Source of the DNA: Heterodontus francisci
Lineage: Eukaryota
Direction: 5' to 3'
DNA: 64,000 bases
Assembly: GCF_036365525.1 (NCBI RefSeq)
Contig: NC_090409.1
Location: 39,442,437 to 39,506,436, forward strand
Part shown: piece by piece, positions 1 through 64,000 of the stretch
Layout of the letters: each line of letters starts with the position of its first letter
Position numbering within the stretch: the stretch's first letter is position 1
The notes under the pieces: model-generated
Told to the model about the DNA's origin: nothing
Seen by the model: the letters and a program-made list of their open reading frames with translations, nothing else
Databases searched by the model: none
Made by a program: the position numbers and the translations under genes

Positions 1-1125
1 AGTCCTGTCACATCCAGTCTTGAACAGTGGGGAACAATTAAACAACAGGAGGAGGAGGCTCCATGAACATCTCCATCCTCCGTGATGGGGGAGCCCAGCA
101 CCAGTGAAAAAGACCAGGCTGAAGTGATCACAACCATCTTCAGCTGGAAGTGCCGACTGGATGATCCATCCCGGCCTCTTCCTGAGATCCCACAATCACA
201 GATACCGTCATCAGACAATTCAATTCACTCCAGTTAGGATCAAGAGACTTCCTGTCTGTACACAGCAGCATCTCTGTTCAGGCAGTGACAGACAGAGTCA
301 TTAAACATAACAAGACTGTACATTCACTAATATTAACACTGACTTCTCTTTAATCAGAGATTAAATCAAAAATTACATATAGAAAAGTAACATTAATTAT
401 ACAGAATAGAGGTACAGATATAGACAAAATCTATAGGACTCAGTTTCAATTGTAGAAAACATGTATAAAATATTTACAGTATAAATTACACATAAATACA
501 GTGACAATGAGGACCTGGACTGCAGAGAGAGAGAGATCGGAGTCCAAGATATACAAATCATTAAAAGCTGGTGAACAGGCACAGATCCTTGAATTAATAA
601 ATATTGCTCGAGTGCAAAAGTGAGGACTTTCTGGTAAACCTTCATAAATTCACCAGTTTCAGCCTCAGCTGGAGTATTGAGTCTGGGGATCACACTTTAG
701 GGAGGATGTCAAGGCTTTGGAGAGGAGATTTACTAGAATGGTTCCAGGGTGAGAGACTTCAGTAACAGAAACCACAGAAGGAGCCCATTCAGCCCATTGT
801 GTCAGCACAGCCGAAAAAACTGGCCGCCCAATATAATATGTGGAGACTGGAGAAGCCACAGGCAGTTTCAATCTATAAAATATCTAGAAGATGGAATCGG
901 TATATAAACAGTTACTGGCAATAATGTCGCTGCTGGTTTTGCCCAGTGGATGCTGCTGCACAGAGAGTTTCTGAAGCCTCTTCCCATGTTCACCACTGTG
1001 GGAGAACCATCGCTACAAGGACTGCAGTGGTTCAGGTACAGATGGACAATAAATGGGGCCCTGCCAGTATCACCCACACTGAGAACAGGTTAATAAATGC
1101 ATCACAAACTACCTGATGTTCCCAC

Positions 1126-2029
1126 TGTTTGGACCGAGGCGGGAGGAGTGCACTGTTAATTCAGTCCCGCTTCTCCACAGATCACAATATATTCTTTAAG
1201 TTTTCCATTTGTTGAAACAATTCCCCAGAATAAAACACACTAACCAGGTTTCTTTACTAAACAAAATTAACAGATTATAAAACAATTCTTAACTAGTAAT
1301 GCAGTAAAATAATATCACAGATCAAATTTTTAAATATCCAACATTAGATTTTAAAATGTCCCCTTTACCTTAGTTCCTTCACACTCACACATTCCTATAC
1401 ATAAATCAGTTAACTGGAAAAAGAAAAAGAATTTTTAGATTAGAGCTCTGTTACAGACAAAAACACAAATAGATCACGTGTCCACCCCAAAAAGAATAGC
1501 AGATGAGACTCACTGCACCAAAGAAGCAGACAGTCCAATGTCTAAGCAACTGTTACAGAAACTTCCAGAATTAGTTCTCTTCAGGCAGTGTTGAAAAGCA
1601 ATTTAGCTGGCCTTGTTAAAATGCAGGAACATGACAAATTAACATGCTGAACTTCAGAGTCTTTGAGGGAATTGAGAGTAAAAGCACTGGGTTGTAGTCT
1701 TCTGTTCTTCCTTGGAATTCTTTCCTTTTTCTGTCCTTCTTTGGCACTTTAGTAGCACTTGACTTTTGTCTCCTTCCAGAAGGTATCACACACATGCACT
1801 GACTGACAACCAAACAGCTTGGCAGTTCGCTGCCCACCCAGATGTTCTCTGTTGTTACTGGGCTTGTCAATTTCTGCCCTTTGCCATGGCTTCTGTTCTA
1901 AGCCGAGCCCAACCAGGTGACAAACCGTTGCCAATCATCCCTCACTGTCTTCTTGAGTGAAAAACATTTAGCTTAATTATAAATTCCTTTATTTTATTAA
2001 ATAATTTTTTAAAAGTCACTTTCATAAAA
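1126..2029. mobile_element. Solo LTR-like element downstream of gene A
   Basis: Starts TG, CCAC on both flanks (4-bp TSD), terminal CA apparently mutated to AA; related to the LTR at 46980. Confidence 0.65.
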
Positions 2030-2384
2030 CCACTCGCTCATAAAGAGGATATTTTGGAAGTTACCATCTCACACAGGGAGTGATCAATGGGTTTCACAGC
2101 TGAAGTTGGTCCTGTGTGTTCCTGAGACTGGGTTTGGACACAGTGTGTATCAGTAATACTGAGATATAATGTAATATCAATCAGACAGGTTTTCTAGTAA
2201 AGGGACAACACTGTCACTGGGTGATTATCTCAAGACTCTGCTGGTCAGAGGGGTTTATGCAGAGTGGGAAGTGATTGTTGATCCCGATCCTGAGCTCAGA
2301 CTTTCCACCAGGATTCACTGGATAACCACAATACTGGGCTGATTTTCCCCTCCCCGACCCAGGCTCAGTGCAGTGTAAACTCAG

Positions 2385-5300
2385 TTAGTGCTGGACAGCC
2401 CCGTTCCCCAGAAGGTTTTGTTCTCCAGCTGCTCCATTCTGATGCTCAGGTGCTGTTGTGAAACATGGGACCTTGTGACCTAAACAAGTCACCCCTGTCA
2501 AAGGGACGACATGAGATGCTTCATTTTGATTGATGCTGTGATGCTTTTGAACACAATTCCTGGGAGAAAAAAAACAGCAGAGTTCAGGTTACATTAAAAG
2601 AATCCAACACTTTGTACAAGTGTGTAAAGGAACTGTTCAGGAGCACAGACCGATTAAATTACACTCAACACCCTGGGCACCAATGGCAGCTGGAAAATGG
2701 GTCACAGGAGCTGCACGGTGATGGAGCACAGAGTGTAGAGGAGAGGAGGCTGATAAAGGAGGCAATGGGCAAGAGCTGGACACTCCACAGGACCTGTGCT
2801 GACCGAGGCACCAGACCAATAGAAAAATGACAGCTCACCTCAACATTGGAGATTAAAAAGAATTGACGAGGATCTCGGTTAACACTGAGCTGAAGATGAT
2901 GGGGATCAGATCAGACAGGAGGAGGCTGGGAATGTCTGTACTCTCCAGACTGATCCTGAATTATTGAGAGGAGTCACAGATGGACAGGATATTCCCTGAT
3001 GTGATCAAACCCGACCCAGCAGTGACCAAACAGGCTGACGGAGGCAGAAATATTGTGATGGGGAAAAAAGAGTCAGAGGACAGAGTTAGAGAATCTGCAA
3101 TAGTTTCCCCCCCACAACTGGCAGATGGGTAAGAGATGGGCAGGGAGATGTGGATGTTGAGGGAGGCAGAGAAATGCAACATATTTTATTGTCAGTGATC
3201 AAAAGCACTGATGGTCAGGTCAAGGGATGAGAGTGGACACAGGGTATATCACAGAAGCGGAGGTAGGTGGGATTTGAGTGATGGGGAGAATATGGAGTCA
3301 GAAGCACAGCTCAGGGTCTGATAGGACTCAGAGGTTGTGAACAGTCTGGTTCAGCCTCAGACAGTGGCCAGGGAGGGGGATGGAGTCAGTGACTGGGGAA
3401 CAGAGCAAGGATCAGAGGCTGGTGAAAAGTCAGAGGAGAGGGGACAAGGGGATTTTAGGTGTAGGCTGGTGAGTTGTTTGCTGCAGAGATTAGGCGAGTG
3501 TCTATTAACTGTGTGATAGAGGGAGCCGCACATTCCTGCTCTTCACCTTCAGTTCAGCAGCTGGAGGATGACAACAAGCTGGAAGTGACTGGATAATGCA
3601 GCATTGAAACATCCCACACAGCACAAAGTGTATCAGTGTACACAACATTTCCACAACACCAAATAGAATAAAACAAAACTAGAATTAATAATGGGAACTG
3701 TAGAACATTCCGGAACTCACCATCTTTGTCGCTTTTGGATTATGATAACTATAAATCCCTGAAGAAGAAGAAAAAGAATTCCGACAACCAATCCAACTAC
3801 TGCTCCAGTAGAGAGTCCAGGACCTAGAGACAGAATGAAGCGGTTAACAGACTGGGACACACTAACAAAACTAACAGCAGAGACCGTCAGCACCTAGTGT
3901 TTCAGAACCATCCTCAGTACAAACACAGTCCTGGTCAATTCAAATCATGGAGGGATGTGGGAGGTTAAATACCAATAATCTCACACACAAACCCACACAA
4001 ACACACACCAAGCCACCCACAGTTCCTTGCACACACTCACTGCCCCACAGTCTGATTGATACATGCTTTCCAATGGAGAGAACTGGACACTGACCAGCAG
4101 CAGCCTCCCTTCAAGTTGGGAAGGGAAAGGGAGTTTGGAGATGGAACAATAGCTTCCATGGGTGAGGGGTTGTTTTTTTTTTGAGGAGGGGGTGATGATG
4201 GTGGATTTAAAAGGAGGAACAGAGAATATCTGAAGAGAAAGAACCATTTAAAATACCGGCTCACGTGGTACCAGGAGGGAAAGTTGGATGATTAGTAGTT
4301 TAGCAGGAACAGGATCAAGGGGACAGGAGGTGGGTCTCATGGACAAGATGAGTTTAGAGAGGGAATGAGTGGAAATAGGAGAGAAACCAGAGAAAGATGA
4401 GAGTTCAGGGTTAGGGCAGGGGGGAGGATTATAGGAAGTTTGGCCAGGTGTGCTAGTGGAAGGGAGGGACACGGCAGAGGCAGCTGATTGGATGGTCTTG
4501 ATCGGACTGACAGAGCAGTCCATGAGCTCCTCGCACGTATTGTTGGACTTATTACCCATTCAGTGTGAGCATATGTAAAATCTAAAAACACAGGCAGTAG
4601 TTTAGAAACAGATTTACCTGGTACAGGTGTGTTCAGTACAGGTGTGTTCAGTACAGGTGGGCAATTGCGCTCTGAAGAAAACATCATGTGTTTAGTATTG
4701 TGTGTGATGGTAGACAGGCAATTGTTAACACCTGGAGAACTAATACATAGTTTACAACAAAAATGCATTTCTTTAATGTACAAAATACCAGCAAGGAAAG
4801 TGTTCCAACCGTGGCTAACGAAAAAAATCAAGGATTGTATTAGACCAAAGGAATTATTAGATGAAGGAAGGGCAGTGGATGATATCCATATGGACTTCAG
4901 CAAAGCCTTTGACAAGGTCCCACATGGCAGCCTGGTACAAAAGGTGAAGTCACACGGGATCAGAGGTGAGCTGGCAAGATGGACACAGAACTGGCTTGGT
5001 GACAGAAGACAGAGGGTATCAGTGGAAGGGTGTTTTTCTGAATGGAGAGATGTGACTAGTGGTGTTCCGCAGGGATCAGTGCTGGGACCTTTGCTGTTTG
5101 TAGTATATATAAATGATTTGGAGGAAAATGTAGCTGGTCTGATTAGTAAGTTTGGGGACGACACAAAGGTTGGTGGAGTTGCGGATAGTGATGAGGATTG
5201 TCAGAGGATACAGCAGGATATAGATCGGTTGGAGACTTGGGCGGAGAAATGGCAGATGGAGTTTAATCCGGACAAATGTGAGGTAATGCATTTTGGAAGG

Positions 5301-8300
5301 TCTAATGCAGGTGGGAGGTATACAATAAATGGCAGAACCCTTAGGAGTATTGACAGACAGAGAGATCTGGGCGTACAGGTCCACAGGTCACTGAAAGTGG
5401 CAACGTAGGTGGATAAGGTAGTCAAGAAGGCATACGGCATGCTTGCCTTCATCGGTCAGGGCATAGAGTATAAAAATTGGCAAGTCATGCTGCAGCTGCA
5501 CCGAACTTTAGTTAGGCCACACTTAGAATATTGCGTGCAATTCTGGTCGCCACACTACCAGAAGGACGTGGAGGCTTTGGAGAGGGTACAGAGGAGGTTT
5601 ACCAGGATGTTGCCTGGTCTGGAGGGCATGAGCTATGAGGAGAGGTTGGATAAACTCGGATTGTTTTCACTGGAACGACGGGGGTGGAGGGGCGACATGA
5701 TAGAGGTTTACAAAGTTATGAGCGGCATGGACAGAGTGGATAGTCAGAAGCTTTTTCCCAGGGTGGAAGAGTCAGTTACTAGGGGACATAGGTTTAACGT
5801 GCGAGGGGCAAAGTTTAGAGGGGATGTGCGAGGCATGTTTTTTTACACAGAGGGCGGTGAGTGCCTGGAACTTGCTGCCGGGGGAGGTGATGGAAGCAGA
5901 TACGATAGCGACGTTTAAGAGACATCTTGACAAATATATGAATAGGAAGGGAAGAGAGGGATACGGACCCCGGAAGTGCAGAAGGTTTTAGTTTAGGCAG
6001 GCATCAAGATAGGCGCAGGCTTGGAGGGCCGAATGGCCTGTTCCTGTGCTGTACTGTTCTTTGTTCTTAGGAAGAGGCGTGTAAAGTTGTCAAAAAAATG
6101 TTAATCCTGAGGATTGGGAACATTTCAAAATTCTGCAAAGGAGGACCAAGAAAAAGATTAAGAAAGGGAAATAGAATAGGAGAGTAAATTAGCGAGAAAC
6201 ATAAAAACAGACTGTAAAAGCTTCCCCAGATCTGCAAAACAGAAAAGATTAGCAAAGACAAATGTGGGTCCATTACAAACAGACTTAGGAGAATTTATAA
6301 TTGGGAACAAGGAAATGGCAGAGAAAATAAAACAAATACTTTGTGTCAGTCTTCATGGAGGAAAATACTAAAAAGCTCCCAGAAATAATGGAGAATCAAG
6401 GGACTAGTGTAAACAAGGAACTGCAAGATACCAATATTAATAAACAAGTACAAGAGAAATTAGTGGGACTGAAAGTAGATAAATCCTCTGGACCTGATGA
6501 TCTATATCCCAGCATGTTGAAAGAGGTGGCTGTAGAGATGGTTGATGCATTAGTGGTCATCTTTCAAAATTCTGTAGACTCTGGAATGGTTCCCGCAGAC
6601 TGGAAGGTGGTAAATGTAACCCAACTGTTTAAGAAAGGAGGGAGAGAGAAAACAGGGAACTACAGACCTGTTAGCCTAGACATCAGTCATAGGGAAAATG
6701 CTAGAATCTACAATAAAGGATGTGATAACTGGACACTTCGAAAATAATGGTAGGATTGGGCAGAGTCAACCTGGATTTATGAAAGGGAAATCATGTTTTA
6801 TAAACCTGTTGGAGTTGAAGTCCCACACAAGAGGTTGGTAAACAAAATGAGAACACATGGGATTGGAGTGAATATACTGGCAGGGATTGAGAACTGGTTA
6901 ACAGACAGAAAACAGAGAGTCGGAATAAATGGGTCATTTCCAGGTTGGCAGGTTGTTACAAGTGGGATACTACAAGGAACAGTGCTTGGGCCCAGCTATT
7001 CACAATCTAGATCAATGATTTGGATGTGGGGATTAAATGTAATATTTCCAAGTTTGCAGAAGACACAAAACTAGGTGGAAGTGAGAGTTGTGAGGAGGAT
7101 GCAAAGAGGCTTCAAGGAGATATGGAGAGGTTAAGCAAGTGGGCAAAAGATTGGAGAAATGTGAGGTAATCCACTTTGGGAGGGAAAACAGAAATACAGA
7201 GTATTTCTTAAACAGTGAGAGGCTGGGAATGTTGAATTTCAAAAGGACTTGGGTGTCCTTGTTCATGAGTCACTGAAAGCTAACATGCTGGTACAGCAAG
7301 CAATTAAAGCAGCTAATGGTATGTTGGTTTTTATTACAAGAGGATTTGAGTATAGGAGTAAAGACTGCAATTATATAGAGCCTTGGTGAGACTGCATCTG
7401 GAGTATTGTGTAGTTTTAGTCTCATTACCAAAGGAAAGATACACTTGCCTCAAAGAGAGAGTGCAACGAAGGTTCACCAAACTAATTCCCGGGATGGAGG
7501 GATTGTCTGATGAGGAAAGATTAAATGGACTGGGCCTTTATTCTCTAGAGTTTAGAAGAATGAGAGGTGATCTCATTCAAACATACAAAATTCTTACAGG
7601 TCTCGACAGAGTAGATGTAGGAAGGATGTCTCCCCAGGCTGGGGGTGGGGGGGTGGGGTCTAGAACCAGGGGACACAGTCTCAGAATAAGAGGTAAGCCA
7701 TTTAGGACTGAGATTAGGAGGAATTTCTTCACTCAGAGGGTGGTGAATCTTCAGAATTCTCTGCCCCAGAGGGCAGTGGAGGCTCAATCATTGAGTATGT
7801 TCAAGACTGAGATCGACAGATTTCTACATATTAAAAATATCAAGGGTTACGGGGGTAGTGCAGGAAAATGGTGTTGAAGTAGAAGATCAGCCATGATCTC
7901 ATTGAATATTGGAACAGGCTCGAAGGGCTGAATGGCCTCCTCTTGCTCCCATTTCTTATGTAAACTGCAGAAATGTTCAAAGACTCTATAGGGCTGTAGT
8001 GAAACACATCCCGGGAGGAACGAGACTCGGGACAAACAGATCAAGAAGGATCAGGAACAGGGTCGGCAGAGTGAAAAATCCAACAGGATTGCATTCACTT
8101 TGAGGGGTAGAATGGAAGTTTTCCAGAGTTACCCCCAGCAGGATCATTCCCAGCAGACTACACCCACCTGTGGAGAGAATTCCCACAGGATCCTGGGCCG
8201 ACTGGGATACACTTTCAAGGCAAGTGCACTGGGTCTTGTAAAGGCTGCCTGAGGGGTGCTATGGACCCCACCTCCTGCACCCCAACATCTGGAGACAGAT

Positions 8301-11300
8301 GTAGCACGTTTCTGGAGAGTGAGAGCAGCTTGATAGCACCGTTAACTCCTTCCATCACCCAGTTTGGCAGCTCTGTCCTTCAGGGCTCAGCCAGCTCGGT
8401 CAGTGGTGGTATTACCGAGTGACCCTTGGTGATGGACAGTGAAGTCCCCACTCGGTACATTCTGTGTCCTTGTTACCCTCAGTGCTTCCTCCAAATGGTG
8501 TTCAACATGGAGGAAAACTGATTCATCAGCTGAGGGAGGGCAGTAGGTGGGAATCAGCAGGAGGTGTCCAGGCCCATGTTTGACCTGAAGCTGTGAGATT
8601 TCCTGGGGTTCAGAGTCAATGTTGAGGAGTCTTGGGGTCACTCCCTCCTGACTGTATACCACTGTGTCCCCACCTCTGGTGGGTCTGTCCTGCCAGTGGG
8701 ACAGTACATACCCAGGGATGGTGATAGAGGAGACTGGGATGTAGGGTTGATTCTGTGAGTATGACTGGAGTCACATATACACCAGACCGGGAGGGACATT
8801 AGTGAACCAGTTGGGTTTTACAACAATCCAACAGCTTCATGGTCACTTTTATTGGGACCAACTTTATATTTCCAGATTTATTTTAAACTGAATTTAAATT
8901 CTGAAACTGCTATGGTGGGATTTGAACTCGTGTTTTCGGGATTATTTTTTTTTCATTCATTCATGGGATGTGGGCGTCGCTGGCCAGGCCAGCATTTATT
9001 GCCCATCCCTAATTGTCCTTGAGAAGGTGGTGGTGAGCTGCCTTCTTGAACCGCAGCAGTCCATGTGGGGTAGGTACACCCACAGTGCTGTTAGGAAGGG
9101 AGTTCCAGGATTTTGACCCAGCGACAGTGAAGGAACGGCGATATAGTTCCAAGTCAGGATGGTGTGTGGCTTGGAGGGGAACTTGTAAGTGGTGCTGTTC
9201 CCATGTATTTGCTGCCCTTGTCCTTATAGTTGGTAGAGGTCGCGGGTTTGGAAGGTGCTGTCTCAGGAGCCTTGGTGCATTGCTGCAGTGCATCTTGTAG
9301 ATGGTACACACTGCTGCCACTGTGCGTCGGTGGTGGAGGGAGTGAATGTTTGTAGATGGGGTGCCAATCAAGCGGGCTGCTTTGTCCTGGATGGTGTCAA
9401 ACTTCTTGAGTGTTGTTGGAGCAAGTGGAGAGTATTCCATCACACTCCTGACTTGTGCCTTGTAGATGATGGACAAGCTTTGTGGAGTCAGGAGGGGAGT
9501 TACTCGCCTCAGGATTCCCAGCCTCTGACTTGCTCTTGTAGCCACGGTATTTATATGGCTACTCCAGTTCAGTGTCTGGTCAATGGTAACCCCCAGGATG
9601 TTGATAGTGGGGGATTCTGCAATGGTAATGCTGTTGAATGTCAAGGGGAGATGGTTAGATTCTCTCTTGTTGGAGATGGTCATTGCCTGGCACTTGTGTG
9701 GCGCAAATGTTATTTGTCACTTCTCAGCCCAAGCCTGGATATTGTCCAGGTCTTGCTGCATTTCTACACGGACTGCTTCAGTATCTGAGGAGTCACGAAT
9801 GGTGCTGAACATTGTGCAATCAACAGCGAACATCCCCACTTCTGACCTTATGATTGAAGGAAGGTCATTGATGAAGCAGCTGAAAATGGTTGGGCCCAAG
9901 ACACTACTCTGAGGAACCCCTGCAGTGATGTCCTGGAGCTCAGATGATTGACCTCCAACAACCACAACCATCTTGCTTTGTGCTAGGTATGACTCCAGCC
10001 AGCAGAGGGTTTTCCTCCTGATTCCCATTGACCTCAGTTTTGCGAGGGTTCCTTGATGCCATACTCGGTCAAATGCTGCCTTGATGTCAAGGGCAGTCAC
10101 TCTCACCTCACCTCTGGATTACTAGTCTAGTAACATAACCACTGCACTACCGTACCCATAAAATCAGAGTAAATGCAGAATACCTGAAACAGAAACTTCT
10201 CACCTGTTACAGAGAGATCGACATCTTGATGAAAGACAACATCTGCCCTCTTGTAAAACTGACACACATACTTGTACTGGTCTGACTGCCTGAGGTCAGA
10301 GATCATAACTGACCAGTTGCCTTGTTCCAGTTGATCTTTGAACAGATTTGTTCTGTTTCTGAACCGTGGGTCTTGTAGAGTCAAATCATCATTTCCATTG
10401 GCAAACTTGTGCAAAATTCCATTCCTGAATATCCACCAAATTACCTGGAAATCAGAGACCGGGACATTCTCTTTGTAGATACAGGGCAGCACAACCTGCT
10501 CCCCAAGGAACCCAGAAACTGGGACAGACGAGTAATCTGGAAAAGATTGAAAGTATTTATCTACAGATATAACCTCCCTGCTGGTACATTCCATCCCAAG
10601 CTCCACATGGTTACACTGCGATGCTTGATTTACAAGAAGCACTGATCAGTAACTCACTGCTTTCATTTCTGTGGGAAGGTTAAAGGTCAGGCATTAAGGG
10701 CCTTCAACTAAAACCAGCTTGTGCTGGATATTTGTATCCACAGAGCAGCTGGACAGCACTTTGAATCGTGTGTTTCCCATTGTACACATGCTGGGAGAAC
10801 ACAAAAAAAGAGTTCCGAGGAAGGGTCACTGACCCGAAACGTTAACTCTGCTTCTCTTTCCACAGATGCTGCCAGACCTGCTGAGTGATTCCAGCATTTC
10901 TTGTTTTTATTTCAGGATATTAGTCACCCTGCCCACCTCCCCCCTTTGGGAGAACAATGACAGACCAGTGAACTGGCAGTGAGATCCCCAAACTACCACT
11001 GGATTTGGGACTGAGGTTTACAGACTCACCCAGGCTTCAACACTGAACCAACTAATCCGAGCTCTGCTGAAATGTGAGAGCAGTCACAGCGTTTACCTGA
11101 AACAGCAGCAACAGCATTTAGCAGCAGCAGCAGGAGGAGGAGTTTCTGTAAGTTGGGTCCCTGCAACAAGAAAACACAGTTACCCCCCTTTACCACAGTT
11201 TCTTGCTGCTCATGTCCATTTCTGAGCCGGGACAGGACACAGTCCATGGTCCCGCTCCCCATTACTGACCCTCCTCCCTCCCGGCTCTGAGACACATTGA

Positions 11301-11479
11301 GACCGGGAGCAGCCCTGACACAGTCCATGGTCCCTCTCCCCATTACTGACCCCCCTCCCTCCCGGCTCTCAGACACATTGAGACCGGGAGCAGCCCTGAC
11401 ACAGTCCATGGTCCCTCTCCCCATTACTGACCCCCCGGGTGTGAGACACTGACAATACCTGCTGTGTTTTTCTATCCAT
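2385..11479 (-). CDS. Single-IgV B7/butyrophilin-like membrane protein, copy A; exons 11459-11479, 11097-11160, 10204-10536, 3721-3823, 2385-2559 (231 aa)
   Basis: All introns GT-AG with matching phases 0/1/1/2. MDRKTQQ|GPNLQKLLLLLLLLNAVAAVS|DYSSVPVSGFLGEQVVLPC..W..QDPRFRNRTNLFKDQLEQGNWSVMISDLRQSDQYKYVC..|GPGLSTGAVVGLVVGILFLLLQGFIVIIIQKRQR|WNCVQKHH..NGAVQH*. Same structure in four paralogs. Confidence 0.85.
4250..4520 (-). mobile_element. L2-type LINE fragment (copy near 35510-35780)
   Basis: Peptide LSKLILSMRPTSCPLDPVPAKLL typical of L2 ORF2 just before the RT. Confidence 0.6.
4850..6066 (+). mobile_element. 5'-truncated CR1 (HER1-like) LINE, RT region plus 3' tail
   Basis: [43 protein letters not shown]; one in-frame stop; tail gggccgaatggcctgttcctgtgctgta..(ctttgtt)n. 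Confidence 0.93.
6067..7960 (+). mobile_element. Older degraded CR1 LINE
   Basis: Frameshifted peptides [37 protein letters not shown]. Confidence 0.9.
8385..8945 (-). mobile_element. 5' part of a tRNA-headed LINE (APE endonuclease remnant); head continues at 10113-10155
   Basis: Peptide LLLIPTYCPPSADES..GDFTVHH resembles APE; paralogs at 22320-22745, 39630-40456, 59213-59830. Confidence 0.65.
8946..10112 (-). mobile_element. 5'-truncated CR1/L2-group LINE (RT) inserted in the element above
   Basis: ALDIKAAFDRVWH, AGVPQSSVLGP, IYKAQVRSVMEY; (tgaa)n/poly-A tail; empty site in copies B and D. Confidence 0.9.
10204..10536 (-). CDS. IgV exon of copy A (phase 1-1, 333 nt)
   Basis: B-strand Cys, C-strand Trp, D-x3-Y-x-C motif, B7/BTN-like FRNRT-LF-DQL-QGN-S segment; ttccag acceptor and gtgaga donor. 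Confidence 0.93.
10802..10912. mobile_element. Penelope-like terminal-repeat fragment
   Basis: gaagggtcactgacccgaaacgttaactctgct matches 25990-26050 in reverse; absent from the paralogous introns. Confidence 0.6.
11235..11436. repeat. 81-bp intron-1 repeat, about 2.4 units (copy A)
   Basis: Reverse complement of the 54521-56740 unit. Confidence 0.9.
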
Positions 11480-11660
11480 TGCCCTGATCCTGGATCATTC
11501 CCTCCCGGACACAGGAGACTGGGAATCTGCCGCTGGGTCAGACAGTGAATATTGAAACTAACTGAGCTGCTGCTGAATCTTTACAAACAGTGAAAATGAC
11601 GGGAATCAGCCACGAAAACCTGGATCAGATTTTAAATAAACCATTTCCTGGCGCGCACGG

Positions 11661-12437
11661 CTTCTATTGGCGGTGATTCGCCCAATCAGCGGCCGGACTG
11701 GACTGTCACTCAGTGCAAGCCCCCCGGCCCCGCCCCTCGGCGGGAACAGCTTCTATTGGCGGTGATTCGACCAATCAGCGGCCGGACTGGCCTGTCACTC
11801 AGTGCTAGCCCCCCGGCCCCGCCCCTCGGCGGGAACAGCTTCTAGTGGCGGTGATTCGACCAATCAGCGGCCGGACTGGCCTGTCACTCAGTGCAAGCCC
11901 CCCGGCCCCGCCCCTCGGCGGGAACAGCTTCTATTGGCGGTGATTCGACCAATCAGCGGCCGGACTGGCCTGTCACTCAGTGCTAGCCCCCCGGCCCCGC
12001 CCCTCGGCGGGAACAGCTTCTAGTGGCGGTGATTCGACCAATCAGCGGCCGGACTGGCCTGTCACTCAGTGCAAGCCCCCCGGCCCCGCCCCTCGGCGGG
12101 AACAGCTTCTATTGGCGGTGATTCGACCAATCAGCGGCCGGACTGGACTGTCACTCAGTGCAAGCCCCCCGGCCCCGCCCCTCAGCGGGAACAGTTTCTA
12201 TTGGCGGTGATTCGCCCAATCAGCGGCCGGACTGGACTGTCACTCAGTGCAAGCCCCCCGGCCCCGCCCCTCGGCGGGAACAGCTTCTATTGGCGGTGAT
12301 TCGACCAATCAGCGGCCGGACTGGACTGTCACTCAGTGCAAGCCCCCCGGCCCCGCCCCTCGGCGGGAACAGCTTCTAGTGGCGGTGATTCGACCAATCA
12401 GCGGCCGGACCGGCCTGTCACTCAGTGCTAGCCCCGC
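11661..12437 (-). promoter_or_regulatory. 89-bp tandem repeat (about 8.7 units) built from the proximal promoter module of gene A
   Basis: Units start at 11661+89n; each carries CCAAT (most also ATTGG), CTGTCACTCA, CCCCGCCCC and GGCGGGAA; about 180 bp upstream of the ATG; the same motifs lie upstream of B and D. Confidence 0.8.
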
Positions 12438-12574
12438 CTCAGCCCCCATGGCCCCGCCCCTTGGCGGGAACAGCTTCTCGGCGCCAGGGTCCGGTTCTGT
12501 TTAGTTCCTTTCCGGTGTTCAAGGAGCAGCAGCTCTGATGTGGACGAGTGTCCTTCCAGATCCTTCTTCCCCCT

Positions 12575-13915
12575 CTGTCATGTCCCCTCTTCAGCCTCCT
12601 TCACTCCAGTGAAAACAGACCCAGCCTATCCAATCTCTCTTTATAACTCAAACCCTCCAAACCAGGCAACATCCTTGTGAATCTTTTCTGCACCCTCTCT
12701 AGTTTAATCACATCTTTCCTGTAGTGCGGCGACCAGAACTGCACACAGTTCTCCAAATGCGGCCGAACCAACGTTATGTACAACTGTAACAGGACGTCCC
12801 AACTCTTGTACTCAATGCCTCGGCCGTAATGCAAGCATGCCGTTTGCCTTCTTCACCATCCTGTCTATCTGTGTTGCCACTTTCAGGGAACTATGTACTT
12901 GCACCCCAGGGTCTCTCTGATCAACAACACTCCCCTGGGCCCTGCCATTCACTGTATATGTCCTGCCCTGGTTTAACTTCCCAAAATGCATCACTTTGCA
13001 CTTGACTGCGTTAAATTCCATTTGCCAATGCTTTGCCCACTTTATCTATATCCTGTTGTAATCTTAGACAACCTTCTTCACTGTCCACTACACCACCAAT
13101 TTTGGTGTCATCTGCAAACTTACTAATCATGCCCCCTACATTCTCATCCAAGTCATTAATATATATGACAAACAGAGGGCCCAGCACCGATCCCTGCGGC
13201 ACACCACTGGTCACCGGCCTCCAATCTGAAAAACAACCCTCCACTACCACCCTCTGCCTCCTATCACCAAGCCAATTTTGTATCCAACTGGCTAGCTCAC
13301 CCTGGATCCCATGTGTTCGAACCTTCTGGACCAGCCTACCATGCGGGACCTTGTCAAAGGCCTTGCTAAAGTCCATGTAGACAACGTTCACCACCCTGCC
13401 CTCGTCAATCCTCTTGGTCACCTCCTCAAAAAACTCAATCAAATTTGTGAGACATGATTTCCTACGTACAAAGCCATGCTTACGATCCCTAATCAGACCA
13501 TGCCTTTCCAAATGCATATAGATCCAGTCTCTCAGAATCCCTTCCAAAAACTTTCCCACCACTGATGTAAGGCTCACCGGCCTGTAGTTCCCTGGCTTAT
13601 CCCTGCTGCCCTTCTTAAATAAAGGCATAACATTCGCTATCCTCCAGTCTTCCGGTACCTCACCCGTGGCTAACGATGATACAAAAATCTCTGCCAGAGC
13701 CCCAGCAATCTCCTCCCTTGTTTCCCATAGTGTCCGAGGATGCACCTGGTCAGGCCCTGGGGATTTATCCACCTTAATGCGCTTCAAAACCTCCAGCACC
13801 TCCTCCTTTGTAATGTTGATATGCTCCAGGATATCGCTGTTCCCTCCCTTGAACTCACTAGATTCCATGACCTTCTCCACGGTAAATACAGACGAGAAAT
13901 ATTCATTTACGACCT
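12575..13915 (-). mobile_element. CR1 LINE RT fragment
   Basis: ORF 13011-13991 with [22 protein letters not shown]; shares lesions with 51975-53895. Confidence 0.93.
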
Positions 13916-14039
13916 CGCCTCCTCCTGTGCTGTGACAGAGAGCCAGCACAGACAGGACGGGCCGAATGGCCTCCTCCTCTGCTCTCACCATTCTCTCATT
14001 CCATTCACTTCAACCCCTTCTCCCTCCAACGGATTCTGC

Positions 14040-14150
14040 TCGCGCTGGGGGGTGGGGGTCAGACCCAGCCGCCCAATCAGCAGCCAGGCCGACCTGTCAC
14101 TCAGTGCTCGCCCCGCCCCTTGGCGGCAAGAGCTTCTCCTGGCGCCAGTG
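14040..14150. promoter_or_regulatory. Orphan copy of the CCAAT/TGTCACTCA/GC-box module
   Basis: cccaatcagcagccaggccgacctgtcactcagtgctcgccccgccccttggcgg; paralog at 29910-30035. Confidence 0.55.
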
Positions 14151-14350
14151 TGTCAGGCTCACACTGCCGAGTGTGTGTGTGTAAGCTTCACACTACTGCT
14201 CCTGTGTCTCTGCATAGATTGCAGATAGAATTCACACAGTCTCTGCATTAGAAATAGAAAAGCTCAGCAATCTCACACAATATCAGCTGAGTCCACATTG
14301 CCTCACAGCTGATTCTTATTTCTAATCTTTACAGTGGCGAGCGTCTGACA

Positions 14351-14608
14351 TTTAGAGGGGATATGCGTGGAAAGTTCTTTACGCAGAGGGTGGTTGGTGC
14401 CTGGAACGCGTTGCCAGCAGAGGTGGTAGACGCGGGCACGATAGCGTCTTTTAAGATGTATCTAGACAGATACATGAATGGGCAGGAAGCAAAGAGATAC
14501 AGACCCTTAGAAAATAGGCGACAGGTTTACATAGAGGATCTGGATCGGCGCAGGCTTGGAGGGCCGAAGGGCCTGTTCCTGTGCTGTAATTTTCTTTGTT
14601 CTTTGTTC
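14351..14608 (+). mobile_element. CR1 3' end
   Basis: KFFTQRVVGAWNALP plus CR1 tail; absent at the paralogous site near 30250. Confidence 0.88.
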
Positions 14609-15744
14609 CAAACTGAAATATCCCACAGCCTCTCTTCATATCTATCTCTTCAATCATTATGGATCTGGCTGCTGTCATATATGATGTTTTGTACACTTCC
14701 TACATTTCCTGTTCCTGATCTTTCACTCCTTTTGAAATTTGGCCACCTGTCTCTCGGGTAAGAAGCCTGGCTGTGATGCCGGCCAGTCAAATAGCCCACC
14801 TACATCCACTGAGTGAGACACCAGAGGGCGCCTTGCGACTGCAGAATGGGCTGGACTGAAGGCCTTAGGCATAAAAGAATTTGTTTCGTTCTGTAATGTT
14901 TATTGGATAATTTAATACATAAAAATAATGTACAAAAAAGGAATTTTGGAGAATTGTTTCCTGAGGATGAGAGTTTGAGGAACAAGTCTATCCCTGGGAT
15001 ATTTTTTAACTGCTGATCTACCTTGATGTGTGAACAGTATTCCCGTGTTCCTGTATCTTTCTATTGGGCTGGGGAAGGGTCTCCACCTCTGAAGGGTCTT
15101 GTCAATCAGCTTGCTGTGCTGGTTCATACCAAAGGCCGTGGTGTGTTAGTGCAGTGATCCCATGGTCTGCTCTGCTGCTGTCATTACCCATTCCCCCTCA
15201 AACAGTGACTGGGGTTTCCACCCCAGTAGCCCAGGGACACGAGCTCCCCAGTGGGGGAGTGGAAGCCCCTTCCCCAGACCCTCACCCGGTTCATGTCTCT
15301 CCAGGTCTTTACAGATATTAGAGAAAAATCACAGCGGACCAACACAGTGTTACTGCTTCCTAATTTGTGAATGGGAGGGTTTTTATAAAACTCTATTTAT
15401 TGAGTGTTAATATTTCTCAGTGTGAATTGATGAATAGTTAATAGTTTATTCTGTGTATAAAAGAAATCAAGTCCCTATATTTAGTAATATTCACAGGGTG
15501 TTGTGTGTATTTGTAAAGGTTGGAATAATGAGTTACTCTGTCAAACTCCTCATTGATTTAATGCTGGGTCAGAGTGGTTCAATCTGGTTCTGGTCCATCT
15601 GGAGTCACTGTGTTCAGTTCTGGGCACCGTCCCTCAGGAAGGATATATTGGCCTTGGAGGGGGTGGAGTGCAGATTCACCAGAATGATAATGGGGTGTAA
15701 AGGGTTAAATTAAGAGAACAAGTTGCAGAGATGAGGCTTGGTTT

Positions 15745-16370
15745 CCCTTGAATGGGACGGTGGCGACGGGTGGCGTAAAATGGAACGGGAGGCTCCAGGA
15801 GGCCTTCCTGACACCATCCTGCCACTTTATGTAGAGCGGTGGGGGGCGAAGTACAGCCTGCCTGCCCCAGGCCAATCAAGGGCCTTAAATGGCCACCACT
15901 TTACACATGGCAGGCGGGCATCCGAGACCCCAGAGAAGCCGCCTGACAAAATCAGGCGACTCTTCAACGTCCCAAGTGGGGTGGGGGGACACTCATAATC
16001 AGGCACCCCCGCTACCCCAACCAACCCCAAGTCTCAACACGCCACCCTTGTCCCCTTCTCCCCCCCTCGACAACCCTTGCCTCGCTGGGGCCCGACCAAT
16101 TACCCCTGGTGAGGCAACCAAAACTAACCTGCCTTCTGGACATCTTCTCTGCACGCTGGGCTGCAGTCCCAGCAGTGGCCACCACTCCCAGTGATGCTGC
16201 TGGGACTAAGAGCTGCCGTCCCAGTGAGTGACTGGTGTCTCCATTGGGCCGGACTTCCTCCCTCACACCAATTGAGGCCAGTGGACCCACAAAATACGTG
16301 TCGGAGCCCCAGACGAGGCGGAGGGGTGGGGGGGGGGGCTCCCATCTGCCTGATGTAAAATCCCAGCCAG
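15745..16370. mobile_element. GC-rich non-autonomous (MITE-like) repeat, truncated
   Basis: Abrupt GC-rich insert breaking a CR1 remnant, ending gtaaaatcccagcc; no partner terminus found. Confidence 0.4.
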
Positions 16371-17254
16371 AGTTTCAGAAATGCTCACACTATCAAAGCT
16401 CTACAGTCCTGCCACATCCAGTCTTGAACAGTGGGTGACAAATAGGATCAAGAGACTTCCTGCCTGTACACAGCAGCATCTCTGTTCAGGCAGTGACGGA
16501 CAGAGTCATTAAACATAACAAGACTGTACATTCACTAATATTAACACTGACTTCTCCTTAATCAGAGCTTGGATCAAAAACTACATAGCAATAAGTAACA
16601 TTATATAGAATAGAGATACATATGTAGACAAAATCTATAGGACTCAGGTAGTTTCAATTGTAGAAAACAAATATTTACCATATAAATTGCATAGATAAAC
16701 ACTGAGTGATGAGGAGCTGGACTGCAGAGAGATCTGAATTCAAGCTGCACAAATCATTAAAAGTTGGTGGATAGGCACAGATCCTTGGGTGAATAAATAA
16801 TGCTATTGAGTGCAGAAGCATGTTATGGTAACCCATCATAAATTCACTAGTTTAGGCCTCAGCAGCAGGACTGTGTCCAATTCTGGGGATAACACTTTAG
16901 GAAGGATGACAAGGCTTTGCAGAACCATTTACTAGAATGGTTCCAGGGCTGAGGGACTTCAGTTATGTGGAGAGACTGGAGAAGCCACAGGCAGTTTCAA
17001 TCTGTAAAATATCTAGAAGATGGAATCTGTATATAAACAGTTACTGGCAATAATGTAGCTGCTGGTTTTGCCCAGTGGATGCTGCTGCACAGAGAGTTTC
17101 TGAAGCCTCTTCCCGTGTTCACCACTGTGGGAGAACCATCGCTACAAGGACTGCAGTGGTTCAAGTAGAGATGGACAATAAATGGGGCCCTGCCAGTATC
17201 ACCCACACTGAGAACAGGTTAATAAATTCATCAGAAACTACCTGATGTTCCCAC

Positions 17255-18144
17255 TGTTAGGACCGAGGCGGGAGGAGTGCACTGTTAATTCAGTCCCGCT
17301 TCTCCACAGGTCACAACATATTCTTTAAAAGTTTCCCATTTGTTGAAACAATTCCCCAGAATAAAACACACTAACCAGGTTTCTTTACTAAACAAAATTA
17401 ACAGATTATAAAACAATTCTTAACTAGTAATGCAGTAAAATAATATCACAGATCAAATTTTTAAATATCCAACATTAAATTTTAAAATGTCCCCTTTACC
17501 TTAGTTCCTTCACACTCATACATTCCTATACATAAATCAGTTAACTGGAAAAAGAAAAATAATTTAGATTAGAGCTCTGTTACAGACAAAAACACAAATA
17601 GACCTAAAAGAATAGCAGATGAGACTCACTGCACCAAACAAGCAGACAGTCCAACGTCCTAGCAACTGTTAAAGAAACTTCCAGAATTAGTTCTCTTCAG
17701 GCAGTGTTGAAAAGCAAGTTAGCAGGCCTCGTTAAAATGCAGGAACATGACAAATTAACATGCTGAACTTCAGAGTCTTTGAGGGAATTGAGAGTAAAAG
17801 CACTGGGTTGTAGTCTTCTGTTCTTCCTTGGAATTCTTTCCTTTTTCTGTCCTTCTTTGGCACTTCAGTAGCACTTGACTTTTGTCTCCTTCCAGAAGGT
17901 ATCACACACATGCACTGACTGACAACCAAACAGCTTGGCAGTTCTCTGCCCACCCAGATGTTCTCTGTTGCTACTGGGCTTGTCAATTTCTGCCCTTTGC
18001 CATGGCTTCTGTTCTAAGCCGAACCCAACCAGGTGACAAACTGTAGCTAATCGGCCCTCACTGTCTTCTTGATTGAAAAACATTTAGCATAATTAGAAAT
18101 TCCTTTGTTTTATTAAATAATTTTTAAAAGTCACTTTCATAAAA
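17255..18144. mobile_element. Solo LTR-like element (duplicate of 1126-2029)
   Basis: CCAC TSD, colinear. Confidence 0.65.
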
Positions 18145-18655
18145 CCACTCGATCAAGAGGATATTTTGGAAGTTACCATCTCACACAGGGAGTGATCAAT
18201 GGGTTACACAGCTGAAGTTGGTCCTGTGTGTTCCTGAGACTGGGTTTGGACACAGTGTGTATCAGACCGATTAAATTACACTCAACATCCTGGGCACCAA
18301 TGGCAGCTGGAAAATGGGTCACAGGAGCTGCACGGTGATGGAGCACAGAGTGTAGAGGAGAGGAGGCTTATAGAGGAGGCAATGGGCAAGAGCTGGACAC
18401 TCTGGACACTCCAGTGTGTATCAGTAATACTGAGATATAATGTAATATCAATCAGACAGGTTTTCTAGTAAAGGGACAACACTTTCATTGGGTGATTATC
18501 TCAAGACTCTGCTGGTCAGAGGGGTTTGTACAGAGTGGGAAGTGATTGTTGATCCCAATCCTGAGCTCAGACTTTCCACCAGGATTCACTGGATAACCAC
18601 AATACTGGGCTGATTTTCCCCTCCCTGACCCAGGCTCAGTGCAGTGTAAACTCTG

Positions 18656-21600
18656 TTAGTGCTGGACAGCCCCGTTCCCCAGAAGGTTTTGTTCTCCAGC
18701 TGCTCCATTCTGATGCTCAGGTGCTGTTGTGAAACATGGGACCTTGTGACCTGAACAAGTCACCCCTGTCAAAGGGACGACATTAGATGCTTCATTTTGA
18801 TTGATGCTGTGATGATTTTGAACACAATTCCTGGGAGAGAAAAAACAGCAGAGTTCAGGTTACATTAAAAGAATCCAACACTTTGTACAAGTGTGTAAAG
18901 GAGCTGTTCAGGAACACAGACCGATTAAATTACACTCAACATCCTGGGCACCAATGGCAGCTGGAAAATGGGTCACAGGAGCTGCACGGTGATGGAGCAC
19001 AGAGTGTAGAGGAGAGGAGGCTTATAGAGGAGGCAATGGGCAAGAGCTGGACACTCCACAGGACCTGTGCTGACCGAGGCACCAGACCAATAGAAAAATG
19101 ACAGCTCACCTCAACATTGGAGATTAAGAAGAATTGATGAGGATCTCGGTTAACACTGAGCTGAATATGATGGGGATCAGATCAGACAGGAGGAGGCTGG
19201 GAATGTCTGTACTCTGCAGACTGATCCTGAATTATTGAGAGGAGTCACAGATGGACAGGTATTCCCTGATGTGATCAAACCCGACCCAGCAGTGACCAAA
19301 CAGGCTGACGGAAACAGAAATATTGTGATGGGGGAGAGTCAGAGGACAGAGTTAGAGAGTCTGCAATAATTCCCCCTCCCCACTGGCAGGTGGGTAAGAG
19401 GTGGGCAGGGAGATGTGGATGTTGAGGGAGACAGAGAAATGCAACATACCCTTGTTAGTGATTAAAACCACTGATGGCCGGGTCACAGGGGGTGATTTGA
19501 AAAATGCAATCTCTATTTGCGCTTAATCAACAACATGCATTTATGTTGCACCTTGATCATCCCAAGGTGCTTCACAGGAGCAATTATCAAACAGAATGTG
19601 TGCACCAAGATATTTGGGCTGGTGATCAAAAGCTCGGATATAGATGTAGGTTTTCAGGTGTGTCTGAAAGGAGGAGAGACAGAGAGGGACAGAGAGGTTT
19701 GGGGATAGAATTCTAGAACTTAGGGCTCAGGCAGCTAAAGGCACAGCCGCCAATGGTGGAGTGATGGAAAACAGGGGGGTGCAAGAGGCCAGAATTGGAG
19801 CAGCACAGAGATCAGGGAGGAGATTAGAGATAGGGAGGGGTGAGGCAATGGAGGGATTTGAACAGGAGGATGAATGTAGGTCAATGAGAACAGGAGTGAT
19901 GGGTAAATGGGACTTGGTGTGAGTTAGGATACGGGGCAGCAGAATTTTAGATGAGCTCAAGTTTACGGAGGGTGCAAGGTGGAATTGGCCGGGGGAACAT
20001 TGGAATAGTCGAGTCCAAAAATAACAAAGGCACGGATGAGGGTTTCAGGAGATGGGCTGAGGCGGGAGTTTCAGCAGCAGATGGGGAGAGACAGGGACTG
20101 AAATCACACAGGGGAATATCACAGGAGTAGAGGTAGGAGATCTCAGTGATGGAAACGATACAGTGTCGGAAGCTCAGCTCAGGGTCTGATAGGACTTCAA
20201 GGTTGTGAACAGTCTGGTTCAGCCTCAGACAGTGGCCAGGGAGGGGGATGGAGTCAGTGGCTGGGGAACAGAGCAAGGATCAGAGGCTGGTGAAAAGTCA
20301 GAGGAGAGGGGACAAGGTTATTTTAGGTGTAGGCTGGTGAGTTGTTTGCTGCAGAGATTAGGCGAGTGTCTATTAACTGTGTGATTGAGGGAGCCGCACA
20401 TTCCTGCTCTTCACCTTCAGTTCAGCAGCTAGAGGATGACAACAAGCTGGAAGTGACTGGATAATGCAGCATTGAAACATCCCACACAGCACAAAGTGTA
20501 TCAGTGCACACAACATTTCCACAACACCAAATATAATAAAACAAAACTAGAATTAACAATGGGAACTGCAGAACATTCCAGAACTCACCATCTTTGTTGC
20601 TTTCCGATTACGAGAATAAAACCCAGAATTATGCAAACAAGAACAAGAATTATGCAAACAAGAACAAGAATTGCGATGACCAATCCAACTACTGCTCCAG
20701 TAGAGGGTCCAGGACCTAGAGACAGAATGAAGCTGTTAACAGACTGGGACACACTAACAACACTAACAAAACTAACAGCAGAGACAGTCAGCACCTAGTG
20801 TTTCAGAACCATCCCCAGTGCAAACACATCCCTGGTCAATTCTAGTCCTGGAGGAATGTGGGAGGTCAGATATCAATAATCTCACACACACACATCCCCC
20901 CACAATGTGATCGATACATGCTTTCCAATGGAGATAACTGGACACTGACCAGCAGCAGCTGTAAATCTGAGTTCTTTTTGCCTTCAGTCTGGTTCAGTAA
21001 ATATACCGAGTCGGATGTGTCGGGAAAATCAATTACTTTATTTGCGCATTTAGCCGGCTGACTTACTCTAATGCAACGACACTGACTCCACCCAGAGTCT
21101 GTCTGGTCCACTAGAGTAAGTGAAGTTTTTTTGATACAGGTACTACTGTTTATACATTAAGATTCATGCTGCACCCCCTTGTTTAACCAATCAGTGCGAT
21201 ACAATTCGACTTCACCCACGTGGTGACATGCAGTACATCTGTTACTGAGGTTACAATACACTCTATTCTCCATACATACTTGTTACTAATAAAATATTGT
21301 TTTGTACCAGCAAGATAAAAGAAAGCGGACAAGCAAGCTAATTAGCAAGAGCATAGGAATCATCAATAATCATTCTAGTCTCACTCCCTACATGGATCAT
21401 GAGTCTGTCTCTACCTTGTGACAAGTAATTGCGGAGCATCCTGCTATCTCTATTAGGTTTACATTCCTGAGTGTTTCGTGCAGTCTGCAGCTACATCAAG
21501 TAGTGGCAGCTCACGAAGATAAGAGGGGCCTAGCACTCCTTATCACTCACACAGGGATGGACATCATTTGATTCACAGAGTCCATTTGTTCCAAACCACA

Positions 21601-24600
21601 GGGAGTCACACAATCAGACCATAAAGAACAGATGTCCTTGCAATTACCAGTGTCGGCTAGTCTTTACAGTCTCACACGCTCTGCCTTTACTTTTAACTAT
21701 TTCATTGTGGTTTCTGCCACTTAAAATCAAAGCTCAGCAGAGCGACTATTCCTAACTTGGCTATATTTCCCATGAAGCATAGTGCCATGCCTTTCTGCTC
21801 ACTTCCACACAGCCTCCCTTCAATTAAACCCAACAGCTCGCTGAAATGGAGCGGGAATTTTAAAATAATTTGCCGGTTTGGAGAACCATGGGATTGGGTG
21901 GAACACGGTTTATACGTGTATCAATATTACTCCTCATTGACTTAATACTGAGGACTCCTGGGGTCACTCCCACCTGACTGTACACCACAAGAGCTAAAAG
22001 CACATGCAGTAGTTTAGAAACAGATTTACCTGGTACAGGTGTGTTCGGTACAGGTGTGTTCGGTACAGGTGTACGAGCTCGCTCTAAAGAAAACATCATG
22101 TGTTTAGTACTGTGTGTGAAACAAACTGTAGAAATGTTCAAAGACTATAGGGCTGTGGGGAAACACATCCCGGGAGAAACGAGACTCGGGAAAACTGATC
22201 AGGAAGGATCAGGAACAGGGTCGGCAGAGTGAAAAATGGTGCTATGGGCCCCACTTTCTGCACCCCAACATCTGGAGACAGATGTAGCACATTTCTGGAG
22301 AGTGAGAGCAGCTTGATAGCACCGTGGGTTTGCCTTTGCTGTGTCCGAATTCGATGTCTGGGTCACAGCCAGTGGTCCGTTCAGTTTTATTCTTGTTTTT
22401 CTTTCTAGTGGTTTGATACAAACTGATTGAAGTGGCCGAGCAGGTCAGAGGGCAGTTAAAAGGCAACCAGGTTAATGTGTGACTGGTGTCACATATCGAC
22501 CAGACCGGGTAAGGATGGCAGATTTCCTTCCCGAGAGGGACATCAGTGAACCAGTTGGGTTTTACAACAATCCAACAGCTTCATGGTCACTTTTATTGGG
22601 ACCAACTTTATATTTCCAGATTTATTTTAAACTGAATTTAAATTCTGAAAGTGCCATGGTGGGATTTGAACTCACATTCTCTGGATTATTAGTCCAGGCC
22701 TCTGGATTACTAGTCTAGTAACATCACCACTGCATTACCGTACCCATAAAATCAGAGAGTAAATGCAGAATACCTGAAACAGAAACCTCTCACCTGTTAC
22801 AAAGAGATGAACATCTTGATGAAAGACTGGAGTCTCCCTCTGTTGAATCTCACACCGATACTCATTCTGGTCTGACTGCCTGAGGTCAGAGATCATGAGT
22901 GACCAGTTGCCTTGTTCCAGTTGATCTTTGAACAGGTTTGTTCTGTTTCTGAACTGTGGGTCTTGTAGTGTCAAATCATCGTTCCCATCGATAAATCTGT
23001 GTAAAATTCCACGATTGAATATCCACCAAATTACCTGTAAATCAGAGACCGGGACATTCTCTTTCTGGATACAGGGCAGCACAACCTGCTCCCCAAGGAA
23101 TCCAGAAACTGAGACAGGCATGTAACCTGGAAAAGATTGAAAGTATTTATCCACAGATATAACCTCCCTGCTGGTACATTCCATCCCAAGCTCCACATGG
23201 TTACACTGCGATGCTTGATTTACAAGAAGCACTGATCAGTAACTCACTGCTTTCATTTCTGTGGGAAGGTTAAAGGTCAGGCATTAAGGGCCTTCAACTA
23301 AAACCAGCTTGTGCTGGATATTTGTATCCAGAGCAGCTGGACAGCACTTTGAATCGTGTGTTTCCCATTGTACACATGCTGGGAAAACACATCAGGATAT
23401 TGGTCACCCTGCCCACCTCCCCCCTTTGGGAGAACAATGACAGACTGGGGGGGGGCACAATGTGAGGTGGAGCTCAGGAGCAGAAAACTGACCCTGAAAT
23501 GTAAAGACAGGAACGGGTGGGGGAGGGGGTACCAGAGGATGTGGAAAGGGCTTTGGACAGGTTGGGGGGACAATGATGGACGAGTATACTGTGTAGGGGG
23601 TGAGGCAGCACCTGATGGTCTGAAAGGGGCCGAGGTAATGTGGATCCTCACCTCCCTCCACCACTAACCTGTCAGACCTTGCTCCTCACCCCAATACGGC
23701 CAGACTCTGCCCCCTCCCAGGACCCAAAACACAATCCCCAGTCCTGATGACCCTACTCCCCATGCTCAGAGGCAATTCCCAGTTCTATTTGATCCAGGAC
23801 TGTCCCAGACTCCTGATCCCAGTGCTCAGGACCCCATCCCAGTACCACTGGATCCCAGACACCCATCCCAGTGTCACCGAGTGTTGCTCAGTGTCCAGAT
23901 TCCACTGTTCACATCACAGGGGTTAATCTGAAGACATTAACTGCCTTCATTTCAGGTCTCATGATCATTATGTGTAATGTGAACCGACTGTGTCCACTCC
24001 CTCAATGGGCCCACTCACAGTGAACACAGCACCTTAAAGCAAGATAAATTCCTGACAAAATGAACACTATTCCCCAGTAATATACACATTACTGATTTCA
24101 GTCCCAGACACCCAGACAAATGTTCTTTCCAGGAGACAGCTAACTGCAGTCTGTATAAATTCACAAGGTTAGCACCATCCAGGAAGATCAATCCTGATAT
24201 AATCCATGTCACCAGCAGCCCCGAGCTCTGCTGAAATGAGAGAGCAGTCACAGCGTTTACCTGAAACAGCAGCAACAGCATTTAGCAGCAGCAGCAGGAG
24301 GAGGAGTTTCTGTAAGTTGGGTCCCTGCAACAAGAAAACACAGTTACCCCCCTTTACCACAGTTTCTTGCTGCTCATGTCCATTTCTGAACCGGGACAGG
24401 ACACAGTCCATGGTCCCTCTCCCCATTACTGACCCTCCCTCCCTCCCGGCTCTGAGACACTGAGACCGGGAGCATCCCTGACACAGTCCATGGTCCCTCT
24501 CCCCATTACTGACCCCCCTCCCTCCCGGCTCTGAGACACATTGAGACCGGGAGCAGCCCTGACACAGTCCATGGTCCCTCTCCCCATTACTGACCCCCCG

Positions 24601-24642
24601 GGTGTGAGACACTGACAATACCTGCTGTGTTTTTCTATCCAT
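18656..24642 (-). CDS. Single-IgV B7/butyrophilin-like membrane protein, copy B; exons 24622-24642, 24261-24324, 22794-23126, 20589-20715, 18656-18830 (239 aa)
   Basis: Paralogous exons with the same splice sites and phases, no stops; TM GPGPSTGAVVGLVIAILVLVCIILVLVCIILGFILVIGKQQR. Confidence 0.85.
19520..20270 (-). mobile_element. L2-type LINE remnants in intron 4 of B (shorter version near 2860-3420, 34130-34680, 62560-63130)
   Basis: RILTHTKSHLPITPVLIDLH and LRLNQTVHNLEVLSDPELSF resemble the L2 ORF2 C-terminus. Confidence 0.65.
20960..21809. mobile_element. Solo LTR in intron 3 of B
   Basis: TG..CA termini, CAGC TSD; empty site cagcagcagcctccct in the other copies. Confidence 0.8.
22794..23126 (-). 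CDS. IgV exon of copy B
   Basis: Within ORF 22735-23232; V-set motifs; F-G region YRCEIQQRETPVF. Confidence 0.93.
24400..24600. repeat. 81-bp intron-1 repeat, about 2.4 units (copy B)
   Basis: Same unit as in A and D. Confidence 0.9.
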
Positions 24643-24829
24643 TGCCCTGATCCTGGATCATCCCCTCACGGAGACAGGAGACTGGGAATCTGCTGCTCAG
24701 GGTCAGAAACAGCAGCCGCTGGGTCAGACAGTGAATATTGAAACTGACTGAGCTGCTGCATCTTTACAGACGGTGAATGTAGTGAGAATATGGCGTTGAA
24801 CCCTGGAGCCGCTTTTTAAAGAAACCATT

Positions 24830-25090
24830 TCTTGGCGGGAACGGCTTCTATTGGCAGTCAGGGCCGGGGTCAGAGCAGATTGCCCAATCAGCGGCAGGGT
24901 CGGCCTGTCACTCCGTGCTAGCCCCAGCCTCTGACGCCAGTGGCGGGTTCAAAGCCAGCCGCCCAATCAGCGGCAGGGACGGCCTGTCACTCCATGCTAG
25001 CCCCGCCTCTGACGCCAGCGGCGGGTTCAAAGCCAGCCGCCCAATCAGCGGCAGTATCGGCCTGTCACTCAGTGCTAGCCCCGCCCCGTG
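24830..25090 (-). promoter_or_regulatory. Proximal promoter of B, three tandem CCAAT-TGTCACTC modules
   Basis: gcccaatcagcggcag..cggcctgtcactc three times, ATTGG, GC box, ggcgggaa. Confidence 0.65.
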
Positions 25091-25094
25091 TGTT

Positions 25095-25335
25095 CAGGAA
25101 CACCAGCTCCAGGAGCTGATGGGGACTATTGCCTCTCCAGATCCTTCTTCCCCTTCACTTCCCTCTGATCTGACCCCTTGCTGTGTATTCACTAAACCCT
25201 CAGACCTTCCTCTCTCTGACAGGGAACGTTCTTTACTCAGCAAAGGACTCTGTTTTATCCCCTTCCGCCTCCACCTCAATGAATTTCACCCTCGGTATGA
25301 CATTGAGCTCGTCTTCCGTTGCCTCCAGGCTCACT
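25095..25335 (+). mobile_element. Penelope-like element fragment (inverted copy at 53896-54135)
   Basis: LPLSDRERSLLSKGLCFIP resembles the PLE ORF segment before the RT. Confidence 0.6.
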
Positions 25336-25625
25336 TAGAGTCATAGAGTCCTACAGCATAGAAACAGGCCCTTCGGCCCACCGCGTCCATGCCGACCATA
25401 ATGCCTATCTATACTAATCCCACCTGCCTGCATTAATTCCATATCCCTCCATGTCTTGTTCATTCAAGTACTTGTCCAGATGCCTCTTAAATGTTGCTAC
25501 TGTTCCTGCCTCCACCACCTCCTCTGGCAGCTCATTCCAGATACCCACTATTCTTTGTGTGAAAAATGTACCCCTTTGAACTCATTTAAACCTCCTCCCT
25601 CTCACCTTAAATCTATGTCCTCCAG
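25336..25625 (-). mobile_element. CR1 3' end (same insertion as 51975-53895)
   Basis: Junction gcctccaggctcacttagagt identical to the one at 53895. Confidence 0.85.
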
Positions 25626-25919
25626 GAGACAGTAACATAAACACTCGCTTGCCTTTTCTATTTCATCATTCAGAGGGCGGATCAGTCCAAGTCTTTGTGT
25701 CTGGGTCCATTCAGAGGAGGATCAGTCGCGGTCCCTTCCCCCTCCCCCATGGGTCTGAAGTGAACAGTTTCCCGGGAGCCGACACTCGGATTGTTGTTTC
25801 ACTCAAATCCCTTCCCGGGAAAAGCAGCTTTTAACACGGCTTTTCCTAACAGAGGCTGCACCATTATTACACACTCCCCCCTCAGTGTGGGGAATGGATC
25901 AGTCCAGCTCCTCTCTGAT

Positions 25920-26780
25920 ATAAAAGCAAAATACTGCGGATGCTGGAAATCTGAAACAAAAACAAGAAATGCTGGATTCACTCAGCAGGTCTGGCAGCAT
26001 CTGTGGAAAGAGAAGCAGAGTTAACGTTTCGGGTCAGTGACCCTTCTTCGGAACTGACAAATATTAGAAAAGTCACAGATTATAAACAAGTGAGGTGGGG
26101 GTGGGGCAAGAGATAACAAAGGAGAAGGTGCAGATTGGACCAGGCCACATAGCTGACCAAAAAGTCACGGAGCAAAGGCAAACAATATGTTAATGGTGTG
26201 TTGAAAGACAAAGCATTAGTACAGATTAGGTGTGAATATAATGAATATTGAACATCAGCAAGTGCAAACCTGAAGAAAAACAACCTGAAAAAAACAGTGG
26301 GTAAGCAAACTGAACAAACTAAGATGAAATGAAATAAATGCAAAAAAAGATTGTAAAAAATGTAAAAAGGAATGCAAATAAAAAGGAAGAAAAAATAACT
26401 AAAAATGACTAAAAATGAAAGTAAAGTGGGGGGCTGTCATGCTCTGAAATTATTGAACTCAATGTTCAGTCCGGCAGGCTGTAGTGTGCCTAATCGGTAG
26501 ATGAGATGCTGAAAGGAGTGAAGCAGCGATTTACTTGTACTTCTTTCAATGTAGTATACTGTATTCGCTGCTCACAGTGTGGTCTCCTCTACATTGGGGA
26601 GACCAAGCGCAGACTGGGTGACCACTTTGCGGAACATCTCCGCTCAGTCCGCAAGCAGGACCCTGAGCTTCCGGTTGCTTGCCATTTCAACACTCCCCCC
26701 TGCTCTCATGCTCACATCTCTGTCCTGGGATTGCTGCAGTGTTCAGTGAACATCAACGCAAGCTCGAGGAACAGCAGGTA
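25920..26780. mobile_element. Penelope-like element: inverted terminal repeat plus GIY-YIG endonuclease fragment (26506-26780, +)
   Basis: NVVYCIRCSQCGLLYIGETKRRLGDHFAEH..VACHFN. Confidence 0.85.
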
Positions 26781-26979
26781 TTGCATTGATCTCATCAACC
26801 CTCTCTGTTATCTGCTCAAAAAAGCCCAGCAAGTTAGTTAAACATGATTTTCCCTGAAGAAATACATGCAATAAAAGTGACTATGAAGCTGTTGGATTGT
26901 TGTAAAACCCAACTGGTTCACTAATGTCCCTCTAGGGAAGGAAACCTGCCGTCCTTACCCGGTCTGGTCTATATGTGAC

Positions 26980-27588
26980 CCACCTCCTCCTGGAATGTGC
27001 CTTTGCAAAGCAGGTGTGGAAAGAGATGCAGTGGTTTATGTCAAGGTTCATCCCAAGCAGCTCTGTAACACAGGAGTCTGTGCTCTACGGGCTGTTCCCA
27101 GGGACGCACACCGAGACAAACATCAACTGCTGCTGGAGGACTATCAATTCGGTGAAAGACGCCCTTTGGTCTGCCCGAAACTTGCTGGTCTTCCAGCGCA
27201 AAGAGTTGTCCACCACCGAATGTTGCAGACTGGCACATTCCAAGGTCCAGGACTACGTGCTGAGGGACGCACTAAAGCTTGGGGCAGCCGCAGCAAAGGC
27301 TCAATGGGGAAAGACCACAGTGTAAGGTTTCCCCAACAAGCTGGACTGAGGGGCTGGATCCATGGGAAACCCCTCGAACTGTATCGTTAATATTCTCAAT
27401 TGCTGTAAATGTAAAACTGTAATTGACATGACAATTGTGAAAAGGAAGGGTTGGGAAGAAACTCATGACATTATTGAAGGAAACTGATCTCCCTTGCAAT
27501 GTTTGTATTTTTTGGTGCTGTTTGGAAACTGTTTGGCAATGTAATTTTTACAGATTTTTATGAATAAAGTATATTTTGGAAAAAAAAA
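26980..27588 (+). mobile_element. 5'-truncated L1/Tx1-type retrotransposon 3' end
   Basis: HLLLECAFAKQVW zinc-finger tail, AATAAA then poly-A, TSD atatgtgac (26971-26979 and 27589-27597). Confidence 0.85.
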
Positions 27589-27726
27589 ATATGTGACTCA
27601 AGTCCCACATTAACCTGGGCGACTTTTAACCGCCCTCTTACCTGCTCGGCCACTTCAATCAGTTTGTATCAAACCACGAGAAAGAAAAAGAATAAAACCT
27701 ACCTGAAATTTTTCAAACCACCTCTT

Positions 27727-28218
27727 GTATTAAAGGGGTTCAGTCAGATCAACCCAGAGTCTGGTTCCTGTATTAAAGGGGTTCAGTCAGATCAACCCAG
27801 AGTCTGGTTCCTGTATTAAAGGGGTTCAGTCAGATCAACCCAGAGTCTGGTTCCTGTATTAATGGGGTTCAACCGGATCGACCCAGAGTCCGGTTCCTGT
27901 ATTAAAGGGATTCGGTCAGATGAACCCAGAGTCTGGTTCCTGTATTAAAGGGATTCGGTCAGATCAACTCAGAGTCTGGTTCCTGTATTAAAGGGATTCG
28001 GTCAGATCAACCCAGAGTCTGGTTCCTGTATTAAAGGGATTCGGTCAGATTAACCCAGAGTCTGGTTCCTGTATTAAAGGGGTTCGGTCAGATCAACTCA
28101 GAGTCTGGTTCCTGTATTAAAGGGATTCGGTCAGATCAACCCAGAGTCTGGTTCCTGTATTAAAGGGATTCGGTCAGATCAACTCAGAGTCCGGTTCCTG
28201 TATTAAAGGGGTTCAGCC
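27727..28218. repeat. 43-bp minisatellite, about 11.5 units
   Basis: gtattaaaggggttcagtcagatcaacccagagtctggttcct. Confidence 0.95.
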
Positions 28219-28319
28219 AGTAGATGGCCCCACTGTCCAGTTCAACCGGCCAATAGAAACTGAGCAACAGCACCACCAAGAGGGCGGCATTCCAGAGACA
28301 CCTTGAAGCAACTTTGAAA

Positions 28320-28690
28320 ACAAGCCTTGCATTTAAATAGCACCTTCCAGCATCTCAGGCGTTCCCAAAGTGCTTCATAGCCGATGAAGTACTGCCTATT
28401 TTTGAAGCAGTCACTGTTGTAATGTCGAAAACGTGGCAGCCAAATTTGTGGACAGCAAGATCCCACAAACATCAATGTGATACTGACCAGGTCATCTGGA
28501 ATACTGTTGGGGAGCGGGGGCACAGGGGCAGTATCAAGGGAGTGCTGTGTTGTTGGAAGGGCAGTGCTGAGGGAGTACTACACGATTGGAGGCACAGTGC
28601 GAAGGGAGTGCCACACTGTCAGAGGTGCTGTCATTTGGATGAGTCATTAACCTGAGGGCTCCATCTGCCCACTCAAATGGATGTAAAAGA
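28320..28690 (-). mobile_element. Deu-domain SINE remnant
   Basis: Reverse strand reads tttgtgggatcttgctgt..caaatttggctgc followed by an L2-like tail. Confidence 0.6.
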
Positions 28691-29909
28691 GTTCTCCGCA
28701 GATGCTGCCAGGACTGCTGAGTGTTTCCAGCACTTTTTGGTTTTATTATTTATCTCATTGATATTTGTGGGATCTTGTTCTGTGTAAATTGTCAAGAAAG
28801 ATGCTATATAAATGCAGGTCTTTCTTTAATGTAGGAACAATCTTGAAGTGATAGAAAAAACTGAAAAACTGGAATTTCCCTTTCTGAGATACATTGAACT
28901 GTTGGTTGGGGCTCTCTCCTCCTGTTGCTCTGATTTGGAACATGTTTGACTGTCCCTGTGGCCTCAAGACACACGACTTTTAATGGAATCCATACTTCAG
29001 GATAAACTAGATCTTCCTCATTGTTGTGAGTGAGTTTACTTCAGTACCCAGGACACATTGATCACTCCATTTAGTTGCTGTTGTCCTTGTTTCAGTATCC
29101 GAGACACATTGAATGTCCTCATGGCTGTGGCTTTTTCACCTCTATTATAATCCCCAATTATTTGATAAAGCTGAGTGACTTGCTCGGCCTTTTCAGAGGG
29201 CAGTTAAGAGTTAACCACATTGCTGTGGGTCTGGAGTTACTTGTAGACCAGACCAGGTAAGGACGGCAGATTTTCCTTCCCTAACAAATCATTTACCTGT
29301 TTATCTAATTAATACCTCTGGACTTCAGCTCTCTGGTCTCACTGTCTCCCACTCCCTCTCTCGGATCACTCCTTGTCTTGTGAAAGACCAGAACAGCACC
29401 TCTTCCCTCCCTGCGCCGAATTCCCTCACTCACCAAATTGTCCGAGTGAAGTACTCTGTCGCAGCAGTACGCCATCGTGCTGGCCTCCATGCTGCTCACT
29501 TGGTGTGTAAGTAAAAACCTCCTGTATTAACACTGGCACCAATTCCAAAGACCTGAGTCAGGCCCTGCTGACCGGGTAAGCAGTTATAACTCATTAACTA
29601 ACTGTGTAGCGACATGGAGGGGGGCGGGGGGGTGAAACCTTTTTGGGCAGCGAGTGTTTGGGATGTGGAATGCGCTGCCTGAGAGTGTGGTGGAGGCACA
29701 TTCAATGGTGGCTTTCAAAAGGGAATTGGATAATGATGTGAAAAGTAAAGTTGTGCAGGGGCTAGGGGGGGAAAAGGCGGGGGGGGCAGTGGGACTAGCT
29801 GAGTTGCTCTGACAGCGAGCCAGCACAGACAGGACGGGCCGAATGGCCTCCTCCTCTGCTCTCACCATTCTCTCATTCCATTCACTTCAACCCCTTTTCC
29901 CTCCAACGG

Positions 29910-30035
29910 CTTCTGCTCGCGCCGGGGGGCGGGGTCACAGCCAGCCTCCCAATCAGCGGCCGGGCCGGGCCTGTCACTCAGCGCTCGCCCCGCCCCTGGC
30001 CCCGCCCCTTGGCGGCAAGGGCTTCTCCTGGCGCC
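29910..30035. promoter_or_regulatory. Orphan CCAAT/TGTCACTCA/GC-box module
   Basis: Paralog of 14040-14150. Confidence 0.55.
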
Positions 30036-31079
30036 AGTGTGTCAGGCTCACACTGCCAAGTGTGTGTGTGTGTGTGTGGAAGCTTCACACTACTGCTCCT
30101 GTGTGTCTGCATGGATTGCAGATAGAGTTCACACAGTCTCTGCATCAGAAATAGAAAAGCTCAGCAATCTCACACAATATCAGCTGAGTCCACATTGCCT
30201 CACAGCTGATTCTTATTTCTAATCTTTACAGTGGCGAGTGTCTGACATTAAACTGAAATATCCCACAGCCTCTCTTCATATCTATCTCTTCAATTCAATC
30301 ATTATGGATCTGACTGCTGTCATAGATAATGTTTTATACACTTCCTACATTTCCTGTTCCTGATCTCTGTCTCTCCTGTTGAAATCTTGGCGCCTGTCTC
30401 GGGGAAGGAGCTGGGCTGTGATGCCTCCCACAGTCAAATAGCCTGTCTACATCCAGTGTAACACCAGAGAGGGCCTGGAGACCGCAGAACGGTCTGGAAC
30501 GAAGGTCTTGGCCATAAACGAGTTCGTTTTGGTGTGTAATGTTTATTGGACAATATATTTAAAATTTGTACAAAAAAGGGATTTGGGGGAAGTGGTTCCT
30601 GAAGATCAGGTGTTGAGGAACAAGTCTGGATCCCTGATAATGAGTTACTCTGTCAACCTCCTGATTGATCTAATGCTGGGTCAGAGGGGTTTGATCTGGT
30701 TAGGCCCCATCTGGAGTCACTGTGTTCAGTCTGGGCACCGCCCTTCAGGATGGATATATTGCCCGAGAGGGTGCAGTGCAGATTCAGCAGAATGATACTG
30801 GAGTGAAAAGGGTTAAATTACAAGGACAGGTTGCACAGACGAGGCTTGTATTCCCTTTTCTATCAAAAATTAAAAGGTGATCTAATCGCTGTGTTTAAGG
30901 TAATTAAAGGATTTGACAGGATAAATAGGAGAGCCAACACAGATTAGATGGGCTGAACAGCCTCATTCTGAGTTGTAACTATTGTTTAATTGAGTTCTCT
31001 CCCCCTCCATGCCCCATTCAGGTCAATAGCCCTGAACCAACATCACTTTAAATAAAACTGATGATCTGAATCATTATCA

Positions 31080-31235
31080 CATTGCTGTTCATGGGATCTT
31101 GCTGTGCACAAGGTAGCTGCTGCATTTCCTACATTACAACAGTAACTACATTTGAAAAAGTACTTCCCTGACTGTGAAACACTTTGGGATGTCCTGAGGT
31201 GGTGAAAGACGCTATATAAATGTAAACTCTTTCTT
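31080..31235 (+). mobile_element. Deu-domain SINE fragment
   Basis: attgctgttcatgggatcttgctgtgcacaa..gacgctatataaatg. Confidence 0.6.
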
Positions 31236-32402
31236 TTATAGAGAGTACCAGAAATGCTCACACTATCAAAGCTCGACAGTCCTGCCACATCCAGTCTTGA
31301 TCAGTAGGGAACAATTAAACAACAGGAGGAGGAGGCTCCATGAACATCTCCATCCTCCGTGATGGGGGAGCCCAGCACCAGTGAAAAAGACCAGGCTGAA
31401 GTGATCACAACCATCTTCAGCTGGAAGTGCCGACTGGATGATCCATCCCGGCCTCTTCCTGAGATCCCACAATCACAGATACCGTCATCAGACAATTCAA
31501 TTCACTCCAGTTAGGATCAAGAGACTTCCTGTCTGTACACAGCAGCATCTCTGTTCAGGCAGTGACAGACAGAGTCATTAAACATAACAAGACTGTACAT
31601 TCACTAATATTAACACTGACTTCTCTTTAATCAGAGATTAAATCAAAAATTACAAAGAGATAAGTAACATTAATTATACAGAATAGAGGTACAGATATAG
31701 ACAAAATCTATAGGACTCAGTTTCAATTGTAGAAAACATGTATAAAATATTTACAGTATAAATTACACATAAAAACAGTGACAATGAGGACCTGGACTGC
31801 AGAGAGAGAGAGATCGGAGTCCAAGATATACAAATCATTAAAAGCTGGTGAACAGGCACAGATCCTTGAATTAATAAATATTGCTCGAGTGCAAAAGTGA
31901 GGACTTTCTGGTAAACCTTCTTAAATTCACCAGTTTCAGCCTCAGCTGGAGTATTGAGTCTGGGGATCACACTTTAGGGAGGATGTCAAGGCTTTGGAGA
32001 GGAGATTTACTAGAATGGTTCCAGGGTGAGAGACTTCAGTAACAGAAACCACAGAAGGAGCCCATTCAGCCCATTGTGTCAGCACAGCCGAAAAAACTGG
32101 CCGCCCAATATAATATGTGGAGACTGGAGAAGCCACAGGCAGTTTCAATCTATAAAATATCTAGAAGATGGAATCGGTATATAAACAGTTACTGGCAATA
32201 ATGTCGCTGCTGGTTTTGCCCAGTGGATGCTGCTGCACAGAGAGTTTCTGAAGCCTCTTCCCATGTTCACCACTGTGGGAGAACCATCGCTACAAGGACT
32301 GCAGTGGTTCAGGTACAGATGGACAATAAATGGGGCCCTGCCAGTATCACCCACACTGAGAACAGGTTAATAAATGCATCACAAACTACCTGATGTTCCC
32401 AC

Positions 32403-33306
32403 TGTTTGGACCGAGGCGGGAGGAGTGCACTGTTAATTCAGTCCCGCTTCTCCACAGATCACAATATATTCTTTAGGTTTTCCATTTGTTGAAACAATTC
32501 CCCAGAATAAAACACACTAACCAGGTTTCTTTACTAAACAAAATTAACAGATTATAAAACAATTCTTAACTAGTAATGCAGTAAAATAATATCACAGATC
32601 AAATTTTTAAATATCCAACATTAGATTTTAAAATGTCCCCTTTACCTTAGTTCCTTCACACTCACACATTCCTATACATAAATCAGTTAACTGGAAAAAG
32701 AAAAAGAATTTTTAGATTAGAGCTCTGTTACAGACAAAAACACAAATAGATCACGTGTCCACCCCAAAAAGAATAGCAGATGAGACTCACTGCACCAAAG
32801 AAGCAGACAGTCCAATGTCTAAGCAACTGTTACAGAAACTTCCAGAATTAGTTCTCTTCAGGCAGTGTTGAAAAGCAATTTAGCTGGCCTTGTTAAAATG
32901 CAGGAACATGACAAATTAACATGCTGAACTTCAGAGTCTTTGAGGGAATTGAGAGTAAAAGCACTGGGTTGTAGTCTTCTGTTCTTCCTTGGAATTCTTT
33001 CCTTTTTCTGTCCTTCTTTGGCACTTTAGTAGCACTTGACTTTTGTCTCCTTCCAGAAGGTACCACACACATGCACTGACTGACAACCAAACAGCTTGGC
33101 AGTTCTCTGCCCACCCAGATGTTCTCTGTTGTTACTGGGCTTGTCAATTTCTGCCCTTTGCCATGGCTTCTGTTCTAAGCCGAGCCCAACCAGGTGACAA
33201 ACCGTTGCCAATCATCCCTCACTGTCTTCTTGAGTGAAAAACATTTAGCTTAATTATAAATTCCTTTATTTTATTAAATAATTTTTTAAAAGTCACTTTC
33301 ATAAAA
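32403..33306. mobile_element. Solo LTR-like element (duplicate of 1126-2029)
   Basis: Near-identical to the copy in unit A, CCAC TSD. Confidence 0.65.
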
Positions 33307-33658
33307 CCACTCGATCAAGAGGATATTTTGGAAGTTACCATCTCACACAGGGAGTGATCAATGGGTTACACAGCTGAAGTTGGTCCTGTGTGTTCCTGAG
33401 ACTGGGTTTGGACACAGTGTGTATCAGTAATACTGAGATATAATGTAATATCAATCAGACAGGTTTTCTAGTAAAGGGACAACACTGTCACTGGGTGATT
33501 ATCTCAAGACTCTGCTGGTCAGAGGGGTTTGTGCAGAGTGGGAAGTGATTGTTGATCCCGATCCTGAGCTCAGACTTTCCACCAGGATTCACTGGATAAC
33601 CACAATACTGGGCTGATTTTCCCCTCCCCGACCCAGGCTCAGTGCAGTGTAAACTCAG

Positions 33659-36600
33659 TTAGTGCTGGACAGCCCCGTTCCCCAGAAGGTTTTGTTCTCC
33701 AGCTGCTCCATTCTGATGCTCAGGTGCTGTTGTGAAACATGGGACCTTGTGACCTAAACAAGTCACCCCTGTCAAAGGGACGACATGAGATGCTTCATTT
33801 TGATTGATGCTGTGATGCTTTTGAACACAATTCCTGGGAGAAAAAAAACAGCAGAGTTCAGGTTACATTAAAAGAATCCAACACTTTGTACAAGTGTGTA
33901 AAGGAGCTGTTCAGGAGCACAGACCGATTAAATTACACTCAACATCCTGGGCACCAATGGCAGCTGGAAAATGGGTCACAGGAGCTGCACGGTGATGGAG
34001 CACAGAGTGTAGAGGAGAGGAGGCTTATAGAGGAGGCAATGGGCAAGAGCTGGACACTCCACAGGACCTGTGCTGACCGAGGCACCAGACCAATAGAAAA
34101 ATGACAGCTCACCTCAACATTGGAGATTAAGAAGAATTGACGAGGATCTCGGTTAACACTGAGCTGAAGATGATGGGGATCAGATCAGACAGGAGGAGGC
34201 TGGGAATGTCTGTACTCTCCACACTGATCCTGAATTATTGAGAGGAGTCACAGATGGACAGGACATTCCCTGATGTGATCAAACCCGACCCAGCAGTGAC
34301 CAAACAGGCTGACGGAGGCAGAAATATTGTGATGGGGGAAAAAGAGTCAGAGGACAGAGTTAGAGAATCTGCAATAGTTTCCCCCCCACAACTGGCAGAT
34401 GGGTAAGAGATGGGCAGGGAGATGTGGATGTTGAGGGAGGCAGAGAAATGCAACATATTTTATTGTTAGTGATCAAAACCACTGATGGTCAGGTCAAGGG
34501 ATGAGAGTGGACACAGGGTATATCACAGAAGCGGAGGTAGGTGGGATTTGAGTGATGGGGAGAATATGGAGTCAGAAGCTCAGCTCAGGGTCTGATAGGA
34601 TTCAGAGGTTGTGAACAGTCTGGTTCAGCCTCAGACAGTGGCCAGGGAGGGGATGGAGTCAGTGACTGGGGAACAGAGCAAGGATCAGAGGCTGGTGAAA
34701 AGTCAGAGGAGAGGGGACAAGGGGATTTTAGGTGTAGGCTGGTGAGTTGTTTGCTGCAGAGATTAGGCGAGTGTCTATTAACTGTGTGATAGAGGGAGCC
34801 GCACATTCCTGCTCTTCACCTTCAGTTCATTAGCTAGAGGATGACAACAAGCTGGAAGTGACTGGATAATGCAGCATTGAAACATCCCACACAGCACAAA
34901 GTGTATCAGTGTACACAACATTTCCACAACACCAAATAGAATAAAACAAAACTAGAATTAATAATGGGAACTGTCGAACATTCCGGAACTCACCATCTTT
35001 GTCGCTTTTGGATTATGATAACTATAAATCCCTGAAGAAGAAGAAAAAGAATTCCGACAACCAATCCAACTACTGCTCCAGTAGAGAGTCCAGGACCTAG
35101 AGACAGAATGAAGCGGTTAACAGACTGGGACACACTAACAAAACTAACAGCAGAGACCGTCAGCACCTAGTGTTTCAGAACCATCCTCAGTACAAACACA
35201 GTCCTGGTCAATTCAAATCATGGAGGGATGTGGGAGGTTAAATACCAATAATCTCACACACAAACACACACCAAGCCACCCACAGTTCCTTGCACACACT
35301 CACTGCCCCACAGTCTGATTGATACATGCTTTCCAATGGAGAGAACTGGACACTGACCAGCAGCAGCCTCCCTTCAAGTTGGGAAGGGAAAGGGAGTTTG
35401 GAGATGGAACAATAGCTTCCATGGGTGAGGGGTTGTTTTTTTTTTGAGGAGGGGGTGATGATGGTGGATTTAAAAGGAGGAACAGAGAATATCTGAAGAG
35501 AAAGAACCATTTAAAATACCGGCTCACGTGGGACCAGGAGGGAAAGTTGGATGATTAGTAGTTTAGCAGGAACAGGATCAAGGGAACAGGAGGTGGGTCT
35601 CATGGACAAGATGAGTTTAGAGAGGGAATGAGTGGAAATAGGAGAGAAACCAGAGAAAGATGAGAGTTCAGGGTTAGGGCAGGGGGGAGGATTATAGGAA
35701 GTTTGGCCAGGTGGGCTAATGGAAGGGAGGGACACGGCAGAGGCAGCTGATTGGATGGTCTTGATCGGACTGACAGAGCAGTCCATGAGCTCCTCGCACG
35801 TATTGTTGGACTTATTACCCATTCAGTGTGAGCATATGTAAAATCTAAAAACACAGGCAGTAGTTTAGAAACAGATTTACCTGGTACAGGTGTGTTCAGT
35901 ACAGGTGGGCAATTGCGCTCTGAAGAAAACATCATGTGTTTAGTATTGTGTGTGATGGTAGACAGGCAATTGTTAACACCTGGAGAACTAATACATAGTT
36001 TACAACAAAAATGCATTTCTTTAATGCACAAAATACCAGCAAGGAAAGTGTTCCAACCGTGGCTAACGAAAAAAAATCAAGGATTGTATTAGACCAAAGG
36101 AATTATTAGATGAAGGAAGGGCAGTGGATGATATCCATATGGACTTCAGCAAAGCCTTTGACAAGGTCCCACATGGCAGCCTGGTACAAAAGGTGAAGTC
36201 ACACGGGATCAGAGGTGAGCTGGCAAGATGGACACAGAACTGGCTTGGTGACAGAAGACAGAGGGTATCAGTGGAAGGGTGTTTTTCTGAATGGAGAGAT
36301 GTGACTAGTGGTGTTCCGCAGGGATCAGTGCTGGGACCTTTGCTGTTTGTAGTATATATAAATGATTTGGAGGAAAATGTAGCTGGTCTGATTAGTAAGT
36401 TTGAGGACGACACAAAGGTTGGTGGAGTTGCGGATAGTGATGAGGATTGTCAGAGGATACAGCAGGATATAGATCGGTTGGAGACTTGGGCGGAGAAATG
36501 GCAGATGGAGTTTAATCCGGACAAATGTGAGGTAATGCATTTTGGAAGGTCTAATGCAGGTGGGAAGTATACAGTAAATGGCAGAACCCTTAGGAGTATT

Positions 36601-39600
36601 GACAGACAGAGAGATCTGGGCGTACAGGTCCACAGGTCACTGAAAGTGGCAACGTAGGTGGATAAGGTAGTCAAGGCATACGGCATGCTTGCCTTCATCG
36701 GTCAGGGCATAGAGTATAAAAATTGGCAAGTCATGCTGCAGCTGCACCGAACTTTAGTTAGGCCACACTTAGAATATTGCGTGCAATTCTGGTCGCCACA
36801 CTACCAGAAGGACGTGGAGGCTTTGGAGAGGGTACAGAGGAGGTTTACCAGGATGTTGCCTGGTCTGGAGGGCATGAGCTATGAGGAGAGGTTGGATAAA
36901 CTCGGATTGTTTTCACTGGAACGACGGGGGTGGAGGGGCGACATGATAGAGGTTTACAAAGTTATGAGCGGCATGGACAGAGTGGATAGTCAGAAGCTTT
37001 TTCCCAGGGTGGAAGAGTCAGTTACTAGGGGACATAGGTTTAACGTGCGAGGGGCAAAGTTTAGAGGGGATGTGCGAGGCATGTTTTTTTTACACAGAGG
37101 GCGGTGAGTGCCTGGAACTTGCTGCCGGGGGAGGTGATGGAAGCAGATACGATAGCGACGTTTAAGAGACATCTTGACAAATATATGAATAGGAAGGGAA
37201 GAGAGGGATACGGACCCCGGAAGTGCAGAAGGTTTTAGTTTAGGCAGGCATCACGATAGGCGCAGGCTTGGAGGGCCGAATGGCCTGTTCCTGTGCTGTA
37301 CTGTTCTTTGTTCTTAGGAAGAGGCGTGTAAAGTTGTCAAAAAAATGTTAATCCTGAGGATTGGGAACATTTCAAAATTCTGCAAAGGAGGACCAAGAAA
37401 AAGATTAAGAAAAGGAAATAGAATAGGAGAGTATATTAGCGAGAAACATAAAAACAGACTGTAAAAGCTTCCCCAGATCTGCAAAACAGAAAAGATTAGC
37501 AAAGACAAATGTGGGTCCATTACAAACAGACTTAGGAGAATTTATAATTGGGAACAAGGAAATGGCAGAGAAAATAAAACAAATACTTTGTGTCAGTCTT
37601 CATGGAGGAAAATACTAAAAAGCTCCCAGAAATAATGGAGAATCAAGGGACTAGTGTAAACAAGGAACTGCAAGATACCAATATTAATAAACAAGTACAA
37701 GAGAAATTAGTGGGACTGAAAGTAGATAAATCCTCTGGACCTGATGATCTATATCCCAGCATGTTGAAAGAGGTGGCTGTAGAGATAGTTGATGCATTAG
37801 TGGTCATCTTTCAAAATTCTGTAGACTCTGGAATGGTTCCCGCAGACTGGAAGGTGGTAAATGTAACCCAACTGTTTAAGAAAGGAGGGAGAGAGAAAAC
37901 AGGGAACTACAGACCTGTTAGCCTAGACATCAGTTATAGGGAAAATGCTAGAATCTACAATAAAGGATGTGATAACTGGACACTTCGAAAATAATGGTAG
38001 GATTGGGCAGAGTCAACCTGGATTTATGAAAGGGAAATCATGTTTTATAAACCTGTTGGAGTTGAAGTCCCACACAAGAGGTTGGTAAACAAAATGAGAA
38101 CACATGGGATTGGAGTGAATATACTGGCAGGGATTGAGAACTGGTTAACAGACAGAAAACAGAGAGTCGGAATAAATGGGTCATTTCCAGGTTGGCAGGT
38201 TGTTACAAGTTGGATACTACAAGGAACAGTGCTTGGGCCCAGCTATTCACAATCTAGATCAATGATTTGGATGTGGGGATTAAATGTAATATTTCCAAGT
38301 TTGCAGAAGACAAAAAACTAGGTGGAAGTGAGAGTTGTGAGGAGGATGCAAAGAGGCTTCAAGGGGATTTGGAGAGGTTAAGCAAGTGGGCAAAAGATTG
38401 GATAAATGTGAGGTAATCCACTTTGGGAGGGAAAACAGAAATACAGAGTATTTCTTAAACAGTGAGAGGCTGGGAATGTTGAATTTCAAAAGGACTTGGG
38501 TGTCCTTGTTCATGAGTCACTGAAAGCTAACATGCAGGTACTGCAAGCAATTAAAACAGCTAATGGTATGTTGGTTTTTATTACAAGAGGATTTGAGTAT
38601 AGGAGTAAAGACTGCAATTATATAGAGCCTTGGTGAGACTGCATCTGGAGTATTGTGTAGTTTTGGTCTCATTACCAAAGGAAAGATACACTTGCCTCGA
38701 AGACAGTGCAACGAAGGTTCATCAAACTAATTCCCGGGATGGAGGGATTGTCTGATGAGGAAAGATTAAATGGACTGGGCCTTTATTCTCTAGAGTTTAG
38801 AAGAATGAGAGGTGATCTCATTCAAACATACAAAATTCTTACAGGTCTCGACAGGGTAGATGTAGGAAGGATGACTCCCCAGGCTGGGGGTGGGGGGGGT
38901 GGGGTCTAGAACCAGGGGACACAGTCTCAGAATAAGAGGTAAGCCATTTAGGACTGAGATTAGGAGGAATTTCTTCACTCAGAGGGTGGTGAATCTTCAG
39001 AATTCTCTGCCCCAGAGGGCAGTGGAGGCTCAATCATTGAGTATGTTCAAGACTGAGATCGACAGATTTCTACATATTAAAAATATCAAGGGTTACGGGG
39101 GTAGTGCAGGAAAATGGTGTTGAAGCAGAAGATCAGCCATGATCTCATTGAATGTCGGAACAGGCTCGAAGGGCTGAATGGCCTCCTCTTGCTCCTATTT
39201 CTTATGTAAACTGCAGAAATGTTCAAATACTCTATCGGGCTGTAGGGAAACACATCCCGGGAGGAACGAGACTCGGGACAAACAGATCAGGAAGGATCAG
39301 GAACAGGGTCGGCAGAGTGAAAAATCCAACAGGATTGCATTCACTTTGAGGGGTAGAATGGAAGTTTTCCAGAGTTACCCCCAGCAGGATCATTCCCAGC
39401 AGACTACACCCACCTGTGGAGAGAATTCCCACAGGATCCTGGGCTGACTGGGATACACTTTCAAGGTAAGTGCACTGGGTCTTGTAAAGGCTGCCTGAGA
39501 GGTGCTATGGACCCCACCTCCTTCACCCCAACATCTGGAGACAGATGTAGCATGTTTTTGGAGAGTGAGAGCAGCTTAATAGCACCGTTAACTCCTTCCA

Positions 39601-42600
39601 TCACCCAGTTTAGCAGCTCTGTCCTTCAGGGCTCAGCCAGCTCGGTCAGTGGTGGTATTACAGAGTGACCCTTGGTGATAGACAGTGAAGTCCCCACTCA
39701 GTACATTCTGTGTCCTTGTTACCCTCAGTGCTTCCTCCAAGTGGTGTTCAACATGGAGGAGAACTGATTCATCAGCTGAGGGAGGGCAGTAGGTGGGAAT
39801 CAGCAGGAGGTCTCCAGGCCCATGTTTGACCTGAAGCTGTGAGATTTCATGGGGCTCAGAGTCAATGTTGAGGAGTCCTGGAGTCACTCCCTCCTGACTG
39901 TATACCACTGTGTCCCCACCACTGGTGGGTCTGTCCTGCCAGTGGGACAGGACATACCCAGGGATGGTGATCGAGGAGTCTGGGATGTCGGGTTGATTCT
40001 GTGACTATGACTGTCTCACAAATCTCTCCCAACATGGACACCAGTCTCCAGATGTCAGTGAGGGGGACTTTGCAGTGTCAAAAGGGCTGGGTTAGCCTTT
40101 GCTGTGTCCTGATTCGATATCTGGGTCACAGCCAGTGGTCCGTTCAGTTTTATTCTTGTTTTTCTTTCTGGTGGTTTGATCCAAACTGATTGAAGTGACC
40201 GAGCAAATCAGAGGGCAGTTAAAAGTCAACCAGGTTAATGTGGGACTGGAGTCACATATAGACCAGACCAGGTAAGGATGGCAGGTTTCCTTCCCGAGAG
40301 GGACATTAGTGAACCAGTTGGGTTTTACAACAATCCAACAGCTTCATGGTCACTTTTATTGGGACCAACTTTATATTTCCAGATTTATTTTAAACTGAAT
40401 TTCAATTCTGAAAGTGGGATTCCATGGTGGGATTTGAACTCACATTCTCTGGATTATTTTTTTTAATTCATCCATGGGATGTGGGCGTCGCTGGCCAGGC
40501 CAGGATTTATTGCCCATCCCTAATTGCCCTTGAGAAGGTGGTGGTGAGCTGCCTTCTTGAACCGCTGCAGTCCAGGTGGGTTAGGTACACCCACAGTGCT
40601 GTTAGGAAGGGAGTTCTAGGATTTTGACCCAGCGACAGTGAAGGAACGGTGATATAGTTCCAAGTCAGGATGGTGTGTGACTTGGAGGGGAACTTGCAGG
40701 TGGTGGTGTTCCCATGTATTTGCTGCCCTTGTCCTTCTAGTTGGTAGAGGTCACGGGTTTGGAAGGTGCTGTCTAAGGAGCCTTGGTGCATTGCTGCAGT
40801 GCATCTTGTAGATGGTACACACTGCTGCCACTGTGCGTTGGTGGTGGAGGGAGTGAATGTTTGTAGATGGGGTGCCAATCAAGCGGGCTGCTTTGTCCTG
40901 GATGGTGTTGAGCTTCTTGAGTGTTGTTGGAGCTGCACCCATCCAGGCAAGTGGAGAGTATTCCATCACACTCCTGACTTGTGCCTTGTAGATGGTGGAC
41001 AGGCTTTGGGGAGTCAGGAGGTGAGTTACTCGCCTCAGGATTCCCAGCCTCTGACCTGCTCTTGTAGCCATGGTATTTATATGGCTACTCCAGTTCAGTT
41101 TCTGGTCAATGGTAGCCCCTAGGATGTTGATAGTGGGGGATTCAGCGATGGTAATGCCGTTGAATGTCAAGGGGAGATGGTTAGATTCTCTCTTGTTGGA
41201 GATGGTCATTGCCTGGCACTTGTGTGGTGCGAATGTTACTTGCCACTTAACAGCCCAAGCCTGGATATTGTCCAGGTCTTGCTGCATTTCTACACGGACT
41301 GCTTCAGTATCTGAGGAGTCACGAATGGTGCTGAACATTGTGCAATCACCAGCGAACATCCCCACTTCTGAACTTATGATTGAAAGAAGGTCATTGATGA
41401 AGCAGCTGAAGATGGTTGGGCCTCGGACACTACCCTGAGGAATTAGAATTAGAACATTACAGCGCAGTGCAGGCCCTTCGGCCCTCGATGTTGCGCCGAC
41501 CTGTGAAACCATCTGACCTACACTATTCCATTTTCATCCATGTGTCTATCCAATGTCCACTTAAATGCCCTTAAAGTTGGCGAGTCTACTACTGTTGCAG
41601 GCAGGGCGTTCCACGCCCTTACTACTCTCTGAGTAAAGAAACTACCTCTGACATCTGTCCTATATCTATCACCCCTCAACTTAAAGCTATGTCCCCTCGT
41701 GTTTGCCATCACCATCCGAGGAAAAAGACTCTCACTATCCAACCTATCTAACCCTCTGATTATCTTATATGTCTCTATTAAGTCACCTCTCCTCCTCCTT
41801 CTCTCCAATGAAAACAACCTCAAGTCCCTCAGCCTTCCCTCCATACCAGGCAACATCCTAGTAAATCTCCTCTGCACCCTTTCCATAGCTTCCACATCCT
41901 TCCTATAATGCAGTGACCAGAACTGCACGCAATACTCCAGGTGCGGTCTCACCAGAGTTTTGTACAGCTGCAGCATGACCTCGTGGCTCCGAAACTCGAT
42001 CCCCCTACTAATAAAAGCTAATACACCATATGCCTTCTTAACAGCCCTATTAACCTGGGTAGCAACCTTCAGGGATTTATGCACCTGGACACCAAGATCT
42101 CTCTGTTCATCTACACTACCAAGAATCTTCCCATTAGCCCAGTACTCTGCATTCCTGTTACTCCTTCCAAAGTGAATCACCTCGCACTTTTCCACATTAA
42201 ACTCCATTTGCCATCTCTCAGCCCAGCTCTGCAGCCTATCTATGTCCCTCTGTACCCTACAACACCCTTCGACACTATCCACAACTCCACCGACCTTCGT
42301 GTCATCCGCAAATTTACTAACCCACCCTTCTACACCCTCATCCAGGTCATTTATAAAAATGACAAACAGCAATGGCCCCAAAACAGATCCTTGCGGTAGA
42401 CCACTAGTAACTAAACTCCAGAATGAACATTTGCCATCAACCACCACCCTCTGTCTTCTTTCAGCTAGCCAATTTCTGATCCAAAGCTCTAAATCACCTT
42501 CAACCCCATACTTCCATATTTTCTGCAATAGCCTACCATGGGGAACCTTATCAAACGCCTTACTGAAATCCATATACACCACATCCACTGCTTTACCCTC

Positions 42601-44222
42601 ATCCACCTGTTTGGTCACCTTCTCGAAAAACTCAATAAGGTTTGTGAGGCACGACCTACCCGTCACAAAACCGTGCTGACTATCGCTAATAAGGAACTCC
42701 TGCAGTGATGTCCTGGAGCTCAGATGATTGACCTCCAACAACCACAACCATCTTCCTTTGTGCTAGGTATGACTTCAGCCAGCGGAGGGTTTTCCCCGAT
42801 TCCCATCGACCTCAGTTTTGCGAGGGCTCCTTGATGCCATATTCGGTCAAATGCTGCCTTGATGTCAACGGCAGTCACTCTCACCTCACCTCTGGATTAC
42901 TAGTCCAGGCCTCTGGATTACTAGTCTAGTAACATAACCACTGCACTACTGTACCAATAAAATCAGAGTAAATGCAGAATACCTGAAACAGAAACTTCTC
43001 ACCTGTTACAGAGAGATCGACATCTTGATGAAAGACAACATCTGCCCTCTTGTAAAACTGGCACACATACTTGTACTGGTCTGACTGCCTGAGGTCAGAG
43101 ATCATAACTGACCAGTTGCCTTGTTCCAGTTGATCTTTGAACAGGTTTGTTCTGTTTCTGAACCGTGGGTCTTGTAGTGCCAACTCATCATTTCCATTGA
43201 CAAATCTGTGTAAAACTCCGCGCTTGAATATCCACCAAATTACCTGGAAATCAGAGACTGGGACATTCTCTTTGTAGACACAGGGCAGCACAACCTGCTC
43301 CCCAAGGAACCCAGAAACTGGGACAGGCGAGTAACCTGGAAAAGATTGAAAGTATTTATCCACAGATATAACCTCCCTGCTGGTACATTCCATCCCAAGC
43401 TCCACATGGTTACACTGCGATGCTTGATTTACAAGAAGCACTGATCAGTAACTCACAGCTTTCATTTCTGTGGGAAGGTTAAAGGTCAGGCATTAAGGGC
43501 TTTCAACTAAAACCAGCTTGTGCTGGATATTTGTATCCACAGAGCAGCTGGACAGCACTTTGAATCGTGTGTTTCCCATTGTACACATGCTGGGAGAACA
43601 CATCAGGATATTGGTCACCCTGCCCACCTCCCCACTTTGGGAGAACAATGACAGACCAGTGAACTGGCAGTGAGATCCCCAAACAAACACTGGATTTGGG
43701 ACTGAGGTTTACAGAATCACCCAGGCTTCAACACTGAACCAACTAATCCGAGCTCTGCTGAACGTGAGAGCAGTCACAGCGCTTACCTGAAACAGCAGCA
43801 ACAGCATTTAGCAGCAGCAGCAGGAGGAGGAGGAGTTTCTGTAAGTTGGGTCCCTGCAACAAGAAAACACAGTTACCCCCCTTTACCACAGTTTCTTGCT
43901 GCTCATGTCCATTTCTGAACCGGGCTGTGTCACTGTGTCCCCCACCCCTGGGTGTAGATTAACAGCTAGGTGTTTATTTTCAGTTTAAACACAGTTTCTC
44001 TCGCTCCATCTCCTGTCTGACATTTCTCCTTTTATAAATGAGACCCTGCCCCAGGGTCAGGAAGACAAATCCCCGAAATGGAACAAACTCTTCCCCTTTT
44101 TAGAGGGAGACAAACAATAAAGAGGCGAATCCTCGGGGAGAGAAAGGAAAGTTTCCCCCACATCCCCCTCCCTCTCCCCGGGTGTGAGACACTGACAATA
44201 CCTGCAGCGCTTTTCCATCCAT
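33659..44222 (-). CDS. Single-IgV B7/butyrophilin-like membrane protein, copy C; exons 44202-44222, 43787-43853, 43003-43335, 34994-35096, 33659-33833 (232 aa)
   Basis: Exon 1 MDGKALQ|gtattg; exon 2 has one extra Leu codon; TM and tail exons match copy A; frame intact. Confidence 0.83.
36098..37313 (+). mobile_element. CR1 LINE (duplicate of 4850-6066)
   Basis: Same RT peptides and same stop. Confidence 0.93.
37314..39207 (+). mobile_element. Older CR1 LINE (duplicate of 6067-7960)
   Basis: Same degraded peptides. Confidence 0.9.
40457..42892 (-). mobile_element. CR1/L2-group LINE (same insertion as 8946-10112), interrupted by a nested CR1
   Basis: ctctggatta duplicated at the flanks; RT peptides in ORF 40751-41512. 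Confidence 0.88.
41441..42690 (-). mobile_element. Young nested CR1 LINE, C-specific
   Basis: Long open RT frame (ORF 41518-42747), (ttctaa)n tail, aggaa on both sides. Confidence 0.92.
43003..43335 (-). CDS. IgV exon of copy C
   Basis: Within ORF 42926-43441; V-set motifs. Confidence 0.93.
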
Positions 44223-44334
44223 TCTCCCGAACCCTGATCATCCCCTCTCGGAGACGGAGACAGGGAATCTGCTGCTCAACCCGGATCGGCCAACTGCGCC
44301 TGTTATACTTTGAAACACAGGGACGATAGGGGTA

Positions 44335-45088
44335 TGGTCCAGACAGAGGGGAATCAGTCCCGGTCCCCGTGTCTGTGTCTCTGTCCAGACAGAGGGGGGG
44401 ATCAGTCCCAGTCCCTGTGTCTGGGTTCAGACAGATGGGGATCAGTCCTGGTCCCTGTGTCTGGGTCCAGACAGAGGGGAATCAGTCCTAACCCCTGTGT
44501 CTGGGTCCAGACAGAGGGGGATCAGTCCTGGTCCCAGTGTCTGGGTTCAGACAGAGGGGGATCAGTCCGAGTCCCTGTGTCTGGGTCCAGACAGAGGGGG
44601 ATCAGTCCCAGTCCCCGTGTCTGGGTCCAGACAGAGGGGGATCAGTCCCAGTCCCCGTGTCTATGTCAGGGTCCAGACAGAGGGGAATCAGTCCCGGTCC
44701 CTGTGTCTGGGTCCAGACAGAGGATGATCAGTCTGGGTCCCTGTGTCTGGGTCCAGACAGAGAGGGATCAGTCCCGGTCCCTGTATCTGGGTCCAGACAG
44801 AGGGGGATCAGTCCCGGTCCCTGTATCTGGGTCCAGACAGAGGGGGATCAGTCCTAGTCCCTGTGTCTGGGTCCAGACAGAGGGGGATCAGTCCCGGTCC
44901 CCGTGTCTGGGTCCAGAAAGAGGGGGATCAGTCCCGGTCCCCGTGTCTGGGTCCAGAAAGAGGGGGATCAGTCCCGGACTCTGTGTCTGTGTCTGGGTCC
45001 AGACTGAGAGGGGAGTCAAACCCAGTCCCAGTCCCTGTGTCTGGGTCCAGACAGAGAGGGATCAGTCCTGGTCCCTGTGTCTGGGTCC
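44335..45088. repeat. About 40-bp minisatellite, about 18 units, upstream of gene C
   Basis: ctgggtccagacagagggggatcagtcccggtccctgtgt. Confidence 0.95.
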
Positions 45089-45620
45089 ATGTGGAGTATG
45101 CACACCATTCTGCTGTTAGGAAGGATGTTGCAGGATTTTGACCCAGCGACAGTTCTACTCGGGATGGTGTGTGGCTTGGAGGGGAACTTGCAGGTGGTGG
45201 TGTTCCCATGCATCTGCTGCCTTTGTCCTTCTAGTTGGTAGAGGTCATGGGTTTGGAAGGTGTTGTCTAAGGAGCCTTGGTGCATTGCTGCAGTGCATCT
45301 TGTAGATGGTACACACTGCTGCCACTGTGTGTCGGTGGTGGAGAGAGTGAATGTTTGTAGATGGGGTGTCAATCAAGCGGGCTGCTTTGTCCTGGATGGT
45401 GTCGAGCTTCTTGAGTGTTGTTGGAGCTGCACTCATCCAGGCAAGTGGAGAGTCTTCCATCACACTCCTGACTTGTGCCTTGTCGATGGTGGACAGGCTT
45501 TGGGGAGTCGGGAGGTGAGTTACTCGCCTCAGGATTCCCAGTCTCTGACCTGCTCTTGTAGTCACAGTATTTATATGGCTGGTCCAGTTCAGTTTCTGGT
45601 CAATGGTAACCCCCAGAATG
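45089..45620 (-). mobile_element. CR1/L2-group LINE fragment
   Basis: ILGVTIDQKLNWTSHINTV..KAQVRSVME. Confidence 0.88.
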
Positions 45621-45919
45621 TTCTGGATGATATTTCCAGGATGGTGAGTGACCTTGAGAGGAACATGCGAGGCCTCCTTAGACCGACTGCACAATTTTTG
45701 TATCCGTGCTTATATAATGAATATTTTGCACTTGTTTTGCTCTCAGCAAATTTTAAAATTAAAAATTAGATTCCATAGTGAGGGAATAATGTTAAAAAGA
45801 AAGCCCAAACAGAAACAAAGCAAATTGACTATAATTATAAACTCTGTCCTGCTTTCCAGTCAATGAGGTTTTATCACAACTGCTGAAAGTCTTTATTTCA
45901 CAATTTTATTGTTTTAGCT

Positions 45920-46150
45920 CGATTTCTATTGGTGGATTCTAACCGTCAATCAGCGCAGACCCGCCCCTCGGCGGCGAAACAGCTGGGCGGAGCATTCATC
46001 GCCTTGACCCTGATCGACACCGAGCTCGGCCAATAGGAACACAGGGAGTGGACCGCTGGCAGGGGAAGGCTGTCGGTTCAGCCAATGGGCGGCAGCGGGG
46101 GCGGGACCGCGCTGAACAAGATGGCCCCCGTGTCCGCCGCCATTTTAAAG
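45920..46150. promoter_or_regulatory. CpG-rich promoter-like island
   Basis: ATTGG, two CCAAT, GC boxes in both orientations, YY1-like AAGATGGC and CCGCCATTTT. Confidence 0.55.
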
Positions 46151-46249
46151 TTTATTTCCTGCACCATCTGGTCTGGATGGTGAACGGTGCTGAAAAAAAC
46201 AAGGAGGCGCAAACCGCAAACAGCAACGTTTATCAGGAAGGAGCCGCTC

Positions 46250-46375
46250 GCCATTACTGACCCCCCCGAGTGTGAGACACTGACAGTACCTGAAACCCCT
46301 TTTCTATCGTCAAGGCCTCGATCATCCCCTCCCGGAGACAGGGGAGCTGCTGCTGCTCAGCCGGAGGAGTCAGAC
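46250..46375 (-). pseudogene. Relic of exon 1/intron 1 start of the same gene family, ATG lost
   Basis: Minus strand gacgatagaaaaggggtttcag|gtactgtcagtgtctcacac versus atggatagaaaagcacagcag|gtattgtcagtgtctcacac. Confidence 0.65.
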
Positions 46376-47205
46376 CGAAAGAGAAAGAGCAGCTGCAGGC
46401 AGAGACCAAAGTACAAGGGCAGGGTGGAGCCGGAGGCTGAGCGGATAATGTTATTGGACTGGCAATCCAGAGGCAATAAAAACAGAAAGTGCTGGAAAAC
46501 GATCAGGCAGCGTCTGTGCAGCGAGAGAGAACAGAGTTAACGTTTCAGGTCTGTGTCCCTTCATCAGAACTGCAATAGATTAATAACCACAATGTCAGGG
46601 TTAGACCTGAGAGAAGGGAGTGCAGCAAGTTCAGAGGGAGAGAGGTTAGAGTGAGTGAGTGAGTGAGGGGGTGGCAGAGAAACTAAGAAGACCGATGTCA
46701 CGCCGACAGTTTTCAATGAAAAGCTCAAGAGCGGGTAAGAGGCCAGAGGGAGGGGTCCGATGCTGGAGGCGGGTGAATGGGACTGCTGGTCGGCGGGGTT
46801 GGACTCCTGGTCAAAGAAGTGATCCCAGAGGCAAAAGTGACGAAGGAAAAGCTCAACATCATGTCCAGCACAAAATACATTGAGGTAGGGGGCGTAAGGG
46901 TGTAAAACGGAGTCCTTTGCTAAGTACAGGTTGTTCAGCATCAAAGAGGGGAAGGTCAGAGGGTATTGTGAATACATGGTGTTACAACCGAGGTGGGAGG
47001 AATGCACTGTTAATTCAGTCCCGCTTCTCCACGGGCCACAGCATATCAATACATTTTCCCACTTACTGAAACAGCCAGTTAGATACTCTGTCCCCCAGAA
47101 TAAAGCACAGCAACCAGGTCTTCTTTAATCAACAACAAAATTAACTGTTTATTATAAAGCCAAATCTTAACCAATAATGAAGTAAATATATATTCAAACC
47201 GAGAT

Positions 47206-48077
47206 TGTAACAAGGTTTAATGTTAAACACACTCTCTTTATAGCTCCCCTTTGGCGAATCCTTGTTCACCGCTTTCCAATTATAAGGAAAAGAAATCAGC
47301 ACACACAGGTTTTTTTAGGTTTAAAGAAGAAAGATTGAAATTTATTAAATTTAACCTTGAACTCTAATTCGGATAATGCCTACAGATACATGACCCGCCC
47401 ACGCCAGCATGCATACATGATGTATGTAGATAAGGACTGAAAAGAGAAGATAAATGAAGTGAAAAGTTTGAGGCAATCTCTAAAAGGGGGGTTCGTTACT
47501 GTGCTTCAAGCTCGCTGTGGAGTCTTTGATTGTAGGTAGGTCTTACATGTCATTGGGGCCCAGTATTCTTCTTAAACCTTGTTCAATGTAGGAGACTTTT
47601 CTCTCTTTGAGGTTCATGTGTCTTCAGTGGGTTCAGAGGCTTGTGAGAAAGAGATGGGAGCAGGCAGGAGAGACCTTCTTCAGTCTAGGAGTAAACTGCT
47701 TTCTGCCAGTTACAAACACTGTGGCAGGTTCAAATTCAAAAAAAAAAACTCAGGTGGCCCTGCAAGTTAGTCATGTGACTAGCTGGTCTGACCACGTCCA
47801 TTTTTGTATACGGCAATCTTAGCCATCAACCTGGAATGTGAACTCCTCCACCTTTAAGATCTGATAATCAAAAGTCCATTGTGGATTGAACGTGTCAGGG
47901 TCTTTTGTCCCTTTTAAGTATTGTCTGTAAATAGGCAAATATCTTTCCAGTCAAGGGTCTGGTGTTTTTTTTTTTAAAAAAGCAAGTTCTTTTTTTACAC
48001 CAGTAACAGTTTAAAAATCAATGTGCATGTGGCAAAATTAATATGCCTCATTTTTGGGAATGGGGGCCTGCATGACA
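47206..48077. mobile_element. Nested solo LTR
   Basis: TGT..ACA termini, AGAT TSD. Confidence 0.8.
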
Positions 48078-48420
48078 AGATGTTAAAGTCCCTTATTTTC
48101 CCTAGCCCTCATGCACACACCACACATCCATTCAAAAACTGGTTAACCGGGGGAGCAAAAAGGAGTTTGGTTTACAGCTGTTTCATAGGAATGAAAAGAA
48201 CAATAAAAAAAAAACGTTGTCATGATCTGGAAGGAAGATCTTTGGTTTGGCGAGGTGAACCAAAGTCGAATAGTTGGATGCCACTCGAAGTCTTTCCAGG
48301 TGAGGATGAGCCGTCGATGATGGGTAGGCTTTCAAAGAACCTCAACAAAAGAAGGCTTTATATAAGGCTTTCCATCAGGTATGCAGCATGAAGGCTGTTT
48401 GGTCTTACAGCAGCAGTAAA

Positions 48421-48790
48421 GGGCGGCACAGTGGCGCAGTGGTTAGCACCGCAGCCTCACAACTCCAGGGACCCGGGTTCGATTCCGGGTACTGCCTGTG
48501 TGGAGTTTGCAAGTTCTCCCTGTGTCTGCGTGGGTTTTCTCCGGGTGCTCCGGTTTCCTCCCACAAGCCAAAAGACTTGCAGGTTGATAGGTAAATTGGC
48601 CATTATAAATTGTCACTAGTATAGGTAGTTGGTAGGGAAATATAGGGACAGGTGGGGATGTTTGGTAGGAATATGGGATTAGTGTAGGATTAGTATAAAT
48701 GGGTGGTTGATGTTCGGCACAGACTCGGTGGGCCGAAGGGCCTGTTTCAGTGCTGTATCTCTAATCTAAATCTAAAAAATCTAATCTATA
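48421..48790 (+). mobile_element. HE1-type V-SINE
   Basis: tRNA head (tggcgcagtgg, ggttcgattcc), V-domain gtgtggagtttgca..ttctccc..tgcgtgggttt, CR1-like tail gggccgaagggcctgtttc..(tctaa)n. Confidence 0.88.
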
Positions 48791-49254
48791 GCAGGAAAAG
48801 ATTTCTTGCAATATTCAGGATTTCTTCAAAACACAGAAGGTAACAGGAACCACTCTTGATGCAGGAATCCTTTAGCGAGAGATAATAATCTTTCCGGGTC
48901 TACTTCTGACCTCCGGGCAGGTCAGAATCCAATTTCAAAATGTCTGCTTTTTGGCCAAACCCACTGACTTTATAAAAGTTCAAAACTGAAACCACAACTT
49001 TCCATAAACAATTCACATGCCCAGTGATAAATTCTCTCCTGTGGTAACAGAGGGTAACTCTGAGGTCCACCCCCTGCTGGTTTCCTTGATATTACCTGCA
49101 TTCCTGTCCTTGTTTACCAGTTCAGCTTTCGTTGAACGTCCTATCAAAACATCCATAAAGTTCAGATCTCAATATCCACTGAAATCCTTTTCAGTTTTTA
49201 AAGACATGGAATCTGAAGTTTTAATACAAAAAAAAAATCCTCGTAACAATGGCA

Positions 49255-49828
49255 AGAGGTGAGATTAGGAGGGATGGGGGGTCAGAGGGAAGGGGAAGAA
49301 AGATCTGGAGGGGTGTTGGTACCCATGAGGTGCTGGAGCTTATGCTTCTTTAACACCTGAAAGGAAGAGATAAAGTTTTTTGTAAATGCATCGGAGAAGG
49401 TGAAGGATGAAATGGAACTGCAGAGCAGGACAGCTCTGAGATCGGGTGAGTCGGTGCTGCTGGAGAGAGAGGTCAAGTGCGTCCATGTGCACGGAGTATG
49501 GATCGCGATACCTGTAATCCTGGGTGGATTCAAAACACAGAGGATAAAACTTCAGTTGGAGTCTACGTGGAATAAGTCGGAGTCGGAGACAGTCGCTGAG
49601 GAAGGAGATGTGGCTGTGAAAATGAGTTTTAGCAGAAACCTTATTGAACAGCAGGAGGGAAATGGGAAGCAATGAAGGTGAGAAATGTAAACGAGATAAA
49701 CGGAAATCCCAGAGAAAAGAGCAGAACTGCTTTGTGGTAGCATTCCTGCAAGAGAAGTGGCAGTGAAGTAAATACTAAAATAACAGCAAAATAATGTGGA
49801 TGCTGGAACTCTGAAATGAGAACAGAAA
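49255..49828 (-). mobile_element. Penelope-like 5' fragment (other parts at 46475-46975 and 50448-50635)
   Basis: HSHISFLSDCLRLRLIP; LSPSELAALPSLRSNPDIVV; terminal-repeat-like sequence. Confidence 0.6.
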
Positions 49829-50447
49829 TGTGAGAAACGTAGCCCACTTGATAACAATTTACACCAAGTCAAACTCTGAAGAAGTAAGTTTATTTAACGT
49901 TCTTGCAAGATCGGGTGTCCTACAAGCAGGCACACCGATCAACATATTCAGTTCATGTTTATGCAATACAAATCCATTTGTCCACGCCTTTATTTTACAT
50001 TATTGGTTATAACGTATTATGACACTAACCTATCCTATGGTTGCTACAGTCTCCTCCTCTGTTTACTTCTCCCCCTACTCTAACTTTCTAGCCCCTAACT
50101 CTTGTTTTTGTTTTACCTTATTTGGCTCTCCATTATGTGTTTTAACTTGCAGCTGTCAGCCTTTATCTTAGTGGGGCAGTTTCTTATTCACTACATCCAT
50201 TGTTCTAACTCTTGCTGTTTCTCTGTTATCTGCCTAAGCACAATTTTTAAGTGATGTACTGTCCCAAGGTCTCCACTTACATACCCTTATCAATTCTCTT
50301 TGTCAGTGATGTACTGTCTTAAGGTCTCCACTGACATATCCTTATCAGTTCTCTTTTTCAGTGATTTCATTATGTTGTGCACAAATGACTTCTTGGTAAC
50401 TTTCCACAAGCTGTAGAAACAACATTTCAGTATTTCTTATTCTCACA
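49829..50447. mobile_element. Solo LTR
   Basis: TGTGAGAA..TTCTCACA termini, GAAA TSD. Confidence 0.78.
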
Positions 50448-50639
50448 GAAAGTGTCAGAAATACTCAGCAGATCTGGCAGCATCTGTGTAGAGAGAAACA
50501 GAGTTAACATTTCAAGTATCTGACCTTCCATCAGAACCTGGAATGTTAACCCTGTTTCTCTTTACTTGCTGAGTATTTCCAGCACTTTCTGTTTTTATTT
50601 CAGAGATCCAGCATCTGCAGTATTTTGCTTTTCCGCATG

Positions 50640-51205
50640 GATTCTGACATGCTGCCGGCCAGAAGCATACACTTCCAGCAGGTCTGAGCCGACCCAGTCC
50701 CTCAGAGTCGCAAACAACTCAACTGGTAATCTGTCGCTCCTGGGGGGGTGGTTTTACTCGTCTCGAAGGACCTGACAGCCTTTGTCAGTTTGTCCAGAAT
50801 TAGCGGTTTGTCCAGACTCTCCCACGTACTGTCATCTAAGACCTCCGTGACAGATGACAGGAAGGACTGGGAGGCCGTGCTGTCTGTGGGCTTCACGTCG
50901 TACAGCCCAGCATAAAAGGATTTGCTGAACCTTAGTATGTCAGACTGCGATGACGTTACCAAGCTGTCTTCTTCCTCCAGGCTGCTGATCACAGAGCTCT
51001 CTCTGTGTACCTTTCGGAAGAAGTAACACGAGCACGTCTCATCCTGCTCCACGGAGCGGACTCTGGACTGGAAGATGATCTTGCAGGCCTCTGCGGCAAA
51101 GAGCAAGTCCTGCTGGCTCTTCACCTCTTGGAGATCCTCCTTGGCCTCGACCCCAATCGACTGCAGCCGGAGCAGATTCTGCATGCTTTTCTGCCAACTC
51201 TCTGA
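50640..51205 (-). mobile_element. L1/Tx1-type ORF2 fragment
   Basis: SRVRSVEQDETCSCYFF..SFYAGLY linker before the RT. Confidence 0.75.
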
Positions 51206-51474
51206 TCATCCTGGGATAGACAGTCATATGAACATATGAATTAGGAAAAGAACTCAGTCACATGAATTCTCGAGCCTGCTCAGCCATTCAATAAGATCAT
51301 GGCTGATCTGATTACTCCACATTCTCAACTATCCCCAATAACCTTTCCCCACCTTGCTTATCATGAATCTATCTACCTCTGCCTTAAAAATATTGAAAGG
51401 CCTTTTGACATCATCACATTTTGAAGAAGAGCTTTATACAAACGGGAACAGTGTTATACAACATCAACTGAGAT

Positions 51475-51548
51475 TGGACCCTAATGAGATTTGAACTCAC
51501 AACTCATGGTTTACAAGACCAGCTCTCTAACCCCTGAATAATGGAGCC
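51475..51548 (-). pseudogene. Degenerate tRNA-Thr(TGT)
   Basis: ggctccattattcaggggttagagagctggtctTGTaaaccatgagttgtgagttcaaatctcattagggtcc aligns with vertebrate tRNA-Thr-TGT but has stem mismatches. Confidence 0.75.
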
Positions 51549-51974
51549 AGATGTCAGCGAGGAGGAGGCAGGAGTCGGAGAAGAACACCGGCTTGACGTC
51601 AGTGGATCCGACTGTGAATGCGCGGGACACAAACAGGAAGTCAATCCTGGAATGGACGGACCCGTCTGGTCTTCACCAGGTCTATCTACACTCTGCTCCA
51701 TCTGCAGGCCAAGACATTGTGCAGCTTGGCCTCTTTGACTGTTTCCATTTGGAGTCTGGACGGGGCTGAGTAAATTGGTCCTATATTCTGTGGAGTTCAG
51801 AAAAATGAGAGGTGATCTAATTGATTCTGAAAGGGTTTGATAGGGTAGAAGCTGAGAGATTGTTCCCGCTGGTCGGGGGATCTAGAACATGGGGACACAG
51901 TCTCAGGATAAGGGGCCAATCATTCAGGACTGAGATGAGGAGAAATTATTTCAGGTATAGGCAGCTGGGATCAA

Positions 51975-53895
51975 GCGAGTCCCTCGGAGTATAAGGGATG
52001 CAGGAGTACACTTAAGAAGGAAATTAGGAGGGCGAAAAGGGGCCATGAGATTTCCCTGGCAGATAAGATAAAGGAGAATCCTAAAAGATTCTGTAAGTTT
52101 TTAAGAGTAAAAGGGTAGCGAGGGAGAGAGTAGGTCCCCTTAAGGATCAGTGTGGTAATGTATGTGAGGAGCCACTGGAAATGGGCGAGGTCTTAAATGA
52201 ATACTTCTCGTCTGTATTTACCATGGAGAAGGTCATGGAATCTAGTGAGTTCAAGGGAGGGAACAGCGATATCCTGGAGCCTATCAACATTACAAAGGAG
52301 GAGGTGTTGGAGGTTTTGAAGCGCATTAAGGTGGATAAATCCCCAGGGCCTGGCCAGATGCATCCTAGGACATTATGGGAAGCAAGGGAGGAGATTGCTG
52401 GGGCCCTGGCAGAGATTTTTGTATCATTGTTAGCCACGGGTGAGGTACCGGAAGACTGGAGGATATCTAATGTTGTGCCTTTAAGAAGGGCAGCAGGGAT
52501 AAGCGAGGGAACTACAGGCCGGTGAGCCTTACATCAGTAGTGGGAAAGTTATTGGAAGGGATTCTGAGAGACAGGATCTATATGCATTTGGAAAGGCATG
52601 GTCTGATTCGGGATAGTAAGCATGGCTTTGTATGTGGGAAATCATGTCTCACAAATTTGATTGAGTTTTTTGAGGAGGTGACTAAGAGGATTGATGATGG
52701 CAGGGTGGTGGACGTTGTCTACATGGACTTTAGCAAGGCCTTTGACAAGGTCCCGCATGGTAGGCTGGTCTGGAAGGTTCGAACACATGGGATCCATGGT
52801 GAGCTAGCCAATTGGATACAAGATTGGTTTGGTGATGGGAGGCAGAGGGTGGTAGTGGAGGGTTGTTTTTCAGATCGGAGGCCGGTGACCAGTGGTGTGC
52901 CGCAGGGATTGGTGCTGGGCCCTCTGTTTGTCATATATATTAATGACATGGATGAGAATGTAGGGGGCATGATTGGTAAGTTTGCAGATAACACCAAAAT
53001 TGGTGGTGTAGTGGACAGTGAAGAAGGTTGTCTAAGATTACAACAGGATATAGATAAACTGGGAAAGTGGGCAAGGGATTGACAAATGGAATTTAACGCA
53101 GACAAGTGTGAAATTATGCATTTTGGGACGCTAAACCAGGGCAGGACATATACAGTGAATGGCAGGGCCCTGGGGAGTGTTGTTGAGCAGAGAGACCCTG
53201 GGGTGCAAGTACATAGTTCCCTGAAAGTGGCAACACAGGTAGACAGGATGGTGAAGAAGGCATATGGCATGCTTGCATTACGGCCGAGGCATTGAGTACA
53301 AGAGTTGGGACGTCCTGTTACAGTTGTACATAACGTTGGTTCGGCCGCATTTGGAGTACTGTGTGCGGTTCTGGTCGCCGCACTACAGGAAAGATGTGAT
53401 TAAGCTAGAGAGGGTGCAGAAAAGATTCACAAGGATGTTGCCTGGTTTGGAGGGCTTGAGTTATAAAGAGAGATTGGATAGGCTGGGTCTGTTTTCACTG
53501 GAGCTAAGGAGGTTGAGAGGGGACATGACAGAGGTATATAAAATTATGAGAGGCATAGATAAGGTAGATAGCCAGAATCTATTTCCCATGGTAGGGGTGA
53601 CTAAAACTGGAGGACATAGATTTAAGGTGAGAGGGAGGAGGTTTAAAGGAGTTCAAAGGGGTACATTTTTCACACAAAGAATAGTGGGTATCTGGAATGA
53701 GCTGCCAGAGGAGCTGGTGGAGGCAGGAACAGTAGCAACATTGAAGAGGCATCTGGACAGGTACTTGAATGAACAAGACATGGAGGGATATGGAATTAAT
53801 GCAGGCAGGTGGGATTAGTATAGATAGGCATTATGGTCGGCATGGACGCGGTGGGCCGAAGGGCCTGTTTCTATGCTGTACCACTCTAACTCTAA
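51975..53895 (+). mobile_element. CR1 LINE, 5'-truncated, with tail
   Basis: RT peptides in ORFs 52181-53818; tail ..gggccgaagggcctgtttctatgctgta. Confidence 0.93.
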
Positions 53896-54134
53896 GTGAG
53901 CCTGGAGGCAACGGAAGACGAGCTCAATGTCATACCGAGGGTGAAATTCATTGAGGTGGAGGCGGAAGGGGATAAAACAGAGTCCTTTGCTGAGTAAAGA
54001 ACGTTCCCTGTCAGAGAGAGGAAGGTCTGAGGGTTTAGTGAATACACAGCAAGGGGTCAGATCAGAGGGAAGTGAAGGGGAAGAAGGATCTGGAGAGGCA
54101 ATAGTCCCCATCAGCTCCTGGAGCTGGTCTTCCT

Positions 54135-54476
54135 CAACACCGGAAATGAACTAAACAGAACTGAATCAGCCAAGGGGCGGGGCCAGGGGACTGTGGGCGG
54201 GGTTAGTAATGAGTGACAGGCCAGTCCGGCCGCTGATTGGGCGATTGGCTCTGAGACCCGCCACTGGGGCCAGGAGAAGTTGTTAGCCCCACCCCGGCGG
54301 GTCGAGCGCTGAGTGACAGGCGGGCCCGGTCGCTGATTGGGCGACCTGCTCTGACCCCGGCCCTGACTGCCAATAGAAGCCGTGCCCGCCAAGTATTGGT
54401 TTCTTTATAAACCGGATGAAGGGTTCAGGCAGATTCCCGCCATTTTCACTGGAGCTGGTGATCCAGGATCGGGGCA
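54135..54476 (+). promoter_or_regulatory. Proximal promoter/5'UTR of D
   Basis: GGGGCGGGG, two TGAGTGACAG..CTGATTGG modules, CCAAT, tttataaa, YY1-like CCGCCATTTT. Confidence 0.7.
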
Positions 54477-57400
54477 ATGGATAGAAAAGCACAGCAGGTA
54501 TTGTCAGTGTCTCACACCCGGGGGGTCAGTCATGGGGAGAGGGACCATGGACTGTTTCAGGGCTGCTCCCGGTCTCAATGTGTCTCAGAGCCGGGAGGGA
54601 GGGGAGTCAGTAATGTGGAGAGGGACCATGGACTGTGTCAGGGCTGCTCCCGGTCTCAATGTGTCTCAGAGCCGGGAGGGAGGGGGGTCAGTAATGGGGA
54701 GAGGGACCATGGACTGTGTCAGGGCTGCTCCCGGTCTCAATGTGTCTCAGAGCCGGGAGGGAGGAGGGTCAGTAATGGGGAGAGGGACCATGGACTGTGT
54801 CAGGGCTGCTCCCGGTCTCAATGTGTCTCAGAGCCGGGAGGGAGGGAGGTCAGTAATGGGGAGAGGGACCATGGACTGTGTCAGGGCTGCTCCCGGTCTC
54901 AATGTGTCTCAGAGCCGGGAGGGAGGGGGGTCAGTAATGGGGAGAGGGACCATGGACTGTGTCAGGGCTGCTCCCGGTCTCAATGTGTCTCAGAGCCGGG
55001 AGGGAGGAGGGTCAGTAATGGGGAGAGGGACCATGGACTGTGTCAGGGCTGCTCCCGGTCTCAATGTGTCTCAGAGCCGGGAGGGAGGGAGGTCAGTAAT
55101 GGGGAGAGGGACCATGGACTGTGTCAGGGCTGCTCCCGGTCTCAATGTGTCTCAGAGCCGGGAGGGAGGGGGGTCAGTAATGGGGAGAGGGACCATGGAC
55201 TGTTTCAGGGCTGCTCCCGGTCTCAATGTGTCTCAGAGCCGGGAGGGAGGGGAGTCAGTAATGTGGAGAGGGATCATGGACTGTGTCAGGGCTGCTCCCG
55301 GTCTCAATGTGTCTCAGAGCCGGGAGGGAGGAGGGTCAGTAATGGGGAGAGGGACCATGGACTGTGTCAGGGCTGCTCCCGATCTCAATGTGTCTCAGAG
55401 CCGGGAGGGAGGGGGGTCAGTAATGGGGAGAGGGACCATGGACTGTGTCAGGGCTGCTCCCGGTCTCAATGTGTCTCAGAGCCGGGAGGGAGGGGGGTCA
55501 GTAATGGGGAGAGGGACCATGGACTGTGTCAGGGCTGCTCCCGATCTCAATGTGTCTCAGAGCCGGGAGGGAGGGGGGTCAGTAATGGGGAGAGGGACCA
55601 TGGACTGTGTCAGGGCTGCTCCCGGTCTCAATGTGTCTCAGAGCCGGGAGGGAGGGAGGTCAGTAATGGGGAGAGGGACCATGGACTGTGTCAGGGCTGC
55701 TCCCGGTCTCAATGTGTCTCAGAGCCGGGAGGGAGGGGGGTCAGTAATGGGGAGAGGGACCATGGACTGTTTCAGGGCTGCTCCCGGTCTCAATGTGTCT
55801 CAGAGCCGGGAGGGAGGGGAGTCAGTAATGTGGAGAGGGACCATGGACTGTGTCAGGGCTGCTCCCGGTCTCAATGTGTCTCAGAGCCGGGAGGGAGGGG
55901 GGTCAGTAATGGGGAGAGGGACCATGGACTGTGTCAGGGCTGCTCCCGGTCTCAATGTGTCTCAGAGCCGGGAGGGAGGGGGGTCAGTAATGGGGAGAGG
56001 GACCATGGACTGTGTCAGGGCTGCTCCCGATCTCAATGTGTCTCAGAGCCGGGAGGGAGGGGGTCAGTAATGGGGAGAGGGACCATGGACTGTGTCAGGG
56101 TTGCTCCCGGTCTCAATGTGTCTCAGAGCCGGGAGGGAGGGGGGTCAGTAATGGGGAGTGGGACCATGGACTGTGTCAGGGCTGCTCCTGGTCTCAATGT
56201 GTCTCAGAGCCGGGAGGGAGGTCAGTCATGGGGGGAGGGACCATGGACTGTGTCAGGGCTGCTCCCGGTCTCAATGTGTCTCAGAGCCGGGAGGGAGGGG
56301 GGTCAGTAATGGGGAGAGGGACCATGGACTGTGTCAGGGCTGCTCCCGGTCTCAATGTGTCTCAGAGCCGGGAGGGAGGGAGGTCAGTAATGGGGAGTGG
56401 GACCATGGACTGTGTCAGGGCTGCTCCCGGTCTCAATGTGTCTCAGAGCCGGGAGGGAGGGGGGTCAGTAATGGGGAGAGGGACCATGGACTGTGTCAGG
56501 GCTGCTCCCGGTCTCAATGTGTCTCAGAGCCGGGAGGGAGGGGGGTCAGTAATGGGGAGAGGGACCATGGACTGTGTCAGGGCTGCTCCCGGTCTCCATG
56601 TGTCTCAGAGCCGGGAGGGAGGGGAGTCAGTAATGGGGAGAGGGACCATGGACTGTGTCAGGGCTGCTCCCGGTCTCAATGTGTCTCAGAGCCGGGAGGG
56701 AGGAGGGTCAGTAATGGGGAGAGGGACCATGGACTGTGTCCTGTCCCGGTTCAGAAATGGACATGAGCAGCAAGAAACTGTGGTAAAGGGGGGTAACTGT
56801 GTTTTCTTGTTGCAGGGACCCAACTTACAGAAACTCCTCCTCCTGCTGCTGCTGCTAAATGCTGTTGCTGCTGTTTCAGGTAAACGCTGTGACTGCTCTC
56901 ACATTTCAGCAGAGCTCGGGGCTGCTGGTGATATGGATTATATCAGGATTGATCTTCCTGGATGGTGTTAACCTTGTGAATTTATACAGACTGCAGTTAG
57001 CTATCTCCTGGAAAGAACATTTGTCTGGGTGTCTGGGACTGAAATCAGTAATGTGTATATTACTGGGGAATCTTCTTCTTCTTTGGCCTCCTTGTCTCGA
57101 GAGACAATGGGTAAGCGCCTAGAGGTGGTCAGTGGTGTCAGTCGCTGTGAGGCAACTATGGAGTGACCTCTCCATGGCGCATGCCTGGGCGAATGTATGG
57201 AGGTTGAGAGTTGCCCAAGCGTCAAAACCCCCCTCTCGGCCTTTCTGGTGGGGTCCAAAGGAGTGCAGAGCACGACGTTTGGCACCGGTAGTATTCATTA
57301 TATCAGGAATTCATCTTGCTTTAAGGTGCTGTGTTCACTGTGAGTGGGCCCATTGAGGGAGTGGACACAGTCGGTTCACATTACACATAATGATCATGAG

Positions 57401-60400
57401 ACCTGAAAGGAAGGCAGTTAATGTCTTCAGATTAACCCCTGTGATGTGAACAGTGGAATCTGGACACTGAGTGTTAGTGAGAATGAATCTAGAAGAATCA
57501 CTCGACACTTGGGTCTGCTCCAATGTCAAACAGTTTATTGAGTTACGCCAGCAGGGAGCAGGTCACTGGGCTGTCCAGATGCCCCTCCACTGAACAATGA
57601 AAAATCATCAATACTTATACATTTTCAAACAGTTACTCAGCCCATCCTTTCTGGACATGGTCCAATCATAATGATTACAGATTCTCTCCATTGATTATTA
57701 AAGACCAATAGAAGTGGTTACCAGGTGTGAAAGGGGCTGCAGGACCAACCCATGGACAGATAGGGGATTACTCATGATGTTTTCCATTCCTTTCTAGTCC
57801 CCATCCTTGGTTCTCCTGTACGCACACCACCTTATCTTAACCTTGTTACAGGCTGGTATCTTTGTCAGCATTCCACATGGACATCTGCTCTCCATTGAAT
57901 AAGTCTTTGAATTTATGTTACTCAGTTCCTGTGTGGAATGTGGTCAAGTTGGCTAAACCCCATGATGCCTTGCAAACTCTTCATTGTTCACTAAAATTAC
58001 GTTACGAGTTACTCAAATAACATTTAAACAGGATGTTCTTTTCTGCAGGTGCCTCTGCGCTTGGGAATACCCGTCAACACTGAGCAACACTCGGTGACAC
58101 TGGGATGGGGTCCTGAGCACTGGGATCAGGAGTCTGGGACAGTCCTGGATCAAATAGAACTGGGAATTGCCTCTGAGCATGGGGAGTAGGGTCATCAGGA
58201 TTGGGGATTGTGTTTTGGGTCCTGGGAGGGGGCAGAGTCTGGCCGTATTGGGGTGAGGAGCAAGGTCTGACAGGTTAGTGGTGGAGGGAGATGAGGATCC
58301 ACATTGCCTCGGCCCCTTTCAGACCATCAGGTGCTGCCTCACCCCCTACACAGTGTACTCATCCGTCATTGTCCCCCCAACCTGTCCAAAGCCCTTTCCA
58401 CATCCTCGGGTACCCCCTCCCCCACCCGTTCCTGTCTTTACATTTCAGGGTCAGTTTTCTGCTCCTGAGCTCCACCTCACATTGTGCCCCCCCCAGTCTG
58501 TCATTGTTCTCCCAAAGGGGGGAGGTGGGCAGGGTGACCAATATCCTGATGTGTTCTCCCAGCATGTGTACAATGGGAAACACACGATTCGAAGTGCTGT
58601 CCAGCTGCTCTGTGGATACAAATATCCAGCACAAGCTGGTTTTAGTTGAAGGCCCTTAATGCCTGACCTTTAACCTTCCCACAGAAATGAAAGCAGTGAG
58701 TTACTGATCAGTGCTTCTTGTAAATCAAGCATCGCAGTGTAACCATGTGGAGCTTGGGATGGAATGTACCAGCAGGGAGGTTATATCTGTGGATAAATAC
58801 TTTCAATCTTTTCCAGGTTACTTGCCTGTCCCAGTTTCTGGGTTCCTTGGGGAGCAGGTTGTGCTGCCCTGTATCTACAAAGGGAATGTCCCAGTCTCTG
58901 AGTTACAGCTAATTTGGTGGATATCCAATCGTGAAATTTTACACAGATTTATCGATGGGAACGATGACTTAATACAACAAGACCCACGGTTCAGAAACAG
59001 AACAAACCTGTTCAAAGATCAACTGGAGCAAGGCAACTGGTCACTAATGATCTCTGACCTCATGCAGTCAGACCAGAATGAGTATCAGTGTCAGATTTAC
59101 AAGAGGATCGGTGAGCACTATCAATGGCAACAAGCTGATTCAGTCCATCTCTCTGTAACAGGTGAGAGGTTTCTGTTTCAGGTATTCTGCATTTACTCTC
59201 TGATTTTATGAGTACGGTAGTGCAGTGGTTATGTTACTGGACTAGTAATCCAGAAGCCTGGACTAATAATCCAGAGAACGTGGCTTCAAATCCCACCATG
59301 GCACTTTCAGAATTGAAATTCAGTTTAAAATAAATCTGGAAATATAAAGTTGGTCCCAATAAAAGTGACCATGAAGCTGTTGGATTGTTGTAAAACCCAA
59401 CTGGTTCACTAATGTCCCTCTCGGGAAGGAAACCTGCCGTCCTTACCCGGTCTGGTCTATATGTGACTCCTGTCCCACATTAACCTGGTTAACTTTTAAC
59501 TGCCCTCTGATTTGCTCGGTTACTTCAATCAGTTTGTATCAAACCACTAGAAAGAAAAAACAGACTAAAACTGAACAGACCACTGGCTGTGACCCAGACA
59601 TCAAATCAGGACACAGCAAAGGCAAACCCAGCCCAGTTGACACTGCAAAGTCCCCCTCGCTGACATCTGGAAATTGGTCTCCATGTTAGGCGAGCTGTGT
59701 GACAGTCATACTCACAGAATCAACCCTCCAACCCAGACTCCTCTATCACCATCCCTGGGTATGTCTTGTCCCACTGGCAGGACAGACCCACCCGAGGTGG
59801 GGGCACAGTGGTATCCAGTCAGGAGGGAGTTTTTTATTCTTTTGCTGCATTTGCTGACAATGCATCCACTCGGTGTCGCAATACTTGCACATGTGAAAAT
59901 GCAGCCTGATCCACTGAAACGTCGCTGTCTGTGACCTTTTTGGCAGCTGCCAGTAATAAAGATGGCGACGCTCAATTTATCACAAAACAAATGAAACACA
60001 AATGCCCACAGTGGCTGTGATCACTGCCTCCATCACACCCCCAACAGTACCTCGCTCCCTCCTGCCATCACCACCTCCATCCCACCCCCAGCAATACCTC
60101 GCTCCCTCCTGCCATCGCCACCTCCATCAGTACCTCGCTCCCTCCTGACATCACTACCTCCATCCCACCCCCAGCAGTACCTCGCTCCCTCCTGCCTTCG
60201 CCACCTCCATCCCACCCCCAGCAGTACCTCGCTCCCTCCTGCCTTCGCCACCTCCATCCCACCCCCAGCAGTACCTCGCTCCCTCCTGCCATCGCCACCT
60301 CCATCCCACCCCCAGCAGTACTTCGCTCCCTCCTGACATCACTACCTCCATCCCACCCCCAGCAGTACCTCACTCCCTCCTGCCATCACCATCGCCATCC

Positions 60401-63400
60401 CACCCCCAACAGTACCTCGCTCCCTCCTGCCATCGCCACCTCCATCCCACCCCCAGCAGTACTTCGCTCCCTCCTGACATCACTACCTCCATCCCACCCC
60501 CAGCAGTACCTCGCTCCCTCCTGCCATCACCATCGCCATCCCACCCCCAACAGTACCTCGCTCCCTCCTGCCATCACCACCTCCATCCCACCCCCAGCAG
60601 TACTTCGCTCCCTCCTGACATCACTACCTCCATCCCACCCCCAGCAGTACCTCACTCCCTCCTGCCATCACCACCTCCATCCCACCCCCAGCAGTCCCTC
60701 GCTCCCTCCTGACATCGCCATCCCACCCCCAACAGTACCTCGCTCCCTCCTGCCATCGCCACCTCCATTCCACCCCCAGCAGTCCCTCGCTCCCTCCTGA
60801 CATCGCCATTCCACCCCCAACAGTACCTCGCTCCCTCTTGCCATCGCCACCTCCATCCCACCCCCAACAATACCTCGCTCCCTCCTGCCATCATTGCTGC
60901 CTACCGCAGCAGTCTACTCACCACTTGCTCCTGGCATCGCTGCTTCATTCCCTCTGCCATCCCTCTGCTCCCCTCCCCTGCTTATCTTTTCTGTCTCTGT
61001 GCGAGGAAGAAAGGCAGCAATCGCGGGACGGAGTGGGGAGGCTGGAGTGAATGGCCCACAGATAGGTGGAGGTGTGAAGCGTGGAGTGAGTAGGTGGGGG
61101 GGTGGGTGGTGGAGGGCGGAGATGAAGCGAGGCTGGGGGTGAGCGGTGAGCAGACATTGCAGTACACAATGATGTTTGAGCGTAGACATGAGTAAGTCCT
61201 GGTAAACCGGGTGCTGACGTAGACTGCACATGGGCAGCACTGTACGAACAGCAAGACTCTGATCTGCACATGTGTGAAGCTGGGAGCTTCTGATGTTGGC
61301 AGTGGGTTGCGTTGTCAGCAGTCACTTTGTTTTATTTTATTCATGTTAGTGGGATGTCTGCGTCACTGGCCAGGCCAGCATTTATTGCCCATCCCTAATT
61401 GCTGTTGAACTGAGTGGCTTGCTCGGCCATTTCAGAGGGCAGTTCAGAGTTAACCATATTGCTGTGAGTCTGGAGTTACGTGTAGGCCAGACCAGCAGAT
61501 TTCTTTCTCTAAAGGACATTCATGAACAAATCGACTGTTTTCATGGTCACCATTATTCTAGCTTTTTATTTTAAATTACTGATTTTATTAATTAAATTCA
61601 AATTTCACCATCTGCTGTGGGTGGGATTCAAACCCCTGTCCCCAGAGCATTCACCTGGGCTCTGGAGTACTAGTCCAGTAACAGTCCCACTACACCCCAC
61701 CGGTTCCCCATAGGCCCCAGGACTCCTCAGCATTGAAGTCAGTGGAAAGTAATACTGATCCCATTGTAAACCAGCGTTCCATCCAATCCTGTGGTTTACC
61801 CAAACAGCAAATTATTTTAAATTCCTGCTCTATTTCAGCGGGCTGTTGGGTTTAATTAAAGGGAGGCTGCTGCTGGTCAGGGTCTGGTTATCTCCATTGG
61901 AAACCATGTATTGATCACATTGTGGGTGTGTAAGAAAGTCGAGCTGTGGGGTGGCTTCCTGTGTCTGTGGCTGTTTATTGGTGTTTAATCTCCCACATCC
62001 CTCCAGGACTAGAATTGACCAGGGATGTGTTTGCACTGGGGATGGTTCTGAAACACTAGGTGCTGACAGTCTCTGCTGTTAGTTTTGTTAGTGTGTCCCA
62101 GTCTGTTAACGGCTTCATTCTGTCTCTAGGTCCTGGACCCTCTACTGGATTGGTAGTTGGATTGGTCATCGCAATTCTGGTTCTTGTTTGCATAATTCTT
62201 GTTCTTCTTTGCATAATTCTGGTTTTCATAATCCAAAACCGACAAAGATGGTGAGTTCCAGAATGATCTGCAGTTCCCATTGTTAATTCTAGTTTTGTTT
62301 TATTATATTTGGTGTTGTGGAAATGTTGTGTACACTGATACACTTTGTGCTGTGTAGGATGTTTCAATGCTGCATTATCCAGTCACTTCCAGCTTGTTGT
62401 CATCCTCTAGCTGCTGAACTGAAGGTGAAGAGCAGGAATGTGCGGCTCCCTCTATCACACAGTTAATAGACACTCGCCTAATCTCTGCAGCAAACAACTC
62501 ACCAGCCTACACCTAAAATCCCCTTGTCCCCTCTCCTCTGACTTTTCACCAGCCTCTGATCCTTGCTCTGTTCCCCAGTCACTGACTCCATCCCCTTCCC
62601 TGGCCACTGTCTGAGGCTGAACCAGACTGTTCACAACCTCGGAGTCCTATCAGACCCTGAGCTGAGCTTCTGACTCCATATTCTCCCATCACTCAAATCC
62701 CACCTACCTCCGCTTCTGTGATGTACCCTGTGTCCACTCTCATCCCTTGACCTGACCATCAGTGGTTTTGATCACTAACAATAAAATATGTTGCATTTCT
62801 CTGCCTCCCTCAACATCCACATCTCCCTGCCCATCTCTTGCCCATCTGCCAGTTGTGGGGGGGAAACTATTGCAGATTCTCTAACTCTGTCCTCTGACTC
62901 TTTTTTCCCCATCACAATATTTCTGCCTCCGTCAGCCTGTTTGGTCACTGCTGGGTCGGGTTTGATCACATCAGGGAATATCCTGTCCATCTGACTCCTC
63001 TCAATAATTCAGGATCAGTCTGGAGAGTCTGGACATTCCCAGCCTCCTCCTGTCTGATCTGATCCCCATCATCTTCAGCTCAGTGTTAACTGAGATCCTC
63101 ATCAATTCTTCTTAATCTCCAATGTTGAGGTGAGCTGTCATTTTTCTATTGGTCTGGTTCCTCGGTTAGCACAGGTCCTGTGGAGTGTCCAGCTCTTGCC
63201 CATTGCCTCCTCTCCTCTGCACTCTGTGCTCCATCACCGTGCAGCTCCTGTGACCCATTTTCCAGCTGCCATTGGGGCCCAGGAGGTTGAGTGTAATTTA
63301 ATCGGTCTGTGCTCCTGAACAGCTCCTTTACACACTTGTACAAAGTGTTGGATTCTTTTAATGTAACCTGAACTCTGCTGTTTTTTCCCTCCCAGGAAAG

Positions 63401-63564
63401 CGAACAAACACAACATCAATCACAATGAAGCATCTAATGTCATCCCTTTGACAGGGGTGACTTGTTTAGGTAGCAAGGTCCCATGTTTCACAACAGCACC
63501 TGAGCATCAGAATGGAGCAGCTGGAGAACAAAACCTTCTGGGGAACGGGGCTGTCCAGCACTAA
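54477..63564 (+). CDS. Single-IgV B7/butyrophilin-like membrane protein, copy D (inverted); exons 54477-54497, 56816-56879, 58817-59161, 62130-62250, 63396-63564 (239 aa)
   Basis: MDRKAQQ|gtattg..ttgcag|GPNLQKL8NAVAAVS|gtaaac..ttccag|V domain|gtgaga..tctag|TM|gtgagt..cccag|WKANKHNINHNEASNVIPLTGVTCLGSKVPCFTTAPEHQNGAAGEQNLLGNGAVQH*. Indels relative to the paralogs are all multiples of 3. Confidence 0.86.
54521..56740. repeat. 81-bp tandem repeat, about 27 units, in intron 1 of D
   Basis: 27-aa periodicity in the ORF track; bracketed by the donor at 54498 and the acceptor at 56815. Confidence 0.95.
57071..57290. mobile_element. Short D-specific insertion with a (CTT)n end, probable retroposon fragment
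   Basis: Absent from the matching intron of B. Confidence 0.45.
57472..58079. mobile_element. Solo LTR in intron 2 of D
   Basis: TGTT..AACA termini, CTGAG TSD; empty site in B near 23890. Confidence 0.8.
58817..59161 (+). CDS. IgV exon of copy D (345 nt, F-G loop 4 aa longer)
   Basis: Within ORF 58711-59211; YQCQIYKRIGEHYQWQQADSVHLSVT. Confidence 0.93.
59213..59830 (+). mobile_element. tRNA-headed LINE 5' part
   Basis: tagtgcagtgg A-box-like and ttcaaatccc B-box-like motifs running into an APE-like remnant. Confidence 0.62.
60030..60890. repeat. About 47-bp C-rich minisatellite, about 18 units, intron 3 of D
   Basis: ccatcccacccccagcagtacctcgctccctcctgccatcgccacct. Confidence 0.95.
61335..61705 (-). 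mobile_element. SINE with tRNA head and LINE-derived tail
   Basis: Head resembles 59213-59520; tail aattagggatgggcaataaatgctggcctggccag matches the LINE 3' end at 8980-9015. Confidence 0.72.
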
Positions 63565-64000
63565 CTGAGTTTACACTGCACTGAGCCTGGGTCAGGGAGG
63601 GAAAATCAGCCCAGTATTGTGGTTATCCAGTGAATCCTGGTGGAAAGTCTGAGATCGGGATCAACAATCACTTCCCACTCTGTACAAATCCCTCTGACCA
63701 GCAGAGTCTTGAGATAATCACCCAATGAAAGTTTTGTCCCGTTACTCGAAAACCTGTCCGATTGATATTTCATTGTATCTCAGTATTACTGATACAGTGT
63801 CCAAACCCAGTCTCAGGAACACACAGGACCAACTTCAGCTGTGTAACCCATTGATCACTCCCTGTGTGAGATGGTAACTTCCAAAGTATCCAAATGATGA
63901 GCGAGTGGTTTTATGAAAGTGACTCTGTTTTCCTAAATAATTTTTTTAAAAAAAGGAATTTCTAGTTAAGCTAAGTAAATGTTTTTTTAATGAAGAGGAC

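Follow-up and report, generated by a model that had tools for sequence, protein, structure and literature searches.

No living lineage with immunity based on antibodies, TCR, and MHC is older than the sharks, and to our knowledge their co-signalling ligands of the B7/BTN type have barely been studied. The closest described counterparts of the shark genes analysed here are the B7 proteins proper (VTCN1, CD276, CD274), which give the best matches in both V sequence and fold and which share with the shark family a type I membrane topology, one domain per exon, phase-1 introns, and a short tail. B7 proteins have a membrane-proximal IgC domain, whereas the shark proteins have a Pro/Thr stalk in its place or, in one gene of the locus (gene 4), nothing. 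B7 proteins are also encoded by single-copy genes, whereas the shark genes form a tandem multigene family with a conserved tail of its own and a soluble isoform produced by skipping the transmembrane exon. Identity between the shark V domains and those of human B7 proteins is around 22-28%.

The chicken BG proteins resemble the shark family in another respect: they combine a single, variable B7/BTN-like V domain with a transmembrane segment, and they are encoded in a tandem cluster that expands, contracts, and recombines. Their tail is a long heptad-repeat coiled coil encoded by many 21-nt exons, whereas the shark tail has 55-57 aa encoded by one exon of 169-175 nt, and the V domain in sharks resembles CD276 and VTCN1 more closely than it does BTN or MOG. 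We see no evidence that the V-only state of the two families reflects common descent. The shark family also provides a case in which to test for a repeated origin of V-only 'BG-like' families. BTN/BTNL and MOG belong to the same V-domain superfamily but match less well than B7 proper. The former combine an IgV-IgC ectodomain with, in most members, a cytoplasmic B30.2 (PRY/SPRY) domain; the shark family has neither the IgC nor the B30.2 domain. MOG has the same layout of a single V domain and a transmembrane segment, and its second hydrophobic segment is absent from the shark family. The functional analogy drawn below is with BTNL proteins, whose germline genes encode ligands for gamma-delta T-cell receptors.

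Four intact genes in the horn shark locus

We analysed a stretch of 64,000 nt from Heterodontus francisci, hereafter the window, and found that it contains four tandem, recently duplicated, and transcribed genes. Genes 1 (2385-11479), 2 (18656-24642), and 3 (33659-44222) lie on the minus strand; gene 4 (54477-63564) is inverted and lies on the plus strand. A first-pass annotation of this DNA had claimed a cluster of four intact paralogs, and all reading frames and splice sites are indeed intact. The limits it gave, 2385 and 63564, are exactly the stop codons of genes 1 and 4. The conserved splice sites that it described are seen as AG/GT borders at every exon, and the summed coding lengths (750, 774, 738, and 720 nt for genes 1 to 4) are each divisible by 3. 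It had also reported frame-preserving indels of 3-24 nt between copies; we find +3 in the leader, +12 in the V exon, -15 in the stalk, +18/+24 in the transmembrane exon, and -6 in the tail, and every one keeps the frame. The uniform five-exon structure needs correction: the leader is split over two exons, so that genes 1-3 have six coding exons, and gene 4, which lacks the Pro/Thr stalk exon, has five. The earlier observation was thus confirmed in part.

The predicted products are type I membrane glycoproteins of 239-257 aa. All four genes are already RefSeq (Gnomon) models of H. francisci (P0161, P0166, P0164, and P0171). In an exon-by-exon comparison, the exon peptides were found in order in these proteins, which match the exon pieces exactly.

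A B7-like V domain without an IgC domain

The IgV exon has 333 nt in gene 1 (10204..10536, phase 1-1, 100% identical to P0161), gene 2 (22794..23126), and gene 3 (43003..43335, its peptide found in P0164). In gene 4 (58817..59161) it has 345 nt, with a 12-nt insertion in the FG region. The V domain shows a Cys18-Cys91 pair, Trp33, the sequons NRT and NWS, and an invariant block in the D-E strands, and its motif RFRNRTNLFKDQLEQGNWS aligns with the B7 segment '...RGRT.LF.D....GNASL'. The gene 1 exon matches the Pfam V-set family (1.9e-11) and, in phmmer searches of PDB, CD276 (3.8e-14) and VTCN1 (2.4e-13). Its AF2 model has a pLDDT of 91, and a Foldseek search with the predicted fold returned the IgV domain of B7-H4 as top match (4gos, TM 0.87). 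We judged the kinship to B7, BTN, and MOG by the ranking of matches against PDB. The family profile matched CD276 at 4.9e-20, VTCN1 at 2.7e-19, and PD-L1 at 5e-14, then MOG at 1.6e-8 and BTN proteins at 1e-6 to 1e-7 (BTNL3 3.9e-7, BTN1A1 7.2e-7). This ranking places the V domain beside CD276, VTCN1, and PD-L1, with BTN and MOG further away. The B7 character of the V exon noted at first pass is confirmed.

The same searches bear on a non-immune alternative, in which the proteins would serve adhesion or act as auxiliary membrane proteins in the manner of MPZ, sodium-channel beta subunits, or MOG, and would simply have been duplicated in sharks. The sodium-channel beta/MPZ group has the same layout of a single V-set domain and a transmembrane segment, the profile aligns to SCN4B over both (2.8e-9) as well as to MOG, and the names given by NCBI include 'sodium channel subunit beta-4-like' and 'myelin-oligodendrocyte glycoprotein-like'. 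The top Foldseek matches listed include no SCNxB or MPZ chain. The SCN4B and MOG matches are at least 10 orders of magnitude weaker than those of CD276 and VTCN1. A tandem family of at least 11 protein clusters in one species, with a variable V face and divergence focused on exons, is also unlike conserved channel or myelin subunits, and we consider this origin quite improbable.

The proteins had been claimed to be V-only, and this is what we find. No Ig match was detected in the open stretches of the two introns that separate the V and transmembrane exons of gene 2 (710 and 1314 nt), and both the transcript joints and the RefSeq models run from V to stalk to transmembrane segment without an IgC domain. 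Pfam searches of P0161, P0171, P0166, and P0210 matched only V-set or other Ig families, without B30.2.

Stalk, transmembrane segment, and tail

The stalk is rich in Pro and Thr and has 13-18 aa. It is encoded by 54 nt in gene 1 (4618..4671, (E)RNCPPVLNTPVLNTPVP) and gene 2 (22030..22083, (E)RARTPVPNTPVPNTPVP), and by 39 nt in gene 3 (35881..35919, (E)RNCPPVLNTPVP). A Cys is present in the stalk of gene 1 and in that of gene 3; the RefSeq isoform P0161 skips the stalk exon of gene 1. In gene 4, the 2968-nt intron between the V and transmembrane exons yielded no credible stalk exon, whether by BLAST, by a pattern search that allowed 3 mismatches, or by a scan of every open piece bounded by phase-1 AG..GT. 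Where synteny would place the stalk, the only alignments are with unrelated, SINE-like sequence. RefSeq P0171 likewise passes directly from the V exon to the transmembrane exon.

The transmembrane exon has 103 nt in genes 1 (3721..3823, phase 1 to 2) and 3 (34994..35096), 127 nt in gene 2 (20589..20715), where 24 nt are duplicated internally, and 121 nt in gene 4 (62130..62250). It encodes one helix, an uncharged hydrophobic run of 20-30 residues. The tail of 55-57 aa is encoded, with the stop codon, by a single exon in gene 1 (2385..2559, 57 aa, ending in ...TTAPEHQNGAAGEQNLLGNGAVQH), gene 2 (18656..18830, supported by transcript contigs), gene 3 (33659..33833), and gene 4 (63396..63564, 169 nt). 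It is free of Tyr, and its final 22 or so residues are almost invariant across shark orders. We found no recognised signalling or sorting motif in the tail and no Pfam match; inspection by eye showed neither repeats nor a second hydrophobic run in the tail peptides. These short, single-exon tails are unlike those of MOG and chicken BG, as had been noted at first pass, and, lacking B30.2, also unlike those of BTN.

Such a tail is relevant to whether the proteins are leukocyte receptors, not ligands: a germline-diversified innate set like the teleost NITRs, CD300/TREM, or the V-only VISTA, which would sense variable structures of self or pathogens and signal via the conserved tail. A V-only multigene cluster with variable CDR-like loops and a soluble decoy isoform would fit this reading, and a tail kept from one shark order to another implies that it has a partner inside the cell. 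Yet a tail without any tyrosine has no ITIM, ITSM, or ITAM, the transmembrane segment offers no charged residue for pairing with adaptors of the DAP12/FcRgamma type, and the V domain is closest to B7 proteins on the ligand side (CD276, VTCN1, PD-L1), not to families on the receptor side. A receptor role is thus unlikely in our assessment.

Transcripts and a soluble isoform

Transcript evidence came from contigs of four runs guessed to be RNA, which inform on junctions and not on strand, level, or tissue. Contig depth in these putative RNA runs was around 1e5 on exons and around 1e2 on introns. The contigs have CT..AC joints at every V, stalk, transmembrane, and tail border, so that spliced transcripts are present. 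In gene 2, joint 23124/24259 (cut +2) connects exon 1b to the V exon, 22083/22794 the V exon to the stalk, 20713/22028 the stalk to the transmembrane exon, and 18829/20588 the latter to the tail. An additional joint in this gene, 18829/22029, skips the transmembrane exon, and RefSeq P0166 is the corresponding product. Skipping of this exon yields a soluble form.

Distribution in sharks and inconsistent annotation

A word-filtered search gave 72 matches to the family profile, all from sharks. Ten horn-shark proteins form one clade (SH-aLRT 100), and this genome encodes at least 11 protein clusters of the family, arranged in tandem. Relatives predicted in RefSeq extend to at least 11 further species of shark. 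Members with the same succession of leader, V, stalk, transmembrane segment, and tail occur in Carcharodon, Cetorhinus, Rhincodon, Stegostoma, Chiloscyllium, Hemiscyllium, Scyliorhinus, and Mustelus, and related proteins with two V domains occur in Pristiophorus. The family thus seems confined to sharks, its apparent absence from rays and chimaeras resting on the word-filtered search. These results agree with the lineage-specific expansion proposed in the first-pass annotation. Its suggestion that the family is possibly undescribed needs qualification: the genes already exist as RefSeq models, but full-text literature searches returned no definition of, or paper on, a shark V-only family. As a whole, that earlier interpretation is supported in part.

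RefSeq names the four genes either 'myelin-oligodendrocyte glycoprotein-like' or 'V-set domain-containing T-cell activation inhibitor 1-like'. Across sharks, the family carries at least 12 inconsistent automatic names: CD276 homolog, BTNL2, VTCN1-like, MOG-like, ICOS ligand-like, CD86-like, SCN4B-like, JAML, MXRA8-like, BTN1A1-like, 'uncharacterized', and PRDM7-like. Such names (among them MOG-like, SCN4B-like, CD86-like, and PRDM7-like) mislead, and a unified nomenclature should replace them.

Divergence is concentrated in the V exon

We compared exons and introns using the DNA of the four copies in the window. Variable columns make up 73/333 (22%) of the V exon and 6/266 and 6/68 (2-9%) of the flanking introns (Fisher p = 1.8e-13). 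Identity between copies is 93-100% in introns and 81-95% in the V exon; over a length of 8.7 kb, gene 1 shares 98.6% identity with gene 3. Among 10 horn-shark paralogs, 36 of 54 sites vary in the BC loop and the C-C'-C''/F-G strands, against 11 of 56 in the A, B, D, and E strands, with a front/back partition of the domain that was drawn after inspecting the data. Pairwise dN/dS over the whole V exon ranges from 0.37 to 1.0 and never exceeds 1 (0.7-1.0 between lineages). Synonymous divergence of this exon is 0.11-0.24, which exceeds the divergence of introns. Given these two observations, the contrast between exon and introns could reflect conversion tracts bounded by the exon, or older V lineages, and not positive selection alone. 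The association of near-identical introns with a divergent V face suggests gene conversion or unequal exchange combined with selection on the V (and transmembrane) exons.

Could these genes instead be redundant recent duplicates under relaxed constraint that drift towards pseudogenes, with the contrast between exons and introns a by-product of gene conversion in introns? The dN/dS values between lineages, the near-identity of genes 1 and 3, and the LINE fragments and minisatellites that fill the introns are compatible with this scenario. Against it, frames, splice sites, the Ig Cys pair, the Trp, and the D-E strand block are intact in all four genes, every indel is a multiple of 3, transcript coverage is high and restricted to exons (in the contigs guessed to be RNA), and the whole architecture, tail included, is kept across shark orders. 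We regard such decay as very improbable.

A putative set of germline-encoded ligands

We infer an immune ligand or receptor role by analogy with the B7 and BTNL proteins. Of the two, we consider a ligand function the more probable: the family probably consists of shed and cell-surface V-only B7-like ligands that form a germline-diversified recognition set. The GFCC'C'' face of the V domain would be offered to a receptor carried by a second cell, in the way that CD28-family, NKp30, or gamma-delta T-cell receptors meet B7 and BTNL proteins. The locus would be homogenised by gene conversion or unequal exchange, selection would hold the V exons (and transmembrane exons) different, and the set would be renewed by birth and death within sharks.

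A more specific version, which we put forward as a tentative possibility, is that the family is a shark-specific, abundantly transcribed set of V-only proteins similar to B7-H3/H4, that selection keeps its V and transmembrane exons different while the remainder of each gene is homogenised almost to identity, and that it co-evolves with lymphocyte receptors (gamma-delta TCR, NKp30-like, or CD28-like). It might then be the cartilaginous-fish counterpart of mammalian BTNL/Skint and chicken BG, possibly linked to the MHC. The family is large, apparently shark-only, and transcribed, and its variation lies on the binding face of B7 proteins, which makes it a clonable candidate for studying the germline-encoded ligands that shark T or NK cells see.

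Split leader, minisatellite, and alternative first exons

The leader is encoded by a 21-nt exon with the ATG (1a, MDRKTQQ in gene 1) spliced to an exon of 64-67 nt (1b), as judged from RefSeq P0161 and one transcript contig end. In gene 1, exon 1a (11459..11479) has the donor CAG/GTATTG and encodes residues 1-7 of P0161, and exon 1b (11097..11160) supplies the hydrophobic portion, GPNLQKLLLLLLLLNAVAAVS, of the signal peptide and ends in a phase-1 donor. Exon 1a of gene 2 (24622..24642) encodes MDRKTQQ, residues 1-7 of P0166, and is followed by exon 1b at 24261..24324. In gene 3, exon 1a (44202..44222) encodes MDGKALQ and exon 1b (43787..43853) has 67 nt, with one additional Leu codon. In gene 4, exon 1a (54477..54497) encodes MDRKAQQ and exon 1b (56816..56879) corresponds to residues 27-47 of P0171.

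Because the leader is split over exons 1a and 1b, an 81-bp minisatellite falls in intron 1; it is intronic and does not carry the start codon. It has around 29 copies in gene 4, almost filling the intron (54498..56815); genes 1 and 2 have around 3 copies each, and in gene 3 the repeat is missing from this intron. We rejected a start at the in-frame ATG of the repeat (MDCVLSRF...), since gene 3 has no ATG there, the upstream exon ATGGAT.GAAAA...CAG/GTATTG is common to the four genes, and P0161 reads MDRKTQQ-GPNLQK. A 33-nt intron within the leader was dismissed as too short. The introns of the locus are in general rich in LINE fragments and minisatellites.

Some RefSeq isoforms begin elsewhere. 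P0164 starts with another first exon, 'MYLQK', which we looked for in the window and did not find. P0171 uses an alternative first coding exon of gene 4 (48222..48299, plus strand, MIWKEDLWFGEVNQSRIVGCHSKSFQ) with the donor CAG/GTGAG. Another such exon lies upstream of gene 3 (46290..46325, minus strand, MIEALTIEKGFQ) with the donor CAG/GTACT, and the peptide it encodes also begins P0162 and P0163, the RefSeq products of sister genes.

Gene models of the four paralogs

The four single-IgV B7-like paralogs, g1 (2385-11479, minus strand), g2 (18656-24642, minus), g3 (33659-44222, minus) and g4 (54477-63564, plus), have in common an upstream 21-nt coding exon, 1a, with the sequence ATGGAT(A/G)GAAAA...CAG/GTATTG (slashes mark exon borders). 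The acceptor of exon 1b, ttgttgcag/GGACCC, lies 64-67 nt ahead of the leader donor, a phase-1 donor that closes the hydrophobic part of the signal peptide. We rejected a leader starting at the ATG inside an 81-bp minisatellite because g3 lacks that ATG, the 21-nt exon is shared, and a good acceptor precedes the leader. For the same reasons, the signal peptide is MDRKTQQ followed by GPNLQKLLLLLLLLNAVAAVS, split over two exons, and the minisatellite is hence intronic (intron 1).

The V exon (333 nt in g1-g3, 345 nt in g4) is flanked by ...ttttccag and gtgag, with both introns in phase 1. It is followed by a Pro/Thr-rich stalk exon of 39-54 nt, (E)R..TPVPNTPVP, made of 15-nt repeats, a transmembrane (TM) exon of 103-127 nt, and a tail exon of 169-175 nt. 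Homology, pattern search and exon scan found no stalk exon in g4; since its V and TM exons are both phase 1, joining them directly keeps the frame. All borders are AG/GT, and the coding lengths of g1 to g4 are 750, 774, 738, and 720 nt. Every length difference between paralogs is a multiple of three, and we regard it as very improbable that the copies are drifting duplicates. The outer limits proposed by the first-pass annotation, 2385 and 63564, coincide exactly with the g1 and g4 stop codons.

The stalks of g1 (4618-4671) and g3 (35881-35919) contain a cysteine (ERNCPPVL...), the g2 stalk lacks one, and in g4 the stalk itself is missing; some paralogs only could thus form disulfide-linked dimers. 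The tail has three cysteines, one of them directly after the TM segment (RW-NC), a possible candidate site for palmitoylation.

RefSeq models and transcripts

Used as a protein query, the open stretch surrounding the g1 V exon matched at 100% an H. francisci RefSeq protein, 'myelin-oligodendrocyte glycoprotein-like isoform X2' (P0161; P numbers are our handles for shark predicted proteins). Four RefSeq proteins contain the exon peptides in the right order, and g1-g4 were therefore already predicted: g1 as P0161, with the stalk exon skipped; g2 as P0166, of 177 aa, with the TM exon skipped and the alternative-frame end GIVFKIITASIKMKHLMSSL; g3 as P0164, with a different first exon; and g4 as P0171, with V joined directly to TM and a different first exon at 48222-48299. 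The RefSeq annotation is independent evidence for the split leader, for the optional stalk, and for a soluble form. At least 11 clusters of the family (90% identity) lie on the same 44-Mb scaffold; one of them, P0210, has two V domains and the same tail. The family is thus known to databases through RefSeq models and is not new there; our literature search found no publication on this family.

Transcript evidence came from four contig-stage runs 'guessed' to be RNA, aligned to 5,861 bases of g2. Summed contig depth, from contigs that carry no strand, level or tissue, is about 1e5 on exons and about 1e2 on introns. Contigs span the joints leader-V (23124/24259), V-stalk (22083/22794), stalk-TM (20713/22028), and TM-tail (18829/20588), all with CT..AC ends, i.e., GT..AG on the minus strand. 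The 1a-1b splice is supported because one contig end at 24329 runs on into ...CAATGGATGGAAAAGAGC, which is exon-1a sequence. Variant contigs are numerous (2,149 in one run), in agreement with a multigene family.

The TM exon is bypassed by another joint, 18829/22029, at a depth similar to that of the TM-including joints in the contigs of organism A. The tail exon (18656-18830 in g2) is then read in another frame for 20 codons, and by eye g1 and g4 also keep this frame open as far as the same TGA. Two alternative first coding exons with good donors, at 46290-46325 (minus) and 48222-48299 (plus), are both used in RefSeq isoforms. Separated by 1.9 kb, they lie in head-to-head orientation within the 10-kb spacer that divides the inverted genes g3 and g4, and may share a bidirectional promoter.

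The V domain groups with B7 proteins

Pfam recognises only V-set in these proteins. A single V sequence searched against PDB sequences matched CD276 (3.8e-14), VTCN1 (2.4e-13), MOG (1.8e-10), PD-L1 (~2e-8), and BTN3A (~1e-6). A profile of 39 family members favoured CD276 (4.9e-20), VTCN1 (2.7e-19), and PD-L1 (5e-14) ahead of SCN4B (2.8e-9), MOG (1.6e-8), BTNL3 and BTN1A1 (~1e-7 to 1e-6), and CD80 (1e-6). Among Foldseek matches to the AlphaFold2 model of the V domain (pLDDT 91), the B7-H4 IgV ranks first (TM 0.87) and PD-L1 next. These rankings bear out the B7/BTN signature noticed at first pass and place the V domain with the B7 family proper, not with BTN or MOG.

The shark proteins share V domain, topology, and exon phase with the B7 family but have no IgC domain: open stretches in the V-stalk (710 nt) and stalk-TM (1314 nt) introns of g2 match no Ig family. 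The tail, with no Pfam match, differs from those of MOG and BG and, unlike that of BTN, has no B30.2 domain. Likeness to SCNxB is weak, and we give little credence to the proteins being channel- or myelin-type subunits. In its proposed working, the family most resembles a V-only ligand family of the B7/BTNL/BG type, and the most fitting label for it is a new, shark-specific subfamily within the B7 superfamily.

In the most likely mechanism, the genes encode surface glycoproteins, and shed versions of these, that would display a variable B7-type V face, carried on a short, O-glycosylatable stalk. We infer that they probably serve as ligands for lymphocyte receptors, with the paralogs supplying germline diversity. 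That they are instead receptors is unlikely: the ligand reading is favoured because the tail has no tyrosine, the TM segment carries no charged residue, and the V domain falls with the ligand-side members of the B7 family. The near-invariant tail must bind a putative intracellular partner.

V exons vary more than the adjoining introns

In the four-way alignment, 6 columns vary in the 266 intron nucleotides that precede the V exon (2.3%), 73 in the 333 ungapped V-exon columns (22%), and 6 in the 68 nt after it (8.8%). The exon-intron difference is significant (Fisher p = 1.8e-13), and the switch is located at the acceptor site. Identity is 93-100% in introns adjoining exons, 100% in exon 1b and its acceptor region, and 81-95% in the V exon, the TM exon being the most divergent segment of all. 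Between g1 and g3, the TM and tail exons are identical and the V exon differs at 18 positions.

For the V exon, Nei-Gojobori dN/dS ranges over 0.37-1.0 and dS over 0.11-0.24, so that divergence exceeds that of the introns at synonymous sites too. Positive selection on the V exon is not proven, and homogenisation of the non-coding DNA, the V exons being either spared or older, fits equally well. Among 10 horn-shark paralogs, residues vary at 36/54 sites of the BC loop, C-C'-C'' and F-G elements and at 11/56 sites of strands A, B, D, and E, a partition drawn after the data were seen. Segments are also shuffled among paralogs (P0165 combines a g2-type FG loop with a g1-type C-C' region), which suggests patchwork conversion.

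About 260 nt of the intron before the V exon (10537-10800, 23127-23390, 43336-43600, 58550-58816) are 98.8-99.6% identical in the four genes and open in frame with it. Their translation, ...EVISVDKYFQSFPG, also stands at the start of proteins predicted in whale shark (P0186) and in basking shark (P0004), suggesting gene-prediction read-through together with intron conservation between shark orders.

Distribution in sharks

When 1.84 billion representative proteins were scanned, the relatives recovered (56-70% identity, one or two V domains) were named only as predicted proteins of sharks, under many unrelated names. The next tier (36-41%) consists of teleost multi-V 'butyrophilin-like' proteins. 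The profile search gave 72 matches at E <= 1e-10, all from sharks except one unlabelled EukProt entry, in Heterodontus, Carcharodon, Cetorhinus, Rhincodon, Stegostoma, Chiloscyllium, Hemiscyllium, Scyliorhinus, Mustelus, and Pristiophorus. Rays, chimaeras, and bony fish had no match at this threshold; because the search was word-filtered, absence outside sharks is suggestive only. The whole architecture is kept across shark orders, including the tail end TTAPEHQ(D/N)GAAGEQNLLGNGAVQH.

The maximum-likelihood tree unites the 10 horn-shark proteins in a single clade (SH-aLRT 100), whereas carpet sharks share several older lineages. Such a shape agrees with the birth-and-death evolution put forward at first pass, and is equally the pattern of concerted evolution, alone or combined with it.

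Cluster layout and repeats

Self-comparison of the window revealed a segmental duplication with a period of ~15-16 kb: three copies running the same way (1-11.5 kb, 16.4-24.7 kb, 31.3-44.2 kb) and a fourth inverted (54.4-64 kb), each with one long open stretch of Ig V-like sequence. Identity reaches 98.6% between copies 1 and 3, over 8.7 kb, and is 88-96% for the remaining pairs.

The 81-bp minisatellite, which fills intron 1, has ~29 units in g4 (54439-56839) and ~3 each in g1 (11161-11458) and g2 (24325-24621), but is missing from g3. Several of its frames are open, yielding spurious ORFs of 319-610 aa, and the in-frame ACCATGG in every unit invites a false start-codon call, the true ATG being in the upstream 21-nt exon. 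An 89-bp tandem repeat (~9-11 copies, 11561-12572) begins ~80 nt upstream of the g1 start-codon exon and likely occupies the promoter or 5' UTR region. Upstream of exon 1a, g2-g4 have sequence unrelated to this repeat, and the 150 nt preceding the exon are 45-89% alike among genes. Other minisatellites lie in the V-TM intron of g4, the one without a stalk exon (47-bp unit, 59977-60869), directly upstream of the g3 first exon (40-bp, 44291-45116), and in the g2-g3 spacer (43-bp, 27637-28306).

LINE-type reverse-transcriptase fragments (4629-7877, 9009-10106, 13011-13991, 36124-38321, 40751-42747, 52181-53818) occupy intergenic positions and, in g1 and g3, the long V-stalk intron; the two tested matched Pfam RVT_1 (1.5e-26, 9.3e-22). 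They are the source of most long ORFs in the window.

Follow-up and report, generated by a model that had tools for sequence, protein, structure and literature searches.

The 64,000-nt window that we analysed (Heterodontus francisci NC_090409.1) carries four tandem or inverted copies, A to D, of a gene that is specific to sharks and codes for a small type I membrane protein. Each copy encodes a leader, a single B7-H4/PD-L1-like IgV domain, a short Pro/Thr stalk, a transmembrane (TM) segment and a tail of 55 to 57 residues. The V exons lie at 10204..10536 (A), 22794..23126 (B) and 43003..43335 (C) on the minus strand and at 58817..59161 (D) on the plus strand, and were placed by their motifs, splice borders and Pfam V-set matches (E = 1.9e-11, 1.1e-12, 3.4e-12 and 4.3e-11, respectively). 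All four have canonical AG/GT borders and are in phase 1 at both ends, with lengths of 333, 333, 333 and 345 nt; the F-G hairpin of V exon D is 4 codons longer, the length typical of the family. No further V-like exon was detected in the window at E values up to 10, nor any further Ig-like exon.

The leader exon of A (11097..11160, minus strand; 0/64 differences in all six pairs) has counterparts at 24261-24324 (B, minus), 43787-43853 (C, minus, with one additional Leu codon) and 56816-56879 (D, plus). The stalk exon of B (22030..22083, minus, 54 nt) encodes Pro/Thr/Val/Asn repeats and corresponds to 4618-4671 in A and 35881-35919 in C (39 nt), both on the minus strand; no counterpart for D was found in the window. 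The TM exon, recognised in B from its sequence and an RNA-like joint (20589..20715, minus), is matched at 3721-3823 (A, minus), 34994-35096 (C, minus) and 62130-62250 (D, plus). The exon coding for the cytoplasmic tail lies at 18656..18830 in B (minus), with counterparts at 2385-2559 (A, minus), 33659-33833 (C, minus) and 63396-63564 (D, plus), and differs between copies at 0 to 13 positions in 169 to 175 nt. None of the three tails scanned against Pfam matched any family above the cut-off. Gene C lacks an in-frame ATG at the position of exon 1 and may be defective.

The genes are spliced and expressed. In RNA-like contigs, the depth of gene B exon bins is approximately 1e5 vs approximately 1e2 for introns, a difference of about 1000-fold. 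Its joints are canonical (20713>22028 and 22083>22794 at the stalk exon, 18829>20588 between tail and TM exons, and 23124(+2)>24259), and those at 22083>22794 and 23124(+2)>24259 confirm the borders of V exon B. For genes A and D, the A-type V letter string and the D-type F-G string each occur as a loose end in RNA-like contigs. Contigs of other runs contain further V variants beside these two strings. A transcript form without the TM exon is also seen in RNA-like contigs.

The V domains have the canonical Cys-Trp-Cys core (C18, W33 and C91), conserved in all four copies together with the Pfam V-set match. The top Foldseek match is the IgV domain of B7-H4 (4gos; TM 0.82, E=2e-11), followed by PD-L1 IgV chains (TM 0.79 to 0.84), and the best sequence matches are CD276 (E=4e-16), VTCN1 (3e-14) and PD-L1. 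Homolog matches show a multi-copy family restricted to sharks, some members of which are named butyrophilin-like in databases. Our literature searches found no study of this single-V B7-like shark family. No living lineage with antibody- and TCR-based immunity is older than the sharks, yet this multi-copy, highly expressed B7-like family in them carries automatic database names only.

Divergence of the V exon and its flanks

A preliminary description of this DNA had quoted eight motifs, and six-frame translation located every one of them where it had been placed. The C-C' region reads WWIFRNGILHKFAN in A, WWIFNRGILHRFID in B, WWIFKRGVLHRFVN in C and WWISNREILHRFID in D, and the F-G region reads CQFYKRADVVF in A and C, CEIQQRETPVF in B and CQIYKRIGEHYQW in D. 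FRNRTNLFKDQLEQGNWS, which contains the sequons NRT and NWS and had been called invariant, is indeed present in all four copies. The A and C exons, for which about 18 nucleotide differences and 10 amino acid changes had been given, differ at 18/333 nt; nine amino acid changes fall in the 110 whole codons and the tenth in the split first codon, which starts AT in A and GT in C. The TM exons of A and C are identical (0/103), in line with the earlier observation, and the remaining pairs have 11 to 19 differing positions plus indels. For intron 2, the low A-C divergence stood and the exact count (about 3 in 260 nt) did not: we counted 5/321 in the 3' part and 2/41 in the first part, besides a 108-nt insertion present in A only.

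The 3' part of intron 2 forms a near-identical block in all four copies, at 10537..10965 in A (minus, including the 108-nt insertion), 23127..23445 in B (minus), 43336..43656 in C (minus) and 58496..58816 in D (plus). RNA-like depth in the B block is 70 to 107, showing that it is not an exon. Every pair differs here at just 2 to 5 of 319 to 321 nt, and none of the six pairs shows a difference in the leader exon, in intron 1 or at the end of exon 1. The V exon has 18 to 54 pairwise differences in 333 nt and is much more diverged than both flanks, with 73/333 variable sites among the four copies vs 7/319 in the 3' part of intron 2 and 9/93 just downstream. Pooled non-coding sequence next to exons has 11 to 27 differences in 811 to 833 nt (1.4 to 3.2%). 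The upstream border of the divergence is sharp and, in each of the four copies, lies at the exon border, and the 14 sites in the exon that group A with C and B with D have no equivalent upstream (0). Near-identity between copies extends to the tail exon, at its synonymous sites and in its 3' UTR.

Replacement divergence in the V exon is 2.8 to 7.2 times the flanking level (Fisher p 6e-12 to 4e-7 in five pairs, 0.018 for A-C). Synonymous divergence, at 4.5 to 8.0 times the flanking non-coding level, is raised as much, so that exon and intron differ in age or homogenisation and not only through a burst of amino acid change. Such an excess of exon over intron divergence, with synonymous change raised equally, must not be read as dN/dS above 1.

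The preliminary description had placed the variation on the predicted GFCC' ligand-binding face, and it does fall on the segments forming the C, C', C'', F and G strands. With domain halves assigned from an AlphaFold model of the copy D V domain (pLDDT 96.2), amino acid-variable codons number 31/51 in the C-C'-C''/F-G half vs 9/59 in the A-B-D-E half (Fisher p=1e-6). Along the exon, variable sites amount to 9/62 in the A-B strands, 27/101 from B-C to C'', 6/97 from C''-D to E-F and 31/73 in F-G. The peak thus has two summits, one over the B-C loop and the C, C' and C'' strands and the other over the F-G hairpin, and the valley between them is the invariant D-E segment with its two glycosylation sequons. 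B7 proteins bind CD28-family or other receptors through the front (A'GFCC') sheet. PD-L1 binds its receptor through the C, C', F and G strands (PMC10974325), and by analogy the front sheet is probably the binding face in these proteins. Six PD-L1 hot-spot positions could be aligned, of which three vary among the four copies and three (Q30, I32 and W34) do not.

Other sharks show a related pattern. Entropy in the shark family is higher at the positions that vary in the window (mean 1.23 vs 0.59, p=1.7e-5), and a bias towards the front half is present in five of six comparisons of paralogs or of V1 with V2 (p=0.0006-0.02). The bias is absent in both presumed ortholog trios, which differ at just 9 and 11 of 114 positions. 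That presumed orthologs are conserved suggests fixed specificities of the paralogs and not an arms race still under way.

Codon tests and competing explanations

The diversifying selection proposed in the preliminary description is partly supported: the placement of the variation holds, but codon ratios give no robust value above 1. Pairwise dN/dS in the V exon is 0.37 to 1.00, and maximum likelihood estimates of omega are 1.07 over the whole exon, 1.10 in its front half, 0.69 in its back half and 1.09 at outward-facing and loop codons, none of which differs from 1. The M7 vs M8 type of site model had been suggested as a check. Tests on the four nucleotide sequences gave signals for M2a (p=0.015 against M1a) and M8 (M2a and M8 p=0.015, 0.016 and 0.004 in all), but these were lost when alignment columns 97-108, the F-G tip, were dropped (p=0.47) or masked in copy D alone (p=0.29). 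The signal is fragile, since it rests on the ambiguously aligned F-G tip of copy D. Replacement-variable and synonymous-variable codons stand at 31:9 in the front half and 9:5 in the back half, with no significant difference (p=0.48); the halves differ in overall rate and not in the kind of change.

The best reading, to which we give a probability of roughly 55%, is that selection keeps the V exons different against gene conversion, with paralog-specific binding as the outcome. Gene conversion or unequal exchange would most likely keep most of each gene alike between copies (leader exon, intron 1, the 3' part of intron 2, exon flanks and tail), and selection would maintain, and perhaps add to, front-sheet differences that give each paralog its own binding specificity; short imported patches or complex multi-nucleotide changes probably contribute too. 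A divergence peak between homogenised flanks, such as that seen here, fits conversion among paralogs with selection sparing one part, and PMC3924837 describes this signature for duplicated genes. The low flank values could also reflect local homogenisation without selection, or constraint near splice sites, given that some long non-coding blocks are 6 to 12% diverged (A-B 81/900 and 63/543, B-D 58/852).

These blocks, together with omega values indistinguishable from 1 in every partition and the equally raised synonymous divergence, are what would be expected if no selection for diversity had acted. The V exons would then be the oldest un-homogenised parts of the genes, with front-sheet surface residues drifting under relaxed constraint and conversion tracts from the flanks halting at dense mismatches, so that the island maintains itself. 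The A-C profile is likewise mosaic, with 0.2 to 1% divergence over 500-7000 and approximately 4 to 5% over 8500-10100, downstream of V, which bears out the earlier caution about the diverged intron-3 LINE next to V, and with 1% at the 3' end of the V exon and 11% at 10400-10499. However, the genes are spliced and strongly expressed with reading frames and core residues kept, the upstream border of the island falls on the exon border in four of four copies, and replacement divergence in comparisons with D (0.14-0.17) exceeds that of every long non-coding block (4.5-6.8%). The same domain half also differs between paralogs in the five other shark comparisons, with presumed orthologs conserved. 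We regard neutral drift as unlikely, but as more probable than the alternatives that follow.

It is improbable that the flanks are alike through functional constraint, for example on elements for splicing or regulation in intron 2 and around the leader, the exon only appearing diverged by comparison. In other sharks, gene models that read into the introns yield almost identical translations over some 13 codons at the end of intron 2 (P0004) and some 15 codons at the start of intron 3 (P0005), and in a related species a contig for the 3' end of intron 2 differs at 1/168 letters vs 15/166 for a V-exon contig, both of which would fit such constraint. Against this, approximately 320 nt at 98 to 99% identity far exceeds what splice signals need, the block tolerates the 108-nt insertion in copy A, it has no Rfam match and an RNA-like depth at intron level, and the near-identical tail synonymous sites and 3' UTR fit homogenisation better. 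We give an equally low probability to a patchwork imported by short conversion tracts from distant family members outside the window, with no benefit to the animal. Nine of the 11 A-specific changes do lie within 47 nt (alignment columns 924-970), several restore family-consensus residues such as the Lys of the H-K-F motif, and adjacent positions changed on one and the same lineage more often than expected (8 pairs, permutation p=0.0004). The window, however, holds no donor, with no further V-like exon at E values up to 10, and neutral import explains neither the border at the exon edge nor why the patches avoid the D-E segment, synonymous sites included. The clustering of multi-nucleotide changes might also suggest a mutational hot spot, such as AID-like germline hypermutation, but WRC/GYW motifs are not enriched (6/25 mutated G/C sites vs 29/138 G/C sites overall, p=0.79). 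An assembly artefact is opposed by the V variants in contigs of other runs and by the presence of the copies on one contig with different flanks and insertions; hot spot or artefact is hardly credible.

Relation to known receptor families

The single-exon peak resembles the Teshima and Innan model (PMC3924837) and exon 5 of the red and green opsins, in which one exon is diverged between alike flanking introns and synonymous divergence is raised inside the peak. Here the copies number four instead of two, one exon carries two summits, and dozens of codons vary instead of two key sites. As a natural case of a divergence peak, the window is a clean one. Two short stretches, the C-C' turn region and the F-G hairpin, are the likely specificity-determining segments, which makes domain-swap binding experiments straightforward.

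MHC peptide-binding exons, KIR, CEACAM and NITR genes have a diverse ligand-facing exon and an otherwise homogenised sequence, and the shark genes, also an immune-type Ig-superfamily cluster, are alike in this respect. In contrast to those systems, the diversity seen here is between paralogs. A CEACAM1 paper (PMC7042247) bears on this comparison.

A more speculative and rather improbable extension is a germline-encoded recognition repertoire, in which each paralog would carry its own front-sheet code (C-C' turn and F-G hairpin), fixed within the species and read by a matching diversified family of partners. Such partners, carried by shark lymphocytes, might for instance be NKp30-like receptors or gamma-delta TCR V segments, much as mammalian butyrophilins pair with V-gamma chains. 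Gene conversion and selection would together keep a common chassis with distinct codes, and TM-exon skipping could supply secreted decoys.

Among B7 proteins, the V-set fold of B7-H4, B7-H3 and PD-L1 is shared, and so, in the sequence alignments, is the D-E signature R-x-R-T-x-L-F-x-D-x-L-x-x-G-N-x-S. Solved B7 IgV domains are, however, just 23 to 27% identical to the shark V domain, and the shark copies, members of a many-copied family found only in sharks, have no IgC domain, the V exon joining a 39- to 54-nt stalk exon and then the TM exon. Unlike butyrophilin and BTNL proteins, they have no B30.2 (PRY/SPRY) domain; the tail has 55 to 57 residues, and none of the three tails scanned reached the cut-off of a Pfam family. 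MOG has the same architecture as the shark copies, a single IgV domain with a TM segment, and matches them in sequence at E=1.6e-9 to 2.5e-9.

Gene structure, family identity and expression

The V exons, which code for the outer IgV domain, lie at 10204-10536 (gene A), 22794-23126 (B) and 43003-43335 (C) on the (-) strand and at 58817-59161 (D) on the (+) strand. All are bounded by AG and GT and are in phase 1 on either side; those of A, B and C measure 333 nt, and that of D, with four additional codons in its F-G region, measures 345 nt. The exon order of each gene in the window is exon 1, leader, V, stalk, TM and tail. The ATG of exon 1 sits inside an 81-nt minisatellite, the leader exon is 64-67 nt long, the Pro/Thr-rich stalk exon 39-54 nt (none was detected for D in the window), and the tail exon comprises 55-57 codons, with no domain found in a Pfam scan of three tails. 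An IgC exon is absent from the window. Exons were translated and searched singly rather than as joined gene models.

The 5' region of gene C (43854-45300, (-) strand) retains the leader exon and 28 nt at the end of exon 1, while the sequence upstream of these has been replaced and contains stops. No in-frame ATG is found within 43854-45300 where A, B and D start within the 81-nt repeat, and a 40-nt minisatellite of 18 copies occupies 44336-45089. Gene C may therefore be defective or use an alternative first exon, which would conflict with a count of four intact genes. The 81-nt minisatellite with the presumed start codon spans 54520-56740 in D (27.5 copies), 11236-11436 in A and 24400-24599 in B (2.5 copies each). 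Every unit has in-frame ATGs, and copy number could alter the N-terminus or translation.

All four V exon translations gave V-set Pfam matches (E=1e-11 to 1e-12). Among solved sequences, the closest matches are CD276 (E=4e-16), VTCN1/B7-H4 (3e-14) and PD-L1 (1e-10), together with MOG and butyrophilins. A search of 1.84 billion representatives returned 2869 proteins at E<=0.001, among which the close homologs (61-70% identity) are exclusively from sharks (Chiloscyllium, Hemiscyllium, Cetorhinus, Carcharodon, Rhincodon, Stegostoma and Pristiophorus). Their automatically assigned names include "CD276 antigen homolog", "butyrophilin-like protein 2" and "uncharacterized", and they have a V-TM or V-linker-V-TM architecture. 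Unlike B7 family members the shark proteins have no IgV-IgC pair, and unlike butyrophilins no B30.2 domain; the most fitting description is a shark-specific single-V B7-like family, with a V domain that is B7 IgV-like in modelled fold and, putatively, in working. Our literature search found no published description of this family; supplementary files, which lay outside the search, might list such genes.

Contigs of runs X5 and X6, and of X9 and X10 from a related organism, were aligned to gene B. Summed depth is 5e4 to 5e5 in the exon bins of gene B and 50-300 in repeat-free introns, and canonical joints were found at 23124(+2)>24259, 22083>22794, 20713>22028 and 18829>20588. Since depth is confined to exons and splice joints are present, we take the runs to be RNA. 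The read evidence consists of contigs, and depth pools all paralogs at least 88% alike, so that expression is demonstrated for the family rather than for each copy. A further joint in X5 and X6 omits the TM exon of gene B and connects the tail directly to the stalk (18829 to 22029); by our reading of exon phases, the tail frame would be shifted and a secreted product is predicted. Among the loose ends of contigs are V strings of the A type and the D type, as well as one or more additional variants. Within 22846-23090 of the gene B V exon, loose ends and other letters in all four runs represent further V variants in transcripts, one of which has a long F-G form with an ending unlike that of D. 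In the related species, V-exon contigs differ from B by about 9% and intron contigs by 0.5-7%.

Position of the variation and codon tests

The preliminary description placed the variation of the V domain on the predicted GFCC' ligand-binding face and ascribed it to diversifying selection. Its observations hold up well: six-frame translation recovers every quoted motif within the four V exons, and FRNRTNLFKDQLEQGNWS, the D-E segment with two N-glycan sequons, is identical in all four copies, with two synonymous differences (codons 63 and 70) in the DNA. A and C differ at 18 of 333 exon nucleotides, giving nine amino acid changes in whole codons plus one in the split first codon, and at 0/103 positions of the TM exon. 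Intron 2 differs at 5/321 and 2/41 positions between them, besides an insertion of 108 nt, and divergence in the intron downstream of V amounts to 4-5%, as the description had cautioned. The insertion is exclusive to A (intron 2, 10537-10965, (-) strand) and lies inside an otherwise near-identical block; it resembles a short interspersed repeat.

The D domain, which has the long F-G form, was modelled with AlphaFold from a 55-row alignment (pLDDT 96.2). The model shows strands A (4-8), B (14-19), C (29-35), C' (39-45), C'' (48-49) and D (62-64), a short helix (66-71) and strands E (76-78), F (87-97) and G (100-113); its Foldseek neighbours are the IgV domains of B7-H4 (TM 0.82) and PD-L1. With a front half (C, C', C'', F and G; codons 28-54 and 87-114) split off by secondary structure and not by coordinates, codons variable at the amino acid level make up 31/51 of this half and 9/59 of the back half (Fisher p=1e-6), which bears out the claimed clustering. 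Variable nucleotide sites form two summits and one valley along the exon, with 9/62 in A-B, 27/101 from the B-C loop to C'', 6/97 from the C''-D loop to E-F, and 31/73 in F-G. The same positions vary elsewhere: in 19 V domains of other sharks, mean entropy is 1.23 at sites variable in the window and 0.59 at the remainder (p=1.7e-5), and is highest at the C-C' turn (36-38), position 46 and the F-G hairpin (96-108).

Six of the PD-L1 hot-spot residues named in PMC10974325 could be placed on the shark domain by HMMER alignment. Ile54, Tyr56 and Glu58 correspond to Q30, I32 and W34, which are invariant in the four copies, and Gln66, Arg113 and Met115 to positions 43, 90 and 92, which are variable. 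G-strand hot spots are unalignable and would, by position, meet the indel and the highest variation.

Nucleotide tests used the four window copies, with homologs entering as proteins; codon models were fitted in a home-made GY94/F3x4 likelihood program with no BEB step on the tree ((A,C),(B,D)). Nei-Gojobori dN/dS ranges from 0.37 (A-C) to 1.00 (B-D), with dS of 0.11-0.24, and M0 omega is 1.07. Across the four copies, M1a versus M2a gave 2dlnL=8.34 (p=0.015; omega 5.7 at 16% of sites), M7/M8 p=0.016 and M8a/M8 p=0.004, with naive posteriors above 0.9 at sites 90, 97, 98 and 99. We do not rely on this support, which falls to p=0.47 without columns 97-108 and to p=0.29 when D alone is masked there. 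At this F-G tip the indel leaves the alignment of D arbitrary, and B differs from A and C at 7 of 9 consecutive nucleotides. The preliminary description regarded a lack of sites with dN/dS above 1 as fatal to diversifying selection; such sites appear in the full alignment and their support goes with the tip, so that this part of the claim is left halfway.

The halves of the domain differ in total rate, with tree lengths of 1.50 (front) and 0.32 (back) substitutions per codon. Omega is 1.10 in front and 0.69 in the back, and 1.09 for outward-facing plus loop codons and 0.93 for inward-facing ones (classes derived from strand alternation); none of these differs from 1. Synonymous variation is somewhat denser in front (9/51 versus 5/59 codons, p=0.17), and the two halves have the same proportion of replacement-variable to synonymous-variable codons (p=0.48).

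Divergence of the V exons against their flanks

The contrast between exon and flanks, i.e., the adjoining non-coding sequence, is a stronger signal than the codon tests. Comparison of all four copies gives 7 variable sites in the 3'-most 319 nt of intron 2, against 73 in the 333-nt exon, whose first nucleotide is already variable. All 14 sites supporting the AC|BD split fall within the exon, with 0 upstream. Pairs differ at 18-54/333 positions of the V exon and at 11-27/811-833 (1.4-3.2%) of the pooled non-coding sequence beside exons, and every pair is identical over the end of exon 1 (0/31), intron 1 (0/33) and the leader exon (0/64). Relative to the flanking level, replacement divergence is 2.8-7.2-fold and synonymous divergence 4.5-8.0-fold, with all twelve Fisher tests significant (6e-12 to 0.018). 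Since the excess extends to synonymous sites, adaptive point changes arising in a burst once the genes had recently duplicated cannot by themselves account for it; in effect, the V exon has a greater age than its flanks. Divergence in longer non-coding blocks is uneven, at 3.6-11.6% between A and B and about 4.5-6.8% in comparisons with D, except for one 156-nt block at 16%. Between A and C, divergence is 0.2-1% over 500-7000, rises to 2-3% over 7000-8500 and to about 5% over 8500-10100, drops to 1% in the 3' third of the exon, reaches 11% at 10400-10499 and is 1-3% upstream; such a mosaic is the expected residue of repeated partial gene conversion.

Theory presented in PMC3924837 holds that conversion between duplicates, combined with selection for difference in a small region, yields a "peak of divergence" with low divergence around it, as exemplified there by opsin exon 5. 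The V exons, with two summits on segments of the front sheet, fit this model and are a further example of an already known type of pattern. On account of this fit we consider it most likely, with a probability of roughly 0.55, that selection maintains front-sheet differences between the paralogs, corresponding to different binding specificities, on a common homogenised chassis. Gene conversion would homogenise the shared chassis, and selection would keep the front sheets, and with them the binding specificities, distinct. In other sharks, five of six V1-V2 or paralog comparisons are biased to the front (p=0.02, 0.005, 0.012, 0.0006 and 0.0007; one 0.28). Two presumed ortholog trios (two Chiloscyllium species and Hemiscyllium), their orthology assumed from names and 90% clustering, differ at 9/114 and 11/114 positions, unbiased. 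At the sequence level this comparison favours paralog specificities that would be fixed, in preference to a continuing arms race.

An omega near 1 would equally suit an old exon that has persisted neutrally while its surface residues drifted. We think this rather unlikely, as it leaves unexplained why the borders coincide with the exon edges, why the genes are expressed and why the pattern recurs across sharks. Constraint on the flanks, which would make the exon stand out by default, is hinted at by intron read-through translations conserved in gene models of other sharks and by a contig of the related species beside the V exon with 1/168 letters different. Against it, an Rfam scan gave neither a structured RNA nor another known element for the conserved intron, gene A tolerates a 108-nt insertion there, and the tail exon and 3' UTR are equally homogeneous, so that we hold flank constraint to be improbable.

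Some of the divergence in the exon seems to be of imported or complex origin: 9 of 11 A-specific changes fall inside 47 nt, some of them restoring family-consensus residues, and adjacent changes on the same lineage are in excess (8 pairs, p=0.0004). No conversion donor was found within the window. Import of such patches by neutral processes, in place of selection-maintained front sheets, has a small chance of being the explanation. Hypermutation or an assembly artefact is very improbable; AID-type hot spots show no enrichment in the exon (p=0.79).

Transmembrane and stalk exons and repeats in the window

The TM exons (A 3721-3823, B 20589-20715, C 34994-35096, D 62130-62250) also diverge above the level of their flanks. 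A and C are separated from B and D by 19/103 positions and by indels of 18 to 24 nt, and the flanking intron differs at 2/77 and 3-6/81 positions. In B and D the indels resemble a tandemly duplicated Leu/Val/Cys/Ile-rich unit, and misalignment of this repeat may account for some of the mismatches counted. Stalk exons (A 4618-4671 and B 22030-22083, 54 nt each; C 35881-35919, 39 nt) are composed of 15-nt repeats (T-P-V-P/L-N units) in variable copy number.

The sole Rfam match in the window, between genes C and D at 51476-51548 on the (-) strand (36.2 bits), is tRNA-like and may represent either a tRNA gene or a repeat of tRNA origin. Upstream of gene A lies an 89-nt tandem array of 8.7 copies (11660-12435), and a related 78-nt array of 2.6 copies (24882-25085) is located upstream of B.
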